The notes beneath the pieces are model-generated. The model saw nothing but the letters and a program-made list of their open reading frames with translations, was not told where the DNA came from and made no database searches. 50,445 bases of DNA, from IMG/VR virus record IMGVR_UViG_3300030339_000005, one strand, 5' to 3'. This DNA comes from a virus (Duplodnaviria; Heunggongvirae; Uroviricota; Caudoviricetes). This document shows, piece by piece, positions 1 through 50,445 of this stretch. Both the position numbers and the translations under genes were made by a program. Position 1 is the first letter of the stretch, and each line of letters begins with the position of its first letter.

Positions 1-115
1 GAACACATGCAGCAAATCCAAACCCAAAATTTAAATTTGTAAATTAAAACGAGATCTTAGTAACGCAAGATCGCTCTATGGCCGAGGCACAAGTGTGGAA
101 TTTCGGAGTGTTCTG
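1..115 (+). ncRNA. Candidate structured RNA, TACAGCAA-stem family copy 1 (5' edge at window start)
   Basis: GAACAC(1-6)/GTGTTC(108-113) stem, followed by ATGCAGCAAATCCAAAC; same layout as 3481 and 3538 copies. Confidence 0.5.
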
Positions 116-511
116 TTTATTTTTTTTACCTTAAATCATTTTTATATGATGACAGCTATTTTCTTTGGCATTGCCTTTGGTTTCCTTGCCTATGAGTTTT
201 ATAAACTCTTTCATCTAAAGACAATTATTTATTTAAATCAAGGAATTAAGAGTGTGGCTAATGAGTTGCCGGACAAAGATAATTATAAAGAAGATATGAA
301 GAGTATAAGGAGCCTTGCTCTTATTAACTTTTACTATTGGATTTGGTTACTTCTTGGTCTTATTACAAGCCAGGCTATATTATTTGGCCCTTTAATCATT
401 TTTGAACTCTTTCATAAGGGAAAGAAGGTTACTTTATTTCTTGATGGAGTCTTTTCTATTTTGGCAATTACTTTTATTTTACTGAATCACTTTTACTTAC
501 ACTTATTTTGA
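95..511 (+). CDS. Hypothetical membrane protein (true start probably near 145)
   Basis: ORF with several hydrophobic segments; ends TGA. Confidence 0.6.
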   Translation: MEFRSVLFIFFTLNHFYMMTAIFFGIAFGFLAYEFYKLFHLKTIIYLNQGIKSVANELPDKDNYKEDMKSIRSLALINFYYWIWLLLGLITSQAILFGPLIIFELFHKGKKVTLFLDGVFSILAITFILLNHFYLHLF

Positions 512-515
512 AAAC

Positions 516-863
516 ATGGCTACTGTAACTGTTAATGGTCAATCCTATTCAGGTAAAAATATTACAGTTAACGGCAACACAGTTGTTGTTGATGGTGTTA
601 CTGCTTCTGTTACTACACGTGTTCTTAAGATTGAAATTGTTGGAGACATTGAGTCTCTATCATGTGAGTCTTGCGACTCTCTTCATATTAAAGGAAACGT
701 GAAACAACTCTCAACTATGTCAGGGGATGTAGATATTGAGGGTGATGTTATATCTGTAACTACAGCATCAGGAGATGTTACCTGTAAAAACATAAATGGT
801 CCTGTTAAGACTATATCTGGCGATATTACATGTCGCAATATGACAGGAGACATGCATTTGTAA
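516..863 (+). CDS. Beta-strand repeat protein (DUF4097-like)
   Basis: Repeated T-x-SGDV/I units. Confidence 0.7.
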   Translation: MATVTVNGQSYSGKNITVNGNTVVVDGVTASVTTRVLKIEIVGDIESLSCESCDSLHIKGNVKQLSTMSGDVDIEGDVISVTTASGDVTCKNINGPVKTISGDITCRNMTGDMHL

Positions 864-905
864 TTTCTTTTTCTAAACATAAGTTTTACTTAAAAGTTTT
901 TCAAA

Positions 906-1277
906 ATGGCTGAACCCACACTAGAACAACTGCAAAGCGGTTCGTTCTACACCTCTGTTATCAGAGGTAACAAACAAATCAAAGCTGACAGAGGTCAACA
1001 ACTTCTGGAAGATGGTGAGATGTCCTTCCGTCGTAAGATCGAAGACAAAGGTCGCGAGGTTACACGACTCAAACGCACTCTTGTCAACATGCTGGATTTA
1101 TCTCCAGAAAACATGATGACTCTCAAAATGGCAGATGACTTCAATCCTGATGAATTTGCTAACCGGTATTGTTCTATTTCTGTAGACGTCAGAAATGAGG
1201 TTCTTAAGCTCAATGAGTACAAGAAAGCTTACAATCGTCTATATGGCGGCACTTACGAAATGGAGGCCGTTGACTAA
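906..1277 (+). CDS. Hypothetical protein
   Basis: ORF, TAATG-coupled to the VWA gene. Confidence 0.7.
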   Translation: MAEPTLEQLQSGSFYTSVIRGNKQIKADRGQQLLEDGEMSFRRKIEDKGREVTRLKRTLVNMLDLSPENMMTLKMADDFNPDEFANRYCSISVDVRNEVLKLNEYKKAYNRLYGGTYEMEAVD

Positions 1278-2170
1278 TGGGCCACGGTTCGTATTCTACC
1301 GAATCCAGGTCTTTAAGATCTGAAGCATTGGGTTATCAAACCAAATCTGCAAACGAAATTTTCTCGAACAAATTTGATCCTTTGATGAATCCCAATGGTG
1401 TTGGCATTCGTGAGTCTCGCGACTCCGAAGACCATCCAAATTCTGTTCCAATTATATTTGCTTTAGATGTTACCGGTTCTATGGGTATGATTCCTCATCA
1501 CTTAGTGAAAGAGGGATTGCCTGTTATGATGTCCGGCATTATTGAAGCAGGTGTTTTGGATCCTCAAGTAATGTTTTTAGGAATAGGTGATCATGAATGT
1601 GATTATGCCCCACTGCAGATCTCACAATTTGAATCCAATGACGAGTTACTCGACAAATGGTTAACCAAAGTGTGGATCGAGAGAGGGGGCGGTACTAATG
1701 AAGGCGAAAGCTATTCGTTGGCTCACTACTTTGCAGCATTCCACACGTCTTTGGACTGTTTTGAAAAGCGTGGTAAAAAGGGATTTCTCTTCACAGTTGG
1801 TGATGAACCAACTCTGCGGAATTATCCAGCTCGCAAACTGAGCGCTATCACTGGAAATGGTCAAGAACAAACGTATTCTGATGCCGAACTTTTAGCGGAA
1901 GCTCAAAAGAAGTACCATGTCTATCATTTACATATGAGACAAGGTGCTAATGGTCGTCATCAGCCTACTATGGATGGCTGGAAACAATTGTTGGGAAGTA
2001 ATCTTATTCTTGTCGATGACAAAACTAAGATTCCCGCAATTATTGCACAAATCGTTTCATCGGTTGAGGCTCAATCTGTTAATCAGGGGATTGAAGCTTA
2101 TAACAACCGCCCACAACCTGTACTTGAGCCAGAGGGCCCAAGACCCACTTCATCAGACATGATGCTTTAA
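1277..2170 (+). CDS. VWA-domain protein
   Basis: MIDAS-like DVTGSMG, GGGTNEGESY, FTVGDE. Confidence 0.85.
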   Translation: MGHGSYSTESRSLRSEALGYQTKSANEIFSNKFDPLMNPNGVGIRESRDSEDHPNSVPIIFALDVTGSMGMIPHHLVKEGLPVMMSGIIEAGVLDPQVMFLGIGDHECDYAPLQISQFESNDELLDKWLTKVWIERGGGTNEGESYSLAHYFAAFHTSLDCFEKRGKKGFLFTVGDEPTLRNYPARKLSAITGNGQEQTYSDAELLAEAQKKYHVYHLHMRQGANGRHQPTMDGWKQLLGSNLILVDDKTKIPAIIAQIVSSVEAQSVNQGIEAYNNRPQPVLEPEGPRPTSSDMML

Positions 2171-2211
2171 TTTTTCTAATCATATTGTTAACCCCCTAAA
2201 AGATTACAACT

Positions 2212-2364
2212 ATGGGAATGGATCAAGGCACTTATAGTGCAAAGACATGGGAACAGGTTGCTGAAAACTTGGAAACCAAGCCATCAGCTGAAACCGATCT
2301 TCCTATCGCAACAGCTGAAGCTGCTGCACCTGCTGAAGAAGTTGAGCCGACAGTTACTGAATAG
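2212..2364 (+). CDS. Small acidic protein (50 aa, not in ORF track)
   Basis: ATG 2212 to TAG 2364: MGMDQGTYSAKTW...; fills the gap between VWA and PurA-like genes. Confidence 0.6.
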   Translation: MGMDQGTYSAKTWEQVAENLETKPSAETDLPIATAEAAAPAEEVEPTVTE

Positions 2365-2369
2365 TCTTA

Positions 2370-3470
2370 ATGGCTAACAAAGCTGTCATAGGCTTAGGCT
2401 TTGGAGATGAGGGCAAAGGATTAGTGACAAACTACCTTTGCCTTCAGAATCCAAAAGCTTTGGTTGTCAGATATTCTGGTGGCCAACAAGCCGGACATAC
2501 CGTTATCAAGGATGATATACGGCATGTATTTTCAAATTTTGGGTCTGGCACTCTAAACGGAAATCCTACCTATTGGTCGGAATTCTGCACTGTCGATCCA
2601 ATTGGAGTTTATCAAGAACTCCAAGTACTTCTATCGAAGGGCATTAAACCCCTTCTTTACATTGATGCAATGTGTCCAGTGACTACACCTATGGAGAAAC
2701 GCTTGAATCAAACTTTAGATATGGAGCACGGTACTTGCGGCTGTGGTGTGTGGAGAACACACCTCCGTGAACGAAATGGTGCTTCAATATTATTTGAAGA
2801 TTTAGCTTTTCCAAGCGTTCTGGATATGAAACTCAAAGCGTTGAGCTCTACATACCCACCTGGAGTGTATGATGAACAAGAAATTTCTATATTTAAGTAT
2901 TGCTGTAATATGCTACTTCAATCTAGTCATGTTCAAGGCATCTTTGGGATTCCTGAAGCAGAGGAGTACATCTTTGAAAGTTCGCAAGGACTTCTCTTAG
3001 ATCCTGCTTTTGGTTTTTACCCGCACGTGACAGCATCATCCGTTGGCTCAGCCAACATCCTGAAATTTCCAATTGAAGTTCCTGAGTTTTATTTAGTTAC
3101 AAGAGCCTACCAAACACGACATGGTAATGGCCCTATGACTAATGCTCAATTTCCGCTTAATATCACGCCTAACCCGGTAGAGACAAATGTATTTAACCAG
3201 TATCAGTTAGATTTTCGCACATCAGTGCTTGATCTCGAACTTTTGATGTATGGTGCCTCCAAGGATTTTGCCATTAGTACAAGCCCTGAAAATACTTTAG
3301 TAATTACGTGTCTGGACCAAATGAATTCTTTCTCTCTTAGTGATGATAACAAGGTTATCCACTTTGACAATGAAGAAAGCTTTGTTAATCACATCGCTAA
3401 TCAAATGGTTACTCCTCACGTCTTACTGAGTCACAGCCCCCGGTCAGAGTGTATTACTCACTTCAAATAA
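2370..3470 (+). CDS. purA: Adenylosuccinate synthetase-like protein (divergent substrate loop)
   Basis: GFGDEGKG, GGQQAGHTV, FESSQGLLLD, YPHVT, RAYQTRHGNGP motifs. Confidence 0.8.
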   Translation: MANKAVIGLGFGDEGKGLVTNYLCLQNPKALVVRYSGGQQAGHTVIKDDIRHVFSNFGSGTLNGNPTYWSEFCTVDPIGVYQELQVLLSKGIKPLLYIDAMCPVTTPMEKRLNQTLDMEHGTCGCGVWRTHLRERNGASILFEDLAFPSVLDMKLKALSSTYPPGVYDEQEISIFKYCCNMLLQSSHVQGIFGIPEAEEYIFESSQGLLLDPAFGFYPHVTASSVGSANILKFPIEVPEFYLVTRAYQTRHGNGPMTNAQFPLNITPNPVETNVFNQYQLDFRTSVLDLELLMYGASKDFAISTSPENTLVITCLDQMNSFSLSDDNKVIHFDNEESFVNHIANQMVTPHVLLSHSPRSECITHFK

Positions 3471-3480
3471 AATTTCTTTA

Positions 3481-3534
3481 AGAATACATACAGCAACTCA
3501 AACTCTATATGGTTTAGAAAACAAACGTATTCTG
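3481..3534 (+). ncRNA. Candidate structured RNA, TACAGCAA-stem family copy 2
   Basis: AGAATAC/GTATTCT stem followed by ATACAGCAACTCAAAC. Confidence 0.55.
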
Positions 3535-3537
3535 ATA

Positions 3538-3599
3538 AGGTCAATTACAGCAAATCAAACTGAAAAACAATGAAAAGGTTTCAACCAAACATTGACCTG
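3538..3599 (+). ncRNA. Candidate structured RNA, TACAGCAA-stem family copy 3
   Basis: AGGTCAAT/ATTGACCT stem followed by TACAGCAAATCAAAC. Confidence 0.55.
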
Positions 3600-3620
3600 C
3601 AATTCTTTATAATTATTAAC

Positions 3621-3902
3621 ATGAACATGGCACGAACTCATAATCATGAGGTAGATCGAGGCAACTATTATTGGTCTACACAAAATGGGAAGTCTTATTT
3701 GGTAAAGGATTTATCTGACACACATTTGATAAATATTATTAAATATGTTAAACAGAAAAATGATCCTAAAATGAAAGAATTAGTTGAATTCTTACAGACT
3801 GAACAAGTCTATAGAGGAAACAATGAGATCTCGATTCTAGATTATCCTATGACGGGTACGCCACAAGCCTATACTTTTCAAACATGCAAAAAACGGCGTT
3901 AA
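3621..3902 (+). CDS. Hypothetical phage protein
   Basis: ORF with W.T..G....VKDLSDTHLINII pattern; start moved downstream of the RNA motif. Confidence 0.6.
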   Translation: MNMARTHNHEVDRGNYYWSTQNGKSYLVKDLSDTHLINIIKYVKQKNDPKMKELVEFLQTEQVYRGNNEISILDYPMTGTPQAYTFQTCKKRR

Positions 3903-4936
3903 CCTATGATGATATTCAATTAGTCCCTGAATACTCATCCGTAAAACACAGAAAAGATATTCGACTCTGGACAAAAGTATCTCGGAACTTTACTATAGGA
4001 ATTCCTTTAGTAGCTTCTCCTATGAGTACTGTTTGTGGAAAAGAAATGGCCTATGCATTTGCTCATGCAGGTGGTGTAGGCTGTATTCATAGATTTTCTT
4101 CAATTGAAGAAGAGGCTAAATCTGTTAAAGACTTGATCTATAGCCTTAAAGTAAGTTCTTGGGCCCCTTTCACTGAGAAGACTCCAATTATGGCCGCTAT
4201 TGGAGCCAATGGTGATTATCTTGAGTGTGCTCAAGAATTAATTAAAGCTGGAGCTAATATCCTTCTTATGGATGTGGCTCATGGTCATCATGAAAATGTG
4301 AAGCTTGCTATAGAAGAATTACGGAAACTTTCTGGTAAATTTGACATTATTGCTGGAAATATTGCAACAAGACGTGCTGCCCAAGACTTATGTGAATGGG
4401 GAGTTGATGGTCTGCGAGTTGGTATTGGTGGTGGTTCTTTATGTACTACTCGAATTAAAACTGGCTTTGGTATTCCCAACGTAACTTCTCTTGAAGATGT
4501 CTTGTCATTTGCTCGTGATTCTTGTAGTCCTCAAATACCTGTTATGGCTGATGGCGGAATTCGTTCATCAGGTGATATTGCTAAAGCACTTGCTTTAGGA
4601 GCTTCTACAGTAATGTTAGGCTCTTTAATTGCAGGATGTGAAGAAGCGCCTGGAAATTTGTACACCAATGAAAAGGGTGTATTGTGTAAACGATATAGTG
4701 GCTCTGCCTCTATGGAAACAAAAGGTGCTAGTGGATTACCTCTTCGTAATATTGAAGGTGTATCTAAAGGCATTCCTTACAAAGGTTTTGTTCACCACAT
4801 TCTTGAGGATTTAGTTGATGGTATTAAATCAGCATTGTCATATGGTGGAGCTGAGAATCTGGAACAATTTCATCCAGATTATGTGGTTATTACAAACGCA
4901 GGTATGGCAGAAGCCCAACCTCATTTACTTGGCTAA
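3884..4936 (+). CDS. guaC: GMP reductase (IMPDH/GMPR family, no CBS domain)
   Basis: [28 protein letters not shown]; flap GSAS..KG...NIEG resembles Bacillus-type GuaC rather than IMPDH. Confidence 0.75.
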
Positions 4937-4937
4937 C

Positions 4938-5129
4938 ATGAAAACAAATTCAGGTAATCCAATATGTCCACATGACTTGCAAGACTGTAACCATTTTGAT
5001 ATAGATGGTCATCTGGATTGTAAAGCATGTCCACGATACGCAGATGGCGTACGAGCTACTGGCGCAATGCCAGGAGCAGAACTTACTTATAACTTTTTTA
5101 AAGGCCTTTGGTACAAGATTTTCAAATGA
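4938..5129 (+). CDS. Small Cys-rich protein
   Basis: CPHD..DC...C..CP; ATGA overlap with next gene. Confidence 0.55.
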   Translation: MKTNSGNPICPHDLQDCNHFDIDGHLDCKACPRYADGVRATGAMPGAELTYNFFKGLWYKIFK

Positions 5130-5506
5130 ATGCAACAATTACAGAACATCAACTCATTGCAAGCTTAATTAAACACCCTAGGAATGATTTTGAAACAGGA
5201 TTTAATAGTGCTTTGATTTCTTTACTTCAACAACTTAACGGAATTGCTCCCGAAGTTAATGAAACTAATAATCAAAGTCCTCAGTTAAATCGTTTAGATC
5301 AGATACTAAGGGACTCTCTTACAGAGAGTGAATTCAATTCTCTTTATGCACAGAAAAGGGAAGAAATTTATTCTCTAGTTCAAAGCGGTGCAAAACTTGC
5401 CGCAGTTAAAACTTTAAAAGGGTATACTGGTATAGGATTAAAAGAAGCAAAAGATATTTGCGATTTAGTACAAGAGGAATTAAGTCGCAATGGAGATATC
5501 TTCTAA
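5126..5506 (+). CDS. Protein with C-terminal ribosomal bL12 (L7/L12) CTD-like domain
   Basis: KLAAVKTLKGYTGIGLKEAKDICD matches the bL12 CTD signature. Confidence 0.75.
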   Translation: MNATITEHQLIASLIKHPRNDFETGFNSALISLLQQLNGIAPEVNETNNQSPQLNRLDQILRDSLTESEFNSLYAQKREEIYSLVQSGAKLAAVKTLKGYTGIGLKEAKDICDLVQEELSRNGDIF

Positions 5507-5539
5507 GATAAGAAATTATCAACTTACAACAATTTTACA

Positions 5540-5794
5540 ATGAGTGATAAGCAATTGGCTATACTCAAAAAATATTTATCAGATGAAGATATTAAGGATA
5601 TTGAGGGGAAAGGGCCACAAGCTGTTTCCAACTTTGTAAACTTAATCATTCAGCTGAAGCAGCCTAACCGTTGGAATAACTGGATAGGTGAGAGATTAGA
5701 AGATGATGATAGACCCGAAGTAATTGATTATGGAACACTAATCGCTTTGGATATCTATGATATCTTCACCTTTATTCAGTTTATAGCTGAGTAA
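5540..5794 (+). CDS. Hypothetical protein
   Basis: ORF with A-rich start context. Confidence 0.55.
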   Translation: MSDKQLAILKKYLSDEDIKDIEGKGPQAVSNFVNLIIQLKQPNRWNNWIGERLEDDDRPEVIDYGTLIALDIYDIFTFIQFIAE

Positions 5795-6342
5795 AGGATC
5801 TACGGGGGTGTTTGGTTTTGACAGCATTGAGTAGGGTAGCAGAACACACTAGGAGGAGTCCAAAATACTCAAAACAACAAACGACAACAGAAATGTTATC
5901 AACTTCGTACCACGTGCATCTGTACGTGCATACAACCAAATGGCTGCGTAACAAAACGAACGGAGTCGGTCTTAGACTTTGTTAAAGAAATTAAGACAGT
6001 AGTTCTCGGACTTAAACCGAGTGGTGGAAGATGGCGGAGAAATTCGTTCCCATGTTTTGTTAGTTTTCTCAAAACTAAACAGAGAAAGTACTGCAAAGAC
6101 TAAGTGTGTATATTTTGTTATTTTTCCTTTGTATGGACGGCGGTTTAAGATTTGGACCCCTTATGCAGTAATGTATATTGAAAATTGGATGAATTCAGGG
6201 AACACTAAACGAAGCAATTCGCATGTCAATCCTGAGCTAAGCAGAGAATACATTCTCTGAAAGTGCAACGACTACCTGAGAGATATAGTTCTCTTAATAA
6301 CAGGAATAAGCGTCCGACATCCCTAAGGGATGATGATATAGT

Positions 6343-6909
6343 CTAATCTTCTAGGAAACTAGAAGTGAAAGTTGAGATTTGATTTAGAAACTCTTTAGTT
6401 TCTATATCTGACATCTCTTGTTTCATTAAGTTAATTGGAGTAGATACAAATTGTATGTTATCAATAATATAACCTTTGCTAGAGTCAATTCTATCTAAGG
6501 AAGCTCTTTGAGTTATATGAATAATATTTAAATTGTTATCTTCCGGCAAAATTAAAGTAATTCCAGAATATGGACAAATGCCATTTTGTTTCTCCCAAAC
6601 TTCTTTTAAAACATCTAAAGTAATATTAATTTCTTTGTCCCTCCTTTTAACACATCTTAAAGTATATCTAAAAGAACTGAATTCATCTCTTCTATTTGGA
6701 CGTATTTTATCTAAGTGTTCTTTTTGAGAATCTGACAATGTTTTTGATGCTCTATGTGAATTATTATAAGAAGTTGCACAACTTCGTGAACAAAAACACT
6801 TTCTATCTAACTCTTTATTTCTTTTCAATTCAGACGCAGGTTTTTCTGCTTCTTTTCCACAGCAATCACAAATAAATGTTGCTGATTTTCTTCCATCATT
6901 TTGTTTCAT
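6343..6909 (-). CDS. Intron-encoded HNH-type homing endonuclease, antisense to the intron
   Basis: CDCC..FCSRSC zinc motif, W..Q.G.CPYSG, ASLDRIDSSKGY..DNIQFV...N..K. Confidence 0.85.
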   Translation of the reverse strand: MKQNDGRKSATFICDCCGKEAEKPASELKRNKELDRKCFCSRSCATSYNNSHRASKTLSDSQKEHLDKIRPNRRDEFSSFRYTLRCVKRRDKEINITLDVLKEVWEKQNGICPYSGITLILPEDNNLNIIHITQRASLDRIDSSKGYIIDNIQFVSTPINLMKQEMSDIETKEFLNQISTFTSSFLED

Positions 6910-6934
6910 AGTAATATTTATTAATTAATAATTA

Positions 6935-6942
6935 CAAAGATA
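6935..6942 (-). promoter_or_regulatory. Bacteroidota-type -7 promoter box for the antisense HNH gene
   Basis: Reverse complement TATCTTTG (TAnnTTTG) about 25 nt upstream of ATG 6909. Confidence 0.65.
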
Positions 6943-7034
6943 CAATAATATTTTGGAATAAATTGGATATGAAAAGTTAAAAGAAGTTAAAATGCGAATC
7001 CGCCCACCTCCACAATTAACTAATTCTATTATTT

Positions 7035-7505
7035 ATGGCAGCAAGATCCTACAAAATTCCGGAACCACCGGCAGGTTATGAAGTTGATGAAGAGAACTCT
7101 ACATTCTTTGAAATTAAGTATAAATTAAGCAATACAATGCCTAAAAATTACGCTTCATTATTTGACCTTACTGGCTATTATCTTAATTCTGACAGTGAAG
7201 TTAAAGGCCCAGTTACTTATACAGTTAGCTCAGCTCGTAGAAATATCTTTCCTGAACGAGAGGATTGTGATGCTGTATTAGCTTTAGCTCAATTAATGCA
7301 ATTACGAGATGTTTATAATCAAGGTTGGGTTCCTGATTGGAATGACAATATTGAGAAGTTTGCAATTTGTAATGAATGTAATGAGATTAAGCCTATTACT
7401 ACTGTTTGTCATAACAAGATTTTGACTTTTCAAACTCCTGAAATTAGAGCCGTATTTATGGACAATTTCATGGGTTATTTATGTATTGCTAAACGATTAC
7501 TTTAA
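7035..7505 (+). CDS. Hypothetical phage protein
   Basis: ORF with ALAQL.QLRD.Y..GW.PDW pattern. Confidence 0.65.
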   Translation: MAARSYKIPEPPAGYEVDEENSTFFEIKYKLSNTMPKNYASLFDLTGYYLNSDSEVKGPVTYTVSSARRNIFPEREDCDAVLALAQLMQLRDVYNQGWVPDWNDNIEKFAICNECNEIKPITTVCHNKILTFQTPEIRAVFMDNFMGYLCIAKRLL

Positions 7506-7515
7506 AAAATTAAAC

Positions 7516-8010
7516 ATGAAGAATTATCAAATTGAAGGCAAGGATGGGAAACTTTATTGGATCCATCGTGCTACCTCAGTTTCAGTCTTTCTGTTTGCAA
7601 TAATTGAGGACAAAATGCATGTCTTAGTTGCAAAGAGAGGTTCTGGGGCTTCCGATCATCAAGGTCTGTGGAATTGTCCTTGTGGCTACTTAGATTTCGA
7701 TGAAACTCTCGATCAGTGTGCAGCAAGAGAACTACGTGAAGAAACAACATTTGTTTTGGAACCTGAAGATCTTATGCCATTTGATGTTACTGATGATCCT
7801 GCCAATTTCAAACAAAATATTAGTCACAAGTTTTGTGCATTTTTGGATGAAGGTGTAGATCTAACTGTAGCCCCAGGTACTGAAGGAGAGCCTAATGAGG
7901 TTGAAGAAGTAAAGTGGATTCCAATTGAAGATGTCAACCAATATGAGTGGGCATTTAACCACGATGAATTTATTGGAAGATTATACGCAATTATGCAAAG
8001 ATTATTTTAA
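7516..8010 (+). CDS. NUDIX hydrolase
   Basis: Nudix box CGYLDFDET...AARELREET. Confidence 0.9.
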   Translation: MKNYQIEGKDGKLYWIHRATSVSVFLFAIIEDKMHVLVAKRGSGASDHQGLWNCPCGYLDFDETLDQCAARELREETTFVLEPEDLMPFDVTDDPANFKQNISHKFCAFLDEGVDLTVAPGTEGEPNEVEEVKWIPIEDVNQYEWAFNHDEFIGRLYAIMQRLF

Positions 8011-8450
8011 TGCATTGGAAATCATTCTGGCATCGGCCTATACAGTATTCGCAGGTGTATATCCGTAAGTCCTCGGAGAAACAATTAAGGACAGAAGTAA
8101 GCTCTTATGAAAAGAAGGCGCTTGTATTGTGTCGTCGATATATTCGTGATGAAAACACAAGACTTTCAATTTGTCCTAAGACGTGGAAACGTTTTGGAGT
8201 AAGTGAGAGTCCCAAGTTTAGATTCATTATTAAAATGGACGAACGCGGGTTTTCTATTGACTTATTTGGTAAAGAGGTAAGAAATATACCAATTTCTGAA
8301 CATAGTTATATGAAACTTTTAAAAGTTTTTGATGCTCACGCATCTCAGCAGAGAGAAGAATTGGAGGCCATGATACGTGGTTCCGCTATTGATTCATTTG
8401 ATTCTATGTACAATGAATACTTTAAAGAATATGAGAGTTTTGATATTTGA
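8010..8450 (+). CDS. Hypothetical protein
   Basis: Coupled ORF, ends TGA. Confidence 0.6.
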   Translation: MHWKSFWHRPIQYSQVYIRKSSEKQLRTEVSSYEKKALVLCRRYIRDENTRLSICPKTWKRFGVSESPKFRFIIKMDERGFSIDLFGKEVRNIPISEHSYMKLLKVFDAHASQQREELEAMIRGSAIDSFDSMYNEYFKEYESFDI

Positions 8451-8880
8451 TTTGGATTGCACAATCCTATATCACACCAATCGAAGTCCCTTTGACTGGA
8501 GTGACTTATCTGGAGACAAACCGATTCCGGCTGTCAAAGATTTATTGGCCACACTTGAATGTGATTATGAACTCATAATCATTACAGGAAGGCCAGAGTC
8601 AGTTCGTCCTCAAACCATTGAATGGTTAGAGACCAATGGCATTTTTTATGATCAATTGATTATGAAGGATGAAAACCCTTATGAAAAAGGCTCGGCTTTC
8701 AAAGAGCGTGCCTTAAAGAGTATTCCAGATTGGGAAACTCGAGTACTCATTGCATTTGATGATGATTTAGCTTGTGCAGAAATGTACAGGAATAACGGAA
8801 TTATATCAATGCTTCCGATTAATTACAAATATCGGGATTTAGTAGAAATTAAAGACACGCAAACAACTTGGTTTAAATAG
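8431..8880 (+). CDS. HAD phosphatase (T4 PNKP phosphatase-like domain)
   Basis: FDLDCT, IITGRPE, K, FDDD motifs. Confidence 0.8.
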   Translation: MRVLIFDLDCTILYHTNRSPFDWSDLSGDKPIPAVKDLLATLECDYELIIITGRPESVRPQTIEWLETNGIFYDQLIMKDENPYEKGSAFKERALKSIPDWETRVLIAFDDDLACAEMYRNNGIISMLPINYKYRDLVEIKDTQTTWFK

Positions 8881-8886
8881 TAAGTT

Positions 8887-9300
8887 ATGGAACACAGCAT
8901 TGGAGAAACATTTGATTATTTAAACACTCTTTTAACTGTTGAGGCCCAGAATGGTTGTAATGGATGTTATTTTTTTATTGATCACACCTCTCTTAGATAT
9001 TGCGTAAGTATGAGACACTTAATTGGAAATTGCTCGTATTTTGATCGAGCAGATCAAACTGGAGTAGTTTTTAAATCTAAATGGCTTTCCAGACCTATAG
9101 GAGAAGTATTTCAATTTGAAAATAAATTCTTAAAGGTTGTTCCAGATAGTACTCTTAGGTGTTTAAATTGCTACCTCCATCCGCTCCGAGACCCTCGAAG
9201 TGGTTGTAACAAGTACCGCGACGAAGTTGGAGCTTGTAGTCCAACATTCAGACCTGATAAGACATCTGTTTCTTTCGTAAACATTGCTAATCATGCGTGA
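8887..9300 (+). CDS. Cys-rich repeat protein (two units)
   Basis: IGE.F...C.GC.F...C......G.CS...R.D...V.F occurs twice. Confidence 0.7.
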   Translation: MEHSIGETFDYLNTLLTVEAQNGCNGCYFFIDHTSLRYCVSMRHLIGNCSYFDRADQTGVVFKSKWLSRPIGEVFQFENKFLKVVPDSTLRCLNCYLHPLRDPRSGCNKYRDEVGACSPTFRPDKTSVSFVNIANHA

Positions 9301-9508
9301 CTTTACTCGACCTCCTGGGGAAATGTTTAAATACGACTCCGTATTTCTTGTGGTTAAACATAAGAGGAGTTGTGTAGGATGTTGGTTTAATAACGGGAGT
9401 TTATGTTTACGCAATAAATTTATCACTGGAGGTTGCGGAAGTGACACTAGGGATGATGGAATAGCCGTTATTTTTATTATTGTACCCGATTCTCAAATAC
9501 TTTTATAA
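9293..9508 (+). CDS. Cys-rich repeat protein (one unit)
   Basis: Same C..C...C...G.C...R.D motif. Confidence 0.65.
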   Translation: MRDFTRPPGEMFKYDSVFLVVKHKRSCVGCWFNNGSLCLRNKFITGGCGSDTRDDGIAVIFIIVPDSQILL

Positions 9509-9509
9509 C

Positions 9510-9725
9510 ATGGAAAGATTAGTTGGAGAAGTATATACACGTTATGATGAGGTTATATTAGTAGTTAAATCCGCATCTGCTGGGTGTGGAGGATGCTGTT
9601 TCGATGAAGCTGATTTTTGTCATAAGAACAGCGTGGTGGATGGATTCTGTTCTGCAGAACATCGACCAACCAATAATGATGAGGTAATATTTCTCAAAGT
9701 TGAAGATTCCACAATACAAATTTAA
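9510..9725 (+). CDS. Cys-rich repeat protein (one unit)
   Basis: Same motif. Confidence 0.65.
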   Translation: MERLVGEVYTRYDEVILVVKSASAGCGGCCFDEADFCHKNSVVDGFCSAEHRPTNNDEVIFLKVEDSTIQI

Positions 9726-9727
9726 TC

Positions 9728-10063
9728 ATGGACACAGGATTATTGCTTACTATCAATCTAAAAGGACGTATTGGAGGTCCTTTGAAACACACAGACAAAC
9801 AACTTGTCACCGTTGATGTTGCTCCATTGGGTAAACGCCATCCAGAATGGATAACCAGAAAAATTAAGCATACTGACCGAGTAGTTACTTCTTGCTCACG
9901 TAAGCTTCATATTTCTGAAGAAGTTGTCAATAGCTGGATACATTCCGATTGCCCGCATTGGGAAAGAGTTGGAGCATGGAAAAACATGAATGAAGAGCAA
10001 AGAATGCTCTCCTTTATCAAAAACTTTGATGAAGGTCATGGTGTGACTTTTGAATTGGTTTAA
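9728..10063 (+). CDS. Hypothetical protein
   Basis: ORF. Confidence 0.6.
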   Translation: MDTGLLLTINLKGRIGGPLKHTDKQLVTVDVAPLGKRHPEWITRKIKHTDRVVTSCSRKLHISEEVVNSWIHSDCPHWERVGAWKNMNEEQRMLSFIKNFDEGHGVTFELV

Positions 10064-10082
10064 TCACTTTTATTCTAATCAT

Positions 10083-10340
10083 ATGAAATTCATCATCCGC
10101 TTTTTCAGGTCATTGCGATTCGAACCTAACTATTCAAAGAAGTTGGGCGGAATCAAAAAAGCCTTTACAGAAGCCCTTACTGCAGCCGATACGTTGGATG
10201 CAAAAATGGCCGATACTATTAAAGGCAAAACCGAAGCCATGTCTAGGCTTCAAACTCAAATTGACATAGTAGCTACTGTGAAGGGACAGAACGAAAAGTT
10301 CCGCCTTAACTTAAGTAAGCTTCTAGGTGAGTCTGAGTAA
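10083..10340 (+). CDS. Hypothetical coiled-coil protein
   Basis: ORF. Confidence 0.55.
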   Translation: MKFIIRFFRSLRFEPNYSKKLGGIKKAFTEALTAADTLDAKMADTIKGKTEAMSRLQTQIDIVATVKGQNEKFRLNLSKLLGESE

Positions 10341-10420
10341 GTTCACATACTTTAAAACTGGATTAAATATTAAATATTTTGAAAAATAGATATTTAGTAT
10401 TTTTTCCAGTTTTATTGTTG

Positions 10421-10428
10421 TACTTTTG
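10421..10428 (+). promoter_or_regulatory. Bacteroidota-type -7 promoter box
   Basis: TACTTTTG upstream of 10463, preceded by a long inverted repeat. Confidence 0.6.
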
Positions 10429-10462
10429 TAACCCTTTTGATTAGAAAATTTATAACATATCT

Positions 10463-10765
10463 ATGAATCCATTTATAGAAAATACAGGAGTTATTCCATG
10501 TGGTTGTAGTGACATTGCTCACCATATCCTATATGTGAAGGATCCAGATGACCCCACTATCTATGTTTATATGCAACTTACAGATCAACCTTGGTATCGA
10601 AGACTCTGGAGGGGTATTAAATATATCTTTGGTTATAAATGTCGTTTTGGCATGTATGACGAAATAATTGTAAATGAAGATAATATCCACTATTTTCTAG
10701 AGTGGAATGAACATATTGTTCTTAAAACAACTGAACAAAAACCAGATGCTCCTATAGAGGAGTAA
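10463..10765 (+). CDS. Hypothetical phage protein
   Basis: C.C....H; RLW.GIKYIFGYKCRFG..DE pattern. Confidence 0.65.
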   Translation: MNPFIENTGVIPCGCSDIAHHILYVKDPDDPTIYVYMQLTDQPWYRRLWRGIKYIFGYKCRFGMYDEIIVNEDNIHYFLEWNEHIVLKTTEQKPDAPIEE

Positions 10766-10812
10766 TCTGAACAAAAAGTTTTAGCTAATTACTAGATTAG
10801 TTAATTGAAGAT

Positions 10813-10885
10813 GGTGGGTTCATCTAGAGGCCTAGGATTTAAGATTTTCAATCTTACCACACGGATTCGAATTCCGTACCCACTA
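10813..10885 (+). tRNA. tRNA-Glu(TTC)
   Basis: Cloverleaf; TAAGA-TTTTCAA-TCTTA. Confidence 0.9.
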
Positions 10886-10942
10886 CTAGTAGTTTAATCT
10901 ATATTTTTCTTAATTTGAACTGTTTTATAATTTTATTTTTCG

Positions 10943-10950
10943 TACTTTTG
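10943..10950 (+). promoter_or_regulatory. -7 promoter box for HNH gene
   Basis: TACTTTTG 20 nt before ATG 10971. Confidence 0.6.
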
Positions 10951-10970
10951 TATATCAAAAAAAATATATT

Positions 10971-11597
10971 ATGAGTAAGTACAAAAAAGAAGAATTAGAA
11001 AAGTTAATTTTTGAAGATAAATTACCATACGACACCATTGGAGAATTATATGGTGTTACTGGAGCCTCAATTCGTAAGGCAGCAAATAGATTAGGCATAG
11101 AATTACCTAAACGAAGAGAAATTAATCCAACTGAAACCTTTAATAAGGGTGTACGTAAAGTTGGAGAAATATGTTGTGAAAATTGTGGACAACCACTAAA
11201 GTCACATCAATTAAGATTTTGTAGTAGGCAGTGTAAAGCAGATTTTGAATATACATCGTTTATTCTACGTTGGCAAAATGGACAGGAAGAAGGTCTTTCT
11301 GGAAAAGATGGAATATCTGGTTATATTGAAAAATATGTAAGAATAAAACATAATAATAAATGTCAAAAATGTGGCTGGAATGCTGTAAATGAAAGTTCAG
11401 GTAAAGTTCCATTACATATTCATCATGTTGATGGAGATTCACATAATAATCAAGAAGACAATTTAGAACTATTATGTCCTAATTGTCATAGTTTAACCGA
11501 TAATTATGGTAGTTTAAACAAAGAAAGTACAAGAACTTCTTTAAAAGAATTAAGAGAGGTGATTAAATCTCGTAACTTAGAAGAAGTAATTAAATAA
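10971..11597 (+). CDS. Free-standing HNH homing endonuclease
   Basis: CQKCG..LHIHHVDGDSHNN..DNLELLCPNCH; N-terminal HTH. Confidence 0.9.
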   Translation: MSKYKKEELEKLIFEDKLPYDTIGELYGVTGASIRKAANRLGIELPKRREINPTETFNKGVRKVGEICCENCGQPLKSHQLRFCSRQCKADFEYTSFILRWQNGQEEGLSGKDGISGYIEKYVRIKHNNKCQKCGWNAVNESSGKVPLHIHHVDGDSHNNQEDNLELLCPNCHSLTDNYGSLNKESTRTSLKELREVIKSRNLEEVIK

Positions 11598-11599
11598 AT

Positions 11600-11673
11600 C
11601 GTGGGGTAGTAGTAGTTGGTAACTCGCTGTGCTCATAACTCAGAGATCGCCGGTTCGAGTCCGGCCCCCGCAA
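11600..11673 (+). tRNA. tRNA-fMet(CAT), initiator-like
   Basis: C1:A72 mismatch, CAT anticodon; lacks the three G-C anticodon-stem pairs. Confidence 0.8.
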
Positions 11674-11682
11674 CTAATAAAA

Positions 11683-11756
11683 CGAATAGTAGGAAAGTTG
11701 ATTAATCCGCTACATTTGGGATGTAGAAATCGAAGGTTTGAGTCCTTCCTATTCGA
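11683..11756 (+). tRNA. tRNA-Pro(TGG)
   Basis: CTACA-TTTGGGA-TGTAG. Confidence 0.88.
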
Positions 11757-11795
11757 CAATTGTTTTTTAATTAGATCCATTTTTTAAACCAGATT

Positions 11796-12821
11796 ATGAA
11801 AAAACTTATTCAGAACAACACAACCTTCACTCTTGGAGAATTTACAGACATGCATGAAACACTTCCCGTTGGGAATTATGTTTTAAAGTTTGATGAACAA
11901 AAAGGAATCTTTTATCTTCAAGAACAAGAGCCTTTTGTGCTGCCTCCAAAGCTTTACGGAGACTTCTCTTTTATCGAAAGATGGAAGAAGTCTTATGTTG
12001 CTAATACGGGTAAAAACCTTGGTATTTTATTATCCGGTGTAAAAGGAACAGGTAAAACTATCTCTGCGCAGAAATTCTGCATAGAAATGGAAAAACCTGT
12101 AATCTTTATTACTGAGAATTACTCAGGTCCAGGATTTGAATCCTTTATCACAAGTTCTCTGTTCAATGATTGTATCATCTTTATTGATGAATATGAAAAG
12201 TTGTATCAAGAGGATCGCGATGAAGCTGAAAAGCTTTTGACTTTGATGGATGGTGTGTACAATACTCGCTTCATTTTCCTTTTGACAGTTAATGACCCTG
12301 ATGCTATTTCTGACAAATTGAAGAATCGTTTGAATCGTGTGAAATACCACAAAGTCTTTGAAACATTGGAAAAATCTATTATTGACGGTATCGTTAATGA
12401 TATGTTGGAAGATGAGCAGTTCAAAGATTCTATCTATGAATTCATTCTTCGCTTTGGATTCATTACTCCGGATATCTTGGTCACTTTGATTAAGGAAGTC
12501 AATTTCTTTAAAGAATCTGCTTTGGTCTGTGCTTCATACCTCAATTTGAGCTATGAAAGGGCTTATTACCAAATTAAGGTTGTTTACAAAGGCGAGCAAC
12601 ATTCTTGTGAATCTATGGAGTTAAATCCAATGGTTGATACATTCAGAATTAGCTTCTATGACGAAGTTCCGAAAGAGTTGACCAATACCTTGCCATATAA
12701 AATCAGGTTTAAAATGAGGGATTATCCATTTACTCGCACTGAATCTGGTTATACTTTTGAGTACAATTCAGATATTCAAATCCAGCTTTCTACACATCAA
12801 AGACGTGCATTAGTATTCTAA
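11796..12821 (+). CDS. AAA+ ATPase
   Basis: GVKGTGKT, IIFIDEYEK, NRLNR. Confidence 0.85.
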   Translation: MKKLIQNNTTFTLGEFTDMHETLPVGNYVLKFDEQKGIFYLQEQEPFVLPPKLYGDFSFIERWKKSYVANTGKNLGILLSGVKGTGKTISAQKFCIEMEKPVIFITENYSGPGFESFITSSLFNDCIIFIDEYEKLYQEDRDEAEKLLTLMDGVYNTRFIFLLTVNDPDAISDKLKNRLNRVKYHKVFETLEKSIIDGIVNDMLEDEQFKDSIYEFILRFGFITPDILVTLIKEVNFFKESALVCASYLNLSYERAYYQIKVVYKGEQHSCESMELNPMVDTFRISFYDEVPKELTNTLPYKIRFKMRDYPFTRTESGYTFEYNSDIQIQLSTHQRRALVF

Positions 12822-12824
12822 GTT

Positions 12825-13073
12825 ATGGAAATCGCTGAAGAAGAAGTAAAGAAGTCTCTTGGTAATATAGCTAATATCAAGCTTGGCTTAACTGAGCCGA
12901 TGAATATGAATTTTTCCTTGGAAACACTTCGTAATCTTACGCCCATGTGTGGAAAAAATGGTTCAGGAAAAACAATGGTCAATAAACTTATCTTCTTCTC
13001 ATCTATGGTAACGCTGCTAATAATCATAGAGATAATTATCGAGCAATCTGTTCTAATTGTGATTCACAGTTAG
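12825..13073 (+). pseudogene. Truncated ABC/AAA ATPase N-terminus
   Basis: Walker A GKNGSGKT, then runs into unrelated sequence at about 13007. Confidence 0.65.
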
Positions 13074-13165
13074 ATACATATAAATCTAAAAATAAAAATG
13101 GTGCACGAAGTTATTATAGATATAATAAAGAAAATGGTGGAATAATTGGAAATGCGCAGGAATAG
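13007..13165 (+). pseudogene. C-terminal remnant of an HNH endonuclease
   Basis: Alternative frame GNAANNHRDNYRAICSNCDSQLDTYKSKNK...*; no start codon. Confidence 0.75.
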
Positions 13166-13240
13166 CACGTAATTGGAAGCGTATCACTCTTCTAAAGTGA
13201 TGACTTTATGTCCTTGGGGGTTCGATCCCCTCTTCCTGTA
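13156..13240 (+). tRNA. tRNA-Arg(TCT) with long variable arm
   Basis: TCACT-CTTCTAA-AGTGA; variable stem GAC/GTC. Confidence 0.8.
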
Positions 13241-13250
13241 CACTATAAAT

Positions 13251-13322
13251 GGGCATATGGCCAAGTGGTAAGGCGTTTCTCTGCAAAAGAAATATGCGTC
13301 AGTCCGATTCTGACTATGCCCT
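13251..13322 (+). tRNA. tRNA-Cys(GCA)
   Basis: TTTCT-CTGCAAA-AGAAA; U73. Confidence 0.88.
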
Positions 13323-13327
13323 CATAT

Positions 13328-13401
13328 GCCGAAATAGCTCAGGTGGTTAGAGCGTTGGATTCATAACCCAGAGGTCACAAGTTCAAATCTTGTTTTCGGT
13401 A
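13328..13401 (+). tRNA. tRNA-Met(CAT), elongator-like
   Basis: Cloverleaf with TTCATAA loop. Confidence 0.85.
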
Positions 13402-13415
13402 CTAAATTTTTAACT

Positions 13416-13826
13416 ATGAAATTTTCATTTGATTTTGATAGCACACTCTCAAGGAGATCTGTGCAACATATTGCTAAGTTACTTATTAAAGCTGGACACG
13501 AAGTTCACATTGTAACTAGTAGATATGAAGATACTGCTAAGTATGTTATGGCTGATTGTATTGGACAATGTCATGTTGACTTATTCAGAGTATCTGATCG
13601 TTTAGGTATTAAACGAGAAAATATTCATTTTATGAATATGAAAGATAAATATCATTTCTTTTTAGAGAATCCTGATTTTGTATTTCATTTAGATGATGAT
13701 GTCAAAGAAATATTACTTATACAAGCTCAAACGGTTGTAATGGGAATATTATGTGATTATTCAGCTGAATGGAAAGATACAGTTGAGGAAGTATTTAAAA
13801 GACTTGAATTAGACCTGGCCCTTTAG
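13416..13826 (+). CDS. HAD-superfamily hydrolase
   Basis: FDFDSTL, IVTSR, K, HLDDD. Confidence 0.8.
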   Translation: MKFSFDFDSTLSRRSVQHIAKLLIKAGHEVHIVTSRYEDTAKYVMADCIGQCHVDLFRVSDRLGIKRENIHFMNMKDKYHFFLENPDFVFHLDDDVKEILLIQAQTVVMGILCDYSAEWKDTVEEVFKRLELDLAL

Positions 13827-13889
13827 TTCAATCGAATAGAACAGTAGACTACGGATCTGTAGATACGGGTTTGACTCCTGTAGGGGTCA
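13817..13889 (+). tRNA. tRNA-Arg(ACG)
   Basis: GTAGA-CTACGGA-TCTGT. Confidence 0.85.
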
Positions 13890-14116
13890 CAAAGAAAAAA
13901 GAATTTAGATTGAAGCAAACAGAACTTCAAGCCAATAACCCCTGATTCTTATTGGGATCAAGTTATAGCGAAGATGAAACCATATTTGCAGTATGGTTGG
14001 GTTTGTGTAAATATATGTTATATCCATACGGCTCTCAATTAGAGCATTGAACTCACTTGAAATTAATTCATATGAGGGATAGTATAATGTATTCACTGCA
14101 AGACTAAATTCTTCAC

Positions 14117-14190
14117 GGGGTATTAGCTCAGTCGGCTAGAGCAATTGCTTTGCAAGCAATAGGTCAAGGGTTCAAGTCCCTTATGCTCCA
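14117..14190 (+). tRNA. tRNA-Ala(TGC)
   Basis: G3.U70; ATTGC-TTTGCAA-GCAAT. Confidence 0.93.
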
Positions 14191-14396
14191 CAATACACGA
14201 ATCAAAGAGATCATCACTGGCAATAAGTTTCCATGGTAGGTGCAACTTTTACAAACTAAATGCATTTAGTCCGATTCGTGTATTTCCAAGCATCTCCAAG
14301 ATTTTCTGAGAATAATTGCAAATCGTATGTTGCATTGGGTTCAAATCCCTTCTTGGGGACATTACAGCACGTTGCTGTATTAAAAATCGTAAAATT

Positions 14397-14474
14397 ATGA
14401 AGAAAACGTAGATTTTCTTTGCTCGAGGTTCTCCTTGTTGTTTTAAATTAGAAAACTTAGTAATAACAATTTAA
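14397..14474 (+). promoter_or_regulatory. Candidate leader uORF MKKT(TAG)IFFARGSP...
   Basis: AAAATT-ATG start context; TAG at codon 5; readthrough frame continues to TAA 14474, 11 nt before the next ATG. Confidence 0.45.
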
Positions 14475-14485
14475 ATTAAAACACA

Positions 14486-14791
14486 ATGAAAACTTTAAAA
14501 GGAGAAATAAAACAAATGTCAAAAGAACAAACGTTCTTAAAAGATCAAAGGAAGTCAGTGTATAATAAAAGTGAACGAGTAATGGAACCTTGGAAAGCTT
14601 CTTACAAACATAACTCAAATCGTGAAGATTTGCGTTTGATGTATGCAGCTTACGGTATCATGAGAGGAAGAACTTTTAGTCAAATTGAAAATACGCATCC
14701 AGAGGAGTCACATCCTTTGAGAGCATTTCAGAGAGATATTGACAAGTTAATTGAACAGTATGAACAAGAGGTTGTACATATTAGTGAGTAA
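14486..14791 (+). CDS. Hypothetical protein upstream of Pth2-like gene
   Basis: R..Y.AYG..RG+.F.QIE pattern; overlaps next gene. Confidence 0.7.
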   Translation: MKTLKGEIKQMSKEQTFLKDQRKSVYNKSERVMEPWKASYKHNSNREDLRLMYAAYGIMRGRTFSQIENTHPEESHPLRAFQRDIDKLIEQYEQEVVHISE

Positions 14792-15053
14792 TTCTTTAGA
14801 GCCAATCTATGCCTGTGTACAGGGCGGACACGCAGTAGCACAGTGGTTGTTGGACAATAAGGATACTCAAACATGGGATAACAATTACTTGATATATTTG
14901 TCCGCAGATATCGAGAAATGGTTATTTAAACTAAACTGTAAACAATTACGCTATTCTGTATTTAGGGAACCCGATCTCGGGAATGTGCCTACAGCAATAG
15001 CCATTGAATCAGACGGAACATTGTTTCGTAATTTGAGATTAATGGGTGAATAA
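14760..15053 (+). CDS. Peptidyl-tRNA hydrolase 2-like protein
   Basis: LYILV...L....ACVQGGHAVA and FREPDLGN..TAIA motifs. Confidence 0.75.
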   Translation: MNKRLYILVSNSLEPIYACVQGGHAVAQWLLDNKDTQTWDNNYLIYLSADIEKWLFKLNCKQLRYSVFREPDLGNVPTAIAIESDGTLFRNLRLMGE

Positions 15054-15217
15054 CCCAAAAAGTAGTAACTCTGAATTGACAGGGTAAATAATAACGAGGT
15101 CGTGGGATATGTTACGTACAGTATGGCATATTAGGAAAAGGTAGATGAAACAAGAGCTGTAAGACACGTGGAATCTGGTAATTATTGTTTGGGGAAACCC
15201 TATTATTTTTTTTAAAT

Positions 15218-15291
15218 GGTCTTTTAGCTCAGTGGCCCAGAGCGACGGCTTCTAGTCCCGTGCGTCGTGGGTTCGAATCCCATAGAGACCA
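15218..15291 (+). tRNA. Amber suppressor tRNA (anticodon CTA)
   Basis: Canonical cloverleaf; anticodon arm ACGGC-TTCTAGT-CCCGT (C31:C39 mismatch), CTA at 34-36. Confidence 0.75.
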
Positions 15292-15335
15292 CAAGGTTTT
15301 CGTCCCTCCTCCTTTCCACAAGTGAGGGACACTAT

Positions 15336-15410
15336 GCACTTTTAGCTCAGCTGGTTCAGAGCATATCCCTTACAAGGATGGGGTCGGGGGTTCGAATCCC
15401 TCAAGGTGTA
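15336..15410 (+). tRNA. tRNA-Val(TAC)
   Basis: TATCC-CTTACAA-GGATG. Confidence 0.92.
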
Positions 15411-15539
15411 CAAATTTTATACTAAAGTTATGAAAAAGAAAGATTCTTTAGTCAAGTTTATATTTATGCATATTGCAATATATTTACTTGTAATTGGCTT
15501 GGTGTTATTCGCAGTTATTTATTTATTAAGTTTAAAGAC

Positions 15540-15746
15540 ATGAAGATTAACATGCTTTTATATTTAATTCCTATCTTTGGAATTGGATATTTAATTTACA
15601 TGGCCAATAAATATGGGTGGACAACAAAGATACAGAATTCCTGGTGGATGATGTGGCCGTCTACTCTTTGGCATAGCGCAACGACTTGGTATCTAATGGT
15701 ATCTATAGTCCTACAACAATTTAATCCACTATTGTGGATTCACTAA
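15540..15746 (+). CDS. Small membrane protein
   Basis: Hydrophobic, Trp-rich ORF (all TGG). Confidence 0.55.
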   Translation: MKINMLLYLIPIFGIGYLIYMANKYGWTTKIQNSWWMMWPSTLWHSATTWYLMVSIVLQQFNPLLWIH

Positions 15747-15762
15747 CATAGTTAGTAACAAT

Positions 15763-15837
15763 GCTCCTCTAGCTCAGTTGGTTTAGAGCAACAGACCTTT
15801 AATCTGTGGGTCCTGGGTTCAACTCCCAGGGGGAACA
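15763..15837 (+). tRNA. tRNA-Lys(TTT), C33 variant
   Basis: ACAGA-CCTTTAA-TCTGT. Confidence 0.85.
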
Positions 15838-15856
15838 CAAACTTAATTTAAAAACG

Positions 15857-16090
15857 ATGGCAACATTAAAAGAACTTGTAAAAGATGGAAAGGCAACATT
15901 CAGTCATGCAATTGCTGGAGTATTGTATTACAGATTGGAAAGTCCAGTAGGTAATTATCAATTTCCAATTGACATGAATGATCGTGCGGATGTAGGTACG
16001 ACTACATTTGTTGCTGAGTACAAGGCTATTACGCTTATGCGATATATTCGCAAAGCAATGGATAGTGAAAATTTAATTAAAATTTTGTAA
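15857..16090 (+). CDS. Hypothetical phage protein
   Basis: G.LYY...FPI...D.G..TF....KAITLMRYIRK pattern. Confidence 0.65.
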   Translation: MATLKELVKDGKATFSHAIAGVLYYRLESPVGNYQFPIDMNDRADVGTTTFVAEYKAITLMRYIRKAMDSENLIKIL

Positions 16091-16091
16091 T

Positions 16092-16340
16092 ATGACAGAA
16101 TTAGAAAAATTTCAGTTAGTCAACACATGTAATACATGTAAAGAACTCGAAGATGCTATTATCTTGATTGGACAAGAGAATGATGGTATGCTTCAAGGAC
16201 GTACTCATTCCTTTAATGCAGAGAGTATGGCAAAATGTGTGGAACCTATTGTTAATAATGCAATGTGGCCTAATTACTTAACTAGGTCTTATGGTATTAG
16301 ACAACAAGCTTTGTATCTTAAGTATTACTTAAACTTGTAA
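16092..16340 (+). CDS. Hypothetical protein
   Basis: ORF with LTR.YGIRQQA. Confidence 0.6.
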   Translation: MTELEKFQLVNTCNTCKELEDAIILIGQENDGMLQGRTHSFNAESMAKCVEPIVNNAMWPNYLTRSYGIRQQALYLKYYLNL

Positions 16341-16346
16341 CAAAAC

Positions 16347-16429
16347 GCGTACTTAGTCAAGTGGCCGACGACGGTGGTCTCCAAAACCATTAGGGCAACC
16401 TCACGTGGGTTCGAATCCTACAGTGCGTG
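16347..16429 (+). tRNA. tRNA-Trp(CCA) with long variable arm
   Basis: GTGGT-CTCCAAA-ACCAT; variable stem AGG-GCAA-CCT; G73. Confidence 0.85.
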
Positions 16430-16445
16430 CTTAAAGAATGAAAAG

Positions 16446-16745
16446 ATGAATAGAGAAACTCACGGTTTTACCGATGAAATGTTAGAGCTATACAGAAAAG
16501 TATTTCCAGAGCAGAATGCTTCTGCAGAACAACTAGAATATTTTGCTTGGCCAGAACTATTTTGCAGTACATCAGGTCCTTATGGAGGAATCGGTGGTGC
16601 AGTAATGACAACATTTACTGTTGAAGCTTTTTATAATGGTGTATATGGAACTACACTATATGTATGTTTAAGTACTTATCAAAAAGGTACAACGAAATTT
16701 GAACCCTTTAAAGTCCTTTCTTCTGTATGGACACGCTTTACTTAA
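16446..16745 (+). CDS. Hypothetical protein
   Basis: WP..F.STSG..GGIGG..MT pattern. Confidence 0.6.
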   Translation: MNRETHGFTDEMLELYRKVFPEQNASAEQLEYFAWPELFCSTSGPYGGIGGAVMTTFTVEAFYNGVYGTTLYVCLSTYQKGTTKFEPFKVLSSVWTRFT

Positions 16746-16747
16746 CT

Positions 16748-16942
16748 ATGAGAGAAATAATCCTACAACGAATTGAAGAGATGAAAGAACATGAAAGAGA
16801 TTTTGCACCAAGTTCAATGAGGTGGCAAATGACTCTTATCAATGGAGTTCATATCTCTGTATGTGATTTTAGTAAGTTAACTGATGTAGAATTAGTAACT
16901 GCTTTTGAAAGAATTTGTCAACGTTATTATAGACAGTATTAA
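16748..16942 (+). CDS. Hypothetical protein
   Basis: ORF. Confidence 0.5.
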   Translation: MREIILQRIEEMKEHERDFAPSSMRWQMTLINGVHISVCDFSKLTDVELVTAFERICQRYYRQY

Positions 16943-16943
16943 G

Positions 16944-17216
16944 ATGAAATCAAAACACATTGAAGCAGGGCCTTGCCCTACTTGCGGTAAAAAATTGGAT
17001 GGCTTGACCAATCCAGTAGATGATGACTTGGACCAACAACCAGGTGATGTTTCCATTTGTTTCCATTGTGGTACAATTTTAGTCTTTAATGAAAACTTAG
17101 AGCTTGTGCCTTGTTCAGATGAAAATTTAGAAGAGTTAGATGAAGATTCAAGAGTACTAATCTTTGCGATTAGGGAAGCAATTTTAGCCCAGAGAAATAA
17201 TAGAACAGGTAATTAA
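16944..17216 (+). CDS. Zn-ribbon protein
   Basis: CPTCG...PGD.SICFHCG. Confidence 0.65.
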   Translation: MKSKHIEAGPCPTCGKKLDGLTNPVDDDLDQQPGDVSICFHCGTILVFNENLELVPCSDENLEELDEDSRVLIFAIREAILAQRNNRTGN

Positions 17217-17265
17217 AGAATCAGCAATTAATTTAATTGCAGAAGAAAGAAAACGTCAAATTGAG

Positions 17266-17493
17266 GTGGAAGGATGGACAGCTGAGCATGATGATGAATA
17301 CATTCATGGAGAGTTGGTTACAGCAGCAGTTTGTTATGTTTTAGAAGATCATACTTTTGCTCAAGCCTTATGGCCTTGGGATCTTACATGGTGGAAACCC
17401 TCTCCAGATGACCGTATTAAAGAACTCAAAAAAGCAGCTGCTTTGATAGCTGCAGAAATTGATCGTTTAATTAGATTAGAAGATAAAAAATAA
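17266..17493 (+). CDS. Conserved phage protein (helical, possibly MazG-like); frame extends upstream to about 17197 without ATG
   Basis: AEERKRQIEVEGWTAEHDD...WPW...WKP...KAAALIAAEIDR. Confidence 0.6.
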   Translation: MEGWTAEHDDEYIHGELVTAAVCYVLEDHTFAQALWPWDLTWWKPSPDDRIKELKKAAALIAAEIDRLIRLEDKK

Positions 17494-17852
17494 TGAAAAA
17501 GACATTGCTCTGGCTAGATGATGCAAGGAATCCTCTTGAAGATGATTGGCTTGTATTTAGTCCTATTGGTAAAGATGTCCATGTAGAGTGGGTAATGACC
17601 CAAATGGAGTTCCAAGATTGGATTATGATTAACGGATTACCAGATGCTATATGTTTTGATCATGATTTAGGTACTGGAAATGGAGATGGTTATGAATGTG
17701 CAAAATTTTTATGTGAATACTGTTTTGTACACAAATTACCATTACCTTTGTATTCTTCACAATCAGCGAATGCTGTAGGACGTGAAAATATTGTTTCTTA
17801 TCTTGAAAACTATAAGAAACATTGTGAACTACCTAAGCCGTCTGATGGTTAA
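17493..17852 (+). CDS. Cyclic-phosphate-processing receiver-domain protein
   Basis: LWLDD.R.P, ICFDHDLG, GYECAKFL, SAN.VG..NI. Confidence 0.75.
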   Translation: MKKTLLWLDDARNPLEDDWLVFSPIGKDVHVEWVMTQMEFQDWIMINGLPDAICFDHDLGTGNGDGYECAKFLCEYCFVHKLPLPLYSSQSANAVGRENIVSYLENYKKHCELPKPSDG

Positions 17853-17973
17853 CTGACGGATGCCTGAGAGCACTGCTCTCGTACATTTTGATGCTTTTGA
17901 ACTCTTAAAATAAAAGCACATGGCACGTTTACTTGTGTAACAACCGTAACCTTTAGAAAGTTACGGTTTACTT

Positions 17974-18046
17974 GGACTCTAAGCTAATCTGGTGAAAGCG
18001 TGTGCCTGAAGAGCACGAGAGTTCGGATCGAAACCGGAAGAGTCCA
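17974..18046 (+). tRNA. tRNA-Phe(GAA)
   Basis: TGTGC-CTGAAGA-GCACG; atypical T-loop ATCGAAA. Confidence 0.85.
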
Positions 18047-18047
18047 C

Positions 18048-18518
18048 ATGCCAAGTTTAATAGACAAATTTAACGATGATGAATTTAGATTATTAGTAGC
18101 AGAAAGTATTTCTATTACTGATATTGCTAAATCACTTGGGTACAAGTCTAAGGGAGGTGCTGTAACAGGTGTTATTAAAAAGAGAATAGATAAATTAAGC
18201 GTAAATACATCCCATTTCTCAAAATACTCTATAAAAAATACAGAGAATAGAAATAAACCTTTAGATGAAATATTAGTTGAAAATTCAACATATACTAACA
18301 ATACATCACTAAAGAAAAGATTGTTATCAGAAGGACTAAAAACATATGCATGTGAAGTTTGCAATATATCTACTTGGTTAAGTAAACCATTATCTTTACA
18401 ATTAGACCCTATGAATGGAATAAATACTGATAATAGGTTAGAAAATTTACGATTAATATGTCCTAATTGTCATTCACAAACAGAAACTTTTTCTGGTAGG
18501 AATGCATCACATAATTAA
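18048..18518 (+). CDS. Free-standing HNH endonuclease, probably inactive
   Basis: CEVC..LQLDPMNG...DNRLENLRLICPNCH; the catalytic His of the D-H motif is replaced by Pro. Confidence 0.8.
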   Translation: MPSLIDKFNDDEFRLLVAESISITDIAKSLGYKSKGGAVTGVIKKRIDKLSVNTSHFSKYSIKNTENRNKPLDEILVENSTYTNNTSLKKRLLSEGLKTYACEVCNISTWLSKPLSLQLDPMNGINTDNRLENLRLICPNCHSQTETFSGRNASHN

Positions 18519-18523
18519 TATAA

Positions 18524-18552
18524 AGTAGGTGGGTTCGATCCCGCATTTCCCA
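18524..18552 (+). pseudogene. Orphan 3' tRNA fragment
   Basis: GTGGG-TTCGAT-CCCGC T-arm plus ATTTCCCA; no 5' half. Confidence 0.55.
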
Positions 18553-18575
18553 CAAACACCTTTAATTGAATGAAA

Positions 18576-18862
18576 ATGAAAAAAACTATTGTTAGTATTG
18601 TGTCTTGGTTTGTTCTTGTTCAGCTCTTGCGCTGAAAAGAAAACACTTAAAGACAGAAATGGAAAAGAATTTCTGGCTCGTCCTTATGGATTATTGAATC
18701 CTAGTGCTGAAGCCGATAGCGTAGTCTATGAAGCAAGTATGGGCACCATTCTTTGTAGTGTTGTGTTTGTAGAAACAATCTTTGCTCCGGTTTGGGGTTT
18801 GGGGTTTAGGTTGAGGGCTATACGAACCTGTGGGTTATAAAATACCTGATAAGGAAAAATAA
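18576..18862 (+). pseudogene. Frameshifted lipoprotein gene
   Basis: Lipobox FSSC; +1 A in A7 run after ATG; 7-nt duplication TTTGGGG; corrected end PVWGLG(TGA)GLYEPVG. Confidence 0.6.
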
Positions 18863-18897
18863 TGCTTAGTGGGGGAGCTTTGTATAGCCCCACATCT

Positions 18898-18982
18898 GGA
18901 AATGTGGCAGAGTGATCTATCGCGCTGCTCTTGAAAAGCAGAGGACCTACGGGTTCCGGGGGTTTGAATCCCTCCGTTTCCG
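18898..18982 (+). tRNA. tRNA-Ser(TGA)
   Basis: CTGCT-CTTGAAA-AGCAG, long variable arm, G73. Confidence 0.9.
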
Positions 18983-19006
18983 CAAAATTAACTTAATCTA
19001 TATTTT

Positions 19007-19486
19007 ATGGCTTATAGCTATCATGAAAGAACAATATCTAACTTAGGATATACTATAGATAAAGAAGGTAATTGTTATAATTCTAAGGGTAAGTTACTTA
19101 AAGGAACTATAGCTAATACTGGTTATCGTGTTGTTAGCACAACAATTGATGGCAAAACTATAAAGATAGGATTACATAGATTTCAAGCATATCAGAAATA
19201 TAATGATGAAATCTATAAAGAAGAAAATGAGGTAAGACATTTAAACGGTATTAGAAATGATAATTCATGAGATAATATTGAAATAGGTACTCATTCAGAT
19301 AACATATTAGATATTCCTCAAGATATCAGAATTAGGGTTGCAAAAAATGCGTCTACGAAGTATGATCAAAAATTAGTTGATGAAATAAAACATGATAAAG
19401 AATTAGGCCCTTCTTATAATCAAATTATGGTTAAATATAATATTAGTAGTAAAGGGACAATTAGTTATATTATTAATCAACGATAA
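19007..19486 (+). CDS. HNH homing endonuclease with one in-frame TGA (19268)
   Basis: VRHLNG...DNS(TGA)DNIEIGTHSDN; frame open to TAA 19486 with C-terminal HTH. Confidence 0.8.
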
Positions 19487-19489
19487 ACT

Positions 19490-19575
19490 GGAGAAGACAA
19501 CCTGTGGGGAATAGGGCTTGCCTGCTAAGCAATGCGCTCATTTACATGAGTTCGTGTCGGACACGAGTTTCTCCG
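19490..19575 (+). tRNA. tRNA-Ser(GCT), non-canonical D and T arms
   Basis: GGAGAAG/TTTCTCC-G acceptor, TTGC-CTGCTAA-GCAA, long variable arm, T-loop GTCGGAC. Confidence 0.7.
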
Positions 19576-19691
19576 CATATAGAAAGAAGGGAGTAACAAC
19601 GCAAGTTGACTTTGAAAATCCAACCCGATAATATTGCTCTCTCTGTGAATTCTTTTAATCCACGTTTCTTTGTCAAGTAAATGGGAGTCAT

Positions 19692-19765
19692 GCGCATTTA
19701 GCTCAGTTGGTTAGAGCACCACACTGATAATGTGGGGGTCCCAAGTTCAAGTCTTGGATTGCGCA
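19692..19765 (+). tRNA. tRNA-Ile(GAT)
   Basis: CCACA-CTGATAA-TGTGG. Confidence 0.92.
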
Positions 19766-19782
19766 CAATTAAAACCTTAGAT

Positions 19783-19932
19783 ATGGGAACATTTATAGTT
19801 ATTGGAATGTTTATGTTGTTTTTTATACTATTTTTTCGAGGTATGGAGAACATAGGTCGGTATAATCATGCCGAAGATAAAGCAATCGAAAAAGAATTAG
19901 AGGAGTTAAATAAATTAAAAATTAAAGAATAA
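19783..19932 (+). CDS. Small membrane protein
   Basis: N-terminal TM segment; TAATG coupling. Confidence 0.5.
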   Translation: MGTFIVIGMFMLFFILFFRGMENIGRYNHAEDKAIEKELEELNKLKIKE

Positions 19933-20198
19933 TGACGCTAGGAGAAATTCACCAGATAATGAGAGAAGCCGGCTTCACTTATTTTGATGGTTATAGTGGT
20001 ACAGACGATAAGGTTTATATCACTTTTTCAAAAGGTTACAATGGACGAGGAGACGCGATTGAATTTCACTTTAATCCTGGTTCTATAACCATTAAAACCT
20101 ACTATCAAGATGAAGATAGTAAAGACTACTTAGAGTACACTCATTATAATGCTTCAATCGCATTGAAGAATATATTGAATGCGCATAAGAGTAGTTAA
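19932..20198 (+). CDS. Hypothetical protein
   Basis: ORF. Confidence 0.55.
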   Translation: MTLGEIHQIMREAGFTYFDGYSGTDDKVYITFSKGYNGRGDAIEFHFNPGSITIKTYYQDEDSKDYLEYTHYNASIALKNILNAHKSS

Positions 20199-20205
20199 AT
20201 TCATC

Positions 20206-20279
20206 GGGCCTGTAGCTCAGTGGTAAGTAGCAACTGACTCATAATCAGGAGGTCGGGGGATCATTACCCTTCGGGCCCA
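20206..20279 (+). tRNA. tRNA-Ile2(CAT), lysidine type (inferred)
   Basis: GGGCCTG acceptor typical of Ile2; CTCATAA loop; T-loop ATCATTA. Confidence 0.75.
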
Positions 20280-20293
20280 CAAATTTTAAAAAT

Positions 20294-20710
20294 ATGAAAG
20301 AAAAATTTACACCTTACGAATTAGCAATAAAGTTAAAAGAAGCTGGCTTTGATGAAGGAGTTTTTGCTTACTTCAATACAACATCTGACACGCCTTCTGA
20401 ATTACAATTTCCAGAATATGGTGGCGAAGTTGATAATTGGAATCAAACGACACATATTGTTTCAGCTCCATTATGGCAGCAAGCAATAGATTGGATTAGA
20501 GAAAAACATAAATTAATGATAGATTCACCAAAACCAGACCAATGGAATCAGGATAGCTGGTCTGTTAGAATTGAGAGTATGGACAAAACGATTGTCCTTG
20601 AAGCATATGTTGATCAAGAATATTGGAGAATATATAGATGTCACAAATCATATCAAGAAGCAAGAGAACAATCTATTCTAAAAGCATTAGAACTAATTAA
20701 TAAAGAATAA
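20294..20710 (+). CDS. Hypothetical phage protein
   Basis: LA.KLKE.GF...AP..Q.A..W.REKH...YEEA pattern. Confidence 0.65.
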   Translation: MKEKFTPYELAIKLKEAGFDEGVFAYFNTTSDTPSELQFPEYGGEVDNWNQTTHIVSAPLWQQAIDWIREKHKLMIDSPKPDQWNQDSWSVRIESMDKTIVLEAYVDQEYWRIYRCHKSYQEAREQSILKALELINKE

Positions 20711-20827
20711 TATGAGATACTTTTTAGGAACATCAATGTTTTTAATGATTTACTTCGGACAACCTCGATATCCTCAAAATCTCGTGGTTCATGTTGAAAA
20801 TCATATTCTTATTTCCGAATAAGATAT

Positions 20828-20910
20828 GCCTGTATAGCAAAGTGGCCAAACGCGTCTGACTGTAACTCAGATTCCTTACGGATTCAGAGGTTCAAATCCT
20901 TTTGCAGGCA
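20828..20910 (+). tRNA. tRNA-Tyr(GTA)
   Basis: TCTGA-CTGTAAC-TCAGA, variable arm. Confidence 0.9.
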
Positions 20911-21100
20911 CAAACACTCAGAGGGTTAACTGAGTTATCAAAGAGTATCATAAAGTGAGTTATCTCTTTTACGATCAAAAAATAGCTATATTAGGACACA
21001 TTTGAGAATTAAGTCGGGTTGTTCCCGCAGGTCGAATTACCTGGGTCAATTATTCAAATTAAAATGTGTAGCAAGAGTAATTAACTTGCTACACACACTT

Positions 21101-21173
21101 GCCCCTGTAGCTCAGTGGCCAGAGCGGCACTTTTGTAAAGTGCGGGCCGGCGGTTCGATCCCGTCCAGGGGCT
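21101..21173 (+). tRNA. tRNA-Thr(TGT)
   Basis: GCACT-TTTGTAA-AGTGC. Confidence 0.93.
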
Positions 21174-21190
21174 CAATTAAATTTATAGAT

Positions 21191-21427
21191 ATGGAAAAGA
21201 CAATTGAAGAAGTAAAGAAAGAATTACTTGATAATGTTATTATAACGACGCCAAGTAGAGCTTTCGCAGGAGGGCAGAGTTGTGGAATGGTGGATTGGTC
21301 AGTTAAACTTTATCAAGGGGATTTAGACATTACAATTTCTATTGGAAATTTCCATAGCATTCGTGAGAATAAAAGTTTGGCTATGACTTTAATGGAATTA
21401 GCTATTGATGAAGTAATTAAAGATTAA
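21191..21427 (+). CDS. Hypothetical protein
   Basis: ORF with GGQSCG. Confidence 0.55.
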   Translation: MEKTIEEVKKELLDNVIITTPSRAFAGGQSCGMVDWSVKLYQGDLDITISIGNFHSIRENKSLAMTLMELAIDEVIKD

Positions 21428-21428
21428 T

Positions 21429-21857
21429 ATGGATAATGATTTAAAAACCTCAGTTGAATGGCAAAGATTGTGTCCTTCTCCTAAAGTTATTGGCTTTGAG
21501 GGATGGAATGGTGAAGACCAATGGCAAAATGTTGAGATGTCTTATCTAGAATATCAACAAAGAGTGTTTCTAAGTACTTGTGCATTTATTAGTTTATCGC
21601 CATCAATAAGAGTTATTCCAGAGTATGGAACTCCAGGAGGTCTGGTATCAGGAACTGAATTATTAACACAAATTCTGGAAAGAGATGCTAGGACATCCCA
21701 AATAATGGCTAATACTGCTGTTATGAGCCCTCCAGATTTTCTAGGATTATTACACGATGTTCCAGCACCATCAAGAACAGATCCTCAAATTATTTCTAGT
21801 GCTGAGAGAAAAAGGATTAGAGAACAAATAGAAAGATTATGTGGGGACAGGGAATAA
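21429..21857 (+). CDS. Hypothetical protein
   Basis: ORF. Confidence 0.55.
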   Translation: MDNDLKTSVEWQRLCPSPKVIGFEGWNGEDQWQNVEMSYLEYQQRVFLSTCAFISLSPSIRVIPEYGTPGGLVSGTELLTQILERDARTSQIMANTAVMSPPDFLGLLHDVPAPSRTDPQIISSAERKRIREQIERLCGDRE

Positions 21858-22137
21858 AAGGAGATTTTGATGTTCTTCAATTTTTGAAGGACGAGGGTTA
21901 TTTAGTTGATGAAGAAGTCGATGAAATTGTAGATGACGATGAAAATGACGATTATTGGGAAAAATTATGGGACGTGAGTTCATAGAAAAACAATTTAGAA
22001 GTGAAGTTGAGATGCTTAAATTTATTCAAGATCCCAAAAGAGTTGCTAAAGTGAGAGAAAAGTATCCATCTGATAAATATGTATCAAGAATGGATTTTGA
22101 TAAGAGACAGTTAATTATTACAGAGAAATAAGTAGAT

Positions 22138-22221
22138 GCCTAAGTGGCGAAATTTGGTTATACGCGTATGCCTTAGGAGCATATGTCTTGCGACGTGTCG
22201 GTTCGAGTCCGACCTTGGGTA
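22138..22221 (+). tRNA. tRNA-Leu(TAG)
   Basis: TATGC-CTTAGGA-GCATA. Confidence 0.92.
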
Positions 22222-22232
22222 CTTAAAACCTT

Positions 22233-22622
22233 ATGATTATGAAAACAGTTATTGTAGAAAACACATTTTTAAAAAGACAGTATGATATTCCAGATGAAAA
22301 GCCTATTATAATGGACTTTGGTTGGGGTAATGGTTATGCTCTTATTCCAATTGATCATCCATTATTTGGACGACACTATGATGATATCAATGAACATATT
22401 GATATTCATGGTGGTCTTACTTTTAGTGCTTTTGTAAATGAAGGTTTGATTCAAAGCTTCGGGATTGATCCAGAATATGATGGTTACTGGTGTGTTGGTT
22501 TTGACACGTGTCATTATCAAGATACATTAGCAAGATGGCCAAAAGAAGCTGTTCAAATAGAAGCAGATGAGTTAGCTCGTCAATTAGAATTATTTGAGGT
22601 TGCTTGGAATAACAACTTATAA
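22233..22622 (+). CDS. Conserved phage protein
   Basis: GWGNGY..HP..G..YD...IHGGLTF...W.VGFDT.H. Confidence 0.7.
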   Translation: MIMKTVIVENTFLKRQYDIPDEKPIIMDFGWGNGYALIPIDHPLFGRHYDDINEHIDIHGGLTFSAFVNEGLIQSFGIDPEYDGYWCVGFDTCHYQDTLARWPKEAVQIEADELARQLELFEVAWNNNL

Positions 22623-22671
22623 AAATTGCTCGAGGAGAAGCATATAGGATGAAAATCTCATCTCCCAACTC

Positions 22672-22744
22672 GCGGGAATAGCTCAATTGCTAGAGTGCCT
22701 CTCTTCCAAAGAGGAAGTTGTCGGTTGGAACCCGGTTTCCCGCA
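22672..22744 (+). tRNA. tRNA-Gly(TCC)
   Basis: CCTCT-CTTCCAA-AGAGG. Confidence 0.85.
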
Positions 22745-22841
22745 CAATAAGGTTCAGAATTCAACACTGGAAAACTAATTAAATTTATTCCAGGTCTTAG
22801 CGTTTACGCAAGTAAGAATAAAAACAAAGCCTTATCTCCAT

Positions 22842-22915
22842 GGTGTTTATAGTGTTAGCGGATAGCACGGAAGTTTGTGGAGCTTTTAGGTACAGTTCGA
22901 ATCTGTATAGACACC
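22842..22915 (+). tRNA. tRNA-His(GTG)
   Basis: Encoded G-1:C73; GAAGT-TTGTGGA-GCTTT. Confidence 0.88.
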
Positions 22916-22932
22916 CAATTAATTAAAAAAAT

Positions 22933-23547
22933 ATGGCATATATTTATTGTATTACAAATCAAATTAATCAAAAGAAATATGTAGGTAAATCTACTAGTTG
23001 TATTGAACAAAGATGAGCTGAGCATTGTAGAGATGCAAGAAAAGAAAGATGTGAGAAAAGACCTCTATATAATGCTATACAAAAATATGGAGTTGAAAGT
23101 TTTCAAATTGAACTATTAGGGAAATATTCTGAAATAGATTTAGATTTCTATGAAAATTATTGAATTTGTGAACTAGATACATATAAAAATGGTTATAATG
23201 CCACTTTAGGAGGAGACGGAGCTATATTATTTGATTATAAATTAATTGTAGATACTTATAATCAAACAAAATGTACTCGAAGGACTTCAGAAATAATTGG
23301 CTGCTGTCTTGATACTATAAGAAAAGTATTAACTTTATATAATATAAATTTTAATACTAAAGAAGTAGTTCAATTAAATGGAGAAATTATTATTAATTCA
23401 TTTAAATCTATTACAGAAGCTTCTGAATGAATTTTTAATGAGGGCATATCTAAAGCTGCTTTAAGAAGCATATCTTCAAAAATTAGTGCAAATTGTAAAG
23501 GAAAAACAAAGTCAGCATTTAAAGATGAGTGAAGATATTTGGATTAA
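22933..23547 (+). CDS. GIY-YIG homing endonuclease with four in-frame TGA (23014, 23161, 23428, 23530); absent from ORF track
   Basis: MAYIYCITN..N.KKYVGKS...EQR*AEH...YGVESF...ENY*I...NGYN.T.GGDG; NUMOD-like tail; 204 codons with no other stop. Confidence 0.85.
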
Positions 23548-23710
23548 TCCCATTAATCACCCAGTGTGCCAAGTAAAGCCTCTTATTGAGAAATACAATA
23601 ACGTAACTTGTCTAGATAGTCTTAGTATGGTGCACCAACTAAGTAACAACGCTCTAGAAAACAAACAGGCTCAAGGGAGGTCTTTAGTGGTGAAAGCCAT
23701 TCCCTACTAC

Positions 23711-23782
23711 GGGGATATAGTTCATCGGCTAGAACGTTTGACTGTTAATCAAAGAAGAGTGGTTCGATTCCATTTATCCCCG
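23711..23782 (+). tRNA. tRNA-Asn(GTT)
   Basis: TTTGA-CTGTTAA-TCAAA. Confidence 0.9.
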
Positions 23783-23791
23783 CAAATAAAT

Positions 23792-23863
23792 TGTCCTATA
23801 GTGTAGTGGTAACTACGTCAGTTTTTGGAGCTGAAATCCTAGGTTCGAATCCTGGTGGGACAA
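23792..23863 (+). tRNA. tRNA-Gln(TTG)
   Basis: U1-A72; TCAGT-TTTTGGA-GCTGA. Confidence 0.9.
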
Positions 23864-23880
23864 CATTTAAAACAAATAAT

Positions 23881-24147
23881 ATGAAAGCAAAGTTTAAAGT
23901 TGGTGATAAAGTCATTATTAAAACTCTAGATTCTCAATATGGTAAGCAGAAAATGGCTGGAGAAATTGGACACATTGGAATAGTAAATTCGGTCTTTTTA
24001 GATACTTCGGATTCATCAATACATTGGTATCGTATGACTCCGACTGCTCCAGGACTCTGTTGGCCAGAGGATTGTTTGGAACTTGTTGAACCAGAACTTT
24101 CTACTTTTGAAGAATTAAGAAAAACTTCAGATATTACGTTTGTGTAA
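23881..24147 (+). CDS. Small SH3/KOW-like protein
   Basis: KFKVGDKV...W.E..LELV. Confidence 0.6.
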   Translation: MKAKFKVGDKVIIKTLDSQYGKQKMAGEIGHIGIVNSVFLDTSDSSIHWYRMTPTAPGLCWPEDCLELVEPELSTFEELRKTSDITFV

Positions 24148-24365
24148 TTTCTATCTATGCCATTCTAGAGGGGTGTAGGTCATTTACTCTTTGAGGATTA
24201 TAAGGGCGGTTGTTCCGATAATGCATCAGTTTTTGTTAGCTTTTGTGATTAAAACAAGCTAAATATTGGGAGAACCTAGTTCTTCTGAACAAATGATAAC
24301 TGCACTATGTCAGTTTATCTAAAGAATAGGAGACAGGTGTTTTCGGACACCTGTTCTTTAAAAAT

Positions 24366-24451
24366 GCCCATGTGGTGAAATCGGTAAACACAGCAGACTT
24401 AAAATCTGCCGATCAGTAATGGTCTTAGGGGTTCAAGTCCCCTTTTGGGTA
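24366..24451 (+). tRNA. tRNA-Leu(TAA)
   Basis: GCAGA-CTTAAAA-TCTGC. Confidence 0.9.
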
Positions 24452-24531
24452 CAGTAGGGATAAGCAAATATAAAGTAAATTTATTAAGATGCTTACGGGG
24501 GTTAGTGTTTAGTCGCTTATCCCTATTTTTT

Positions 24532-24605
24532 GGTGCGTTAGTTCAGTTGGTTAGAATGCTTGCCTGTCACGCAAGTGGTCACGGGTTCGAGCCCCGTACG
24601 CACCG
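24532..24605 (+). tRNA. tRNA-Asp(GTC)
   Basis: CTTGC-CTGTCAC-GCAAG. Confidence 0.94.
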
Positions 24606-24606
24606 C

Positions 24607-24635
24607 GAGGGAGTCCATATTGGGCTCCCTTTTTT
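24607..24635 (+). terminator. Rho-independent terminator closing the tRNA array
   Basis: GAGGGAGTCC-ATATT-GGGCTCCCTT followed by T run. Confidence 0.8.
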
Positions 24636-24665
24636 ATTAATTATTTTTTTTTAAATCACAGAGTT

Positions 24666-25061
24666 ATGATTACATCTAAGCATTTGTTGTCGCTGAAAGA
24701 TTTCCAAACAGTACTCGTAGAGTACCTTCGTAAAAAGGACAAATTTGTTCCTTACATCAAAGAAACTGAAATGGGACTCGTTCCTGAAATTGCCTACATG
24801 AAAGGCCAAATTTACGGTATTGTTGTTTCAATTGGCCCAGGTCTTATTGGCTGGGCACTATGTGACCGAAAGGACACATTTAGTAAAGAATATGGTATTC
24901 ACCTGGCTTTACAACGCGCTCGCATTGCTACAAGTCTTTCCCTTCGTGAAAGACGCCGTTTCTACAGCAAAATTCCCACTTCCTTAGGCGAATTGTTCGA
25001 TAAAATGGACGATCGCTCTGAAAAGTATTTCAAAATTGACGACGATTCTTCAGACGAATAA
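24666..25061 (+). CDS. Hypothetical protein
   Basis: GW.LC...D.FSK..G...AL.RA pattern. Confidence 0.65.
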   Translation: MITSKHLLSLKDFQTVLVEYLRKKDKFVPYIKETEMGLVPEIAYMKGQIYGIVVSIGPGLIGWALCDRKDTFSKEYGIHLALQRARIATSLSLRERRRFYSKIPTSLGELFDKMDDRSEKYFKIDDDSSDE

Positions 25062-25064
25062 ATT

Positions 25065-25397
25065 ATGCTGACTATCAAAGACAAAGAGTTTGAGATGGTA
25101 CAAGTAAAGGGCACTCCATTTTTTAATCTAAGCATTTTAACTCCTATCAATCTTGGTAAAGAGAATGAAAGGATGGAAATGAAATTACTAGGTTATGGAT
25201 TGCCCTTTGAAACCTGTCTACAAACTATGGTAAGTATCAAACTTAGTCATAAGGAAGATACATGTACCGTGCTAGAATACATAAGTTTGTATAAAGCCAC
25301 TGTAGAAGAGATATCAAAGCTAATTTCAGAAGAGGAAACACAACCTATCGAACCTGGCCTTACCGACACAGAACATGAAAACACTCACGATTGTTAG
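25065..25397 (+). CDS. Hypothetical protein
   Basis: ORF. Confidence 0.6.
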   Translation: MLTIKDKEFEMVQVKGTPFFNLSILTPINLGKENERMEMKLLGYGLPFETCLQTMVSIKLSHKEDTCTVLEYISLYKATVEEISKLISEEETQPIEPGLTDTEHENTHDC

Positions 25398-25626
25398 ATC
25401 TATTGAACATGCCACATTAGTTGATTGTGGCTCAGTCCTTCTTAGAAAAGGGACAATTCTTGTAAAAAACAATGATAGTATTATTGGATTCATTATGTAT
25501 AATGAAAGAGATGATACTTGGGAAATGTTTCTTAATGGAGAATTTGTAACTTCAACTGATGAATTTATCGAATTTTTTGAGCCGGAATATGCTCAATACA
25601 CTTACCAATTATCTATTCAAAATTAA
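25375..25626 (+). CDS. Hypothetical protein (resembles 32668..32931)
   Basis: G.I.V......IGF.....D.W pattern shared. Confidence 0.55.
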   Translation: MKTLTIVRSIEHATLVDCGSVLLRKGTILVKNNDSIIGFIMYNERDDTWEMFLNGEFVTSTDEFIEFFEPEYAQYTYQLSIQN

Positions 25627-25631
25627 AAATT

Positions 25632-25988
25632 ATGGCTATTAAATTATCCACACAACAAGTAGAAGCTCTTAGAAATAAGATCTATCAGGAACTTCATGCA
25701 GCAGTTGCTGCGCACAATGAAGCTGTTAAAGAATCAGCAGCGTATAAAGAATTTGAATTCCAAGATCCAGATTGTATTGCGTTAGTCAAAATGTCGCAAA
25801 GACGTCCGGAAGTTAAGGTACGTGATTTTGAATCTTTAATTCAAGATATCAAAATCGCAACTTTTGCATCACAGTTTAAAACATATCCTCAGAACTATGA
25901 CATTCAAAATGCCATTATTTTAGCTACTATTGATGCAGCTGACCTAACGACATTAATTGAGGCTGTAACTGCTCAATTTAAGAAATAA
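25632..25988 (+). CDS. Hypothetical protein
   Basis: ORF. Confidence 0.6.
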   Translation: MAIKLSTQQVEALRNKIYQELHAAVAAHNEAVKESAAYKEFEFQDPDCIALVKMSQRRPEVKVRDFESLIQDIKIATFASQFKTYPQNYDIQNAIILATIDAADLTTLIEAVTAQFKK

Positions 25989-26272
25989 TGTCTATAGTAG
26001 TCGGCAAAATTGAGGAGTATGATGTACTCTATATTCCTGAGAAGGATGTCTTGTTTTGCAAGAATACTACTGTTTCTTATGATTTGCTTAAAGCTGCATT
26101 AATTGACAGAAAATTTGATCGAACTCAACTAAAAGCAGACCTTGTGTTGTCTGTTGATTCCGAAATAGTAACCTTAGGTTGCTTAAACACAAACTTAGAA
26201 AACTGCGAAAGTATTTACCAAACCATAAAAAAGATTAAGAATGGCACAAGATTTAGTAAAAAGTCGGATTAA
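25988..26272 (+). CDS. Hypothetical protein
   Basis: Coupled ORF. Confidence 0.6.
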   Translation: MSIVVGKIEEYDVLYIPEKDVLFCKNTTVSYDLLKAALIDRKFDRTQLKADLVLSVDSEIVTLGCLNTNLENCESIYQTIKKIKNGTRFSKKSD

Positions 26273-27644
26273 CAAGTACGACCAACAAATGAAACAAAAG
26301 CTGGTTGAGCTGGGTAATAGTAAGAAGTCTTACAACAATATCCTGCAGTACCTGAACGATGAGATCCAGAAATCAACCAAAATGAGTACCTTTAACTATA
26401 GCATCCTTTGTTTTAAGAACGATGGTGTTTATCAGTTAAACAAAGCCATTGAAGAGGTCTATGGAGTTTCTCAAGGTAAAGGTGCTGAACAACCATCTGG
26501 TGGTGAAGGAAAGCTGGAAACAGTTGATGTCATCTTAGCTGATGGTACACGTTTGAAAGTTCCTTATGGAACAATTGCTCTTCCGGAAGCTGGTGATGGC
26601 GCTTGCATCAAGATTCAGTATCATAATGAAAAGCATTTATTGCTTATCTCTGGACAATGTCAATTTCGTTTTGCCTCTATGATTGATGAAATCGTGGAAA
26701 AGACAAAAGAATTACTTTCCAGCAACTCTGTGTACAAGAATCAAGCAATTGAATTGACTGCTGATTGTCAACCAAAGATCATGGATGTAACAGCAATTGA
26801 CAAAGAATTCATGGTTCTCTCCGATAGAACTGAATATGAACTTCAACCTCTTCGTGCTCGTCTATTGAATTCAGCAATGTGTATTTCCAAAGGCATCTCA
26901 TTGAAATATGGTTGTTTGATGGAAGGCCCTTATGGCACTGGTAAAACTCTTCTGGCTTTTAAGCTAGCGAAGGATGCCGTTGATCATAACTGGATCTTTA
27001 TGTATTTGAAGAATCCGGAATTATTGGCTGAAACATTGCGTCTTGCCAAGGTAATTGACAAGAATGGCAATGGTGTTGTTATCTTCGTTGAAGATATTGA
27101 CCAAGTAACCAGAGGTAACAGAAATACTGCTATGCAGGATATTCTTAATACTCTGGATGGTGGGGATTCCAAGCAGATGAATGTAATTTCTCTGTTCACC
27201 ACAAATCATATTGAACTGATTGAGCCTACTTTCCTGAGAGGGAAACGTATTGGTTCAATTATCTCTCTTGGTTTCTTGGATAAGAAGACTGCTCAAAAGT
27301 TCATTGAATTTGCTTTCCAAAAGGATGGCTATACAATTAACCCACAGGGTATGGAAAAGGTTTATGACCTCATTGAACAGAGCGATATCGCTCCAGCCTT
27401 TATGGCTGAAATTACGGAATCTGTGAAATCTCACATGATCCTAAGTGAAAGCAATGAAGTACAATCTGACTATATCATGAACAGTGTTCAAGCATATTTG
27501 CGTCAGGTAGATCTTTCTCGTAAGAAAGATATGTCTGAAACAAATGATATGAAGCTAGTTGCTTCATTAAAAGCTGCTGTCATCGAAGAATTTCGTGACG
27601 AGATGAGAGGTTTGTTGAAAGACATTAAGACTCTTGTTGAATAG
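26241..27644 (+). CDS. AAA+ ATPase
   Basis: GPYGTGKT, IFVEDID, TTNH, LRGKR. Confidence 0.88.
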   Translation: MAQDLVKSRINKYDQQMKQKLVELGNSKKSYNNILQYLNDEIQKSTKMSTFNYSILCFKNDGVYQLNKAIEEVYGVSQGKGAEQPSGGEGKLETVDVILADGTRLKVPYGTIALPEAGDGACIKIQYHNEKHLLLISGQCQFRFASMIDEIVEKTKELLSSNSVYKNQAIELTADCQPKIMDVTAIDKEFMVLSDRTEYELQPLRARLLNSAMCISKGISLKYGCLMEGPYGTGKTLLAFKLAKDAVDHNWIFMYLKNPELLAETLRLAKVIDKNGNGVVIFVEDIDQVTRGNRNTAMQDILNTLDGGDSKQMNVISLFTTNHIELIEPTFLRGKRIGSIISLGFLDKKTAQKFIEFAFQKDGYTINPQGMEKVYDLIEQSDIAPAFMAEITESVKSHMILSESNEVQSDYIMNSVQAYLRQVDLSRKKDMSETNDMKLVASLKAAVIEEFRDEMRGLLKDIKTLVE

Positions 27645-27648
27645 TAGC

Positions 27649-27683
27649 ATAGGGAGAGCCTTTATGGTTCTCCCTATTTTTTT
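27649..27683 (+). terminator. Rho-independent terminator
   Basis: ATAGGGAGAGCC-TTTAT-GGTTCTCCCTAT followed by T run. Confidence 0.85.
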
Positions 27684-27701
27684 AACATTTAAATTTAATC
27701 T

Positions 27702-28016
27702 ATGATTATTGAGGAAGCAGATTTCAAGATTGTACAAGATGGCAATAGCTATACTCTATATTGTCTTAAATCTAAAAAAGAATTAGAAACTAACTCAACA
27801 GATAAATTTAAAATTGGTGGATATTATACAACATTTGATGGAGCATTAAAAGGTGCTGCAACATTTAGAAAGAGTAAGAAGTATCCTGGAAAAGAATTAT
27901 CTACAACGCTTACAGCTTCTTTAAAAGAATATAAGCAAAGTAAAGAAACTTTCAAAACCTTAGTGAGTAAGGTTTATCAACCTATTTTTGAACTAAAAGA
28001 TAAATTGAAATTATGA
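27702..28016 (+). CDS. Hypothetical protein
   Basis: ORF; ATGA overlap. Confidence 0.6.
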   Translation: MIIEEADFKIVQDGNSYTLYCLKSKKELETNSTDKFKIGGYYTTFDGALKGAATFRKSKKYPGKELSTTLTASLKEYKQSKETFKTLVSKVYQPIFELKDKLKL

Positions 28017-28222
28017 CTATTACTACTGAATTTTCAGTTCCTGACTCTGTTTTTGTTCTAAATGGACAAGTTCGCCAAGGCGAAGTTGCAGAAGTTAAAG
28101 TTTCTTCATCAGCTAATAAACAAATCGTTACTTATATGGTAAAGATTGGAGAAAATGATTATGCTCTTGTTGATGAGAATCGTATTGGTAAAACAAAAGA
28201 AGAATTATTGAAAAAATTATGA
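28013..28222 (+). CDS. Small SH3-like protein
   Basis: ORF ending TKEELL; ATGA overlap. Confidence 0.6.
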   Translation: MTITTEFSVPDSVFVLNGQVRQGEVAEVKVSSSANKQIVTYMVKIGENDYALVDENRIGKTKEELLKKL

Positions 28223-28935
28223 GTAAAGTAAGAATCTGCGCAATCAGTGATATGCATGGAATTTTACCTGAAAATATTGAACCTTGTGATATTTTATTTA
28301 TTGGTGGGGATATTAGTCCATTTGACATACAGTTAAATATGTTAGCTATGCGAGAATGGATCACTACGACCTTCGCATACTGGATTAATAGTCTACCAGT
28401 AGATAAAGTATACCTAGTACCTGGAAATCATGATTTCTATTTTCAAGGACTAGCGAGATATAAGTTACTCGAGTTTTTACAAAGTACTCACTTTAAAGTG
28501 TGTGTTTTAGAAAATGAATCGGCTTTATATAGATGTGAGGATGGGTCCAGGATAAGTATCTTTGGAACACCTTATTGTCATATATTTGGTAGATGGGCTT
28601 ATATGAGGGCGCCTGATTATTTAAAAGAGGCTTTTTCTGAAATTCCTGAAGAAGTGGATATTATTCTAGCACATGATGCACCTTTTAATGTAGGTGGACA
28701 AGATGTTATGACTGAATTACCACGACATAGAGAACAACCTGGGCATATTGGCAACCCGGAACTAGCTGAGAGGCTGGGCCAAATAAAATATAAATGGTTA
28801 ATACATGGCCATATTCATAGCTCTGAACATATTCCAGAAGAATTCAATGGGGGTTTAGTAGTAAACGTAAGTTTAATGAATGAAGAATGTAGCGATCTTA
28901 TTTACGAACCTTTTTATTTCGAATTTGAGACATGA
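28219..28935 (+). CDS. Calcineurin-like metallophosphoesterase
   Basis: SDMHG, GGDI, GNHD, GHIH. Confidence 0.9.
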   Translation: MSKVRICAISDMHGILPENIEPCDILFIGGDISPFDIQLNMLAMREWITTTFAYWINSLPVDKVYLVPGNHDFYFQGLARYKLLEFLQSTHFKVCVLENESALYRCEDGSRISIFGTPYCHIFGRWAYMRAPDYLKEAFSEIPEEVDIILAHDAPFNVGGQDVMTELPRHREQPGHIGNPELAERLGQIKYKWLIHGHIHSSEHIPEEFNGGLVVNVSLMNEECSDLIYEPFYFEFET

Positions 28936-28953
28936 AACACATTAATTTTATAA

Positions 28954-29550
28954 ATGATGAATAGGACTTGGATAATGAGCGATACTCATTATGGACATAT
29001 AAACATCTGTTATGGTACCTCTCGTTGGAAAGATAAAGAAGTATCATGTCATCGCTTTAACACTGTTGAAGAGATGAATGATGCCATTGTAAAATCTATC
29101 AATGATGTAGTAGATCAAACAGATATAATCTATTTCTTAGGAGATTGGTCTATGTCTGGTGTTGAGAACATCTATAAATTTTTCTCACGCTTAATTTGCA
29201 AGAATATTTTCTTTGTTCCTGGAAATCATGATGAGCATATAATTAAAAATCATCTAAGTTTGGGCATAGCTCCAGAAGATATGTTTCATATTCTTCCAGA
29301 GTTATATACTTTGTATTATCGTGGTTATAAATTTATTTTATCTCATTATCCTATTGAACAGTGGAAAGATATGGGTAAGGGAGCTATTCATTTACATGGG
29401 CATACGCATCATGTTCTTGATAAGTCAGTAGATAATACTAAATACAAACGAATGGATGTTGGGTGGAAACCTACTGGTCCATGGCTTCTTGATGATATCA
29501 TTGAAATAATGGATAAACGGGAAGTTAAACAACATTGTGAGAATGATTGA
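28954..29550 (+). CDS. Calcineurin-like metallophosphoesterase
   Basis: SDTHYGH, LGDW, GNHD, HYP, HGHTH. Confidence 0.9.
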   Translation: MMNRTWIMSDTHYGHINICYGTSRWKDKEVSCHRFNTVEEMNDAIVKSINDVVDQTDIIYFLGDWSMSGVENIYKFFSRLICKNIFFVPGNHDEHIIKNHLSLGIAPEDMFHILPELYTLYYRGYKFILSHYPIEQWKDMGKGAIHLHGHTHHVLDKSVDNTKYKRMDVGWKPTGPWLLDDIIEIMDKREVKQHCEND

Positions 29551-29938
29551 AATTTATGCTGATGGTGCTTATTCTTCTTCGAGAGATCGAGGAGGATGGG
29601 CATTTGTTGTAGTAAAGGATGGAGTTAAAATACATTCAACTTTTTATCCGATAGATAGTACCACAAATAATAGGATGGAAATACAAGCAGCAATTGAAGC
29701 CTGTGCTTGGGCTAAGTTAAATGGATATAGTGATATAACTGTTTATACTGACTCTATGTATGTCATTGGGACAATGACATTAAATTGGAAACGCAAGAAA
29801 AACCATGATCTTTGGGCTCTATTAGACCCTTTGGCAAATGAGCTTAATATTACATGGACACATGTAAGAGGCCATAGTGGAGATAAATATAACGAATTAT
29901 GTGATGCACTAGCTGTATCCGCAACTCACGCAAATTAA
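29537..29938 (+). CDS. rnhA: Ribonuclease HI
   Basis: YADGA, TTNNRME, TDSMYV, HVRGHSG...NE..D.LA. Confidence 0.93.
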   Translation: MRMIEIYADGAYSSSRDRGGWAFVVVKDGVKIHSTFYPIDSTTNNRMEIQAAIEACAWAKLNGYSDITVYTDSMYVIGTMTLNWKRKKNHDLWALLDPLANELNITWTHVRGHSGDKYNELCDALAVSATHAN

Positions 29939-29943
29939 ACCTT

Positions 29944-30504
29944 ATGATAAGAACCATTGTAGAAGAAAGAACTAAGAATGTAGCCGTAATGGATGTCTTC
30001 TCTAAATTAATTCAGGAACGAATTATATTTATTGATGAGGAGATAGACTCAGAATTAGCTAACGGTGTTATTGCCCAAATGATTTATTTAGATTCCGTAG
30101 ATAGTAAGAAACCAATTAATGTTTATATTAATACTCCAGGTGGTAGTGTATACGATGGATTAGCAATATATGATATTAGTAGACTAATTAAAGCACCAAT
30201 TCGTACTGTTAGTATGGGATTAGTTGCATCTATGGGAATTATTTTAATGCTTATGGGGACAGAAAGATGTGCAACAAAAAATTGTGCATTTATGATTCAT
30301 CAGCCATCGACTATGGCATATGGTCCAGCAGCAGATATTGAAATTACTGCTAAGATGATTATTTCATTGAAGGAAAAAATGTTTCAGATAATCTCTGAAC
30401 ATACTGGACAACCGGCTGATAAAATTAAAACTGATGCGGAGCGTGATTATTGGCTAAGTGTTGATGAGGCTAAAGAGTATGGACTTATAACAAAGATTCT
30501 ATAA
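29944..30504 (+). CDS. clpP: ATP-dependent Clp protease proteolytic subunit
   Basis: YINTPGG, GLVASMG (Ser), MIHQP (His), ERDYW (Asp). Confidence 0.93.
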   Translation: MIRTIVEERTKNVAVMDVFSKLIQERIIFIDEEIDSELANGVIAQMIYLDSVDSKKPINVYINTPGGSVYDGLAIYDISRLIKAPIRTVSMGLVASMGIILMLMGTERCATKNCAFMIHQPSTMAYGPAADIEITAKMIISLKEKMFQIISEHTGQPADKIKTDAERDYWLSVDEAKEYGLITKIL

Positions 30505-30505
30505 A

Positions 30506-30829
30506 ATGGCCACAGCATTACCAGAATACACTACATATATAAAGAATGGACAAACTGTATTGGTTGATTCATCTCATCTATTTGTGTATCAAACCTGCGT
30601 TTATGCTTTTTACAAAGGATACTTTTCTCTTTGTAATTCACAGTTTTATTCTTGTCATAAAGAAATCCAAGGAGTTGTGGGCTCCTTTTTTAAAACACCA
30701 CATATCCAGATTTGCTCAGAGCTGTTCGCAGCTCCAGAAAAATGGTTAATAGATAATGAGTATGTGATATACTCACGACCTGAAAAGATAAGCAAAGTTA
30801 AACACAACATTGAAGGTAATGACGGATAG
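30506..30829 (+). CDS. Hypothetical protein
   Basis: ORF. Confidence 0.5.
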   Translation: MATALPEYTTYIKNGQTVLVDSSHLFVYQTCVYAFYKGYFSLCNSQFYSCHKEIQGVVGSFFKTPHIQICSELFAAPEKWLIDNEYVIYSRPEKISKVKHNIEGNDG

Positions 30830-31328
30830 AAAATTATCACTCATAAGTCCTCAAATCGGTGAACTGCTTGTAAAACAAATTGCACATGAGTTAAAGAATT
30901 TTAGTCTTTATATGAGTTATGCAAATTATTTTTCTGTAGATGGAATAACTGATCTTGAAGAATATTACAGAAAACGCGCACATGAAGAATTAAATCACCA
31001 TCAATGGATTATGGACTATTTGTCTGATGGTGATTATGCATTTATATATCCTGCTGTCGAGCAAAACTCAGAAAAAATTACCAGTCAAATGGTACCTTTT
31101 GGTCAAACAGTTGTAAGAGAAATTCAAACAACTCAATTGCTATATGCTATATATGAAGCCTCTCTTGCAGAAAAAGATTATATGACAGCATCTTGGTTAT
31201 ATGAAAAATTAATCAAGGAGCAAATTGAAGAGGAAAATACGAGTAGGATGGCTGTAACAATTATGGAAGAGGAAACTCGTAACATTTTTGATAAAGCTGA
31301 GAGTGTACTTGAACTATTAGAATCTTAA
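30819..31328 (+). CDS. Ferritin-like protein
   Basis: QI.HE..Y, EE..H, E, EQ.EEE ferroxidase ligands. Confidence 0.85.
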   Translation: MTDRKLSLISPQIGELLVKQIAHELKNFSLYMSYANYFSVDGITDLEEYYRKRAHEELNHHQWIMDYLSDGDYAFIYPAVEQNSEKITSQMVPFGQTVVREIQTTQLLYAIYEASLAEKDYMTASWLYEKLIKEQIEEENTSRMAVTIMEEETRNIFDKAESVLELLES

Positions 31329-31511
31329 ATGGAATATTTGATTTTTGATTTTGATGGAGAACTTATTGATGTTCTTCATTTTGAATCTGATAAATCAGTA
31401 GCCGAATACAAAGCTGCCAATTTAAATTATGTTGTTCTTAGTGCTGAAGATACTATTCTTAATGAAGATGGTATATTTGTTTCTGAGGATGATGAAGATT
31501 TGGAAGAATGA
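31329..31511 (+). CDS. Small acidic protein
   Basis: ORF; ATGA overlap. Confidence 0.5.
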   Translation: MEYLIFDFDGELIDVLHFESDKSVAEYKAANLNYVVLSAEDTILNEDGIFVSEDDEDLEE

Positions 31512-31807
31512 CAGAATTTGTAAGAGAGGTTGAATTAGTTGCCCATAGGGATGACACTTATACGATTTATGTATTTAAAATTGTTAATACAAATGAATAC
31601 ATTTTTTGTACAAGGTTACCTAATTGGCAAGTACCAAGTATAGATGTTGGGGATACAGGATTTCTACAATATCAAATAGTAACTGCTGGAGAAGAATATT
31701 ATGATCCAGACACTAAGTCTAGAGGAGTATATGGTTACTCTAACATTTACTTTATGAATTTTGTAAGAAAAACAGATCTCGTTAAAAGTAAAGAAATAAC
31801 ATTGTAA
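31508..31807 (+). CDS. Hypothetical protein (possible OB fold)
   Basis: YVF......Y..CTR.PNW....I.VG..G.L. Confidence 0.6.
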   Translation: MTEFVREVELVAHRDDTYTIYVFKIVNTNEYIFCTRLPNWQVPSIDVGDTGFLQYQIVTAGEEYYDPDTKSRGVYGYSNIYFMNFVRKTDLVKSKEITL

Positions 31808-31810
31808 GAT

Positions 31811-32677
31811 ATGAGCGGAACGTTGATGGAAGAAAAACTAAAAGCAGCGATTGAAAATAAGAAAGTTGACTTAAATAGTTTTATTTGGAAAGGAAATAAA
31901 GTATTAGATTCCACCGGAAAATATAAGCAGTCAGAGAAGAAACTAACTTCTATGGCCGAATACGAATTAAATAGTTGTTATGAACACTGTAAAACTATGC
32001 TATTTAACAAGGATTTACAAAATCCTGGTAGATATGTAGTTTTAGAAGAAATAGCAGATCAAAAAGATAGATGTGGGGCAGAATTATTTTTACGTCACGT
32101 TGACCAACGTAACGGTTTAAGTAGATTCACACTTCTTGGATCAATAAATGAGTTCTTAAAGAATAACAAAGAGGCGCTTAAGAACGTAAAGCCTGTAGTA
32201 GGCACTGTCTTTTCAAACACTCCAGCTGAGTTTGAAAAGATTCCATTAAATTTAATTATTGATGGATGTTTAGATCGGCTGGGCACATTTAACAAAAAAC
32301 ATATAACCAGAACTTTTATTTTAAAACAAGGGATTTGGTTAACCCCAACTGAATCAAAAGAATTAATTGAGTCTGATATCCAAGGAAATATTAGAGATAG
32401 AATTGAAGTTATTAGAGAGCGTTTAAATATAAAAGAGATTGAACATCTCTATATTAATTCGAAAGGATTAAATTATACTCAAATGCGAGCTATGCTTAAT
32501 ATTCGTCCTAATAAGAAATATATGGATTTAACAACTATGCAGTTAGAAACTTTAAGATATAGAATGTTATTCAATCTTGAAGAAACTGTTAAAGAACATA
32601 TAGCTGCTTGGGAAAGACGTATGGAAGAGATTGATTTAGTTGCCGATTATAAAGGATTTAAAGTACAATGTCAGTAA
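31811..32677 (+). CDS. Conserved hypothetical phage protein
   Basis: Long ORF upstream of polymerase. Confidence 0.7.
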   Translation: MSGTLMEEKLKAAIENKKVDLNSFIWKGNKVLDSTGKYKQSEKKLTSMAEYELNSCYEHCKTMLFNKDLQNPGRYVVLEEIADQKDRCGAELFLRHVDQRNGLSRFTLLGSINEFLKNNKEALKNVKPVVGTVFSNTPAEFEKIPLNLIIDGCLDRLGTFNKKHITRTFILKQGIWLTPTESKELIESDIQGNIRDRIEVIRERLNIKEIEHLYINSKGLNYTQMRAMLNIRPNKKYMDLTTMQLETLRYRMLFNLEETVKEHIAAWERRMEEIDLVADYKGFKVQCQ

Positions 32678-32931
32678 GAGTAATATCACAAGAAATGCAA
32701 GGGGATGGATTTATCTCCCCACAAGAAGTAGATAATGGAAAATATATTGGTTCAATCTTTGTCGTTGAAATGGATGAGCCTGATGAAGTAGTCGGATTTG
32801 TTTATCATGATGTAGACGATGATTATTGGATTATGGAAACGAGAGATTTCATATCTGATAAATTTGAATCATTTACTGATTTGTTTGAGAATTATCTCGA
32901 CGAAGAAGTTGAGCTATTTGTTAAAGAATAA
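32668..32931 (+). CDS. Hypothetical acidic protein
   Basis: ORF. Confidence 0.55.
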   Translation: MSVRVISQEMQGDGFISPQEVDNGKYIGSIFVVEMDEPDEVVGFVYHDVDDDYWIMETRDFISDKFESFTDLFENYLDEEVELFVKE

Positions 32932-32933
32932 TT

Positions 32934-34907
32934 ATGATTTACTTAGTAAGTAATCAGACTAATGCTTTTGGAGGAGAATTCACACAGATACCTCTTTTAG
33001 AAGCAATAGAAATGTTATCACATATTCAGTTTATTGGTGCAGATACCGAAACTGAAGGTCTAGATTGTTTTACTAAGAAGCTTTTAACTGTTCAATTAGG
33101 AAATGCTGAATTTCAAGTTGTTTTCGATATAGCATCGTATGAGGGTAAGATCCCTCAAGAATTAAAGTTTTTTCTAAATAACTTCGATGGGACGTTTATC
33201 CTGCAAAACGCAAAGTTTGATTTAAAATTCTTATATCGGCAAGGAGTTGTCTTGAAACATGTTTATGACACCATGTTAGTAGAGACTATTCTAACCATTG
33301 GATTACAGATGGCCGGTAGAGACTTAAAGACACTTTGTGAAAAGTATTGTCAAGTAGAACTTGACAAATCTATTCGAGGAGAAATAATTACAAAAGGGCT
33401 AAATGCCGCAGTTATTAGATATGCAGCATATGATGTTGTGTATTTAGAAGATATAATGACTAAACAAATGAGACAAGTCAACCACTTGCGTTTAAATAAC
33501 GCAGTCATACTTGATAATGAGTTTGTCAAAGTGTTAGCATATATCGAATATTGCGGAATTAAGCTTGATTGGAAAACATGGAAAGAAAAATCTTTAAGAG
33601 ACTTAGAAGTAGTCGCAGCAAAGAAGGAGGCTTTAGATGGATGGTTGTATGATCATAAACTAATGAAATATTTTAGTGGAATGCAAGATCTCTTTACAGG
33701 AAGAATGGATTGTATTCTGAACTGGAACTCTCCTTTACAAGTTGTAGAATTATTTGAATCTTTAGGGATTAACTGTACAACAGTTGATAAGGGAGTGTCT
33801 AAGAAAACAGCAGAAGAAAAAGCAATTGGGAAATATAAAGACCAATATCCTATTCTAAAATTATACTTTGAGTATAAAGCTGCTGTAAAATTAACATCAA
33901 CTTATGGATTAACTTGGGAAAGTATGATCAATCCGGTTACTCATAGAATTCATACAACCTTTCAGCAGATAATGAATACTGGAAGGTTATCGAGTGGTAA
34001 CATGAGAGAAAATAAACCTAATCTTCAAAATCTTCCTTCAGACCATTTAACCAGAGGTTGCTTTATTTCTGAAAAGGGATATAAGTATATTGCCGCTGAT
34101 TATTGTGCGCAGGAATCTATAATTCTGGCAGATTTCTCACAAGATGAGAGTCTGCTAGCATTTTATAGAAAGGGCTTTGAGGATATGCACAGCTATGTGA
34201 CTTTTCTTCTATTTCCAGAAGTACGAAGGTGCGCCCTCGACGATCTAACCAATGAGGAATTAATTTGGATTAAGAAGAATTTTAAGGAAAAGCGAAATAT
34301 TGCTAAAACTGCAGAGTTTGCAATTAACTATGGAGGTAATGGTAGTACTATCGCAAAAAACACAGGACAGAGTAAACAACAAGGAGAATTCGTCTATAAA
34401 AGTTATTTTGATGCCTTTTATAATTTAAAGACATATTATGACGTAGGTATGCAACAAGTAGAAAGGGATCACTATATCCTCTTTAATAATGTAACTGGTA
34501 GAAAATTGTTCTTTGGAGCAGAAGAGCCTTTTATAAAATATAAAGAAGATGTAGCAGATCCTTTCTTTTGGCAACGTCCAGATGCGAGAAGCATTCATGG
34601 TGAGTATACTAAAAGTAGATCTGAGGTACAGAGAAAGTCTCAGAATTATCGAATTCAAGGATCAGCAGCGGATTGTTCGAAATTAGCTGGCGTGATGTTT
34701 TTTAATCAACTAATTCAGCGTGGACTATTATTTACTGTGAAAATAGTAAATATGGTTCACGATGAATTTAATGTTGAAGCTCCTGACGAAATAGCAGAAG
34801 AAATGTCAGATTTACTAATTAAATGTATGTCAAAAGCTGGAGATCAATTTTGTAAAACAGTGCCTTTAACTGCAGAAGCAGAGATTGGTGATCATTGGAT
34901 ACATTAA
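32934..34907 (+). CDS. polA: Family A DNA polymerase (3'-5' exonuclease plus polymerase)
   Basis: DTETEG, NAKFD, YAAYDV, TGRLSS..PNLQN, ADYCAQE, R..AK...F...YG, IQGSAAD, VHDE. Confidence 0.95.
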   Translation: MIYLVSNQTNAFGGEFTQIPLLEAIEMLSHIQFIGADTETEGLDCFTKKLLTVQLGNAEFQVVFDIASYEGKIPQELKFFLNNFDGTFILQNAKFDLKFLYRQGVVLKHVYDTMLVETILTIGLQMAGRDLKTLCEKYCQVELDKSIRGEIITKGLNAAVIRYAAYDVVYLEDIMTKQMRQVNHLRLNNAVILDNEFVKVLAYIEYCGIKLDWKTWKEKSLRDLEVVAAKKEALDGWLYDHKLMKYFSGMQDLFTGRMDCILNWNSPLQVVELFESLGINCTTVDKGVSKKTAEEKAIGKYKDQYPILKLYFEYKAAVKLTSTYGLTWESMINPVTHRIHTTFQQIMNTGRLSSGNMRENKPNLQNLPSDHLTRGCFISEKGYKYIAADYCAQESIILADFSQDESLLAFYRKGFEDMHSYVTFLLFPEVRRCALDDLTNEELIWIKKNFKEKRNIAKTAEFAINYGGNGSTIAKNTGQSKQQGEFVYKSYFDAFYNLKTYYDVGMQQVERDHYILFNNVTGRKLFFGAEEPFIKYKEDVADPFFWQRPDARSIHGEYTKSRSEVQRKSQNYRIQGSAADCSKLAGVMFFNQLIQRGLLFTVKIVNMVHDEFNVEAPDEIAEEMSDLLIKCMSKAGDQFCKTVPLTAEAEIGDHWIH

Positions 34908-35143
34908 TGAAAACAAAAAAGAAAGTGAAAAAATTATACGAAATTGGAGCTGAAGTTTGGATTACACCAATTGACGGCGATCCAAGAGCAGCAAAAGTCG
35001 TAGGATATATTGATTATCCACGCGTTATCCCTATTGTTGAATTTATGGGCAAAACTGGTACTCTAGTAAAGAATTCTTTTGATTATGCAAGAATTTGTCA
35101 TTACAATGATAGACCAGAACATGAACTTTTTGAAAATGGATAA
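34907..35143 (+). CDS. Small SH3-like protein (paralog of next)
   Basis: Y.IG..VWI.P....PR.A...GY...YNDRP. Confidence 0.6.
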   Translation: MKTKKKVKKLYEIGAEVWITPIDGDPRAAKVVGYIDYPRVIPIVEFMGKTGTLVKNSFDYARICHYNDRPEHELFENG

Positions 35144-35351
35144 TCAATATTTAATAGGTGAAGTTGTGTGGATCCGCCCCTCCAATGCAACACCGAGAGA
35201 AGCAACAATTAAAGGTTATGATCCAACTGACGGAGTCCCTCTGATAAGATATCAAGGGGATAATGGAGAGTGGCATGAGAGTAGATTCTCTACTTTACTC
35301 ATGAGTACTTATAATGACCGACCAGATATTGATGAAAATATTAACGGTTAG
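35136..35351 (+). CDS. Small SH3-like protein
   Basis: Same motif as the previous gene. Confidence 0.6.
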   Translation: MDNQYLIGEVVWIRPSNATPREATIKGYDPTDGVPLIRYQGDNGEWHESRFSTLLMSTYNDRPDIDENING

Positions 35352-35353
35352 TT

Positions 35354-35833
35354 ATGAAAACTATAAGAAACGGTGTTTTTGAGACCAATAGCTCATCTTC
35401 ACATTCAATTTCTATTGGACCTTACGAAGAAGTACAATCCCTAAGGTGGGAATCAGTTTTTGAAATAGAGGAAGGAAAGGCTATTTTATACCCAGGAAAA
35501 TTAAGCACACATGTTAAGTATCTAGGAGAAGCTTCACAGACAAGATGTGAAACTTTATTTGATAAGTTAGCAATGGTTGTTAATTGGCTCCAGGGCCTTA
35601 GAGATGACTCTTGGTTAACTTTAGATGAATTTGATATCGCTATTCTTAGAATTAAGGAAGATTTTGAGCTTGATGATATTGTGTTTAGTACTTATTCTGA
35701 TTATTATCCATATTCTGAATATGGTGATAATCCATTTTCTAGGGAAGAGAATTTTCAGGAAGACTTCGAAGGCCTACTAAAAGTCGTACGAGATAATACT
35801 CAAGTAATCATTGATGAAGACATTCCAAACTAA
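35354..35833 (+). CDS. FETNSSS-motif protein 1
   Basis: N-terminus MKTIRNGVFETNSSSSHSISI. Confidence 0.75.
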   Translation: MKTIRNGVFETNSSSSHSISIGPYEEVQSLRWESVFEIEEGKAILYPGKLSTHVKYLGEASQTRCETLFDKLAMVVNWLQGLRDDSWLTLDEFDIAILRIKEDFELDDIVFSTYSDYYPYSEYGDNPFSREENFQEDFEGLLKVVRDNTQVIIDEDIPN

Positions 35834-36219
35834 TGAAGATAATATGTAGAAGCATATTTGAAACTAATAGTTCGTCAACTCATAGTACAACCATTATGAC
35901 TGTTGAGGATTATCAAGAATGGAAAAAAGACATCTTGTGTTATGATGAAGATAGTCACAAACTTATTACTAAAGAAGAACGTCTAGCAATGGCTAGAGAG
36001 AGTTATGAGAAATATCAAGTTCATTCTAGTCCAAATACTATTCCAGACGTAATTACTGATGAGCAAATTGAAGCTCATATTGAAGAAGAGTTAGATGAAT
36101 TTCCACAAACTTATTCAGACTATAAAGCTATTGCAGGAGATTATGAAACTGATACAAATCAATTTACTACTCCTGGCGGTGAAGAAATTATAGTCCTTTG
36201 TTATTACGGTTATAATTAA
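35833..36219 (+). CDS. FETNSSS-motif protein 2
   Basis: N-terminus MKIICRSIFETNSSSTHSTTI. Confidence 0.75.
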   Translation: MKIICRSIFETNSSSTHSTTIMTVEDYQEWKKDILCYDEDSHKLITKEERLAMARESYEKYQVHSSPNTIPDVITDEQIEAHIEEELDEFPQTYSDYKAIAGDYETDTNQFTTPGGEEIIVLCYYGYN

Positions 36220-36229
36220 ACCAAATTAC

Positions 36230-36655
36230 ATGAAAACAATTAGATACAACATTTTTGAAACAAATAGTTCTTCTTCTCACTCTATTACTGTGAGTCGAAG
36301 TGGTAATTATGTAAATGATTCTCTTTTTCCAGAGCCTAATTCAGCTGAACCAGTAATTCTCTTAGATGGTGGTAATTTTGGTTGGGGTGTGGATGTGTTT
36401 ACAGATTCAAATACAAAAGCAAATTATTGTGCTATTGATTTTGCTGCAAATGATGAGCCGATTAAACTTATACTTTTACAGAAAGTTATTGAGGATATGA
36501 CTGGCTGTAATGTAGTAATTGATTTAGACGATTTTTCTCATATTGATCACCAAAGTATTGGAACAGCTGATGATGAACTTATGGATTATCAGGATATAAA
36601 GGACTTCGTCTTTAATCCTGAATCAGAGTTGCTCATTGATAATGATAATCATTAA
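36230..36655 (+). CDS. FETNSSS-motif protein 3
   Basis: N-terminus MKTIRYNIFETNSSSSHSITV. Confidence 0.75.
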   Translation: MKTIRYNIFETNSSSSHSITVSRSGNYVNDSLFPEPNSAEPVILLDGGNFGWGVDVFTDSNTKANYCAIDFAANDEPIKLILLQKVIEDMTGCNVVIDLDDFSHIDHQSIGTADDELMDYQDIKDFVFNPESELLIDNDNH

Positions 36656-36667
36656 AAGATAAAACAA

Positions 36668-37558
36668 ATGGAATTACTTTATAAATATCAAAATGGAAAT
36701 GTTCTCGTTTCTATTTTTGATGATGGAACAAAAATACAAGAGTGGCCTGATGACGAAGCTCCAGCTCCCATTTATCCGAATTCAATGGATGTTAAGATTA
36801 CAAATAAATGTAACTTAGGTTGTAAATTTTGTCATGAAATGTCTGTTCCTGATGGAAAACATGCAGATCTTAGTGATTTGCTTGAGATTCTTGAGGATCT
36901 TCCAGCTGGTACAGAATTAGCTTTGGGTGGTGGTAATCCACTTGAACATCCTTGGCTTAAGTCATTTCTTATGGTTTGTCAAGATTGGGAATTTATTCCA
37001 AATCTTACAGTTAATGGTAAGCATGTTGAAAAATATGCTGACTTACTCAATACTTTGATTGACGAAAGGTTAATCTATGGCTTGGGTGTGTCTATTGAAG
37101 ATGACTTTGATTTTGCTATTATGGATAAAATCCATAATGTATCTAATGTTGTTTATCATGTTATAGCTGGTGTAAATGATTATACCATTCTAGACAAAAT
37201 AAAGGACAGGATGGGCAAGGTATTGGTCTTAGGATACAAAGATGTTGGCAGAGGCATAACTAATCATTCTGAACTTACTGATGTACTTCAGAGTGAGTGG
37301 TTTGGTCATATCAAACTTTATATTCATAGACTCCACATGTCTTTTGATAACCTAGCGGTTAAGCAATTAGACATTAAATCTTATTTATCTCCGGAAGAAT
37401 GGGATGAATTCTATATGGGAACTGACGGACAGTTTACTATGTATATAGATGCTGTTAGTCAAGAGTTTGCAGTTTCTTCTACTTCAGTAACTCGTTATCC
37501 ACTAAAAGGAACTATTGAGGAAATTTTCTCGAAAGTTCAAAGTGAACCAAAAAATTAA
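36668..37558 (+). CDS. Radical SAM enzyme
   Basis: CNLGCKFC (CxxxCxxC), GGGNP, TVNG. Confidence 0.9.
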   Translation: MELLYKYQNGNVLVSIFDDGTKIQEWPDDEAPAPIYPNSMDVKITNKCNLGCKFCHEMSVPDGKHADLSDLLEILEDLPAGTELALGGGNPLEHPWLKSFLMVCQDWEFIPNLTVNGKHVEKYADLLNTLIDERLIYGLGVSIEDDFDFAIMDKIHNVSNVVYHVIAGVNDYTILDKIKDRMGKVLVLGYKDVGRGITNHSELTDVLQSEWFGHIKLYIHRLHMSFDNLAVKQLDIKSYLSPEEWDEFYMGTDGQFTMYIDAVSQEFAVSSTSVTRYPLKGTIEEIFSKVQSEPKN

Positions 37559-37627
37559 CACAAAAAATTTGGTAAAGTCAGAAAAAATGCTTATCTTGTA
37601 GTATAATTCTAAAGTAAAAAATAAGAA

Positions 37628-38278
37628 ATGAAACAAGGTTTAATCTATAAATACACTTCACCAAGTGGTAAAAGTTACATCGGGCAAACATCTGATGAAA
37701 ATTGACGAATGAAGTGTCATAAAAGTTCAAATTGTAAGACTAAGTTTAATTCTGCCATTAAAAAGTATGGTTTTGAAAATTTTACATATGAAATTTTATT
37801 TAAAACTTCTTTTACCAAAGATTTGGAAAAATTAAAAGATGTGCTTAATCAAATGGAAATTGCCTTTATTGAATATTATAATTCATTTAATAATGGTTAT
37901 AATCTAACTAAAGGTAGGGAGGGTGCATTAGGAGTTAAGTTATCGCAAGACGCTTTGGAAAAGTGTAAGAATACTAGACGACTTAAAAATCCAACATGAG
38001 GTGATAAATTACTAGTCATTGATGCTACTATAAAAAGAGAGGCAGCTAACATTAGACGCCAAGAGAAATTACGGCAGTTAGAAAAACGAAGACGACCTCG
38101 TATTTTACAATATGATTTAAATTTTAACTTAATTACGAAATGACAAACTCTTTCTGATATTAACAAATGCTTAGGTCTTTGTGAAAATGGAATTAGAACT
38201 TGTTGTCGAGAAAAGAGACTTAATTATAAGAGTTATATTTGGAGATACGAAGAAAAAGAAAAGAATGAGAAACTATAA
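37628..38278 (+). CDS. GIY-YIG homing endonuclease with three in-frame TGA (37703, 37997, 38141)
   Basis: GLIYKYTSPSGKSYIGQT...KYGFENF...E..FI..Y.S..NGYNLT.G; NUMOD-like ILQYDL...ITK*QTL...YIWRY. Confidence 0.8.
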
Positions 38279-38555
38279 AGTAGAACGACTTCTAAATGGA
38301 GAATCTTTCATTACTTCTGAAAAAGGAAACTCAATGCTTCCTATAATCAAATCAGGTCAGGAACACAAATTATCACCGGCTCAATGGGAAACTGTTGAAG
38401 TCGGTGATGTTGTCTACTGCAAAGTCAGAGGTAATTACTACACGCATTTAGTAAAAGCAAAAAATAATGATCGTGGTTGTCTAATTGGCAATAATCATGG
38501 TCATCTAAACGGTTGGACAAAAGCTGTTTATGGTAAAGTAACAGAAATATTATGA
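38265..38555 (+). CDS. S24/S26 peptidase-like protein
   Basis: GNSMLP.I.SG, VGDVVYCKV, THLV. Confidence 0.7.
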   Translation: MRNYKVERLLNGESFITSEKGNSMLPIIKSGQEHKLSPAQWETVEVGDVVYCKVRGNYYTHLVKAKNNDRGCLIGNNHGHLNGWTKAVYGKVTEIL

Positions 38556-38719
38556 GAAGACAATCAGGATATTATTGGGTAAAAAATCCAGATCCTATAG
38601 CATGGACCATTGCTTATTGGAATGAATCATTAGGTTGGTGGGTTGGTGATTTTGAATCAAAAAAATTAGATGATTATTGGTTAATCATTGACGAAAGACA
38701 AATTGTCCATCGTGAATAG
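38552..38719 (+). CDS. Small Trp-rich protein (not in ORF track)
   Basis: MRRQSGYYWVK...; six Trp, all TGG; ATGA overlap. Confidence 0.6.
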   Translation: MRRQSGYYWVKNPDPIAWTIAYWNESLGWWVGDFESKKLDDYWLIIDERQIVHRE

Positions 38720-38730
38720 AATCTTTATAA

Positions 38731-38826
38731 ATGACACTTGACAGAACTGAGCGACAAAACTTAGGAGTTAAGCGTTGGATACAAGCTGGTTGTAGAGGAA
38801 CTCTACAATGGTGTACAGGCGTTGGT
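38731..38826 (+). CDS. SF2 (DEAD-like) helicase exon 1
   Basis: MTLDRTERQ...WCTGVG; joins exon 2 to form Walker A TGVG|KT. Confidence 0.85.
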
Positions 38827-38919
38827 ATCATTAAAAATGATATAAATTAAATTAAGATAGTATCAGGATAAAAATCAATGTATGTCGTATATTTTAGATT
38901 TTATGTGCAATAAAAATAT

Positions 38920-38927
38920 TACCTTTG
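38920..38927 (+). promoter_or_regulatory. -7 promoter box inside intron
   Basis: TACCTTTG upstream of ATG 38952. Confidence 0.6.
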
Positions 38928-38951
38928 TGTAATATAATAAAAATATAAAAT

Positions 38952-39821
38952 ATGGGAAAAAGACACGAACAAAGAATTTATGATGAATTAGCTACTAAAT
39001 ATTTAGTAGAAGGATTTAGTTTGATAGAATTATCAAAACAATCAGGAATAGATAGAAGAACATTATCTACTAATTTTAAAAGTATGGGAATTAAAATAGT
39101 TAATAAACAAAATTTAACTAAATTTGATGAACATATATTTGATGAAATAGATAATGAAGAAAAAGCATATTGGTTAGGATTTATTTTTGCAGATGGTTAT
39201 ATATCAAGTTCAAGTAATAATTTTGAATTATCTCTTGGAATAAAAGATATAAATCATTTAGAAAAATTTTCACAATTTATGAAATATGTTGGACAAATAA
39301 AACAAGATTCTTATAGATGTAGATTTTCATTGAGAAATAAACATTTATGGAATATATTAAATAATTATGGTTGTACTCCTAAAAAATCATTAACTTTAAA
39401 ATTTCCAAATATAAATATCTTTAAATCTGAGGATTTAATAAGACATTTTATAAGAGGATATTTTGACGGAGATGGTTGTATTACATATCAAAAAGATACT
39501 TATTTTGTAAGTGCTGTTTGTTCTGTAATTGGTACTCCTGAATTTTTAAGTAAATTTGAACAATTATTAAATTTTGAAAAAGAAATTACTAAGTGTAAAG
39601 ATAAAAGACGAACTAATAATACAATTAGTTTATCTTTTAAAAGATCCGAGTCATTAACATTAATGATGTACTTATATGAAAATTCTTCTATTTATCTAGA
39701 AAGAAAATTTAAATTATATTCATTTTTTAAAAATGGATGCCGTTCATTAGAGGAATTTAGTGAATTATTATTGACCAATATCGGGGAAAGCTGTGATGCC
39801 AATCCCGAGATAAATGATTAG
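38952..39821 (+). CDS. Intron-encoded LAGLIDADG homing endonuclease
   Basis: YWLGFIFADG and FIRGYFDGDG. Confidence 0.9.
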   Translation: MGKRHEQRIYDELATKYLVEGFSLIELSKQSGIDRRTLSTNFKSMGIKIVNKQNLTKFDEHIFDEIDNEEKAYWLGFIFADGYISSSSNNFELSLGIKDINHLEKFSQFMKYVGQIKQDSYRCRFSLRNKHLWNILNNYGCTPKKSLTLKFPNINIFKSEDLIRHFIRGYFDGDGCITYQKDTYFVSAVCSVIGTPEFLSKFEQLLNFEKEITKCKDKRRTNNTISLSFKRSESLTLMMYLYENSSIYLERKFKLYSFFKNGCRSLEEFSELLLTNIGESCDANPEIND

Positions 39822-39979
39822 ATTACGAAAGGCTAATCATCATCGTAACGCGTAGGAGATGAATAAATATAATTCTCCCAAGAGTGGTTAACATCCAGAA
39901 CGGATGAAAAGGTACGCTGGTCTTATACAAAATAGAAGTATAAGAAGTTAAGATAAAAAGCTTAACGATAACAAAAACG

Positions 39980-41116
39980 AAAACGCGTGCTGCATTAACA
40001 GCAATTAAAGGTTTTTTAGCAAAAAACCAAAACAAGATTATTAAGGTTGTTGTACCTACTGAGCATTTAAAAATTCAGTGGATGCAAGAGCTTTCCAAGT
40101 ATGGATTACTTCAAGATGTTAGTGTCGAGATTATTAATTCAGCCATTAAAAATACAAATTCAATAGACTTTTTAGTCTTGGATGAGTGTCATAGAATTCC
40201 TTCTGATACTTTTTATGCTGTCTTTAATCAAAGACAACCTAAGATTGTATTAGGACTTTCAGCAACATTTAGTAGATTAGATGGTCGCCATGAATTACTT
40301 AACAGATTTTGCCCAGTATGTGATGTTATCCATATAGGTGAAGCAATTGAGAATGAATGGTTAGCCCCTTATAGAGAGTATAAAGTTATTATAGAGCCGG
40401 ATGATATTGAAACTTATCGAGAGATAAACCGTCAATTTCATGAGGCTTTTGCTATCTTTAATTTTGACTTTAAGTTGGCTATGGATTGTGTAACTAATAT
40501 CATATCACGAAGAGTGTATGGTAAAAAGTTAGGAATGGCTGTCTCTGATATGGATGGAGTAGTTTTTACTTGGAGTCGTTGTTTAAAAGCTCGAAAAGCT
40601 TATGTAATGAACCATCAGAAAAAAATTGATATTGCGAGAAGAATCATTGAGGCTAGACCCAATGAAAAGATTATTACTTTCTCTGCAACAATTGCCCAGT
40701 CTGAGAAGATAGGGAGTGGTTATGTTGTGAATTCTGGAAAAACTAAAAAGAAAAACAGAATCACAATGCAAGAATTTGCAAAGTTAAATCGCGGTGTAAT
40801 TCATACTGCAAAAAGTCTTGATGAAGGGTCAGATGTACCTGGATTGAATACTGCAATAGTACTTTGTAATACATCTTCTCAAACTCAAAAGACACAACGA
40901 ATTGGTCGTGTTATTAGATTTGAAAAGAATAAAAAAGCAGAAATTTTTACTCTTGTAATAAAGGGAACAATGGAGGAAGGATGGTTTAACACATCTACAG
41001 CAGGAAACAACTACATAGAGATTACCGAGTCAGAATTAGATGAAGTACTATCTGGACATGTGTCAACTAACTTAGAACAAGAAGCTAAGGAGGTTGGAAT
41101 AATGTTTAGATTCTAA
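39980..41116 (+). CDS. SF2 helicase exon 2
   Basis: KTRAA...VVVPT, DECH, LSAT, LDEG.DVP, QRIGRVIR. Confidence 0.88.
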   Translation, partial: KTRAALTAIKGFLAKNQNKIIKVVVPTEHLKIQWMQELSKYGLLQDVSVEIINSAIKNTNSIDFLVLDECHRIPSDTFYAVFNQRQPKIVLGLSATFSRLDGRHELLNRFCPVCDVIHIGEAIENEWLAPYREYKVIIEPDDIETYREINRQFHEAFAIFNFDFKLAMDCVTNIISRRVYGKKLGMAVSDMDGVVFTWSRCLKARKAYVMNHQKKIDIARRIIEARPNEKIITFSATIAQSEKIGSGYVVNSGKTKKKNRITMQEFAKLNRGVIHTAKSLDEGSDVPGLNTAIVLCNTSSQTQKTQRIGRVIRFEKNKKAEIFTLVIKGTMEEGWFNTSTAGNNYIEITESELDEVLSGHVSTNLEQEAKEVGIMFRF

Positions 41117-41126
41117 ATTTTATTTT

Positions 41127-41321
41127 ATGATATCAGAAAAAATGTTAGAACTGTTAACGCTTGTGCACATCTTGGATTGCTGTGCAAGTATTACGTCAGC
41201 TGAATATAACAGTTTGAAAGAACGTTATAAGATGCTAAGAGATGAATTTATTAAAGAACAATTACAGTACCCCATTATTAAAAATCCCGTAACGGATATT
41301 AAAAGCGATGAATGTAGCTAA
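41127..41321 (+). CDS. Hypothetical protein
   Basis: ORF. Confidence 0.45.
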   Translation: MISEKMLELLTLVHILDCCASITSAEYNSLKERYKMLRDEFIKEQLQYPIIKNPVTDIKSDECS

Positions 41322-41333
41322 AACCTACAATGC

Positions 41334-41948
41334 ATGCAGCATTTTGAATTATCTTTGCAAGAAGAAATTAATATATACATTAATAGTGGATTAACTCCCA
41401 CAGAATTATTTGTATTAAGATTACTTCTCTTAGCTGTAGATGATGAACCTAAATATTTAGTTAATTATATCTCGAATGTTCGAGAAGGAAAGGCTATTTT
41501 TAGACAGGTTCTTGAATCTCTAAAAGAGAAGAAAGTTATACTCTCGAGTTTTAAAGTTCCCTGTGAAGGTGAGACTTTAAATTATAAAAATATACCCTTT
41601 AATAAGAATTTTATGAAGTCGTACATTCGAGAATCCAATGAGATTGGTAAAGAGTTATTTGATGCATATCCTCCGTTTATTAATATAAATGGTAAGTTAT
41701 GTAGCATTAAAAATTTTACAAAAGCCAATTTATATTCCTTTGAAGAATTTTGTTTATATTATGGAAAAGCTATTAAAAATGCTAGTGCTACTCACGAAAG
41801 AGTGATAGAAGCATTAGAATTTGGCAAAGAAAATAATTTAATTAATTATTCAATAATTGAATTTATTGCTTCCCGAAAGTGGGAAGAAATTGAATATATT
41901 CAAGGTAGTGGAAATATTAATGGGTATAACAATTCTGAACTACTATAA
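41334..41948 (+). CDS. Putative replication initiator or helicase loader
   Basis: ELFDAYP; coupled to DnaB-like gene. Confidence 0.55.
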   Translation: MQHFELSLQEEINIYINSGLTPTELFVLRLLLLAVDDEPKYLVNYISNVREGKAIFRQVLESLKEKKVILSSFKVPCEGETLNYKNIPFNKNFMKSYIRESNEIGKELFDAYPPFININGKLCSIKNFTKANLYSFEEFCLYYGKAIKNASATHERVIEALEFGKENNLINYSIIEFIASRKWEEIEYIQGSGNINGYNNSELL

Positions 41949-43009
41949 TGCAGGGAGTAGATCAGTTATTTAACAATATAGAAGAGGGAAGACAGGGTCG
42001 CAATATTGGAATAAGCACTGGCTTACCAATAATTGACTCTTTAATTTATGGTATTCAAAAGAAGTATTTATATACTATTGGTGCTGACACATCTGGTGGT
42101 AAAACATCATTTGCTGTAGATACCTTCGTTTACAATTTAATAAAGAATGCAAATGGAAATCCTGTTTCTATTCTTTATTATTCTTTTGAGATGTCTAGCG
42201 ATATTTTATTTGCTAAGTTATTATCCTTACATATCTTTGATACGTATGGTGAAATAATAACTTATGAAGATATTCTCTCTTTAACAAAACCAATCACTCC
42301 AGAACAACTTCACTTTGTGAATATATCGAGAGATTGGCTATACGACCTTCAAACACATGTGACTATCTATGATAAAGCGCTTTCTCCAAATGGAATTTAT
42401 GCAACTTGTAAAGAGTGGCTTAAACAATTTGGTCGTTTTGTCGAAATTGGAGAACACAGAGAAGAGTATATAGATGATGATCCCCATCGATACAAAGTAG
42501 CTCTAATTGACCACGTAGGCTTGATAACTGGGCCAGGGTCAAAGAAAGAGAAAATTGATCTTACCGTTGACTATTTTATTTACTTTAGAAATAAATGTTC
42601 CATGACTGGAGTATTTATTCAACAATTAAATAGAAATGCAAAAGCAATGGATAGAAAAACTAATGGATATGAACTTATTCAATTAGATGATTTTAAAGAC
42701 ACTTCAGGAACCACAGATGGTTCGGATGTTGTTTTAGCACTTTATTATCCATACAGGGAAAAAATTGCGAGGTGTGAGGGCTATCCTATACAAAATGTAC
42801 TCAAGAAAAGATTTAGGTTACTCCAAGTCTTAAAGAACAGATATGGTATTGCTGATTCAAATAAAGGCTGTGCCTTTTATGGAGAAATTGGACTCTTTAA
42901 AGAGATTCCAAGACCTGATGAAATTGGTGATTATGAGCCATACTTATCACTAGATTATTTAAAACCAAATGAAGATAACAATGAAGACATGAACGTATTT
43001 AAATTTTAG
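41948..43009 (+). CDS. DnaB-like replicative helicase
   Basis: GISTG..., GADTSGGKTS, YSFEM, IDHVGL, QQLNR, KNRYG. Confidence 0.88.
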   Translation: MQGVDQLFNNIEEGRQGRNIGISTGLPIIDSLIYGIQKKYLYTIGADTSGGKTSFAVDTFVYNLIKNANGNPVSILYYSFEMSSDILFAKLLSLHIFDTYGEIITYEDILSLTKPITPEQLHFVNISRDWLYDLQTHVTIYDKALSPNGIYATCKEWLKQFGRFVEIGEHREEYIDDDPHRYKVALIDHVGLITGPGSKKEKIDLTVDYFIYFRNKCSMTGVFIQQLNRNAKAMDRKTNGYELIQLDDFKDTSGTTDGSDVVLALYYPYREKIARCEGYPIQNVLKKRFRLLQVLKNRYGIADSNKGCAFYGEIGLFKEIPRPDEIGDYEPYLSLDYLKPNEDNNEDMNVFKF

Positions 43010-43011
43010 CT

Positions 43012-43713
43012 ATGGCAGAATTAGGAGCAATTGTCGGCGAGAGTGGATCAGGAAAGTCAACCTCATTGAGGAACTTAGATCCAAAAGAAACATTTATTAT
43101 AAATGTAGCCAGAAAAGCTCTGCCCTTTAAAGGGCGTAAGAAAAATTATAAGGAACTGACTGTTGACCCAGAAACTCACAAATATGTGGGAAATCTGTAC
43201 AACACGAGCAGTGTAGAACAGATTGCAAAGGTTTTAAAATTGATTGATAAAACTATGCCAAACGTAAAACAAGTTATTATTGATGATAGTCAATATTTAA
43301 TGAGTTTTGAGGCAATGGATAGAGCTAGTGAAAAGGGTTATGAAAAATTTACTCAAATTGCTCAGCACTTTTTCTCAGTCTTAAAAGAAGCTATGGATAT
43401 GAGAGAGGACTTGAAAGTATTTATTCTGACACATGCAGAAAATACTGGGGATAACTTAAATCCTAACTTTAAGATTAAAACAATTGGTAAAATGATCGAC
43501 AACATGATTACTGTTGAAGGTTTGTTCACTTATGTATTATTTACAACAAGAATCAAAGATGATGATGGAGTTCTTCACTATAAGTTTATGACTCAAAGTG
43601 ATGGTACAACCACTGCAAAAACGCCGATGGGATGCTTTGAAAGCAATCTAATAGATAACGATCTGCAATATGTATTTGCGCAGATGGATAAATATAACAA
43701 CGACGAAGAATAA
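43012..43713 (+). CDS. P-loop ATPase (Sak4/AAA_24-like)
   Basis: GESGSGKSTS, IIDD.QY, AKTPMG. Confidence 0.8.
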   Translation: MAELGAIVGESGSGKSTSLRNLDPKETFIINVARKALPFKGRKKNYKELTVDPETHKYVGNLYNTSSVEQIAKVLKLIDKTMPNVKQVIIDDSQYLMSFEAMDRASEKGYEKFTQIAQHFFSVLKEAMDMREDLKVFILTHAENTGDNLNPNFKIKTIGKMIDNMITVEGLFTYVLFTTRIKDDDGVLHYKFMTQSDGTTTAKTPMGCFESNLIDNDLQYVFAQMDKYNNDEE

Positions 43714-44273
43714 TGAAACAAGTAATTGTATCTTTTAATTTTGATCCGGAAACTGAAGTAGTTTCTGAGGTTAAATGTGTGGTCGACGGTGTCGAGAAGA
43801 AAAAGAAGACTACGAAAAAAGTAAAAGACATAGAAGAGGAAATGGCAAGTGAGGCTATTCTTGTTCTTGAACCTAATAAAATCACTTTTAATAATAAAGC
43901 AGTTGCAGAAATGGAACTAGAATATGAAGATAGAGTGGTTATTAAATGGGAAAGACAAGGTAAGCAGATGATTCCAATTATTGGAAAAGATATTGCATTT
44001 GAAGAAGAGGGTACTGGAAACAAGATCACTAAAGCAAATACAATAACTTACAAAGGTAAAGCTAATGCAGTTCTTGCAGAAGCAGGATCAGAATTCACAA
44101 TAGAATTAGTTAAAGAAGGAATTTGGAAACTAATTTCAACATCAGCACCTATTACTGCAGATGAGACTTTCACATTAGAGGAAGTTATCAAAGAGGCAGA
44201 AGATACTGAGCCAGACCTTTTAGTTGAAACAGATGAGGAAACAGAAATAGATGAATTACAATTTCAACTTTAA
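43713..44273 (+). CDS. Hypothetical acidic protein
   Basis: Coupled ORF. Confidence 0.65.
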   Translation: MKQVIVSFNFDPETEVVSEVKCVVDGVEKKKKTTKKVKDIEEEMASEAILVLEPNKITFNNKAVAEMELEYEDRVVIKWERQGKQMIPIIGKDIAFEEEGTGNKITKANTITYKGKANAVLAEAGSEFTIELVKEGIWKLISTSAPITADETFTLEEVIKEAEDTEPDLLVETDEETEIDELQFQL

Positions 44274-44283
44274 TTAAACAATT

Positions 44284-45000
44284 ATGAGTTTTTCATTCGC
44301 AACAACAGCAGGAGCGTCACAAAGTAGCGCAAAACCAAGATTAAGCGGAAACAATATTTATACAGTCAAATTTGATGGCTGTGAAATTCAAGATATAAAG
44401 GGTGTGAAAGACCCCAGTAAAGAATATAAAGTTCTTAAACTGAAATTTTCGAATGACGAAGGTACATACGAGCATACCATTTTTGAACCAAGACCCGAAG
44501 ACTTCGAAAGAGGTGAAAGTAAATATAATGATAAAACTACGGGAGAGGAAAAGAAAATTCCACAAGCATCTGGAGTGGAAAACGTGATGTTATTATTTAA
44601 ACATGCTATTGACGCAATCAGTCCTGCTATTGGAAAGCAGATTGATGAGGGGACCAAAAATCTTGGCGCCAAAGATTGGACGGACTTAAGAACCCTAGTA
44701 TCTAAAATTCTAGATCTAGGAAAAGGGGCCGAAGTTCAAATTAAACTATTAACTAACAGCAAGGGTGAAGCTACATTCCCCGGTTATTTCTCAGGTATCA
44801 GTAAAGAAGGAAAAGCGTATGTACGTAACAACTTTATCGGTCACAAATTAGCATTCAGCGCTTATGAAATCTCCAAAGTTAATAACGCAGCAACAGCTAA
44901 ACCTACAAAAGTGGATTCATTTATTCCAAATATCCCTATCAACACTGAGTCGACCAGTGGTTTAGATCTGGACTTTGAAATTGATGCACTATTATTGTAA
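44284..45000 (+). CDS. Putative single-stranded DNA-binding protein
   Basis: Position between ATPase and primase; acidic tail DLDFEIDALLL. Confidence 0.5.
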   Translation: MSFSFATTAGASQSSAKPRLSGNNIYTVKFDGCEIQDIKGVKDPSKEYKVLKLKFSNDEGTYEHTIFEPRPEDFERGESKYNDKTTGEEKKIPQASGVENVMLLFKHAIDAISPAIGKQIDEGTKNLGAKDWTDLRTLVSKILDLGKGAEVQIKLLTNSKGEATFPGYFSGISKEGKAYVRNNFIGHKLAFSAYEISKVNNAATAKPTKVDSFIPNIPINTESTSGLDLDFEIDALLL

Positions 45001-45047
45001 TTGATAAATCTTTGGGTCTCTAACACATTATAATAGAAAAGAAATAA

Positions 45048-46064
45048 GTGATGTATGAATTAGACTTGGGACCAAAGATAACAAAGGAACTTTTACTTTC
45101 AAAATATTCTCAAGAAACGTTCTTTGAACATTACTTGGGAGTTCCTGTTAAAAAAGGACTATTTGTTAGCCCTTCGGTCCTTAGACCAGACCACAAACCA
45201 ACTTGTTCTTTCTACAAGAATAAATCCGGAGTTCTTAAATTTAACGACTTTGCTGGACCTACTTTTGATTTTGTTGGCTGCGTAATGCAGCTCTATCAAT
45301 GTAGTTATTATAAAGCATTGCGAATTATTGCTAATGACTTTGGAATTATTCAAGTAGAAAAAATGGAGATTCATCCTCCTAAGATAACTTATACAGGTTA
45401 TGAATTGGAGGAAACTTCTCGATCTGTTATACAGGTTGAGACGCAAGAATTCTCTAAAAAAGAGTTGGAATGGTGGTCAAGTTTTGGAGTTGGCGTCACA
45501 ACACTAAAACGGTTTAAGGTTTATTCTATTAAATCTGTTTTCCTAAATGGAGTTTATTTCACCTCTTCTTCTGACTCCTCCCCGATATATGGTTATTTTG
45601 GAGGAGAAAATTCGGATGGAGATGAACTTTGGAGATTGTATATGCCGACTAAGCGAAACTATAGGTTTCTTAGTAATTGGAGCGCTACAATGATTCAAGG
45701 TGCAAAGCAAATGCCTAGGTCTGGAGAGTTTATAGTTGTCACAAAGTCCTTAAAGGATGTGATGGCATTATACGAATTCGGGATTCCAGCAATTGCTCCA
45801 AACAGTGAAAACTTATTCTTAACAGAGGCTCAATATGAAAAGCTCCAACAAAGGTTTAGTTCTATATATTTATTATATGATAAAGACTTGCCTGGAGTAC
45901 GAGCTGCTCAAAAAATCAGAAAGAAGTTCCCTCTAACAAAAGTGCTTTTAACGCCCAAAGTTAAGGACTTTTCTGATTATGTTAAAAAATATGGAATGAT
46001 GAAAACATTTAATTTAGTAGAAGAATGGCTAAAAGAAAGAGAGAAGAATCTGCCGAATGAGTAG
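45048..46064 (+). CDS. DNA primase (TOPRIM)
   Basis: SP..R.D.KPTCSF, VTKSLKDVM, APNSE, YDKD.PG, KDFSD. Confidence 0.85.
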   Translation: MMYELDLGPKITKELLLSKYSQETFFEHYLGVPVKKGLFVSPSVLRPDHKPTCSFYKNKSGVLKFNDFAGPTFDFVGCVMQLYQCSYYKALRIIANDFGIIQVEKMEIHPPKITYTGYELEETSRSVIQVETQEFSKKELEWWSSFGVGVTTLKRFKVYSIKSVFLNGVYFTSSSDSSPIYGYFGGENSDGDELWRLYMPTKRNYRFLSNWSATMIQGAKQMPRSGEFIVVTKSLKDVMALYEFGIPAIAPNSENLFLTEAQYEKLQQRFSSIYLLYDKDLPGVRAAQKIRKKFPLTKVLLTPKVKDFSDYVKKYGMMKTFNLVEEWLKEREKNLPNE

Positions 46065-46483
46065 AGGATAAGGTTGAGGAAGCCACGCCTATAAAGAAGA
46101 AGAGGAGTGGCAGTTACTCCAAGGCTAAAGGGTCCGCTTATGAAAGACAGATTGTAAATGAGTTGAAGGAATTAACCGGATCGAATGAGATATCGACAAG
46201 TCGGGCATCGAGCAAGAAGCTTGATGACATGAAGATCGATATAAATGACGAGAGTGGAAAGTTACCATGTTATTTTCAGTTAAAGAAAACACAGACAACT
46301 CCATCTGTTAAAAAGATAAATGATGATGTTGGAAAAATCGACAAACCATTGTGTATATTATGGAATATACAGGAAAAGAAAGAGGGTAATGTCAATATTA
46401 CCTCCAATGGAGAATATGCAATAATACCAAAATCATTCTTTTATACTCTACTCGAGAGTTACTTAAAAGAAAACGAAGAATAA
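46025..46483 (+). CDS. Holliday junction resolvase-like nuclease with in-frame TGA at codon 12
   Basis: SKAKGSAYERQIV.EL...D...D....QLK; the conserved N-terminus lies upstream of the ORF-track start; the nearest upstream in-frame ATG is 46025. Confidence 0.7.
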
Positions 46484-46609
46484 GAAAGGCGAACAAGGGT
46501 TTATAGTAGCTAATTTCCAAACCAGAAACCCTGAGGTTATAATATAGTCGACAGTCCACGAGGTAATTCTCTAGGAGCGTTGTTAGGGAAATTTTTTTAA
46601 AATACAGAT

Positions 46610-47140
46610 ATGAAAAAAACAAAATTAAAAATTGTACTGGACATTGATAATGTCGTAGCAAATTGGGTTCCAACCTTTTGTGCTCGATATAATTGTCCTA
46701 TTCCGACTACATGGAATAATCCCCATGTTACGCCAGAACGTCTTGAAGAATTAAGAAAGGATAAAAACTTTTGGACATCTTTACCAGTTCTGCATTTTCC
46801 GGGCTTTCAACCAATTGGTTTTTTAAGTGCCAGGAGTATTCCAAAAGCTTGGACTCATGAATTTATGGTAATTAATGGTATTCCTGGCAGAGGAAATATC
46901 CATCAAGTTCCTTGGGGACAATCAAAAATTGATAAATTGAAAGAGATGGGAGCAGAGATCTTCATCGATGATAAGCTTGAAACATTCTTAGAATGTTCAA
47001 ATAATGGTATCTTCTGCCTGTTAATGGATGCTCCACATAATCAAGGTATTTCTACTCCATATCGCATTTATGACTTAAATATTGATACTATTACCAAATT
47101 ATGGCAAAAGTCACAATCCGTCCAGACTCCATCCAGATAA
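46610..47140 (+). CDS. HAD 5'(3')-deoxyribonucleotidase-like protein
   Basis: LDIDNV, SAR, K, FIDDK, APHN. Confidence 0.8.
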   Translation: MKKTKLKIVLDIDNVVANWVPTFCARYNCPIPTTWNNPHVTPERLEELRKDKNFWTSLPVLHFPGFQPIGFLSARSIPKAWTHEFMVINGIPGRGNIHQVPWGQSKIDKLKEMGAEIFIDDKLETFLECSNNGIFCLLMDAPHNQGISTPYRIYDLNIDTITKLWQKSQSVQTPSR

Positions 47141-47934
47141 TTAAGTTAACTGATGAAGAATATTTTCGGGATTATCCTGATTATGTTTCTAATTCAAAGT
47201 TAAGCTTAATTGATCCATCAGAAGGAGGTTCTGTAGAAAAGTATAATAGTGGATTTCAGAGTTCTTATTCAGAGTCTTTTGAATTAGGATCTGCTGTTCA
47301 CTCTATGATTCTACAACCTGAATTCTATGAGATCTCAGAGATTAAGAAACCTTCTGGAAAGTTGGGATTGTTTGCCGACGAGATGTATAAGTATCAAGAA
47401 GAGATTATTCTTACTTTAAGAGAAGAAATGTTGTTAGCTTCAAAAGCAGTTGATTATTATGCTAATAGTTTTACTGAAAATCGTCAAGCTGCAGCACTTG
47501 AAGCTTGTATTCCTTATTGGAAAGCAAGAAAAGAATTTGAGGAAAGACTTGTGTCTGATAAAGAACAAATTCGTTTATCAGAAGCTATGGCCTCTAAGTT
47601 AGATATGTGTATGGGGGGAATTAATGGAAATAAGAAAATTCTAAATACATTAAGACCTACTGGAATATTATCAAATGCTGAGGTTTATAATGAGTATGCA
47701 ATATTTGCTATTGTTGATATTGAACTTGATGATGGACGAACTGTTGATCTAGGAATTAAAGCAAAGCTTGATAATTTTACGATTAACCATGAAACTGAAG
47801 AACTAACTCTTAATGATTTGAAAACAACTGGAAAACCAGTTAATTTCTTCATGGGAAATAATGTGCGAGTAGGTAATGACTTTGTTTGGTATGATGGATC
47901 TTTTCAAAAGTTTCATTATTACAGACAAATGGGT
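47101..47934 (+). CDS. PD-(D/E)XK exonuclease exon 1
   Basis: SNSKL, LGSAVH, KAKLD, DLKTT, YYRQMG. Confidence 0.85.
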
Positions 47935-48096
47935 GAATTACACGCCCCAACAATAGAAATATTGTAAGCAAACCCTTTTAATTGCTGGGAATTCCATTAT
48001 TATCAGAATAATGGTGGACAATCAGCAGCTAAGGATTAAACAAAATAAATTTTAAAATCTTCTGATATTTATAATTTTTATATGACATTTATTTAA

Positions 48097-48104
48097 TAAC
48101 TTTG
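48097..48104 (+). promoter_or_regulatory. -7 promoter box inside intron
   Basis: TAACTTTG upstream of ATG 48130. Confidence 0.6.
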
Positions 48105-48129
48105 TAGTTATTAATTAAAAAGAAGATCT

Positions 48130-48756
48130 ATGAAAAATTGTAAAATTATTGGAGAAAAATTCGGACCTTTTGAGGTTTTAGACACAGTTAGACATCAAAA
48201 TCCAGGTGGAGGGATAGTTACTAAATATAAATGTAAATGTTTAAAATGTGGTGAAATTCATATTAAACAATTACATCATTTAAAAGGATTTAAAGGAGAT
48301 GGATGTTTACTTTGTACTCCTAAATTAACTGCTTTACCTAGAGCATCAATACACATTAGAAATTACACTAATTACAAACAAAAAATTATTAGTCAAACAA
48401 AGCATGAGTTTAATTTAACTTTTGAAGAATTTGATTCATTAGTTATTAAAAACTGTTATTATTGTAATTCTGAACCTGTGTTTCCGGAAAGATTTAAAAC
48501 TGAATTTAAAAATAGAGAACTTGTTTCTTTTAACGGAATTGATAGAATAGATTCTTCTAAAGGATATATTTTTGAAAATTGTATTCCTTGTTGTTCTGTT
48601 TGTAATAGAATGAAATCGGATATGATGCAATCTGAATTTTTAAATCATATAAATAAAATTTATAACTTTAATCAAAGTTCAACGACTAGTCCAATGGACG
48701 TAGCCCCAAGTGGTGGCGAAATGGAGGGAATCCTAACAGATAATGCTGAGGATTAA
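48130..48756 (+). CDS. Intron-encoded HNH-type homing endonuclease
   Basis: CYYC, NGIDRIDSSKGY...NC.PCC..CN.MK. Confidence 0.88.
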   Translation: MKNCKIIGEKFGPFEVLDTVRHQNPGGGIVTKYKCKCLKCGEIHIKQLHHLKGFKGDGCLLCTPKLTALPRASIHIRNYTNYKQKIISQTKHEFNLTFEEFDSLVIKNCYYCNSEPVFPERFKTEFKNRELVSFNGIDRIDSSKGYIFENCIPCCSVCNRMKSDMMQSEFLNHINKIYNFNQSSTTSPMDVAPSGGEMEGILTDNAED

Positions 48757-48838
48757 GATATAGTCTAATCTATATGGTAACATATAGCAGTTCAAAAGAG
48801 AACGCATACAAATTAACGAATTGTGTGGAATATAAATG

Positions 48839-49030
48839 ATGTATCTTTGGCTCTTGAATTGTGCTATGCACTATACAAGAGGTATTGATTATAAACTCAA
48901 AGCTAATATGCTAGTAGTAGAAACAATTCCTACATTTCAAAGTAGAATTTACGCTGTGAAAAAGAAACATATTCTTCAAGGAATTGAAGAGTTCAAAAAT
49001 TTATTAATACTTGTAGCAGAAAATGGATAG
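48839..49030 (+). CDS. PD-(D/E)XK exonuclease exon 2
   Basis: MYLWLL...VVET.P...G..EF..LL. Confidence 0.85.
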   Translation: MYLWLLNCAMHYTRGIDYKLKANMLVVETIPTFQSRIYAVKKKHILQGIEEFKNLLILVAENG

Positions 49031-49406
49031 AATTGCAGTTGATTCAACGGTCACCAGCTTAGAGAAGTTAGAATATGTGGATAAACTTGATGCTTATAAC
49101 AAAGTGTTTTCAACAGGAAACCTTGGAGTAGATATGGGTGATAAACTTGTTCTTATTTCTCTTGTTGCATTGACTTGGTCTAAGATGAAAGAAAAAAATC
49201 CACAGATATTACCATTAGACATTTTGATGACTTTAACAGGAGAGACAAAAAGTAATAAAGCTTTTTATCAATTCTTAGAAGCTTTATCAATAATTGTTAC
49301 TGATATGTCTTATGGATGCACCAAATTTGATGCTTGCGGACTAAAGTCTTCGCAGGAAATTTTAAACAAAATTAAAGAAATATTAAGTACATGGCTCCCA
49401 TTCTAG
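49023..49406 (+). CDS. Hypothetical protein
   Basis: ORF. Confidence 0.6.
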   Translation: MDRIAVDSTVTSLEKLEYVDKLDAYNKVFSTGNLGVDMGDKLVLISLVALTWSKMKEKNPQILPLDILMTLTGETKSNKAFYQFLEALSIIVTDMSYGCTKFDACGLKSSQEILNKIKEILSTWLPF

Positions 49407-50323
49407 AAGAATCATCTCCCTTATTATTCTCTCTTGGTAGTCTATTTGATACTGAGGAAGAAACAGATAGACAAGAAAATGTTTCAATGTGGGTTCAGGA
49501 CAAGGATATTATCCGAGCCTCAACCGATTTGACAATTCTTAAAAAACTCGAATCCGGAGTTTATTGTGTTAATTTTGATAGAGAGAACGGTCTTTATTGT
49601 ATTGCCATGAAGCCTGTTTCAGATGAATTATTTATATTTTCGGACTCAATTACCTCAAAGCTTATGCAAGAGATTAATTTATTCTGGACAAAAGCTCCTG
49701 TTTATAAGGAGAATAACTTAATTCATAAGCGTGGGATCCTTTTAGAAGGATGCCCTGGTACTGGTAAAAGTTCTATTATTACTCTTTTATCTAATGAAAT
49801 CATTAGTAAAGGAGGAGTTGTATTTAAAGTTACGGGATTTAGAAATCTAAATTACTACGTAGACTTTATGCGATATCAATTTAGAAAACTGCAACCAGAT
49901 ACCCCAGTAATTACAATTCTTGAGGATTTAGACCAATATGGCGATGTAGCTGAAGAGCTACTTGATTTTCTAGATGGGAAAACTCATTTAGATCATCATG
50001 TTATTATTGCGACATCAAATAATACTGAAGAAATACCTGACACTTTTCTACGACCTAGTAGAATTGACTTAAAGATTGAAATTCCTTTACCGAGTGAAGA
50101 AACTCGAAGAGAGTATTTTGTATTTAAGAAAGTGCCTGAGGCCGATATCGAAAAGTTGGTAGAGTTAACTGATAATTTATCATTAGCTGATCTAAAAGAA
50201 GTTTATATTTGTATTTACTTATTAGACTATAGTATCGAAGACGCTATAGAAAAAACCACTAAGCCCCGTGAAAAGAAGAATTACTTGCAATTTAATGCAA
50301 ACGGAGGTAGTATGGCGATTTAA
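49391..50323 (+). CDS. AAA+ ATPase
   Basis: GCPGTGKS, ILEDLD, TSN, RPSRID. Confidence 0.88.
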   Translation: MAPILEESSPLLFSLGSLFDTEEETDRQENVSMWVQDKDIIRASTDLTILKKLESGVYCVNFDRENGLYCIAMKPVSDELFIFSDSITSKLMQEINLFWTKAPVYKENNLIHKRGILLEGCPGTGKSSIITLLSNEIISKGGVVFKVTGFRNLNYYVDFMRYQFRKLQPDTPVITILEDLDQYGDVAEELLDFLDGKTHLDHHVIIATSNNTEEIPDTFLRPSRIDLKIEIPLPSEETRREYFVFKKVPEADIEKLVELTDNLSLADLKEVYICIYLLDYSIEDAIEKTTKPREKKNYLQFNANGGSMAI

Positions 50324-50368
50324 CAAAAAATTAACATACTTTATAGCATTTTATTCAAACTAAAGTGC

Positions 50369-50376
50369 TATCTTTG
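50369..50376 (+). promoter_or_regulatory. -7 promoter box
   Basis: TATCTTTG in AT-rich intergenic region. Confidence 0.55.
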
Positions 50377-50445
50377 TATTGATAATCAGATGAAATAACA
50401 CTAATAGATAAAGAATAAATTTAAATTTAAATGTGAATGAATTAT

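What the first reader, a model, noticed from the sequence alone, without database searches (positions are those of the whole stretch)
14397..15291. Candidate amber-sensing module: MKKT-TAG-...RGSP leader, Pth2-like operon, ncRNA and amber suppressor tRNA
Seen: a well-contexted ATG (AAAATTATG) opens ATG AAG AAA ACG TAG. Readthrough gives MKKT*IFFARGSPCC..., ending 11 nt before a two-gene unit whose second gene is Pth2-like. The only CUA-anticodon tRNA in the window lies 165 nt after that gene. Established: R-A/G-x-P motifs (SecM RAGP, ApdA/ApdP RAPP) stall ribosomes; minigenes such as lambda bar cause peptidyl-tRNA drop-off that Pth must clear. Inference: the leader reports RF1 activity versus suppression, or peptidyl-tRNA load, and tunes Pth expression. 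That would give the suppressor a local regulatory role rather than genome-wide recoding. RGSP is not itself a proven arrest motif. I know of no description of such a circuit.
Basis: partly seen in the sequence, partly recalled or inferred. Interest (0 to 1): 0.85.

Follow-up and report, generated by a model that had tools for sequence, protein, structure and literature searches.

The report
Stop-codon-gated leader sensing suppressor tRNA
A tiny upstream reading frame with an early TAG stop codon, followed by a ribosome-stalling motif, appears to switch on two phage genes only when the neighbouring amber suppressor tRNA reads through that stop, and the same design recurs in dozens of unrelated phages.

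Summary
All evidence is computational.

- **The locus.** Window 14397-15292 holds a leader (MKKT-TAG-IFFARGSP...), gene A (unknown helical protein), gene B (Pth2 fold) and tRNA-CUA.
- **Conservation.** I examined 172 phage or metagenome loci carrying B homologues, which fall into 89 clusters. B almost always sits beside a suppressor tRNA.
- **Two gate forms.** The operon is gated by a stop codon at codons 2-10. In 42 lineages the gate lies in a leader uORF ending in [R/K]-x-P-P, RGSP or RASP. In 35 clusters it lies in frame at the start of B itself.
- **Covariation.** The gate codon matches the neighbouring anticodon. CUA goes with TAG in 58 of 66 clusters, UUA with TAA in 3 of 4, and UCA with TGA in the 1 case.
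- **RNA pairing.** The motif codons pair with the start region of A. Modelling a ribosome on RGSP frees A's AUG; modelling one stopped at TAG does not.
- **Host genome.** It is a 178-kb crAss-like phage that recodes TGA but uses TAG as a true stop, so this leader is the only evident amber target.
- **Not supported or unknown.** The proposed "ncRNA" is not supported. What A and B do remains unknown.

The parts
14397..14474 (+). Leader uORF: MKKT-TAG-IFFARGSPCCFKLENLVITI-TAA
   Evidence: Read directly from the sequence. Homologous leaders occur in close relatives: L173 has MKKHT#IDPRGSPNCF... and L012 has MKKVFL#IFN$GSP**. Analogous leaders occur in 42 lineages.
14409..14411 (+). Gate codon TAG, followed by A (a purine at +4)
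   Evidence: The gate codon matches the anticodon of the adjacent suppressor tRNA across clusters. The +4 base is a purine in 80 of 84 gates.
14424..14435 (+). CGA GGT TCT CCT = R-G-S-P, a RAPP-like arrest motif
   Evidence: The motif is conserved at peptide level. Arg is CGA here and AGA in L173; Pro is CCT here and CCA in L173. Across lineages all four Pro codons and both Arg codon families are used. RGSP is listed as a proven SecM-type arrest motif in PMC10987492.
14414..14507 (+). Predicted hairpin: the arrest-motif region (14414-14452) pairs with the start region of gene A (14470-14507). AUG 14486-14488 pairs with the Pro codon 14433-14435.
   Evidence: The MFE fold is -20.6 kcal/mol. Blocking 14418-14450 (ribosome on RGSP) leaves -3.0. 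Blocking 14394-14424 (ribosome at TAG) keeps the hairpin at -13.2. The duplex energy lies at percentile 0.0 against control windows. Across 39 lineages the median percentile is 0.04. The fold z-score alone is not significant.
14486..14791 (+). Gene A: a 101-aa helical protein of an uncharacterised phage family (QRKxV ... MYAAYGxxRGR..QIE)
   Evidence: It follows the leader in all class-1 loci. It has no Pfam match. The model has pLDDT 85.5 and three long helices, with no informative fold match. Its 95 homologues are all 'hypothetical'.
14760..15053 (+). Gene B: a 97-aa Pth2-fold protein (peptidyl-tRNA hydrolase 2-like). Its start overlaps the end of A.
   Evidence: Profile against PDB Pth2 gives E 4.4e-7. 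Foldseek top hits are all Pth2. PHROG 3668 'hydrolase' matches at 4.7e-7. No Pfam hit at E<0.1.
15054..15217 (+).
   Evidence: No Rfam match. Fold z-score is -1.0. No similarity to other loci. Against L173 only the first ~60 nt and the last ~30 nt are conserved. A terminator-like hairpin lies at 15190-15202.
15218..15292 (+). tRNA with anticodon CUA (amber suppressor), with a mismatch at position 31:39
   Evidence: ARAGORN and Rfam tRNA at 55 bits. In L173 the acceptor stem changes with compensation, while the anticodon arm and its 31:39 mismatch are kept.

Best explanation
The 26-codon leader at 14397-14474 is a translational switch that reads the activity of the neighbouring amber suppressor tRNA.

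**Proposed mechanism.** Ribosomes start at the leader ATG.
- If release factor wins at TAG (codon 5), a four-residue peptide is released. The downstream hairpin stays closed. That hairpin pairs the RGSP codons with the start region of gene A, so A stays off. B stays off too, because its start overlaps the end of A.
- If tRNA-CUA decodes TAG, the ribosome runs on to R-G-S-P, a RAPP/SecM-type arrest motif, and pauses there. Its footprint melts the hairpin and exposes A's AUG. A is then translated, and B through coupling.

Expression of A and of Pth2-like B is therefore made proportional to the balance of suppression against termination.

**Other forms of the same logic.** Many other phages carry a stop codon at codons 2-10 of B itself. 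The gate can also be TAA or TGA where the adjacent tRNA is an ochre or opal suppressor.

**Shown by sequence and comparison:**
- the anatomy of the locus
- its conservation across phage lineages
- covariation of gate codon and anticodon
- peptide-level conservation of the motif
- predicted pairing with the start region or Shine-Dalgarno sequence of A

**Inferred:**
- that the ribosome actually stalls
- that the output is translational rather than transcriptional
- the role of A and B

**Likely role of B.** The likeliest role is a tRNA-ester hydrolase that deals with products of suppression or arrest. These would be peptidyl-tRNA from read-through, non-stop or arrested ribosomes. Feedback control of the suppressor itself is an open alternative.
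For: 1. **Linkage.** Of 172 loci with B homologues (89 clusters at 80% identity), nearly all with enough flank carry a suppressor tRNA on the same strand, usually 12-400 nt downstream.
2. **Leader conservation.** 42 lineages have M-x(0-9)-STOP-x(2-16)-[R/K]x(PP/SP/FP/AP) upstream of A. A stop codon follows the motif directly in 27 of them. Enrichment is 37 hits in 32.9 kb against 14 in 895 kb.
3. **Covariation.**
   - CUA is nearest in 66 clusters, and 58 of them have a TAG gate.
   - UUA goes with a TAA gate in L010, L074 and L104.
   - UCA goes with a TGA gate in L045.
   - TAG makes up only 22% of stop triplets in the background.
4. **Class-2 gates are position-specific.** 35 clusters each have one TAG at codons 2-10 of B and none in 3454 body codons.
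5. **Peptide-level constraint.**
   - All four Pro codons and both Arg codon families are used.
   - A basic residue sits at -3 or -2 in 37 of 42 leaders.
   - L173 differs from the window by synonymous Arg and Pro changes.
6. **RNA switch.**
   - The motif window pairs with the start region of A better than control windows do. The median percentile is 0.04, and 54% of 39 lineages fall at or below 0.05.
   - The stall-to-start distance is mostly 52-65 nt.
   - Window-specific footprint folds behave as the model requires.
7. **Arrest motifs.** RGSP, RAPP and RGPP are established arrest motifs (PMC10987492, PMC12992588, PMC10951233).
8. **No other amber target.** The genome does not otherwise need tRNA-CUA. 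TAG is a terminal stop in 31 of 188 ORFs. A genome scan finds only one other TAG-gated regex match on the + strand, at window 3187, which I judged implausible, plus a few minus-strand matches that I did not examine.
Against: - There is no experimental or expression evidence of any kind.
- I defined the leader motif regex after seeing the first examples, and many loci are related to one another.
- The CCNCC Pro codons are also the anti-Shine-Dalgarno or anti-start strand. Part of the 'PP' conservation could therefore be RNA-level rather than peptide-level.
- The window hairpin is AU-rich, and its overall fold z-score is not significant.
- These leaders are very short, 8-25 residues at the motif. 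Known RAPP-type arrest peptides are longer and carry export signals.
- The closest IMG/VR relative, L012, has TGA in place of the Arg codon and a frameshift in A. The module can therefore decay.
- Seven CUA clusters show no detectable gate.
- A weak terminator-like hairpin lies on the RGSP codons. The output could be transcriptional.
Confidence: 0.78

Rival explanations
1. The input is the same, but the output is transcriptional. The ribosome that has read through TAG sits on a small terminator-like hairpin (CGAGG-TTCT-CCTTG plus TTGTTTT, 14424-14447), or shields the RNA from Rho. Transcription then continues into A, B and tRNA-CUA. That would give positive autoregulation of the suppressor.
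For: The terminator-like element lies exactly on the RGSP codons. In class-2 loci, an untranslated B mRNA upstream of the tRNA would be a classic target for Rho polarity. The tRNA lies downstream on the same strand in almost all loci.
Against: The hairpin has only 5 pairs and a broken U-tract. Three such sites were found where 1.2 +/- 0.9 are expected. In most other lineages the conserved partner of the motif codons is the Shine-Dalgarno or start codon of A, 52-65 nt away. That points to translational control. A second terminator-like site lies between B and the tRNA.
Confidence: 0.12
2. The leader is a minigene that reports release-factor activity or peptidyl-tRNA hydrolase capacity rather than the suppressor. 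Drop-off or slow termination at the 4-codon ORF, or release of the arrested RGSP ribosome by B, sets A/B expression. This would make it a 'monitoring substrate' for B, in the way SecM monitors SecA.
For: Very short ORFs are prone to peptidyl-tRNA drop-off, as established for lambda bar minigenes. Every known RAPP-like arrest peptide monitors the product of the downstream gene (PMC7897499, PMC10987492). The downstream gene here has a Pth2 fold.
Against: Matching of the gate codon to the adjacent suppressor anticodon (TAG/CUA, TAA/UUA, TGA/UCA) is not expected if only RF or Pth capacity is sensed. Class-2 loci have the gate but no arrest motif and no gene A. The two ideas are not exclusive, because read-through always reflects suppressor against RF.
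Confidence: 0.07
3. It is an RNA-only element. The conserved UAG-purine and CCUCC would be parts of a structured leader that binds the tRNA anticodon directly, like a T-box, or of a plain anti-Shine-Dalgarno hairpin. The leader would not be translated.
For: CCNCC is complementary to GGAGG or to AUGG in the start region of A. A purine after the specifier codon is also a T-box feature (from general knowledge).
Against: - An in-frame ATG lies 1-10 codons upstream of the gate in nearly all clusters.
- The motif is always in the xCN-CCN frame.
- A stop codon directly follows the motif in 27 of 42 leaders.
- The conserved R/K lies outside the helix and is encoded by both codon families.
- Class-2 gates are in frame with B.
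- No T-box or other Rfam family matches at E<=1.
Confidence: 0.03
4. Chance or ordinary recoding. The mini-ORF is fortuitous, or the TAGs simply reflect code 15 (TAG=Gln) use in these phages.
For: ATG-x-x-x-TAG is common in AT-rich intergenic DNA. Several homologous loci come from TAG-recoded phages such as Lak, and some B genes have internal TAGs.
Against: Enrichment is about 70-fold, and TAA/TGA versions are absent. 35 TAGs lie at codons 2-10 and none in 3454 body codons. The gate covaries with the anticodon. This genome uses TAG as a stop.
Confidence: 0.01

Closest known systems
RAPP-like ribosome arrest peptides (SecM RAGP/RGSP, ApdA/ApdP RAPP, the RQH family with RGPP/RSPP) that open a hairpin over the downstream start site
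   Same: All are small uORFs ending in R-[AG]-[PSG]-P close to the stop. In all of them the motif region pairs with the translation initiation region of the next gene. The window motif RGSP is identical to that of Mannheimia SecM (PMC10987492).
   Different: The phage leader has no signal peptide or membrane segment, and only 8-25 residues. The input is not a pulling force from Sec or YidC. It is whether a stop codon placed before the motif is read through. The downstream genes are a Pth2-like protein and an unknown helical protein next to a suppressor tRNA.
Leader-peptide attenuation that senses charged tRNA (trp, his, pheST leaders), and drug-dependent leaders (ermCL, cat, cmlA)
   Same: The position of a ribosome on a short leader decides between alternative RNA structures. 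The signal is the supply of one particular tRNA.
   Different: In those systems scarcity of a sense tRNA stalls the ribosome. Here, presence of a nonsense suppressor lets the ribosome reach the regulatory site. The gate is a stop codon.
Phage stop-codon recoding with suppressor tRNAs (Lak and crAss-like phages; Borges et al. preprint 10.1101/2021.08.26.457843; Zeta crAss-like phage Lera, PMC12386605)
   Same: The host is a crAss-like phage with a standard-code early block and a recoded late block. It carries both SUP-TCA and SUP-CTA tRNAs, and an 'aminoacyl-tRNA hydrolase' gene lies in the tRNA region, as described for Lera.
   Different: Those papers treat in-frame stops as a delay for late or lysis genes. 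They leave the 'non-functioning' CTA suppressor unexplained. Term searches of those two papers turned up no leader, gate or link to the hydrolase.
Synthetic UAG-in-leader circuits from genetic code expansion (reviewed in PMC6412442; I saw the title and abstract only)
   Same: An amber codon in a regulatory leader makes gene expression depend on an orthogonal suppressor tRNA.
   Different: Those circuits are engineered. This would be a natural and widespread counterpart.
Archaeal and eukaryotic peptidyl-tRNA hydrolase 2 (Pth2; PDB 2zv3, 1xty, 1q7s)
   Same: B shares the fold, and the sequence profile aligns over the full length.
   Different: B is shorter. It lacks the Gly-Lys-Gly-Lys loop and has F-x-E-P-D where Pth2 has D-A-G-x-T. 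It is phage-specific, with only 1 hit in 185,579 prokaryote genomes, and that contig is a megaphage. Its activity is untested.

Membership tests
Pth2 (peptidyl-tRNA hydrolase 2, PF01981), for gene B | Significant sequence similarity to Pth2 | tested here: met
   A profile of 9 B homologues against PDB gives 2zv3 Pth2 at E 4.4e-7, covering residues 5-100 of 102. It also gives 24bt at 1.1e-5 and Bit1 at 4.5e-3. The single sequence gives no Pfam hit at E<0.1, so B is a distant member.
Pth2 (peptidyl-tRNA hydrolase 2, PF01981), for gene B | Pth2 alpha/beta fold | tested here: met
   The model has pLDDT 89.8. Foldseek ranks 1-14 are Pth2 structures plus the Pth2-like protein Atu0240, with TM 0.63-0.70 and probability 1.0.
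Pth2 (peptidyl-tRNA hydrolase 2, PF01981), for gene B | Catalytic residues and hydrolase activity on peptidyl-tRNA | tested here: inconclusive
   The alignment shows the Q..HA motif is kept (Q21, H24, A25 are invariant). The G-K-G-K loop is missing, and D-A-G..T is replaced by E-P-D....T. Activity cannot be tested with these tools.
RAPP-like ribosome arrest peptides (SecM / ApdA / ApdP / RQH) | R-[AG]-x-P type motif at or near the C-terminus of a small uORF | tested here: met
   The window has RGSP. 42 lineages have RGSP, RASP, RGPP, RAPP, RSPP, xKPP or RGFP, and 27 of them are followed directly by a stop. These motifs are listed as arrest motifs in PMC10987492.
RAPP-like ribosome arrest peptides (SecM / ApdA / ApdP / RQH) | The stall site is coupled to an RNA structure that masks the downstream start | tested here: met
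   This is a prediction only. The pairing is stronger than in control windows in most of 39 lineages. The window's AUG pairs with the Pro codon, and footprint-constrained folds behave as required.
RAPP-like ribosome arrest peptides (SecM / ApdA / ApdP / RQH) | N-terminal export or membrane signal, so that arrest is released by Sec or YidC (a monitoring substrate) | tested here: not met
   The leader has 4 residues before the gate and 13 residues (read-through position included) up to the motif. There is no hydrophobic segment. Leader lengths to the motif are 8-25 residues.
RAPP-like ribosome arrest peptides (SecM / ApdA / ApdP / RQH) | Demonstrated ribosome stalling | not testable with these tools
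   This needs toeprinting, PURE translation or ribosome profiling.
Phage code-switch (stop-codon recoding) modules | Suppressor tRNA whose codon occurs in frame in late or lysis genes | tested here: not met
   This is not met for TAG. There is no internal TAG in long ORFs, and TAG terminates 31 of 188 ORFs. It is met for TGA with tRNA-UCA in the minus-strand block at 70-160 kb.
T-box riboswitch | Match to the T-box covariance model | tested here: not met
   cmscan of window 10000-26000 at E<=1 returns only tRNAs and chance antisense hits.

The most novel reading that the evidence does not exclude
The leader, A, Pth2-like B and the suppressor tRNA together form a self-contained feedback controller of nonsense suppression that moves between phages as a cassette. 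The gate measures suppressor against release-factor activity. B acts back on the system in one of two ways. It could hydrolyse the ester of the suppressor's aminoacyl- or peptidyl-tRNA, or it could release the arrested leader ribosome. Suppression would then be held at a set point, or latched on as a genetic-code switch. The leader would be the first 'monitoring substrate' for a tRNA hydrolase. It would also explain why phages without TAG recoding keep an amber suppressor.
Probability: 0.3. Interest if true: 0.95.

Novelty: new variant of a known kind. Interest (0 to 1): 0.88.

Why it matters
Phages that change the meaning of stop codons are common in gut and environmental viromes. How the switch is sensed or controlled is unknown. 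Several crAss-like phages carry an amber suppressor with no apparent codon to read, and PMC12386605 raises this explicitly as an open question.

A natural regulatory leader whose input is read-through of a stop codon would give that tRNA its first defined in-genome target. It would tie a Pth2-like enzyme and a new protein family to suppressor biology. It would also add nonsense suppression to the short list of signals sensed by arrest peptides.

The design is a natural counterpart of engineered amber-gated circuits. It is simple enough to test directly with reporters.

Tried and rejected
- **Nucleotide searches.**
  - Megablast of 13400-16400 against phages gave no match.
  - tblastn of gene A against phages gave no match.
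- **Pfam.** Neither A nor B gave a significant hit.
- **Fold and atlas searches for A.** Foldseek PDB, VIA-align wide, ESM Atlas by shape and Atlas by features gave only generic helical hairpins or chance-level scores.
- **A-B complex prediction.**
  - I resent it with code-11 rows only, and it returned 'no verdict' with score 0.00. That is neither support for nor evidence against binding.
- **The search for related loci with the A alignment.** The alignment had no conserved stretch to search with.
- **'ncRNA' in 15054-15217.**
  - There is no Rfam hit, the z-score is -1.0, and there is no cross-locus similarity. Only the ends are conserved against L173. I rejected it as a defined ncRNA.
- **Amino-acid identity of tRNA-CUA.**
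  - Alignment with the phage's Gln, Trp, Lys and Glu tRNAs and with other CUA tRNAs was uninformative.
- **Back-up stops after TAG-terminated genes in this genome.**
  - None were seen. The median distance to the next stop is 15 codons, against 11 for TAA-terminated genes (p 0.57).
- **Other amber-gated starts in this genome.**
  - A weak excess appeared, 7 of 27 TAG-bounded ORFs against 10 of 159. The individual cases were unconvincing.
- **Literature.**
  - Full-text searches found no paper linking suppressor tRNAs, Pth or Pth2 and leaders or arrest peptides in phages.
Full report
**1. The observation**

The sequence is as described.
- The ATG lies at 14397 in the context AAAATTATG. It is followed by AAG AAA ACG and TAG at 14409-14411.
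- In frame after that come ATT TTC TTT GCT CGA GGT TCT CCT (IFFARGSP) and 13 more codons, ending at TAA 14472-14474.
- That stop is 11 nt before the ATG at 14486.
- Two overlapping ORFs follow, A (14486-14791) and B (14760-15053).
- ARAGORN and Rfam place the only CUA-anticodon tRNA at 15218-15292.

**2. Genome context**

The window lies in a 178,320-bp contig with a roughly 180-bp terminal overlap and 32.5% G+C.
- Its DNA polymerase is closest to crAss-like phages, at 35-41% identity to cr108_1, IAS virus and crAss001.
- Few starts have a Shine-Dalgarno-like sequence, 15 of 185.
- The plus-strand block at 0-70 kb, which includes the window, reads well in the standard code.
- The minus-strand block at 70-160 kb is open only if TGA is a sense codon. 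ORF coverage rises from 0.6-0.8 to 0.95-1.0.
- A tRNA-UCA lies at genome position 161242-161337.
- TAG is an ordinary stop. It ends 31 of 188 ORFs and is never internal to a long ORF.

This matches the Zeta crAss-like phage Lera. That phage has both SUP-TCA and SUP-CTA, recodes TGA, and has an amber suppressor described as apparently non-functional (PMC12386605).

**3. Gene B is Pth2-like; gene A is unknown**

- B gives no Pfam hit on its own.
- A profile of homologues aligns end to end with M. jannaschii Pth2 at E 4.4e-7.
- Its model (pLDDT 89.8) finds only Pth2 structures at the top of Foldseek.
- It keeps Q..HA. It lacks the GKGK loop and has E-P-D in place of D-A-G, so catalysis is unproven.
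- A is a three-helix protein (pLDDT 85.5). It has no Pfam family, no informative fold match and only 'hypothetical' relatives.

**4. A conserved module**

tblastn found B in Lak megaphages and others. IMG/VR holds 223 relatives, and metagenomes hold more. Among 185,579 prokaryote genomes there is one hit, and that contig is a mis-binned megaphage.

I analysed 172 loci, which fall into 89 clusters at 80% B identity. A suppressor tRNA lies on the same strand in almost every locus with enough flank. It is usually just downstream of B. Gene A precedes B in about half of the loci.

**5. The gate**

Upstream of A, every class-1 locus has a mini-ORF with this layout: M, then 0-9 residues, then a stop codon, then 2-16 residues ending in a basic residue and Pro-Pro, Ser-Pro or Phe-Pro. 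The next stop often follows directly.
- Examples are MKH#VNPVPP*, MA#INIRGPP#, MKHL#INFGRASP*, MT#VSRIRPP*, MK#INNYLNQQFRGPPW and the window's MKKT#IFFARGSPCC.
- In 35 other clusters the stop sits in frame at codons 2-10 of B itself, for example MK#ITNRLYVV and MKET#INCHSKLITV. There is no TAG in the remaining 3454 codons of those genes. This is a positional gate, not general recoding.
- The motif is about 70-fold enriched in the target regions, and its TAA and TGA versions are absent there.
- The base after the gate is a purine in 80 of 84 cases. That is the context known to favour suppression.

**6. Covariation with the tRNA**

- Where the nearest suppressor is CUA (66 clusters), the gate is TAG in 58.
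- Where it is UUA, the gate is TAA in three of four clusters. These are L010 (MT*VHKLTTV), L074 (MTHFL*MPRGPPF) and L104 (MKDQ*VQIRGSPYS, plus MKNT*VN in B).
- In L045 the neighbouring tRNA is UCA and the leader is MKRL$TRNKGPD.

This is the strongest argument that the gate is read by the adjacent tRNA.

**7. Peptide or RNA?**

Both levels appear to be under constraint.
- The Pro codons are the 5' strand of a helix. Its 3' strand is the Shine-Dalgarno (GGAGG) or the AUGG(AA) start of A.
- The motif window pairs with the start region of A better than control windows do. The median percentile is 0.04, and 54% of 39 lineages fall at or below 0.05.
- The distance from motif to start is mostly 52-65 nt.
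- The frame is nonetheless fixed, always xCN-CCN.
- All four Pro codons and both Arg codon families are used.
- The basic residue lies outside the helix and is present in 37 of 42 leaders.
- The close relative L173 (A 81% identical) reads MKKHT#IDPRGSPNCF..., with AGA for CGA and CCA for CCT.
- RGSP (Mannheimia SecM), RAPP, RGPP and RSPP are documented arrest motifs (PMC10987492, PMC12992588, PMC10951233).

**8. The window's own switch**

- The MFE fold pairs 14414-14452 with 14470-14507, and A's AUG pairs with the Pro codon of RGSP.
- Blocking the footprint of a ribosome on RGSP leaves -3.0 kcal/mol and a free start.
- Blocking the footprint of a ribosome at TAG leaves the hairpin intact at -13.2 kcal/mol.
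- The unconstrained fold is not more stable than shuffles, with a z-score of -0.66. This rests on comparison rather than energy.
- A weak terminator-like hairpin also lies on the RGSP codons. A transcriptional output therefore cannot be excluded.

**9. What it does**

The supported part is the logic: A and B are made only when the cognate stop codon is read through.

The purpose is inferred. B is a Pth2-type protein. It could recycle peptidyl-tRNA produced by read-through, non-stop or arrested ribosomes. It could release the arrested leader ribosome, which would make the leader a monitoring substrate. Or it could act on the suppressor tRNA itself as feedback. B associates with amber, ochre and opal suppressors alike. 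That argues against a function specific to RF1.

**10. What is not supported**

- The 164-nt spacer is not a recognisable ncRNA. Only its ends are conserved against L173.
- No expression data could be obtained.
- The A-B complex prediction gave no verdict.

**11. Novelty**

Full-text searches found no description of a stop-codon-gated leader, or of a Pth2-suppressor tRNA module, in phages. Engineered analogues exist (PMC6412442, title and abstract only). I class this as a new variant of leader or arrest-peptide control with a new kind of input.

Noticed in passing
whole genome (G000:C1); window = 8980-59424: The late minus-strand block at 70-160 kb needs TGA read as a sense codon. A tRNA-UCA lies at genome position 161242-161337, next to a PhoH-like gene. 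Early genes avoid in-frame TGA. The phage therefore has two suppressor tRNAs but recodes only TGA.
   Followed up: partly
window 14290-14372: A degenerate tRNA-like element lies just upstream of the leader. It has a TTGCAA loop, a GGGTTCAAATCCC T-arm and an 8-bp acceptor-like stem. ARAGORN and Rfam do not call it. It aligns to the 3' half of tRNA-Ala, and the close relative L173 has a real tRNA-Ala at that place.
   Followed up: partly
window 14192-14284: A 12-bp closing stem (AATACACGAATC...GATTCGTGTATT) encloses a structured spacer after tRNA-Ala. The 205-nt region 14192-14396, which contains it, folds with a z-score of -2.47.
   Followed up: no
L012:2615-2662 and 2729-3030: The closest IMG/VR relative has the leader MKKVFL#IFN$GSP**, with TGA where the window has the Arg codon CGA. 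Its gene A is split by a frameshift. Either the module is decaying there, or both suppressors are needed.
   Followed up: partly
L044 (B gene, about 2995-3290): TGA sits at the position of the otherwise invariant Trp39 of B, and a tRNA-UCA lies nearby. This is direct evidence for TGA=Trp in that phage. L013, L018, L059 and L004 have an internal TAG at a shared site in B, aligned to Gln or Asp in the others.
   Followed up: partly
L065, L011, L063, L067, L113, L116, L145: Variants of the gate. In some, the TAG that ends a full-length upstream gene serves as the gate (L011 ...LENMK#VRRIRAP$, L065 ...EEWTDE#VARPP#GQSRGPP#). Other leaders have two successive TAGs (for example MT#VTGFT#VQVFKPP$).
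   Followed up: partly
window 15066-15085 and 15190-15215: Two small hairpins are conserved between the window and L173. CTCTGAATTGACAGGG lies right after the stop of B. TGGGGAAACCCTA plus a T-run, which is terminator-like, lies just before tRNA-CUA.
   Followed up: partly
genome-wide: ORFs bounded upstream by TAG more often have an in-frame ATG 1-6 codons before that TAG (7 of 27) than ORFs bounded by TAA or TGA (10 of 159). Further amber-gated starts are possible, but the individual cases were unconvincing.
   Followed up: partly

What the first reader, a model, noticed from the sequence alone, without database searches (positions are those of the whole stretch)
19007..38278. Mosaic genetic code: eight in-frame TGA in three homing endonucleases while TGA still terminates neighbouring genes
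Seen: HNH 19007-19486 (1 TGA), GIY-YIG 22933-23547 (4 TGA, no TGG) and GIY-YIG 37628-38278 (3 TGA, 1 TGG) are otherwise fully open. Most TGAs fall at positions typical for Trp (EQR*AEH, ENY*I, ASE*I, E*RY, ITK*Q, DNS*DN). Random decay would also give TAA, TAG and frameshifts. Yet resident genes use TGG and end in ATGA overlaps (5126, 28013, 28219, 31508, 38552). Established: TGA-to-Trp recoded phages exist, including crAss-like ones. Inference: either these elements came from a code-4 relative and are silenced here by a code barrier, or their expression is gated by conditional UGA readthrough.
Basis: partly seen in the sequence, partly recalled or inferred. Interest (0 to 1): 0.85.

Follow-up and report, generated by a model that had tools for sequence, protein, structure and literature searches.

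The report
Homing endonucleases written in phage's late code
Three selfish DNA-cutting genes in the early, standard-code half of a 178-kb crAss-like phage use TGA for tryptophan, as the phage's own late genes do, so they are most likely translated only once the phage's TGA-reading tRNA is active; this kind of recoding is already known in gut phages.

Summary
The HNH gene (19007-19486) and two GIY-YIG genes (22933-23547, 37628-38278) carry 8 in-frame TGA, 1 TGG, no TAA or TAG and no frameshift. The other 93 plus-arm genes have 196 TGG and one doubtful internal TGA; eight of them end in TGA.

The explanation lies outside the window. The genome (178,320 bp, one contig) has a minus-strand late block (71.4-154.6 kb) with 209 TGA against 60 TGG. 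TGA columns there swap with TGG in relatives, so TGA means Trp. A tRNA(UCA) sits at the head of that block.

The endonucleases therefore use the resident late code. They are neither silenced immigrants nor decaying. Their TGA columns are Trp in T4 I-TevI and in homologues. TGA positions are kept at 49-68% identity, with dN/dS of 0.25-0.5. Homologues in TAG-recoded phages carry TAG instead.

Late-gene recoding is published (Yutin 2021, Borges 2021/22, Babkin 2025). Borges already proposed TGA gating of an intron endonuclease. This scan has also noted recoded endonucleases on other DNA (e1-3777572, e1-3497004).

One extra item: the tRNA(UCA) has an additional arm whose loop mimics the Trp anticodon loop (GUCCAAA).

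The parts
19007..19486 (+). Free-standing HNH (HNH_3/NUMOD4) homing endonuclease gene, 159 aa, with one in-frame TGA at 19268-19270. Its ATG lies 23 nt after tRNA-Ser(UGA) 18898-18983.
   Evidence: The TGA falls on the only Trp-rich column of 132 homologues (W 62, Y 24, F 17).
22933..23547 (+). Free-standing I-TevI-like GIY-YIG homing endonuclease gene, 204 aa. It has TGA at 23014-16, 23161-63, 23428-30 and 23530-32 and no TGG. Its ATG lies 16 nt after tRNA-His 22843-22916.
   Evidence: TGA 28 and 77 align to Trp in T4 I-TevI (PDB 1MK0/1LN0). All four columns are W or aromatic in 119 homologues, and TGG is the commonest codon in standard-code relatives at three of them. TGA is kept at the same four codons in L090 at 68% identity, dN/dS 0.25.
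37628..38278 (+). Second GIY-YIG-type homing endonuclease gene, 216 aa. It has TGA at 37703-05, 37997-99 and 38141-43 and one TGG. It lies 69 nt after a radical-SAM gene.
   Evidence: The nearest homologue (L093, 64% identity) has TGA at the same three codons and also at our TGG codon. Column 172 is W/F in the family; columns 26 and 124 are variable or in an indel. dN/dS is 0.35.
16347..16430 (+). Phage tRNA-Trp(CCA), 84 nt, with an enlarged variable region. It shares G1-U72, C2-G71, G3-C70, G73 and the anticodon stem with the tRNA(UCA) outside the window.
15218..15292 (+). tRNA(CUA), an amber suppressor with no visible use: TAG is not recoded anywhere in this genome.
   Evidence: All 30 genes ending in TAG have non-coding in-frame continuations. 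Phage Lera is reported to show the same.
27702..29550 (+). Four consecutive resident genes (27702-28016, 28013-28222, 28219-28935, 28954-29550) that end in TGA, three of them with ATGA overlaps. A TAA or TAG follows 2-25 codons later in frame.
   Evidence: The in-frame tails after the TGA have no coding signal.
46025..46483 (+). RusA/Hjc-like resolvase gene. Its only ATG precedes an in-frame TGA (46058-46060), and there is no ATG, GTG or TTG between that TGA and the conserved KG..YER motif. It may be a fourth TGA-dependent nuclease gene in this arm.
   Evidence: The PHROG match starts at residue 27, after the TGA. Not resolved.

Best explanation
The window is part of the standard-code (replication, tRNA, early/middle) arm of a complete 178-kb crAss-like phage. 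Its opposite, virion-and-packaging arm is written with TGA=Trp. The phage encodes a tRNA(UCA) at the head of that late arm. The three homing endonuclease genes are intact, selected genes that use this late code. Two of them sit 16 and 23 nt behind tRNA genes, so they have no room for a promoter of their own and are presumably transcribed with the tRNA cluster. Ribosomes would stop at the first TGA (codons 26-88) until the tRNA(UCA) is abundant enough to outcompete release factor 2. Full-length endonuclease would therefore be made only in the late phase. This is the same outcome that T4 reaches for I-TevI, segB and mobE with hairpins that hide the ribosome-binding site. Shown here: TGA=Trp, the arm-specific code, the tRNA(UCA), selection on the endonuclease genes, and their tracking of the resident code. 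Inferred: the timing, tRNA(UCA) as the decoder, and that the delay is the selected function.
For: Genome layout: reading TGA as sense merges the minus strand into ORFs of up to 4301 aa with 39 TGA. The late block has 209 TGA and 60 TGG in 40 genes. The plus arm has 1 TGA and 196 TGG in 93 genes. The endonucleases have 7-8 TGA and 1 TGG. TGA=Trp: our TerL's 8 TGA columns hold TGG or TGA interchangeably in 63 relatives. TGA cells in 45 distinct TerL sequences align to W 283, Y 52, F 41 and never to S or G. Two TGA in the first GIY-YIG gene align to Trp of T4 I-TevI. Decoder: a tRNA(UCA) folds as a cloverleaf and scores 38 bits against the tRNA-Sec model. It keeps every pair, with 5 compensatory changes, against L171. 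A tRNA(UCA) lies 6-9.5 kb upstream of TerL in 18 relatives. No release factor or TrpRS gene was found in the genome. Selection: TGA stays at the same codons at 49-68% identity, and dN/dS is 0.25-0.50. Code tracking: 8 of 8 homologues examined in recoded phages carry the resident recoded codon. These are 4-5 TGA in L089, L090 and L093, and 2-7 TAG in L091 and L177-L180. Their neighbours are almost free of it. Other recoded neighbours are HNH, PD-(D/E)XK or LAGLIDADG-like genes. Precedent: Borges et al. made the same proposal for an Agate-phage intron endonuclease. T4 limits translation of its endonucleases to late times.
Against: There are no expression data, so 'early' and 'late' rest on gene content and strand. 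The tRNA(UCA) is below Rfam's gathering score and was missed at that threshold. Its shape is unusual and its charging is unknown. Not every endonuclease in such phages is recoded: the NUMOD4/HNH gene next to the L093 homologue has 0 TGA and 3 TGG, and Lera's HNH genes are listed without suppression. A 520-aa endolysin-like gene just upstream of TerL has no TGA, so recoding does not mark every late function. Many database homologues were themselves called with code 4, so the protein-level 'W' counts are partly circular. The codon-level checks and the I-TevI alignment were used to get round this.
Confidence: 0.72

Rival explanations
1. Passive drift. The endonucleases are translated late for other reasons. 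In any gene translated only when the suppressor is present, TGG-to-TGA is neutral and is favoured by A+T pressure. TGA is then a footprint of late translation, not a gate.
For: The TGA share of Trp codons in the endonucleases (about 88%) equals that of the late block (78%; Fisher p = 1.0). The genome is 32.5% G+C. TGA and TGG swap freely at the same TerL columns among relatives.
Against: Two of the genes lie 16-23 nt after tRNA genes with no room for a late promoter, so another late-limiting device would be needed and none is seen. This differs from the best explanation only in which came first; the decoding is the same.
Confidence: 0.2
2. Immigrants from a code-4 relative, silenced here by a code barrier.
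For: The genes are mobile. Homologues sit in different contexts, and two distant relatives with the same radical-SAM neighbourhood lack the third gene.
Against: The resident phage reads TGA as Trp in 31 of 40 late genes and encodes a tRNA(UCA). dN/dS is 0.25-0.5 downstream of the first TGA. Homologues in TAG-recoded phages carry TAG, not TGA.
Confidence: 0.03
3. Decaying pseudogenes.
For: Homing endonuclease genes often decay after fixation.
Against: There are eight TGA and no TAA, TAG or frameshift (P = 4.5e-5). The TGA codons fall on Trp or aromatic columns. The I-TevI catalytic motifs are kept. TGA positions are conserved across 49-68% identical homologues.
Confidence: 0.02
4. UGA is read mainly by the phage tRNA-Trp(CCA) through near-cognate (Hirsh-type) decoding, or by a host factor. 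The tRNA(UCA) would be accessory or have another role.
For: Borges et al. detected a TGA suppressor tRNA in only 35% of TGA-recoded phages.
Against: A 4301-aa ORF with 39 TGA needs near-complete decoding per codon, which is more than near-cognate reading usually gives (inference). A tRNA(UCA) is conserved at the same place in 18 relatives.
Confidence: 0.08

Closest known systems
Stop-codon-recoded (code 4, TGA=Trp) crAss-like phages with standard-code early genes and phage suppressor tRNAs: Yutin et al. 2021 (PMC7886860); Borges et al. 2021/2022 (10.1101/2021.08.26.457843); phage Lera, Babkin et al. 2025 (PMC12386605)
   Same: Genome of about 178 kb; two opposed arms; a tRNA cluster in the forward arm; TGA=Trp mostly in virion and packaging genes; both tRNA(UCA) and tRNA(CUA) present with only TGA in use; several homing endonucleases in the forward arm.
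   Different: It is not Lera, because the gene and tRNA order differs. TerL is only 27-46% identical to named GenBank phages. Lera's HNH endonucleases are listed without suppression, whereas here all three recognisable endonucleases are recoded.
Agate-phage group I intron endonuclease that prefers TGA over TGG (Borges et al.)
   Same: An endonuclease inside early, standard-code DNA carries recoded stops. The authors propose that the stops prevent endonuclease production until late.
   Different: The genes here are free-standing, not intron-borne. They belong to two or three nuclease families, in a crAss-like lineage. Homologues in sister phages carry TAG instead.
T4 I-TevI, I-TevII, I-TevIII, segB and Aeh1 mobE: late-only translation through hairpins that hide the ribosome-binding site; promoter-less free-standing seg and mob cassettes (Edgell et al. 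2010, PMC2988022)
   Same: GIY-YIG and HNH endonuclease genes embedded in early or middle transcription units, some without their own promoter, with translation limited to late times. The first GIY-YIG gene aligns to the I-TevI catalytic domain.
   Different: The proposed device here is codon meaning (a suppressor tRNA is required), not mRNA structure. The timing here is untested.

Membership tests
Phage with late-gene TGA=Trp recoding | In-frame TGA in conserved late genes at Trp columns | tested here: met
   TerL has 8 TGA, all at columns where relatives hold TGG, TGA or Phe/Tyr codons. The late block has 209 TGA and 60 TGG.
Phage with late-gene TGA=Trp recoding | Early and replication genes compatible with the standard code | tested here: met
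   93 plus-arm genes have 196 TGG and 1 doubtful internal TGA. Eight of them end in TGA, with non-coding tails after it.
Phage with late-gene TGA=Trp recoding | Phage-encoded tRNA with anticodon UCA | tested here: met
   ARAGORN call; cloverleaf fold; 5 compensatory pairs against L171; a tRNA(UCA) at the matching place in 18 relatives. Caveat: 38 bits is below Rfam's cut-off of 47.
Phage with late-gene TGA=Trp recoding | Host uses the standard code | not testable with these tools
   The host is unknown. A standard-code host is inferred from TGA avoidance in the early arm and from TerL's best named relatives being phages of Bacteroides and Flavobacterium.
GIY-YIG homing endonuclease (I-TevI type) | GIY...YIG motifs plus Arg27, His31, Glu75 and Asn90 equivalents | tested here: met
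   Gene 22933-23547 scores 36.1 bits in Pfam and aligns to residues 5-91 of I-TevI with IY, YVG, R, H, E and N kept. Gene 37628-38278 scores 19.6 bits, below cut-off, but has the IY and YIG motifs, matches the first gene's family HMM at 3e-15 and has homologues with NUMOD1 and I-HmuI-like domains.
HNH homing endonuclease | HNH_3 catalytic motif with a NUMOD-type DNA-binding module | tested here: met
   HNH_3 scores 28.4 bits (cut-off 24.8). NUMOD4 is weak at 17.3 bits. There are 1173 homologues at E <= 1e-10.
Homing endonuclease (any family) | Site-specific cleavage and mobility into endonuclease-free alleles | not testable with these tools
   Only indirect evidence: homologues lie in different gene contexts, and the third gene is absent beside the radical-SAM gene in two distant relatives.
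Zeta group of crAss-like phages | Placement in the Zeta clade by TerL, MCP and portal phylogeny; genome of 145-192 kb | tested here: inconclusive
   The size fits (178 kb), and TerL and portal hit crAss-type PHROGs. No tree was built. The nearest named TerL is 46% identical, and classic crAss-like TerL sequences are 27-30% identical.

The most novel reading that the evidence does not exclude
Two linked readings remain possible. (1) Writing selfish nucleases in the late code is a general, selected containment rule in recoded phages. Free-standing GIY-YIG, HNH, PD-(D/E)XK and LAGLIDADG genes in the standard-code arm take up whichever stop codon the resident phage has reassigned (TGA or TAG). This delays their translation and confines them to phages of the same code. 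(2) Decoding here depends on a two-armed suppressor tRNA. Its real anticodon arm (UCA) reads UGA. An extra arm shows a copy of the tRNA-Trp anticodon loop (N-U-CCA-A-A), which could recruit tryptophanyl-tRNA synthetase, whose main identity element is the CCA anticodon.
Probability: 0.35. Interest if true: 0.72.

Novelty: new member of a known kind. Interest (0 to 1): 0.42.

Why it matters
For annotation: these three genes, and the whole late arm, are broken into fragments by a table-11 gene caller. A table-4 caller in turn over-extends the eight or so early genes that really end in TGA. The genome needs arm-aware, dual-code calling.

For biology: codon choice reveals when a gene is translated. 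It shows that mobile nucleases in these abundant phages are tied to the late programme, as in T4 but by another device.

The code tracking (TGA in TGA phages, TAG in TAG phages) also implies that recoding limits which phages an endonuclease can invade. The odd tRNA(UCA) offers a testable idea for how a standard-code host's TrpRS charges a suppressor.

Tried and rejected
- Megablast of 18000-25000 against GenBank phages found only tRNA-Asp matches.
- Rfam at gathering score found no tRNA outside the window. The tRNA(UCA) appears only below threshold, under the tRNA-Sec model.
- An exact scan of IMG/VR for the anticodon arm gave 17 unrelated stretches, only one of them a tRNA(UCA). The relatives were found through TerL synteny instead.
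- No release factor (PF00472) or class Ib synthetase (PF00579) gene was found in the genome.
- TAG recoding was tested and rejected.
- The minus-strand ORF in the group I intron (6343-6909) has no Pfam family at E <= 0.05, so it was not counted as an endonuclease.
- A PDB sequence search for the HNH gene found nothing.
- Comparison of the radical-SAM neighbourhood in two distant relatives showed no endonuclease there. The downstream genes were not conserved either, so this is weak evidence for insertion.
- Promoter motifs upstream of the three genes were looked at by eye only and gave nothing firm.
- The protein-level 'W' counts turned out to be partly circular, because many database proteins were called with code 4. 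They were replaced by codon-level tests and the I-TevI alignment.
Full report
**1. The observation**

The HNH gene has one TGA. The first GIY-YIG gene has four TGA and no TGG. The second GIY-YIG gene has three TGA and one TGG. The frames are otherwise open.

Pfam supports HNH_3 (28.4 bits) and GIY-YIG (36.1 bits). The third gene is below cut-off at 19.6 bits. It matches an HMM built from the second gene's family at 3e-15. The ATGA overlaps at 5126, 28013, 28219, 31508 and 38552 are real.

**2.

The window is bases 8980-59424 of a single 178,320-bp contig (32.5% G+C). Its first 50 bases recur about 180 bases before its end. It is an IMG/VR virus record rated 100% complete.

If TGA is read as sense, the minus strand between about 71.4 and 154.6 kb merges into giant ORFs, for example 4301 aa with 39 TGA and 10 TGG. 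Plus-strand genes hardly change. That block encodes the large terminase (TerL), the portal and tail-like proteins.

A codon-usage-guided gene set gives these counts:

| Gene set | Genes | TGA | TGG |
|---|---|---|---|
| Plus arm, 1-70.7 kb | 93 | 1 | 196 |
| Late minus block | 40 (31 with TGA) | 209 | 60 |
| The three endonucleases | 3 | 7-8 | 1 |

Stop codons in the plus arm are TAA 75, TAG 10 and TGA 8. The endonucleases differ from their neighbours (Fisher p = 2e-11) and not from the late genes (p = 1.0).

Genome-wide, these plus-strand genes have truly internal TGA:
- the three endonucleases;
- a tail-lysozyme gene at the very end of the arm (genome 70740-71426);
- a 603-aa ORF (161817-163628);
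- perhaps a RusA/Hjc-like resolvase (window 46025-46483).

**3. TGA means Trp**

TerL has 8 TGA. Database homologues show W at all eight columns. Many of those proteins were themselves called with code 4, because all 63 IMG/VR relatives have TGA in TerL. I therefore repeated the test on codons.

At our TGA columns the relatives hold TGG and TGA interchangeably, for example 34 TGG against 27 TGA at codon 68, plus Phe and Tyr codons. Over 45 distinct TerL sequences, TGA cells align to TGG-encoded W 283 times, Y 52, F 41, E 11, R 1 and H 1, and never to S or G.

For the endonucleases:
- TGA 28 and 77 of the first GIY-YIG gene align to the two Trp of the T4 I-TevI catalytic domain (EKRW and ENFWIKEL). 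The catalytic residues are kept.
- All four of its columns are W or aromatic in 119 homologues. In standard-code relatives TGG is the commonest codon at three of them.
- The HNH gene's TGA falls on the family's only Trp-rich column.
- For the second GIY-YIG gene, one column is W/F and two are variable or in an indel. The nearest homologue has TGA at all three.

**4. The genes are alive and track the resident code**

TGA sits at identical codons in L090 (68% identity) and at homologous codons in L089 (49%) and L093 (64%). dN/dS is 0.25, 0.50 and 0.35, with almost the whole protein lying downstream of the first TGA.

The chance that eight random nonsense hits are all TGA is 4.5e-5.

I examined eight homologues that lie in recoded phages. 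All eight carry the recoded codon of their resident phage:
- 4-5 TGA in L089, L090 and L093;
- 2-7 TAG in L091/L092 and L177-L180.

Surrounding genes carry almost none. The few recoded neighbours are again nuclease-like: HNH, PD-(D/E)XK, LAGLIDADG-like and HNH_2 genes. More distant homologues in standard-code phages have no internal stops.

This rules out the reading of a silenced immigrant from a code-4 relative.

There are exceptions. A NUMOD4/HNH gene in L093 has no TGA. Lera's HNH genes are listed without suppression.

**5. The decoder**

ARAGORN finds a 96-nt tRNA(UCA) on the minus strand at 161242-161337. Rfam misses it at gathering score. At a looser threshold it scores 38 bits against tRNA-Sec, where the cut-off is 47. 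It folds on its own into a cloverleaf with an extra arm.

In relatives, a tRNA(UCA) lies on the same strand 6-9.5 kb upstream of TerL in 18 loci. Most are ordinary 72-75-nt tRNAs. The one in L171 is like ours and keeps all 28 pairs, with 5 compensatory changes.

In our genome, the nine genes between this tRNA and TerL have 1 TGA and 14 TGG. L171 has the same order: tRNA, then standard-code genes, then recoded TerL.

No release-factor or TrpRS gene is present.

**6. How it most likely works**

The HNH and first GIY-YIG genes start 23 and 16 nt after tRNA-Ser and tRNA-His. They are therefore promoter-less cassettes inside the tRNA cluster's transcripts, as many T4 seg and mob genes are.

Until the tRNA(UCA) accumulates, translation should end at codon 26, 28 or 88. 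Afterwards full-length enzyme can be made.

A 39-TGA ORF implies that late decoding is nearly complete per codon (inference). The early genes that end in TGA would then be extended by 2-25 residues up to a backup TAA or TAG.

The timing itself is inferred, not shown. A passive version of this account cannot be excluded: TGA may simply accumulate in anything that is translated late.

**7. What is known**

- Late-gene TGA or TAG recoding with suppressor tRNAs in crAss-like phages was described by Yutin et al. 2021.
- Babkin et al. 2025 described the very similar phage Lera. It has both suppressor tRNAs with only TGA in use, and five endonucleases in the forward block.
- Borges et al. reported an Agate-phage intron endonuclease in an early gene that prefers TGA. 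They proposed that the stops hold back endonuclease production until late.
- This scan has also noted recoded endonuclease ORFs in TAG phages on other DNA (e1-3777572, e1-3497004).

The finding is therefore a new member of a known kind. The modest additions are free-standing genes of several nuclease families, and homologous endonucleases that take TGA or TAG according to their resident phage.

**8. Seen in passing**

Prompted by earlier scan notes, I looked at the extra arm of the tRNA(UCA).

| Locus | Extra-arm stem | Extra-arm loop |
|---|---|---|
| This genome and L171 | 6 bp | GUCCAAA |
| L129 / L133 | 8 bp, different sequence | CUCCAAA |
| L153 | 6 bp, different again | CUUCCAACC |

The window's own tRNA-Trp anticodon loop is CUCCAAA. 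So the stems differ while U-CCA-A is kept, a copy of the Trp anticodon loop.

The ordinary class II tRNAs of the window have 3-5-bp variable stems with 4-5-nt loops. A full-text search found no paper describing this. The extra arm could explain how a standard-code host's TrpRS recognises the suppressor. This is untested.

Noticed in passing
L008:1243-1338 (-) = genome c161242-161337; also L171:1331-1425, L129:1555-1654, L133:3836-3935, L153:990-1082: The tRNA(UCA) suppressors have an extra arm in the variable-arm position. Its loop copies the tRNA-Trp anticodon loop: GUCCAAA, CUCCAAA, or UCCAA within a 9-nt loop. The stems differ completely between lineages. Thirteen other tRNA(UCA) at the matching place in relatives are ordinary 72-75-nt tRNAs. 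It may be a decoy anticodon for TrpRS. Earlier scan notes describe similar arms on other DNA, and I found no paper on it.
   Followed up: partly
window 15218-15292: A tRNA(CUA) amber suppressor is present, but TAG is a true stop in this genome: all 30 TAG-ending genes have non-coding continuations. The same puzzle is reported for phage Lera.
   Followed up: yes
window 46025-46483: A RusA/Hjc-like resolvase gene has an in-frame TGA at 46058-46060, between its only ATG and the conserved KG..YER core, with no alternative ATG, GTG or TTG. It would be a fourth nuclease in the standard-code arm that needs TGA decoding.
   Followed up: partly
L002:11341-12027 (genome 70740-71426, +) and L008:1818-3629 (genome 161817-163628, +): Two further plus-strand genes use TGA and no TGG. 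One is a Phage_lysozyme2 tail-lysozyme gene at the convergent end of the arm. The other is a 603-aa ORF with no family match, lying next to the divergent region that holds the tRNA(UCA).
   Followed up: partly
L007:13253-14812 (-) (genome 155249-156811): A 520-aa endolysin-like gene and the other genes between the tRNA(UCA) and TerL carry almost no TGA (1 TGA, 14 TGG in nine genes). They form a standard-code 'middle' stretch at the head of the late strand. L171 has the same order.
   Followed up: partly
window 13156-13241 and 16347-16430: tRNA-Arg(UCU), 86 nt, and tRNA-Trp(CCA), 84 nt, are longer than normal class I tRNAs because of enlarged variable regions.
   Followed up: no
window 6136-6365 and 6343-6909 (-): Rfam finds a group I intron at 98.5 bits. 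The 188-aa minus-strand ORF inside or beside it has no Pfam family at E <= 0.05 and uses TGG, not TGA.
   Followed up: partly
window 19007-19021 and 22933-22947: The HNH and first GIY-YIG genes belong to different families, yet both open with Met-Ala-Tyr-x-Tyr (MAYSY, MAYIY) directly after a tRNA gene.
   Followed up: no

Follow-up and report, generated by a model that had tools for sequence, protein, structure and literature searches.

What do three small acidic proteins that begin with the same peptide have to do with the radical SAM enzyme encoded directly behind them in a phage genome? The question is raised by the window, the whole stretch of 50,445 nucleotides analysed here (IMG/VR record IMGVR_UViG_3300030339_000005, Caudoviricetes), in which an earlier note, made from the letters alone, had pointed to three proteins with a motif equally distant from Met1, tightly packed with a CxxxCxxC enzyme. 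Both observations hold: the three open reading frames, here called W1, W2 and W3, each start with ATG, W1 and W2 overlap by 1 nt, and gaps of 10 nt and 12 nt separate W2 from W3 and W3 from the enzyme gene, which lies 3' of the tag genes (Table 1). The module is flanked by replication genes, DNA polymerase A on one side and a helicase on the other, and similar replication-gene surroundings are found in Ma-LMM01, L004 and RM378. A search of positions 34000-41500 against Rfam gave no match, and a promoter and terminator scan performed no better on the window than on shuffles.

Table 1. Coordinates of the tag genes, the enzyme gene and their parts in the window.
Feature	Position	Strand	Remarks
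W1 tag protein	35354..35833	+	159 aa, pI about 4.3
W2 tag protein	35833..36219	+	128 aa, type B body
W3 tag protein	36230..36655	+	141 aa, canonical type A body
Tag of W1, residues 1-21	35354..35416	+	
Tag of W2, residues 1-21	35833..35895	+	
Tag of W3, residues 1-21	36230..36292	+	
Radical SAM enzyme, single cluster site	36668..37558	+	296 aa, phrog_16999
Enzyme cluster motif C48-x3-C52-x2-C55, then conserved H56-E57	36809..36832	+	
Enzyme N-terminal three-stranded beta domain, residues 1-35	36668..36772	+	Y7, N9, G10, G20, T21 conserved

The shared N-terminal tag follows the pattern MK(T/I)I..(V/I)FETNSSS(S/T)HS in the window (W1, MKTIRNGVFETNSSSSHS; W2, MKIICRSIFETNSSSTHS; W3, MKTIRYNIFETNSSSSHS), and its Phe is residue 9 in W1, W2 and W3 alike. 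Translated in all six frames, the window contains ETNSSS exactly three times, where 200 codon shuffles gave 0.005 on average, and W1, W2 and W3 account for every match in the whole 178,320-bp phage genome. Because the three genes spell the tag with synonymously different codons (Thr ACC/ACT/ACA; Ser AGC/AGT/TCA/TCG/TCT; His CAT/CAC), we ascribe its conservation to selection on the peptide and not to recent gene conversion. Across the family the tag reads (I/V)-R-x-x-(V/I/T)-F-E-T-N-S-S-S-x-H-S, with R(-4), F, E, T, N, S, S, S and H(+8) conserved at about 100%, and it is the sole element common to all partners. A tag-only profile matched 7,409 protein clusters (50% identity), and, among the 150 best, about 143 have a tag that starts at residues 1-4. 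In the AF2 monomer model of W3, residues 1-10 are of low confidence (about 50 pLDDT, versus 90.7 for the body), which suggests an exposed N-terminal segment.

The bodies behind the tag had been described as dissimilar. Profile-profile comparison (hhalign) bears this out for W2 against W3, where only the first 30 columns, corresponding to the tag, can be aligned, but only in part for W1, which is collinear with the W3 family over 128 columns, with most of the score contributed by the tag. W3 has more than 230 full-length homologues, and W3-type bodies occur in 138 of 155 loci; the family holds F9, E10, T11, N12, S13-15, H17, Y66, D106, H107, S109, F128 and N140 invariant, and W3 carries the body motifs GG.FGWG, TKANY, IDHQS and, at its C-terminus, IDNDNH, of which GWG is near-invariant in type A bodies. 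W2-type bodies, present in 59 of the 155 loci (alignment A5), consist of the tag, a W-K-x-G-E-L helix, an acidic linker and a C-terminal ..TTPxGxxxV.FG.YGYD(G) segment with an invariant Gly. The W1 subfamily is rare (6 full-length relatives, alignment A7), lacks the GWG, DHQS and NDN motifs and has neither the type A nor the type B Gly motif; by its alignment, W1 resembles a degenerated version of the canonical W3 body. Judged by such alignments, the bodies are a few conserved families and not unrelated sequences, although many paralogues have lost every conserved body residue while keeping the tag perfectly. The picture of the tag as a free leader on unrelated bodies must therefore be given up, since in the W3 model the tag runs into the first beta-strand (residues 15-20 form strand 1), W3-type bodies have invariant residues of their own and the families are few.

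Comparison of the bodies with known proteins yielded little. W1-W3 matched nothing in Pfam or NCBIfam and only families of unknown function in PHROGs, W3 giving a weak but full-length match to phrog_28997 (E 3e-5); in PADLOC, a single weak match of W2 to Csn2 (E 0.007) was set aside and W1-W3 otherwise gave nothing. Scanning 49 long tag proteins against Pfam revealed no meaningful known domain. The predicted fold of W3 found no match with E below 0.8 in Foldseek against PDB and a best Z of 2.6 in VIA-align against 48,161 chains, its profile retrieved chance matches only from PDB sequences, and a search of BFVD returned uncharacterised relatives only, plus one 461-aa radical SAM fusion. W3-type proteins, whose invariant polar residues comprise a Tyr, Asp-His-x-Ser and Asn-Asp-Asn, are probably small enzymes or ligand-binding proteins of a new fold.

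The earlier note had proposed that enzyme and tagged proteins form either a phage modification system or a heteromeric complex activated by the enzyme, and had named beforehand, among the findings that would speak against it, motif proteins commonly occurring without the enzyme. Such proteins proved uncommon, and the coupling of the tagged proteins to this radical SAM clade in one phage system is supported: sampling of 80 tag-anchored and 80 enzyme-anchored IMG/VR loci revealed a link that is close to obligate in both directions: the enzyme clade is present in 75 of the 80 tag-anchored loci, and one or more tag genes accompany the enzyme in 78 of the 80 enzyme-anchored loci. Tag genes and enzyme gene always share a strand, and the median gap between them is about 2 nt. 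The loci that depart from this are fragments of contigs or encode the enzyme at another place on the contig. Each enzyme gene is accompanied by 1-10 tagged paralogues, and no third gene is conserved nearby, the next commonest cluster occurring in 12 of 80 loci; no protease, exporter or transporter is conserved near the module either. Two candidates for a third component, the pair of small proteins encoded upstream in the window (34895-35351) and gp129 of Ma-LMM01, were rejected because jackhmmer found no relatives of either in the 155 loci. Fusions of the tag domain to the enzyme are known in both orders, and in some the tag is internal to the chain or at the end far from the enzyme. Rare body fusions join tagged proteins to a P-loop kinase plus HD domain or to an RNA-methylase-like domain; a Tad2-like domain fusion, suggested by an Atlas structural lead, was not found among the loci examined.

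Cultured carriers of the module are Ma-LMM01, RM378 and Salmonella phage Arash. Homologues of the enzyme include Ma-LMM01 gp128, RM378 p108 and genes of Lak megaphages, and homologues of W3 include Ma-LMM01 gp130, RM378 p106 and proteins of Lak phages; tblastn with W3 against GenBank phages returned nothing although these homologues are there, a miss probably due to divergence and the low-complexity filter. The tag clusters come from phages of bacteria from many phyla, and some contigs are binned to archaea. That the pairing, sometimes fused, recurs in such different phages indicates a widespread phage module. In Ma-LMM01 the module is expressed as one middle-phase unit: gp130 (tag), gp129 and gp128 (enzyme) all belong to middle class B5, and the only predicted promoter of the set precedes gp130 (PMC5780444, supplementary file 4). 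The earlier note knew of no functional description, and the literature searched holds none for the module, the pairing or the tagged proteins; a full-text search for the tag motif, alone or with radical SAM, found 0 papers, the paper on Arash has no discussion of gp146, phrog_16999 and phrog_28997 have no functional description, and the pairing is annotated nowhere that was examined. The radical SAM/SPASM genes beside peptides with a C-terminal FxSxx motif (Kaur et al. 2020, PMC7159879) form a different system.

The enzyme is a member of the radical SAM superfamily by its CxxxCxxC motif, of the kind that binds a [4Fe-4S] cluster, by profile and by its predicted partial TIM-barrel core. It scores 32.9 bits against PF04055 (gathering threshold 29.5), belongs clearly to a distinct clade, phrog_16999 (E 3e-57; usual annotation 'Fe-S oxidoreductase'), and its AF2 model (pLDDT 95) matches many radical SAM structures at Z 11-20. 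Among 55 family members, C48, C52 and C55 are either invariant or conserved at 98%; the first spacing ranges between 3 and 13 residues, and HE follows the third cluster Cys directly in 51 of 54 members. All other Cys columns of the family alignment reach at most 22%, and the window enzyme has one extra, non-conserved Cys; with no further conserved Cys, the family has no SPASM or twitch domain, in agreement with the earlier note, which had seen no evident SPASM domain. SkfB is the closest structure (Z 20.4, rmsd 3.2 Å over 262 residues, model residues 3-296), followed by SuiB (Z 17.4-18.2, model residues 1-296). Matches to viperin, EpeE, PqqE and anSME (Z 14.6-16.5) begin near enzyme residue 34, and the enzyme's N-terminal domain is superposed only in the SkfB and SuiB alignments. 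These start at the model's first residues and so cover the region of the SkfB and SuiB peptide-recognition element; Pfam detects in the enzyme no PqqD-like domain, the N-terminal winged-helix/beta-sheet element (RRE) with which some RiPP maturases bind their leader peptide.

The radical SAM enzymes known to mature whole proteins comprise sulfatase maturases, activases of glycyl-radical enzymes, and small numbers of methylases and thiolases. In anSME a SPASM domain holds two auxiliary clusters, and the clients carry the motif (C/S)-x-(P/A)-x-R. Like anSME/AtsB (PDB 4K36-4K39), which matches the phage enzyme at Z 14.6-14.8 and serves several folded clients with a short shared Ser- or Cys-containing motif near the N-terminus, the phage module combines one enzyme with several folded proteins, but its enzyme has no auxiliary cluster, its motif is T-N-S-S-S-x-H, and its putative clients are not sulfatases and match no known fold. 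The best structural matches, SkfB (PDB 6EFN) and SuiB (PDB 5V1Q/5V1T), are radical SAM RiPP maturases, and share with the phage module the arrangement of a single enzyme encoded beside its peptide or protein partner. Their sequence similarity to the phage enzyme is confined to the first ~100 core residues (E 1e-5 to 1e-3), they use SPASM/twitch cysteines that the phage clade lacks, and their partners are short precursor peptides whereas the phage partners are folded proteins with an N-terminal tag.

We favour, with a probability of about one half, the interpretation of the enzyme as a maturase that recognises the tag and alters it through a radical reaction. The module is self-contained and made of two gene families, a compact radical SAM enzyme and one or more small acidic tagged partners. 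The exposed N-terminal tag would be bound by the enzyme, which would cleave SAM to generate a 5'-deoxyadenosyl radical, abstract a hydrogen from a residue of T-N-S-S-S-x-H or one adjacent to it, and so leave a covalent change at that place. Since there is no auxiliary cluster, a redox-neutral change (epimerisation, rearrangement or an adduct) is likelier and oxidative cross-linking less likely. In the model, the N-terminal beta domain is placed like the peptide-recognition element of SkfB and SuiB. The function of W3-type proteins would then depend on maturation by the enzyme, and W2 (type B) and W1 (apparently degenerate type A) may be further clients or regulators. A bolder version, to which we give somewhat less than an even chance, holds that this is a radical-mediated modification of a new kind in the T-N-S-S-S-x-H loop of whole folded proteins, candidate products being a protein-derived cofactor or a D-residue that would activate an enzyme family of new fold.

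Several observations argue for a maturase: the two-way linkage on the same strand with no conserved third family, the 1-10 paralogues per enzyme with unalignable bodies and a near-invariant tag, the position of the tag at the extreme N-terminus in nearly all tag-profile clusters, the low confidence of residues 1-10 beside a confident body in the W3 monomer model, the nearness of the enzyme model to the peptide-modifying SkfB and SuiB, the fusions in both orders and the co-expression in Ma-LMM01. A tag that stays nearly invariant on mutually unalignable bodies while its codons vary fits the pattern of a site that must fit one enzyme. Against a maturase count the reliance of all the closest structural relatives on SPASM/twitch auxiliary clusters and the fusions themselves, an enzyme fused to its own protein substrate being an unusual arrangement. 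The Arash genome has a single tag, that of the enzyme fusion gp146c, an observation that a two-domain enzyme explains as well as, or better than, a maturase serving clients. In addition, the canonical body has invariant polar residues of its own, so that the tag could contribute to an active or binding site shared with the body instead of being a substrate.

These last points lead to the strongest alternative, a two-part or fused two-domain enzyme, which we consider possible but less probable. The tagged domain would here be a permanent subunit whose tag serves for docking or belongs to the active site, for example as a phosphate- or metal-binding loop rich in Ser/Thr/Asn/His; the complex would act on a third molecule, such as a nucleotide, nucleic acid or small metabolite, with paralogues supplying different specificities. 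Fusions in both orders, with Arash's only tag domain among them, speak for this, as do the enzyme-like residues kept by the canonical body (Y66, D106-H107-x-S109, N138-D139-N140), the tag that in the W3 model continues into the first strand with no separate linker, the location among replication genes in the window phage and the three others, and the rare kinase-HD and RNA-methylase-like fusions. Viperin-type nucleotide enzymes are also structurally close: viperin and prokaryotic viperins are of comparable size, have a single cluster and match at Z 15.5-16.5 over about 225-233 residues, but their sequences match only the cluster-binding ~90 residues (PADLOC pVip matches cover residues 42-129 only, and viperin model NF038283 gives 22.8 bits against a cut-off of 180), and they have neither the N-terminal beta domain nor an obligate tagged partner. 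A body site is hard to invoke, moreover, with up to 10 paralogues per enzyme, many of which have lost the body residues with the tag intact; type A and type B bodies share nothing detectable beyond the tag, and no third partner or substrate-related gene is conserved nearby.

It is much less probable that the enzyme is an activase that leaves a stable protein radical on its partner, like the glycyl-radical activases and the carrier GrcA/YfiD. Pyruvate formate-lyase activase carries C-x2-C-H-N, close to the C-x2-C-H-E of the phage enzyme, and PflA and NrdG, which act on a conserved partner segment as the phage enzyme would, are likewise small single-cluster enzymes. NrdG2 (TIGR02495) is the enzyme's second-best NCBIfam match, the partners are small and acidic, and Gly is invariant at the type B end and near-invariant in the type A G-W-G. 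The NrdG2 score, however, is 27.5 bits against a cut-off of 131, the shared tag contains no Gly and W1 lacks both Gly motifs, and an oxygen-sensitive radical would be short-lived in those carriers that infect oxygenic or aerobic hosts (Microcystis, Rhodothermus).

Self-processing is more improbable still. Here a cut at Asn-Ser or Ser-Ser would create an enzyme of the pyruvoyl or N-terminal-nucleophile type, with the radical SAM enzyme acting on something else in that pathway. N-S and S-S bonds are autoprocessing sites in pyruvoyl enzymes and inteins, and the tag offers both at a fixed short distance from Met1; yet self-processing requires no partner enzyme, whereas the enzyme is almost never absent, the tag is internal or far from the enzyme end in some fusions, and paralogues without the other conserved residues would have no reason to retain the site. 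Least probable of all is a RiPP-like pathway in which the tag, as leader or core peptide, would be modified and then cleaved away to give a small free product, for although the nearest solved structures are RiPP maturases, the phage partners are folded proteins of 90-300 aa whose invariant N-terminal part continues into the fold, and the module has none of the features by which such pathways are recognised (short precursor, leader protease and/or exporter), nor any other conserved third gene nearby.

To our knowledge, radical SAM maturases of whole proteins are few, and each revealed new chemistry. The enzyme-tag module is widespread in phages, and with three cultured phages carrying it, one of which has a laboratory Salmonella strain as its host, its chemistry is directly testable. 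The enzyme clade and the tag are extremely conserved, and the tag sits on thousands of protein clusters. Working out the reaction would tell what a large block of phage 'dark matter' does and possibly reveal a new post-translational modification or a new enzyme fold; a one-enzyme, one-tag system could also serve as a tool. If the bolder version of tag modification is correct, a single maturase would serve phages as different as Salmonella myoviruses and Lak megaphages to arm a shifting repertoire of tagged effectors, possibly in counter-defence.

In the window, taken from a complete IMG/VR phage record of 178,320 bp (bases 8980-59424), the genes for three proteins (W1, W2 and W3) that share a near-invariant N-terminal segment (the tag) precede the gene for a radical SAM enzyme. 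W1 and W2 overlap by 1 base and the remaining gaps in the run are 10 and 12 nt, in line with the tight packing described in the earlier note, and a scan of the run for promoters and terminators gave nothing better than shuffled sequence. The three N-termini conform to MK(T/I)I..(V/I)FETNSSS(S/T)HS with the phenylalanine at residue 9 in each, placing the motif at an equal distance from Met1, as that note had it. The string ETNSSS is found three times when the window is translated in all six frames (0.005 expected from shuffles) and is absent from the rest of the 178,320-bp genome. Since the tag codons of W1, W2 and W3 differ synonymously, we infer that selection acts on the peptide itself. All partners are acidic (pI ~4.3-4.7).

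Positions in the window of the tag-enzyme run and of genes in its neighbourhood
Feature	Coordinates	Strand	Length
Calcineurin-like metallophosphoesterase	28219-28935		
Calcineurin-like metallophosphoesterase	28954-29550		
ClpP protease	29944-30504		
Ferritin-like/rubrerythrin protein	30810-31328		
Two tandem small ORFs	34895-35351		82 and 90 aa
W1	35354-35833	+	159 aa
W2	35833-36219	+	128 aa
W3	36230-36655	+	141 aa
Radical SAM enzyme	36668-37558	+	296 aa
ORF (no Pfam match)	37709-37999		96 aa
LAGLIDADG endonuclease	38952-39821		
Helicase ORF	40082-41116		

The earlier note had proposed a phage post-translational modification system uniting the enzyme with the motif-sharing proteins, and their co-occurrence was followed in IMG/VR by a tag scan (80 loci) and a reverse, enzyme-anchored scan (80 loci). 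A homologue of the enzyme lies on the same strand in 75 of the 80 tag-anchored loci, mostly directly downstream, and the loci have one to six tag genes each; among the five exceptions, two carry the enzyme at another position of the contig and two are incomplete fragments (estimated completeness 38-41%). Conversely, at least one tag gene accompanies the enzyme in 78 of the 80 enzyme-anchored loci, always on the same strand and with a median gap of ~2 nt, and in one of the two exceptions the enzyme sits at the very end of the contig. In an all-against-all clustering of neighbours no third family proved conserved; the next cluster in frequency reaches only 12 of 80 loci. Among genome and MAG contigs the enzyme is present in 55 of 75 tag loci (32 of 40 with full flanks), and a single locus can hold up to ten tag paralogues. 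This largest array was seen in L124 / L135, contigs that were binned to Prevotella and Fibrobacter MAGs, where the ten paralogues share the locus with one strong homologue of the enzyme plus another radical SAM match that is weak. Searching 1.84 billion proteins with a tag-only profile retrieved 7,409 representatives (50% identity), and in ~143 of the best 150 matches the tag begins at residues 1-4. We conclude that tag proteins and enzyme form a two-family module.

The two small ORFs directly upstream of W1 share the pattern G.(E)VW..P....PR.A...GY and resemble a pair of paralogous small beta-barrel proteins; a jackhmmer search of 155 related loci returned no relatives, which rules them out as a conserved component of the module. 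Farther upstream (28219-31328) lies a cluster with metallophosphoesterase, ClpP and ferritin-like genes. Downstream, beyond the 96-aa ORF and the LAGLIDADG endonuclease gene, the helicase ORF begins at motif II (it covers positions 121-164 of the 164-position ResIII profile, plus Helicase_C), so this ORF lacks the N-terminal half. An intact 568-aa helicase directly follows the enzyme in the related jumbo contig L004, and Rfam detected no group I intron around the enzyme-helicase interval.

The partners are folded proteins belonging to a few families. W3 has >230 full-length homologues sharing, beyond the tag, GG.FGWG, TKANY, IDHQS and a C-terminal IDNDNH, with Y66, D106, H107, S109, F128 and N140 invariant. 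Its AlphaFold2 model is confident (pLDDT 90.7) with the exception of residues 1-10 (~50), and tag residues 15-20 form the first beta-strand; neither Foldseek nor exhaustive VIA-align (best Z 2.6) matched it to anything in the PDB. The W2 body without its tag falls into another conserved family, which occurs in 59 of 155 loci and ends in ..TTPxGxxxVxFGxYGYD(G), the Gly invariant. The earlier claim that the bodies are otherwise dissimilar holds for W2, whose profile aligns with that of the W3 family over the 30 tag columns only, but only partly for W1, which has just six relatives and is collinear with the W3 family despite having lost the GWG, DHQS and NDN motifs. The tag proteins lie outside Pfam and NCBIfam families, the PHROG families matched carry no functional description, and a full-text literature search for the tag motif found no paper. 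Among the ESM Atlas neighbours of W3 (36230-36652), one cluster of viral proteins 261 aa long, most of them (97%) with a Tad2-like domain (PF11195), aligns structurally with it over 118 residues (TM 0.63 by query); these may be W3-like (type A) bodies fused to a Thoeris anti-defence sponge domain, a fusion not confirmed among the loci examined.

The enzyme exceeds the Pfam Radical_SAM threshold and clearly belongs to phrog_16999 ('Fe-S oxidoreductase'). The three cysteines of its cluster motif (C48-x3-C52-x2-C55), followed directly by H-E in 51 of 54 family members, are the only ones conserved in the family; a SPASM or twitch site is therefore absent, in line with the earlier note, which saw no evident SPASM domain. 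Profile searches against PDB sequences matched other radical SAM enzymes over no more than their first ~100 residues. In the AlphaFold2 model (pLDDT 95) a three-stranded N-terminal beta domain precedes the core, and Foldseek ranked SuiB, GDGT-MAS, SkfB, CteB, BlsE, DesII and EpeE highest. By VIA-align, the RiPP maturases SkfB (Z 20.4; rmsd 3.2 Å over 262 residues, model 3-296) and SuiB (Z 17.4-18.2; model 1-296) lead viperins, EpeE, PqqE and anSME (Z 14.6-16.5). The alignments of these others begin near model residue 34, and the lead is thus owed to the N-terminal region, where SkfB and SuiB carry their recognition element.

We favour, at a probability of about one half, the reading that the enzyme is a protein maturase of its tagged partners: after binding the exposed tag, it would modify a residue within or close to T-N-S-S-S-x-H. 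This reading is preferred because one enzyme serves many mutually unalignable bodies, because the tag is perfectly kept on paralogues in which nothing else is retained, because the monomer model shows little order at the partner N-terminus, and because the nearest structures are peptide-modifying enzymes matched with their recognition region included. Because an auxiliary cluster is lacking, a redox-neutral outcome (such as epimerisation, rearrangement or an adduct) is favoured over oxidative cross-linking. The chief alternative, a two-part enzyme acting on a third substrate, is possible at appreciably lower odds: the canonical body has enzyme-like residues, the module is located among replication genes, and enzyme and tag domain are fused in both orders (enzyme first in P0155, making the tag internal; tag domain first in P0162, P0164 and P0171), Salmonella phage Arash having a fused copy only. 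Rare fusions favour it too: among metagenomic proteins, P0161 (490 aa) joins a type A body to a P-loop kinase (AAA_33) and an HD domain, and P0151 (427 aa) joins one to an RMKL-like RNA methyltransferase domain, a hint, from one case each, of nucleotide or RNA chemistry. We consider radical activation of the partner, self-processing of the tag and a RiPP pathway less likely.

Cultured phages carry the module as well. In Microcystis phage Ma-LMM01, the tag protein gp130, gp129 and the enzyme gp128 all belong to middle class B5 by RNA-seq, and the sole predicted promoter precedes gp130 (PMC5780444, supplementary file 4); gp129, encoded between the two, starts with G.RVW..P, similarly to the 82- and 90-aa ORFs of the window. 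Lak megaphages encode the enzyme followed by three tag paralogues. In Rhodothermus phage RM378 the enzyme p108 is followed, two genes downstream, by the tag protein p106 (L246:6028-6798), whose tag reads L-S-T-N-S-S-S-S-H-S instead of F-E-T-N...; the invariant core thus shrinks to T-N-S-S-S-x-H-S. Arash gp146c (476 aa; L245:4431-5861, equivalent to OQ632216.1 84334-85764), annotated as 'methyltransferase', joins in one protein a type A tag domain (F-A-T-N-S-S-S-S-H-S) and an enzyme of this radical SAM clade, and its tag is the only one in the Arash genome, offering a tractable laboratory model for the tag-enzyme module.
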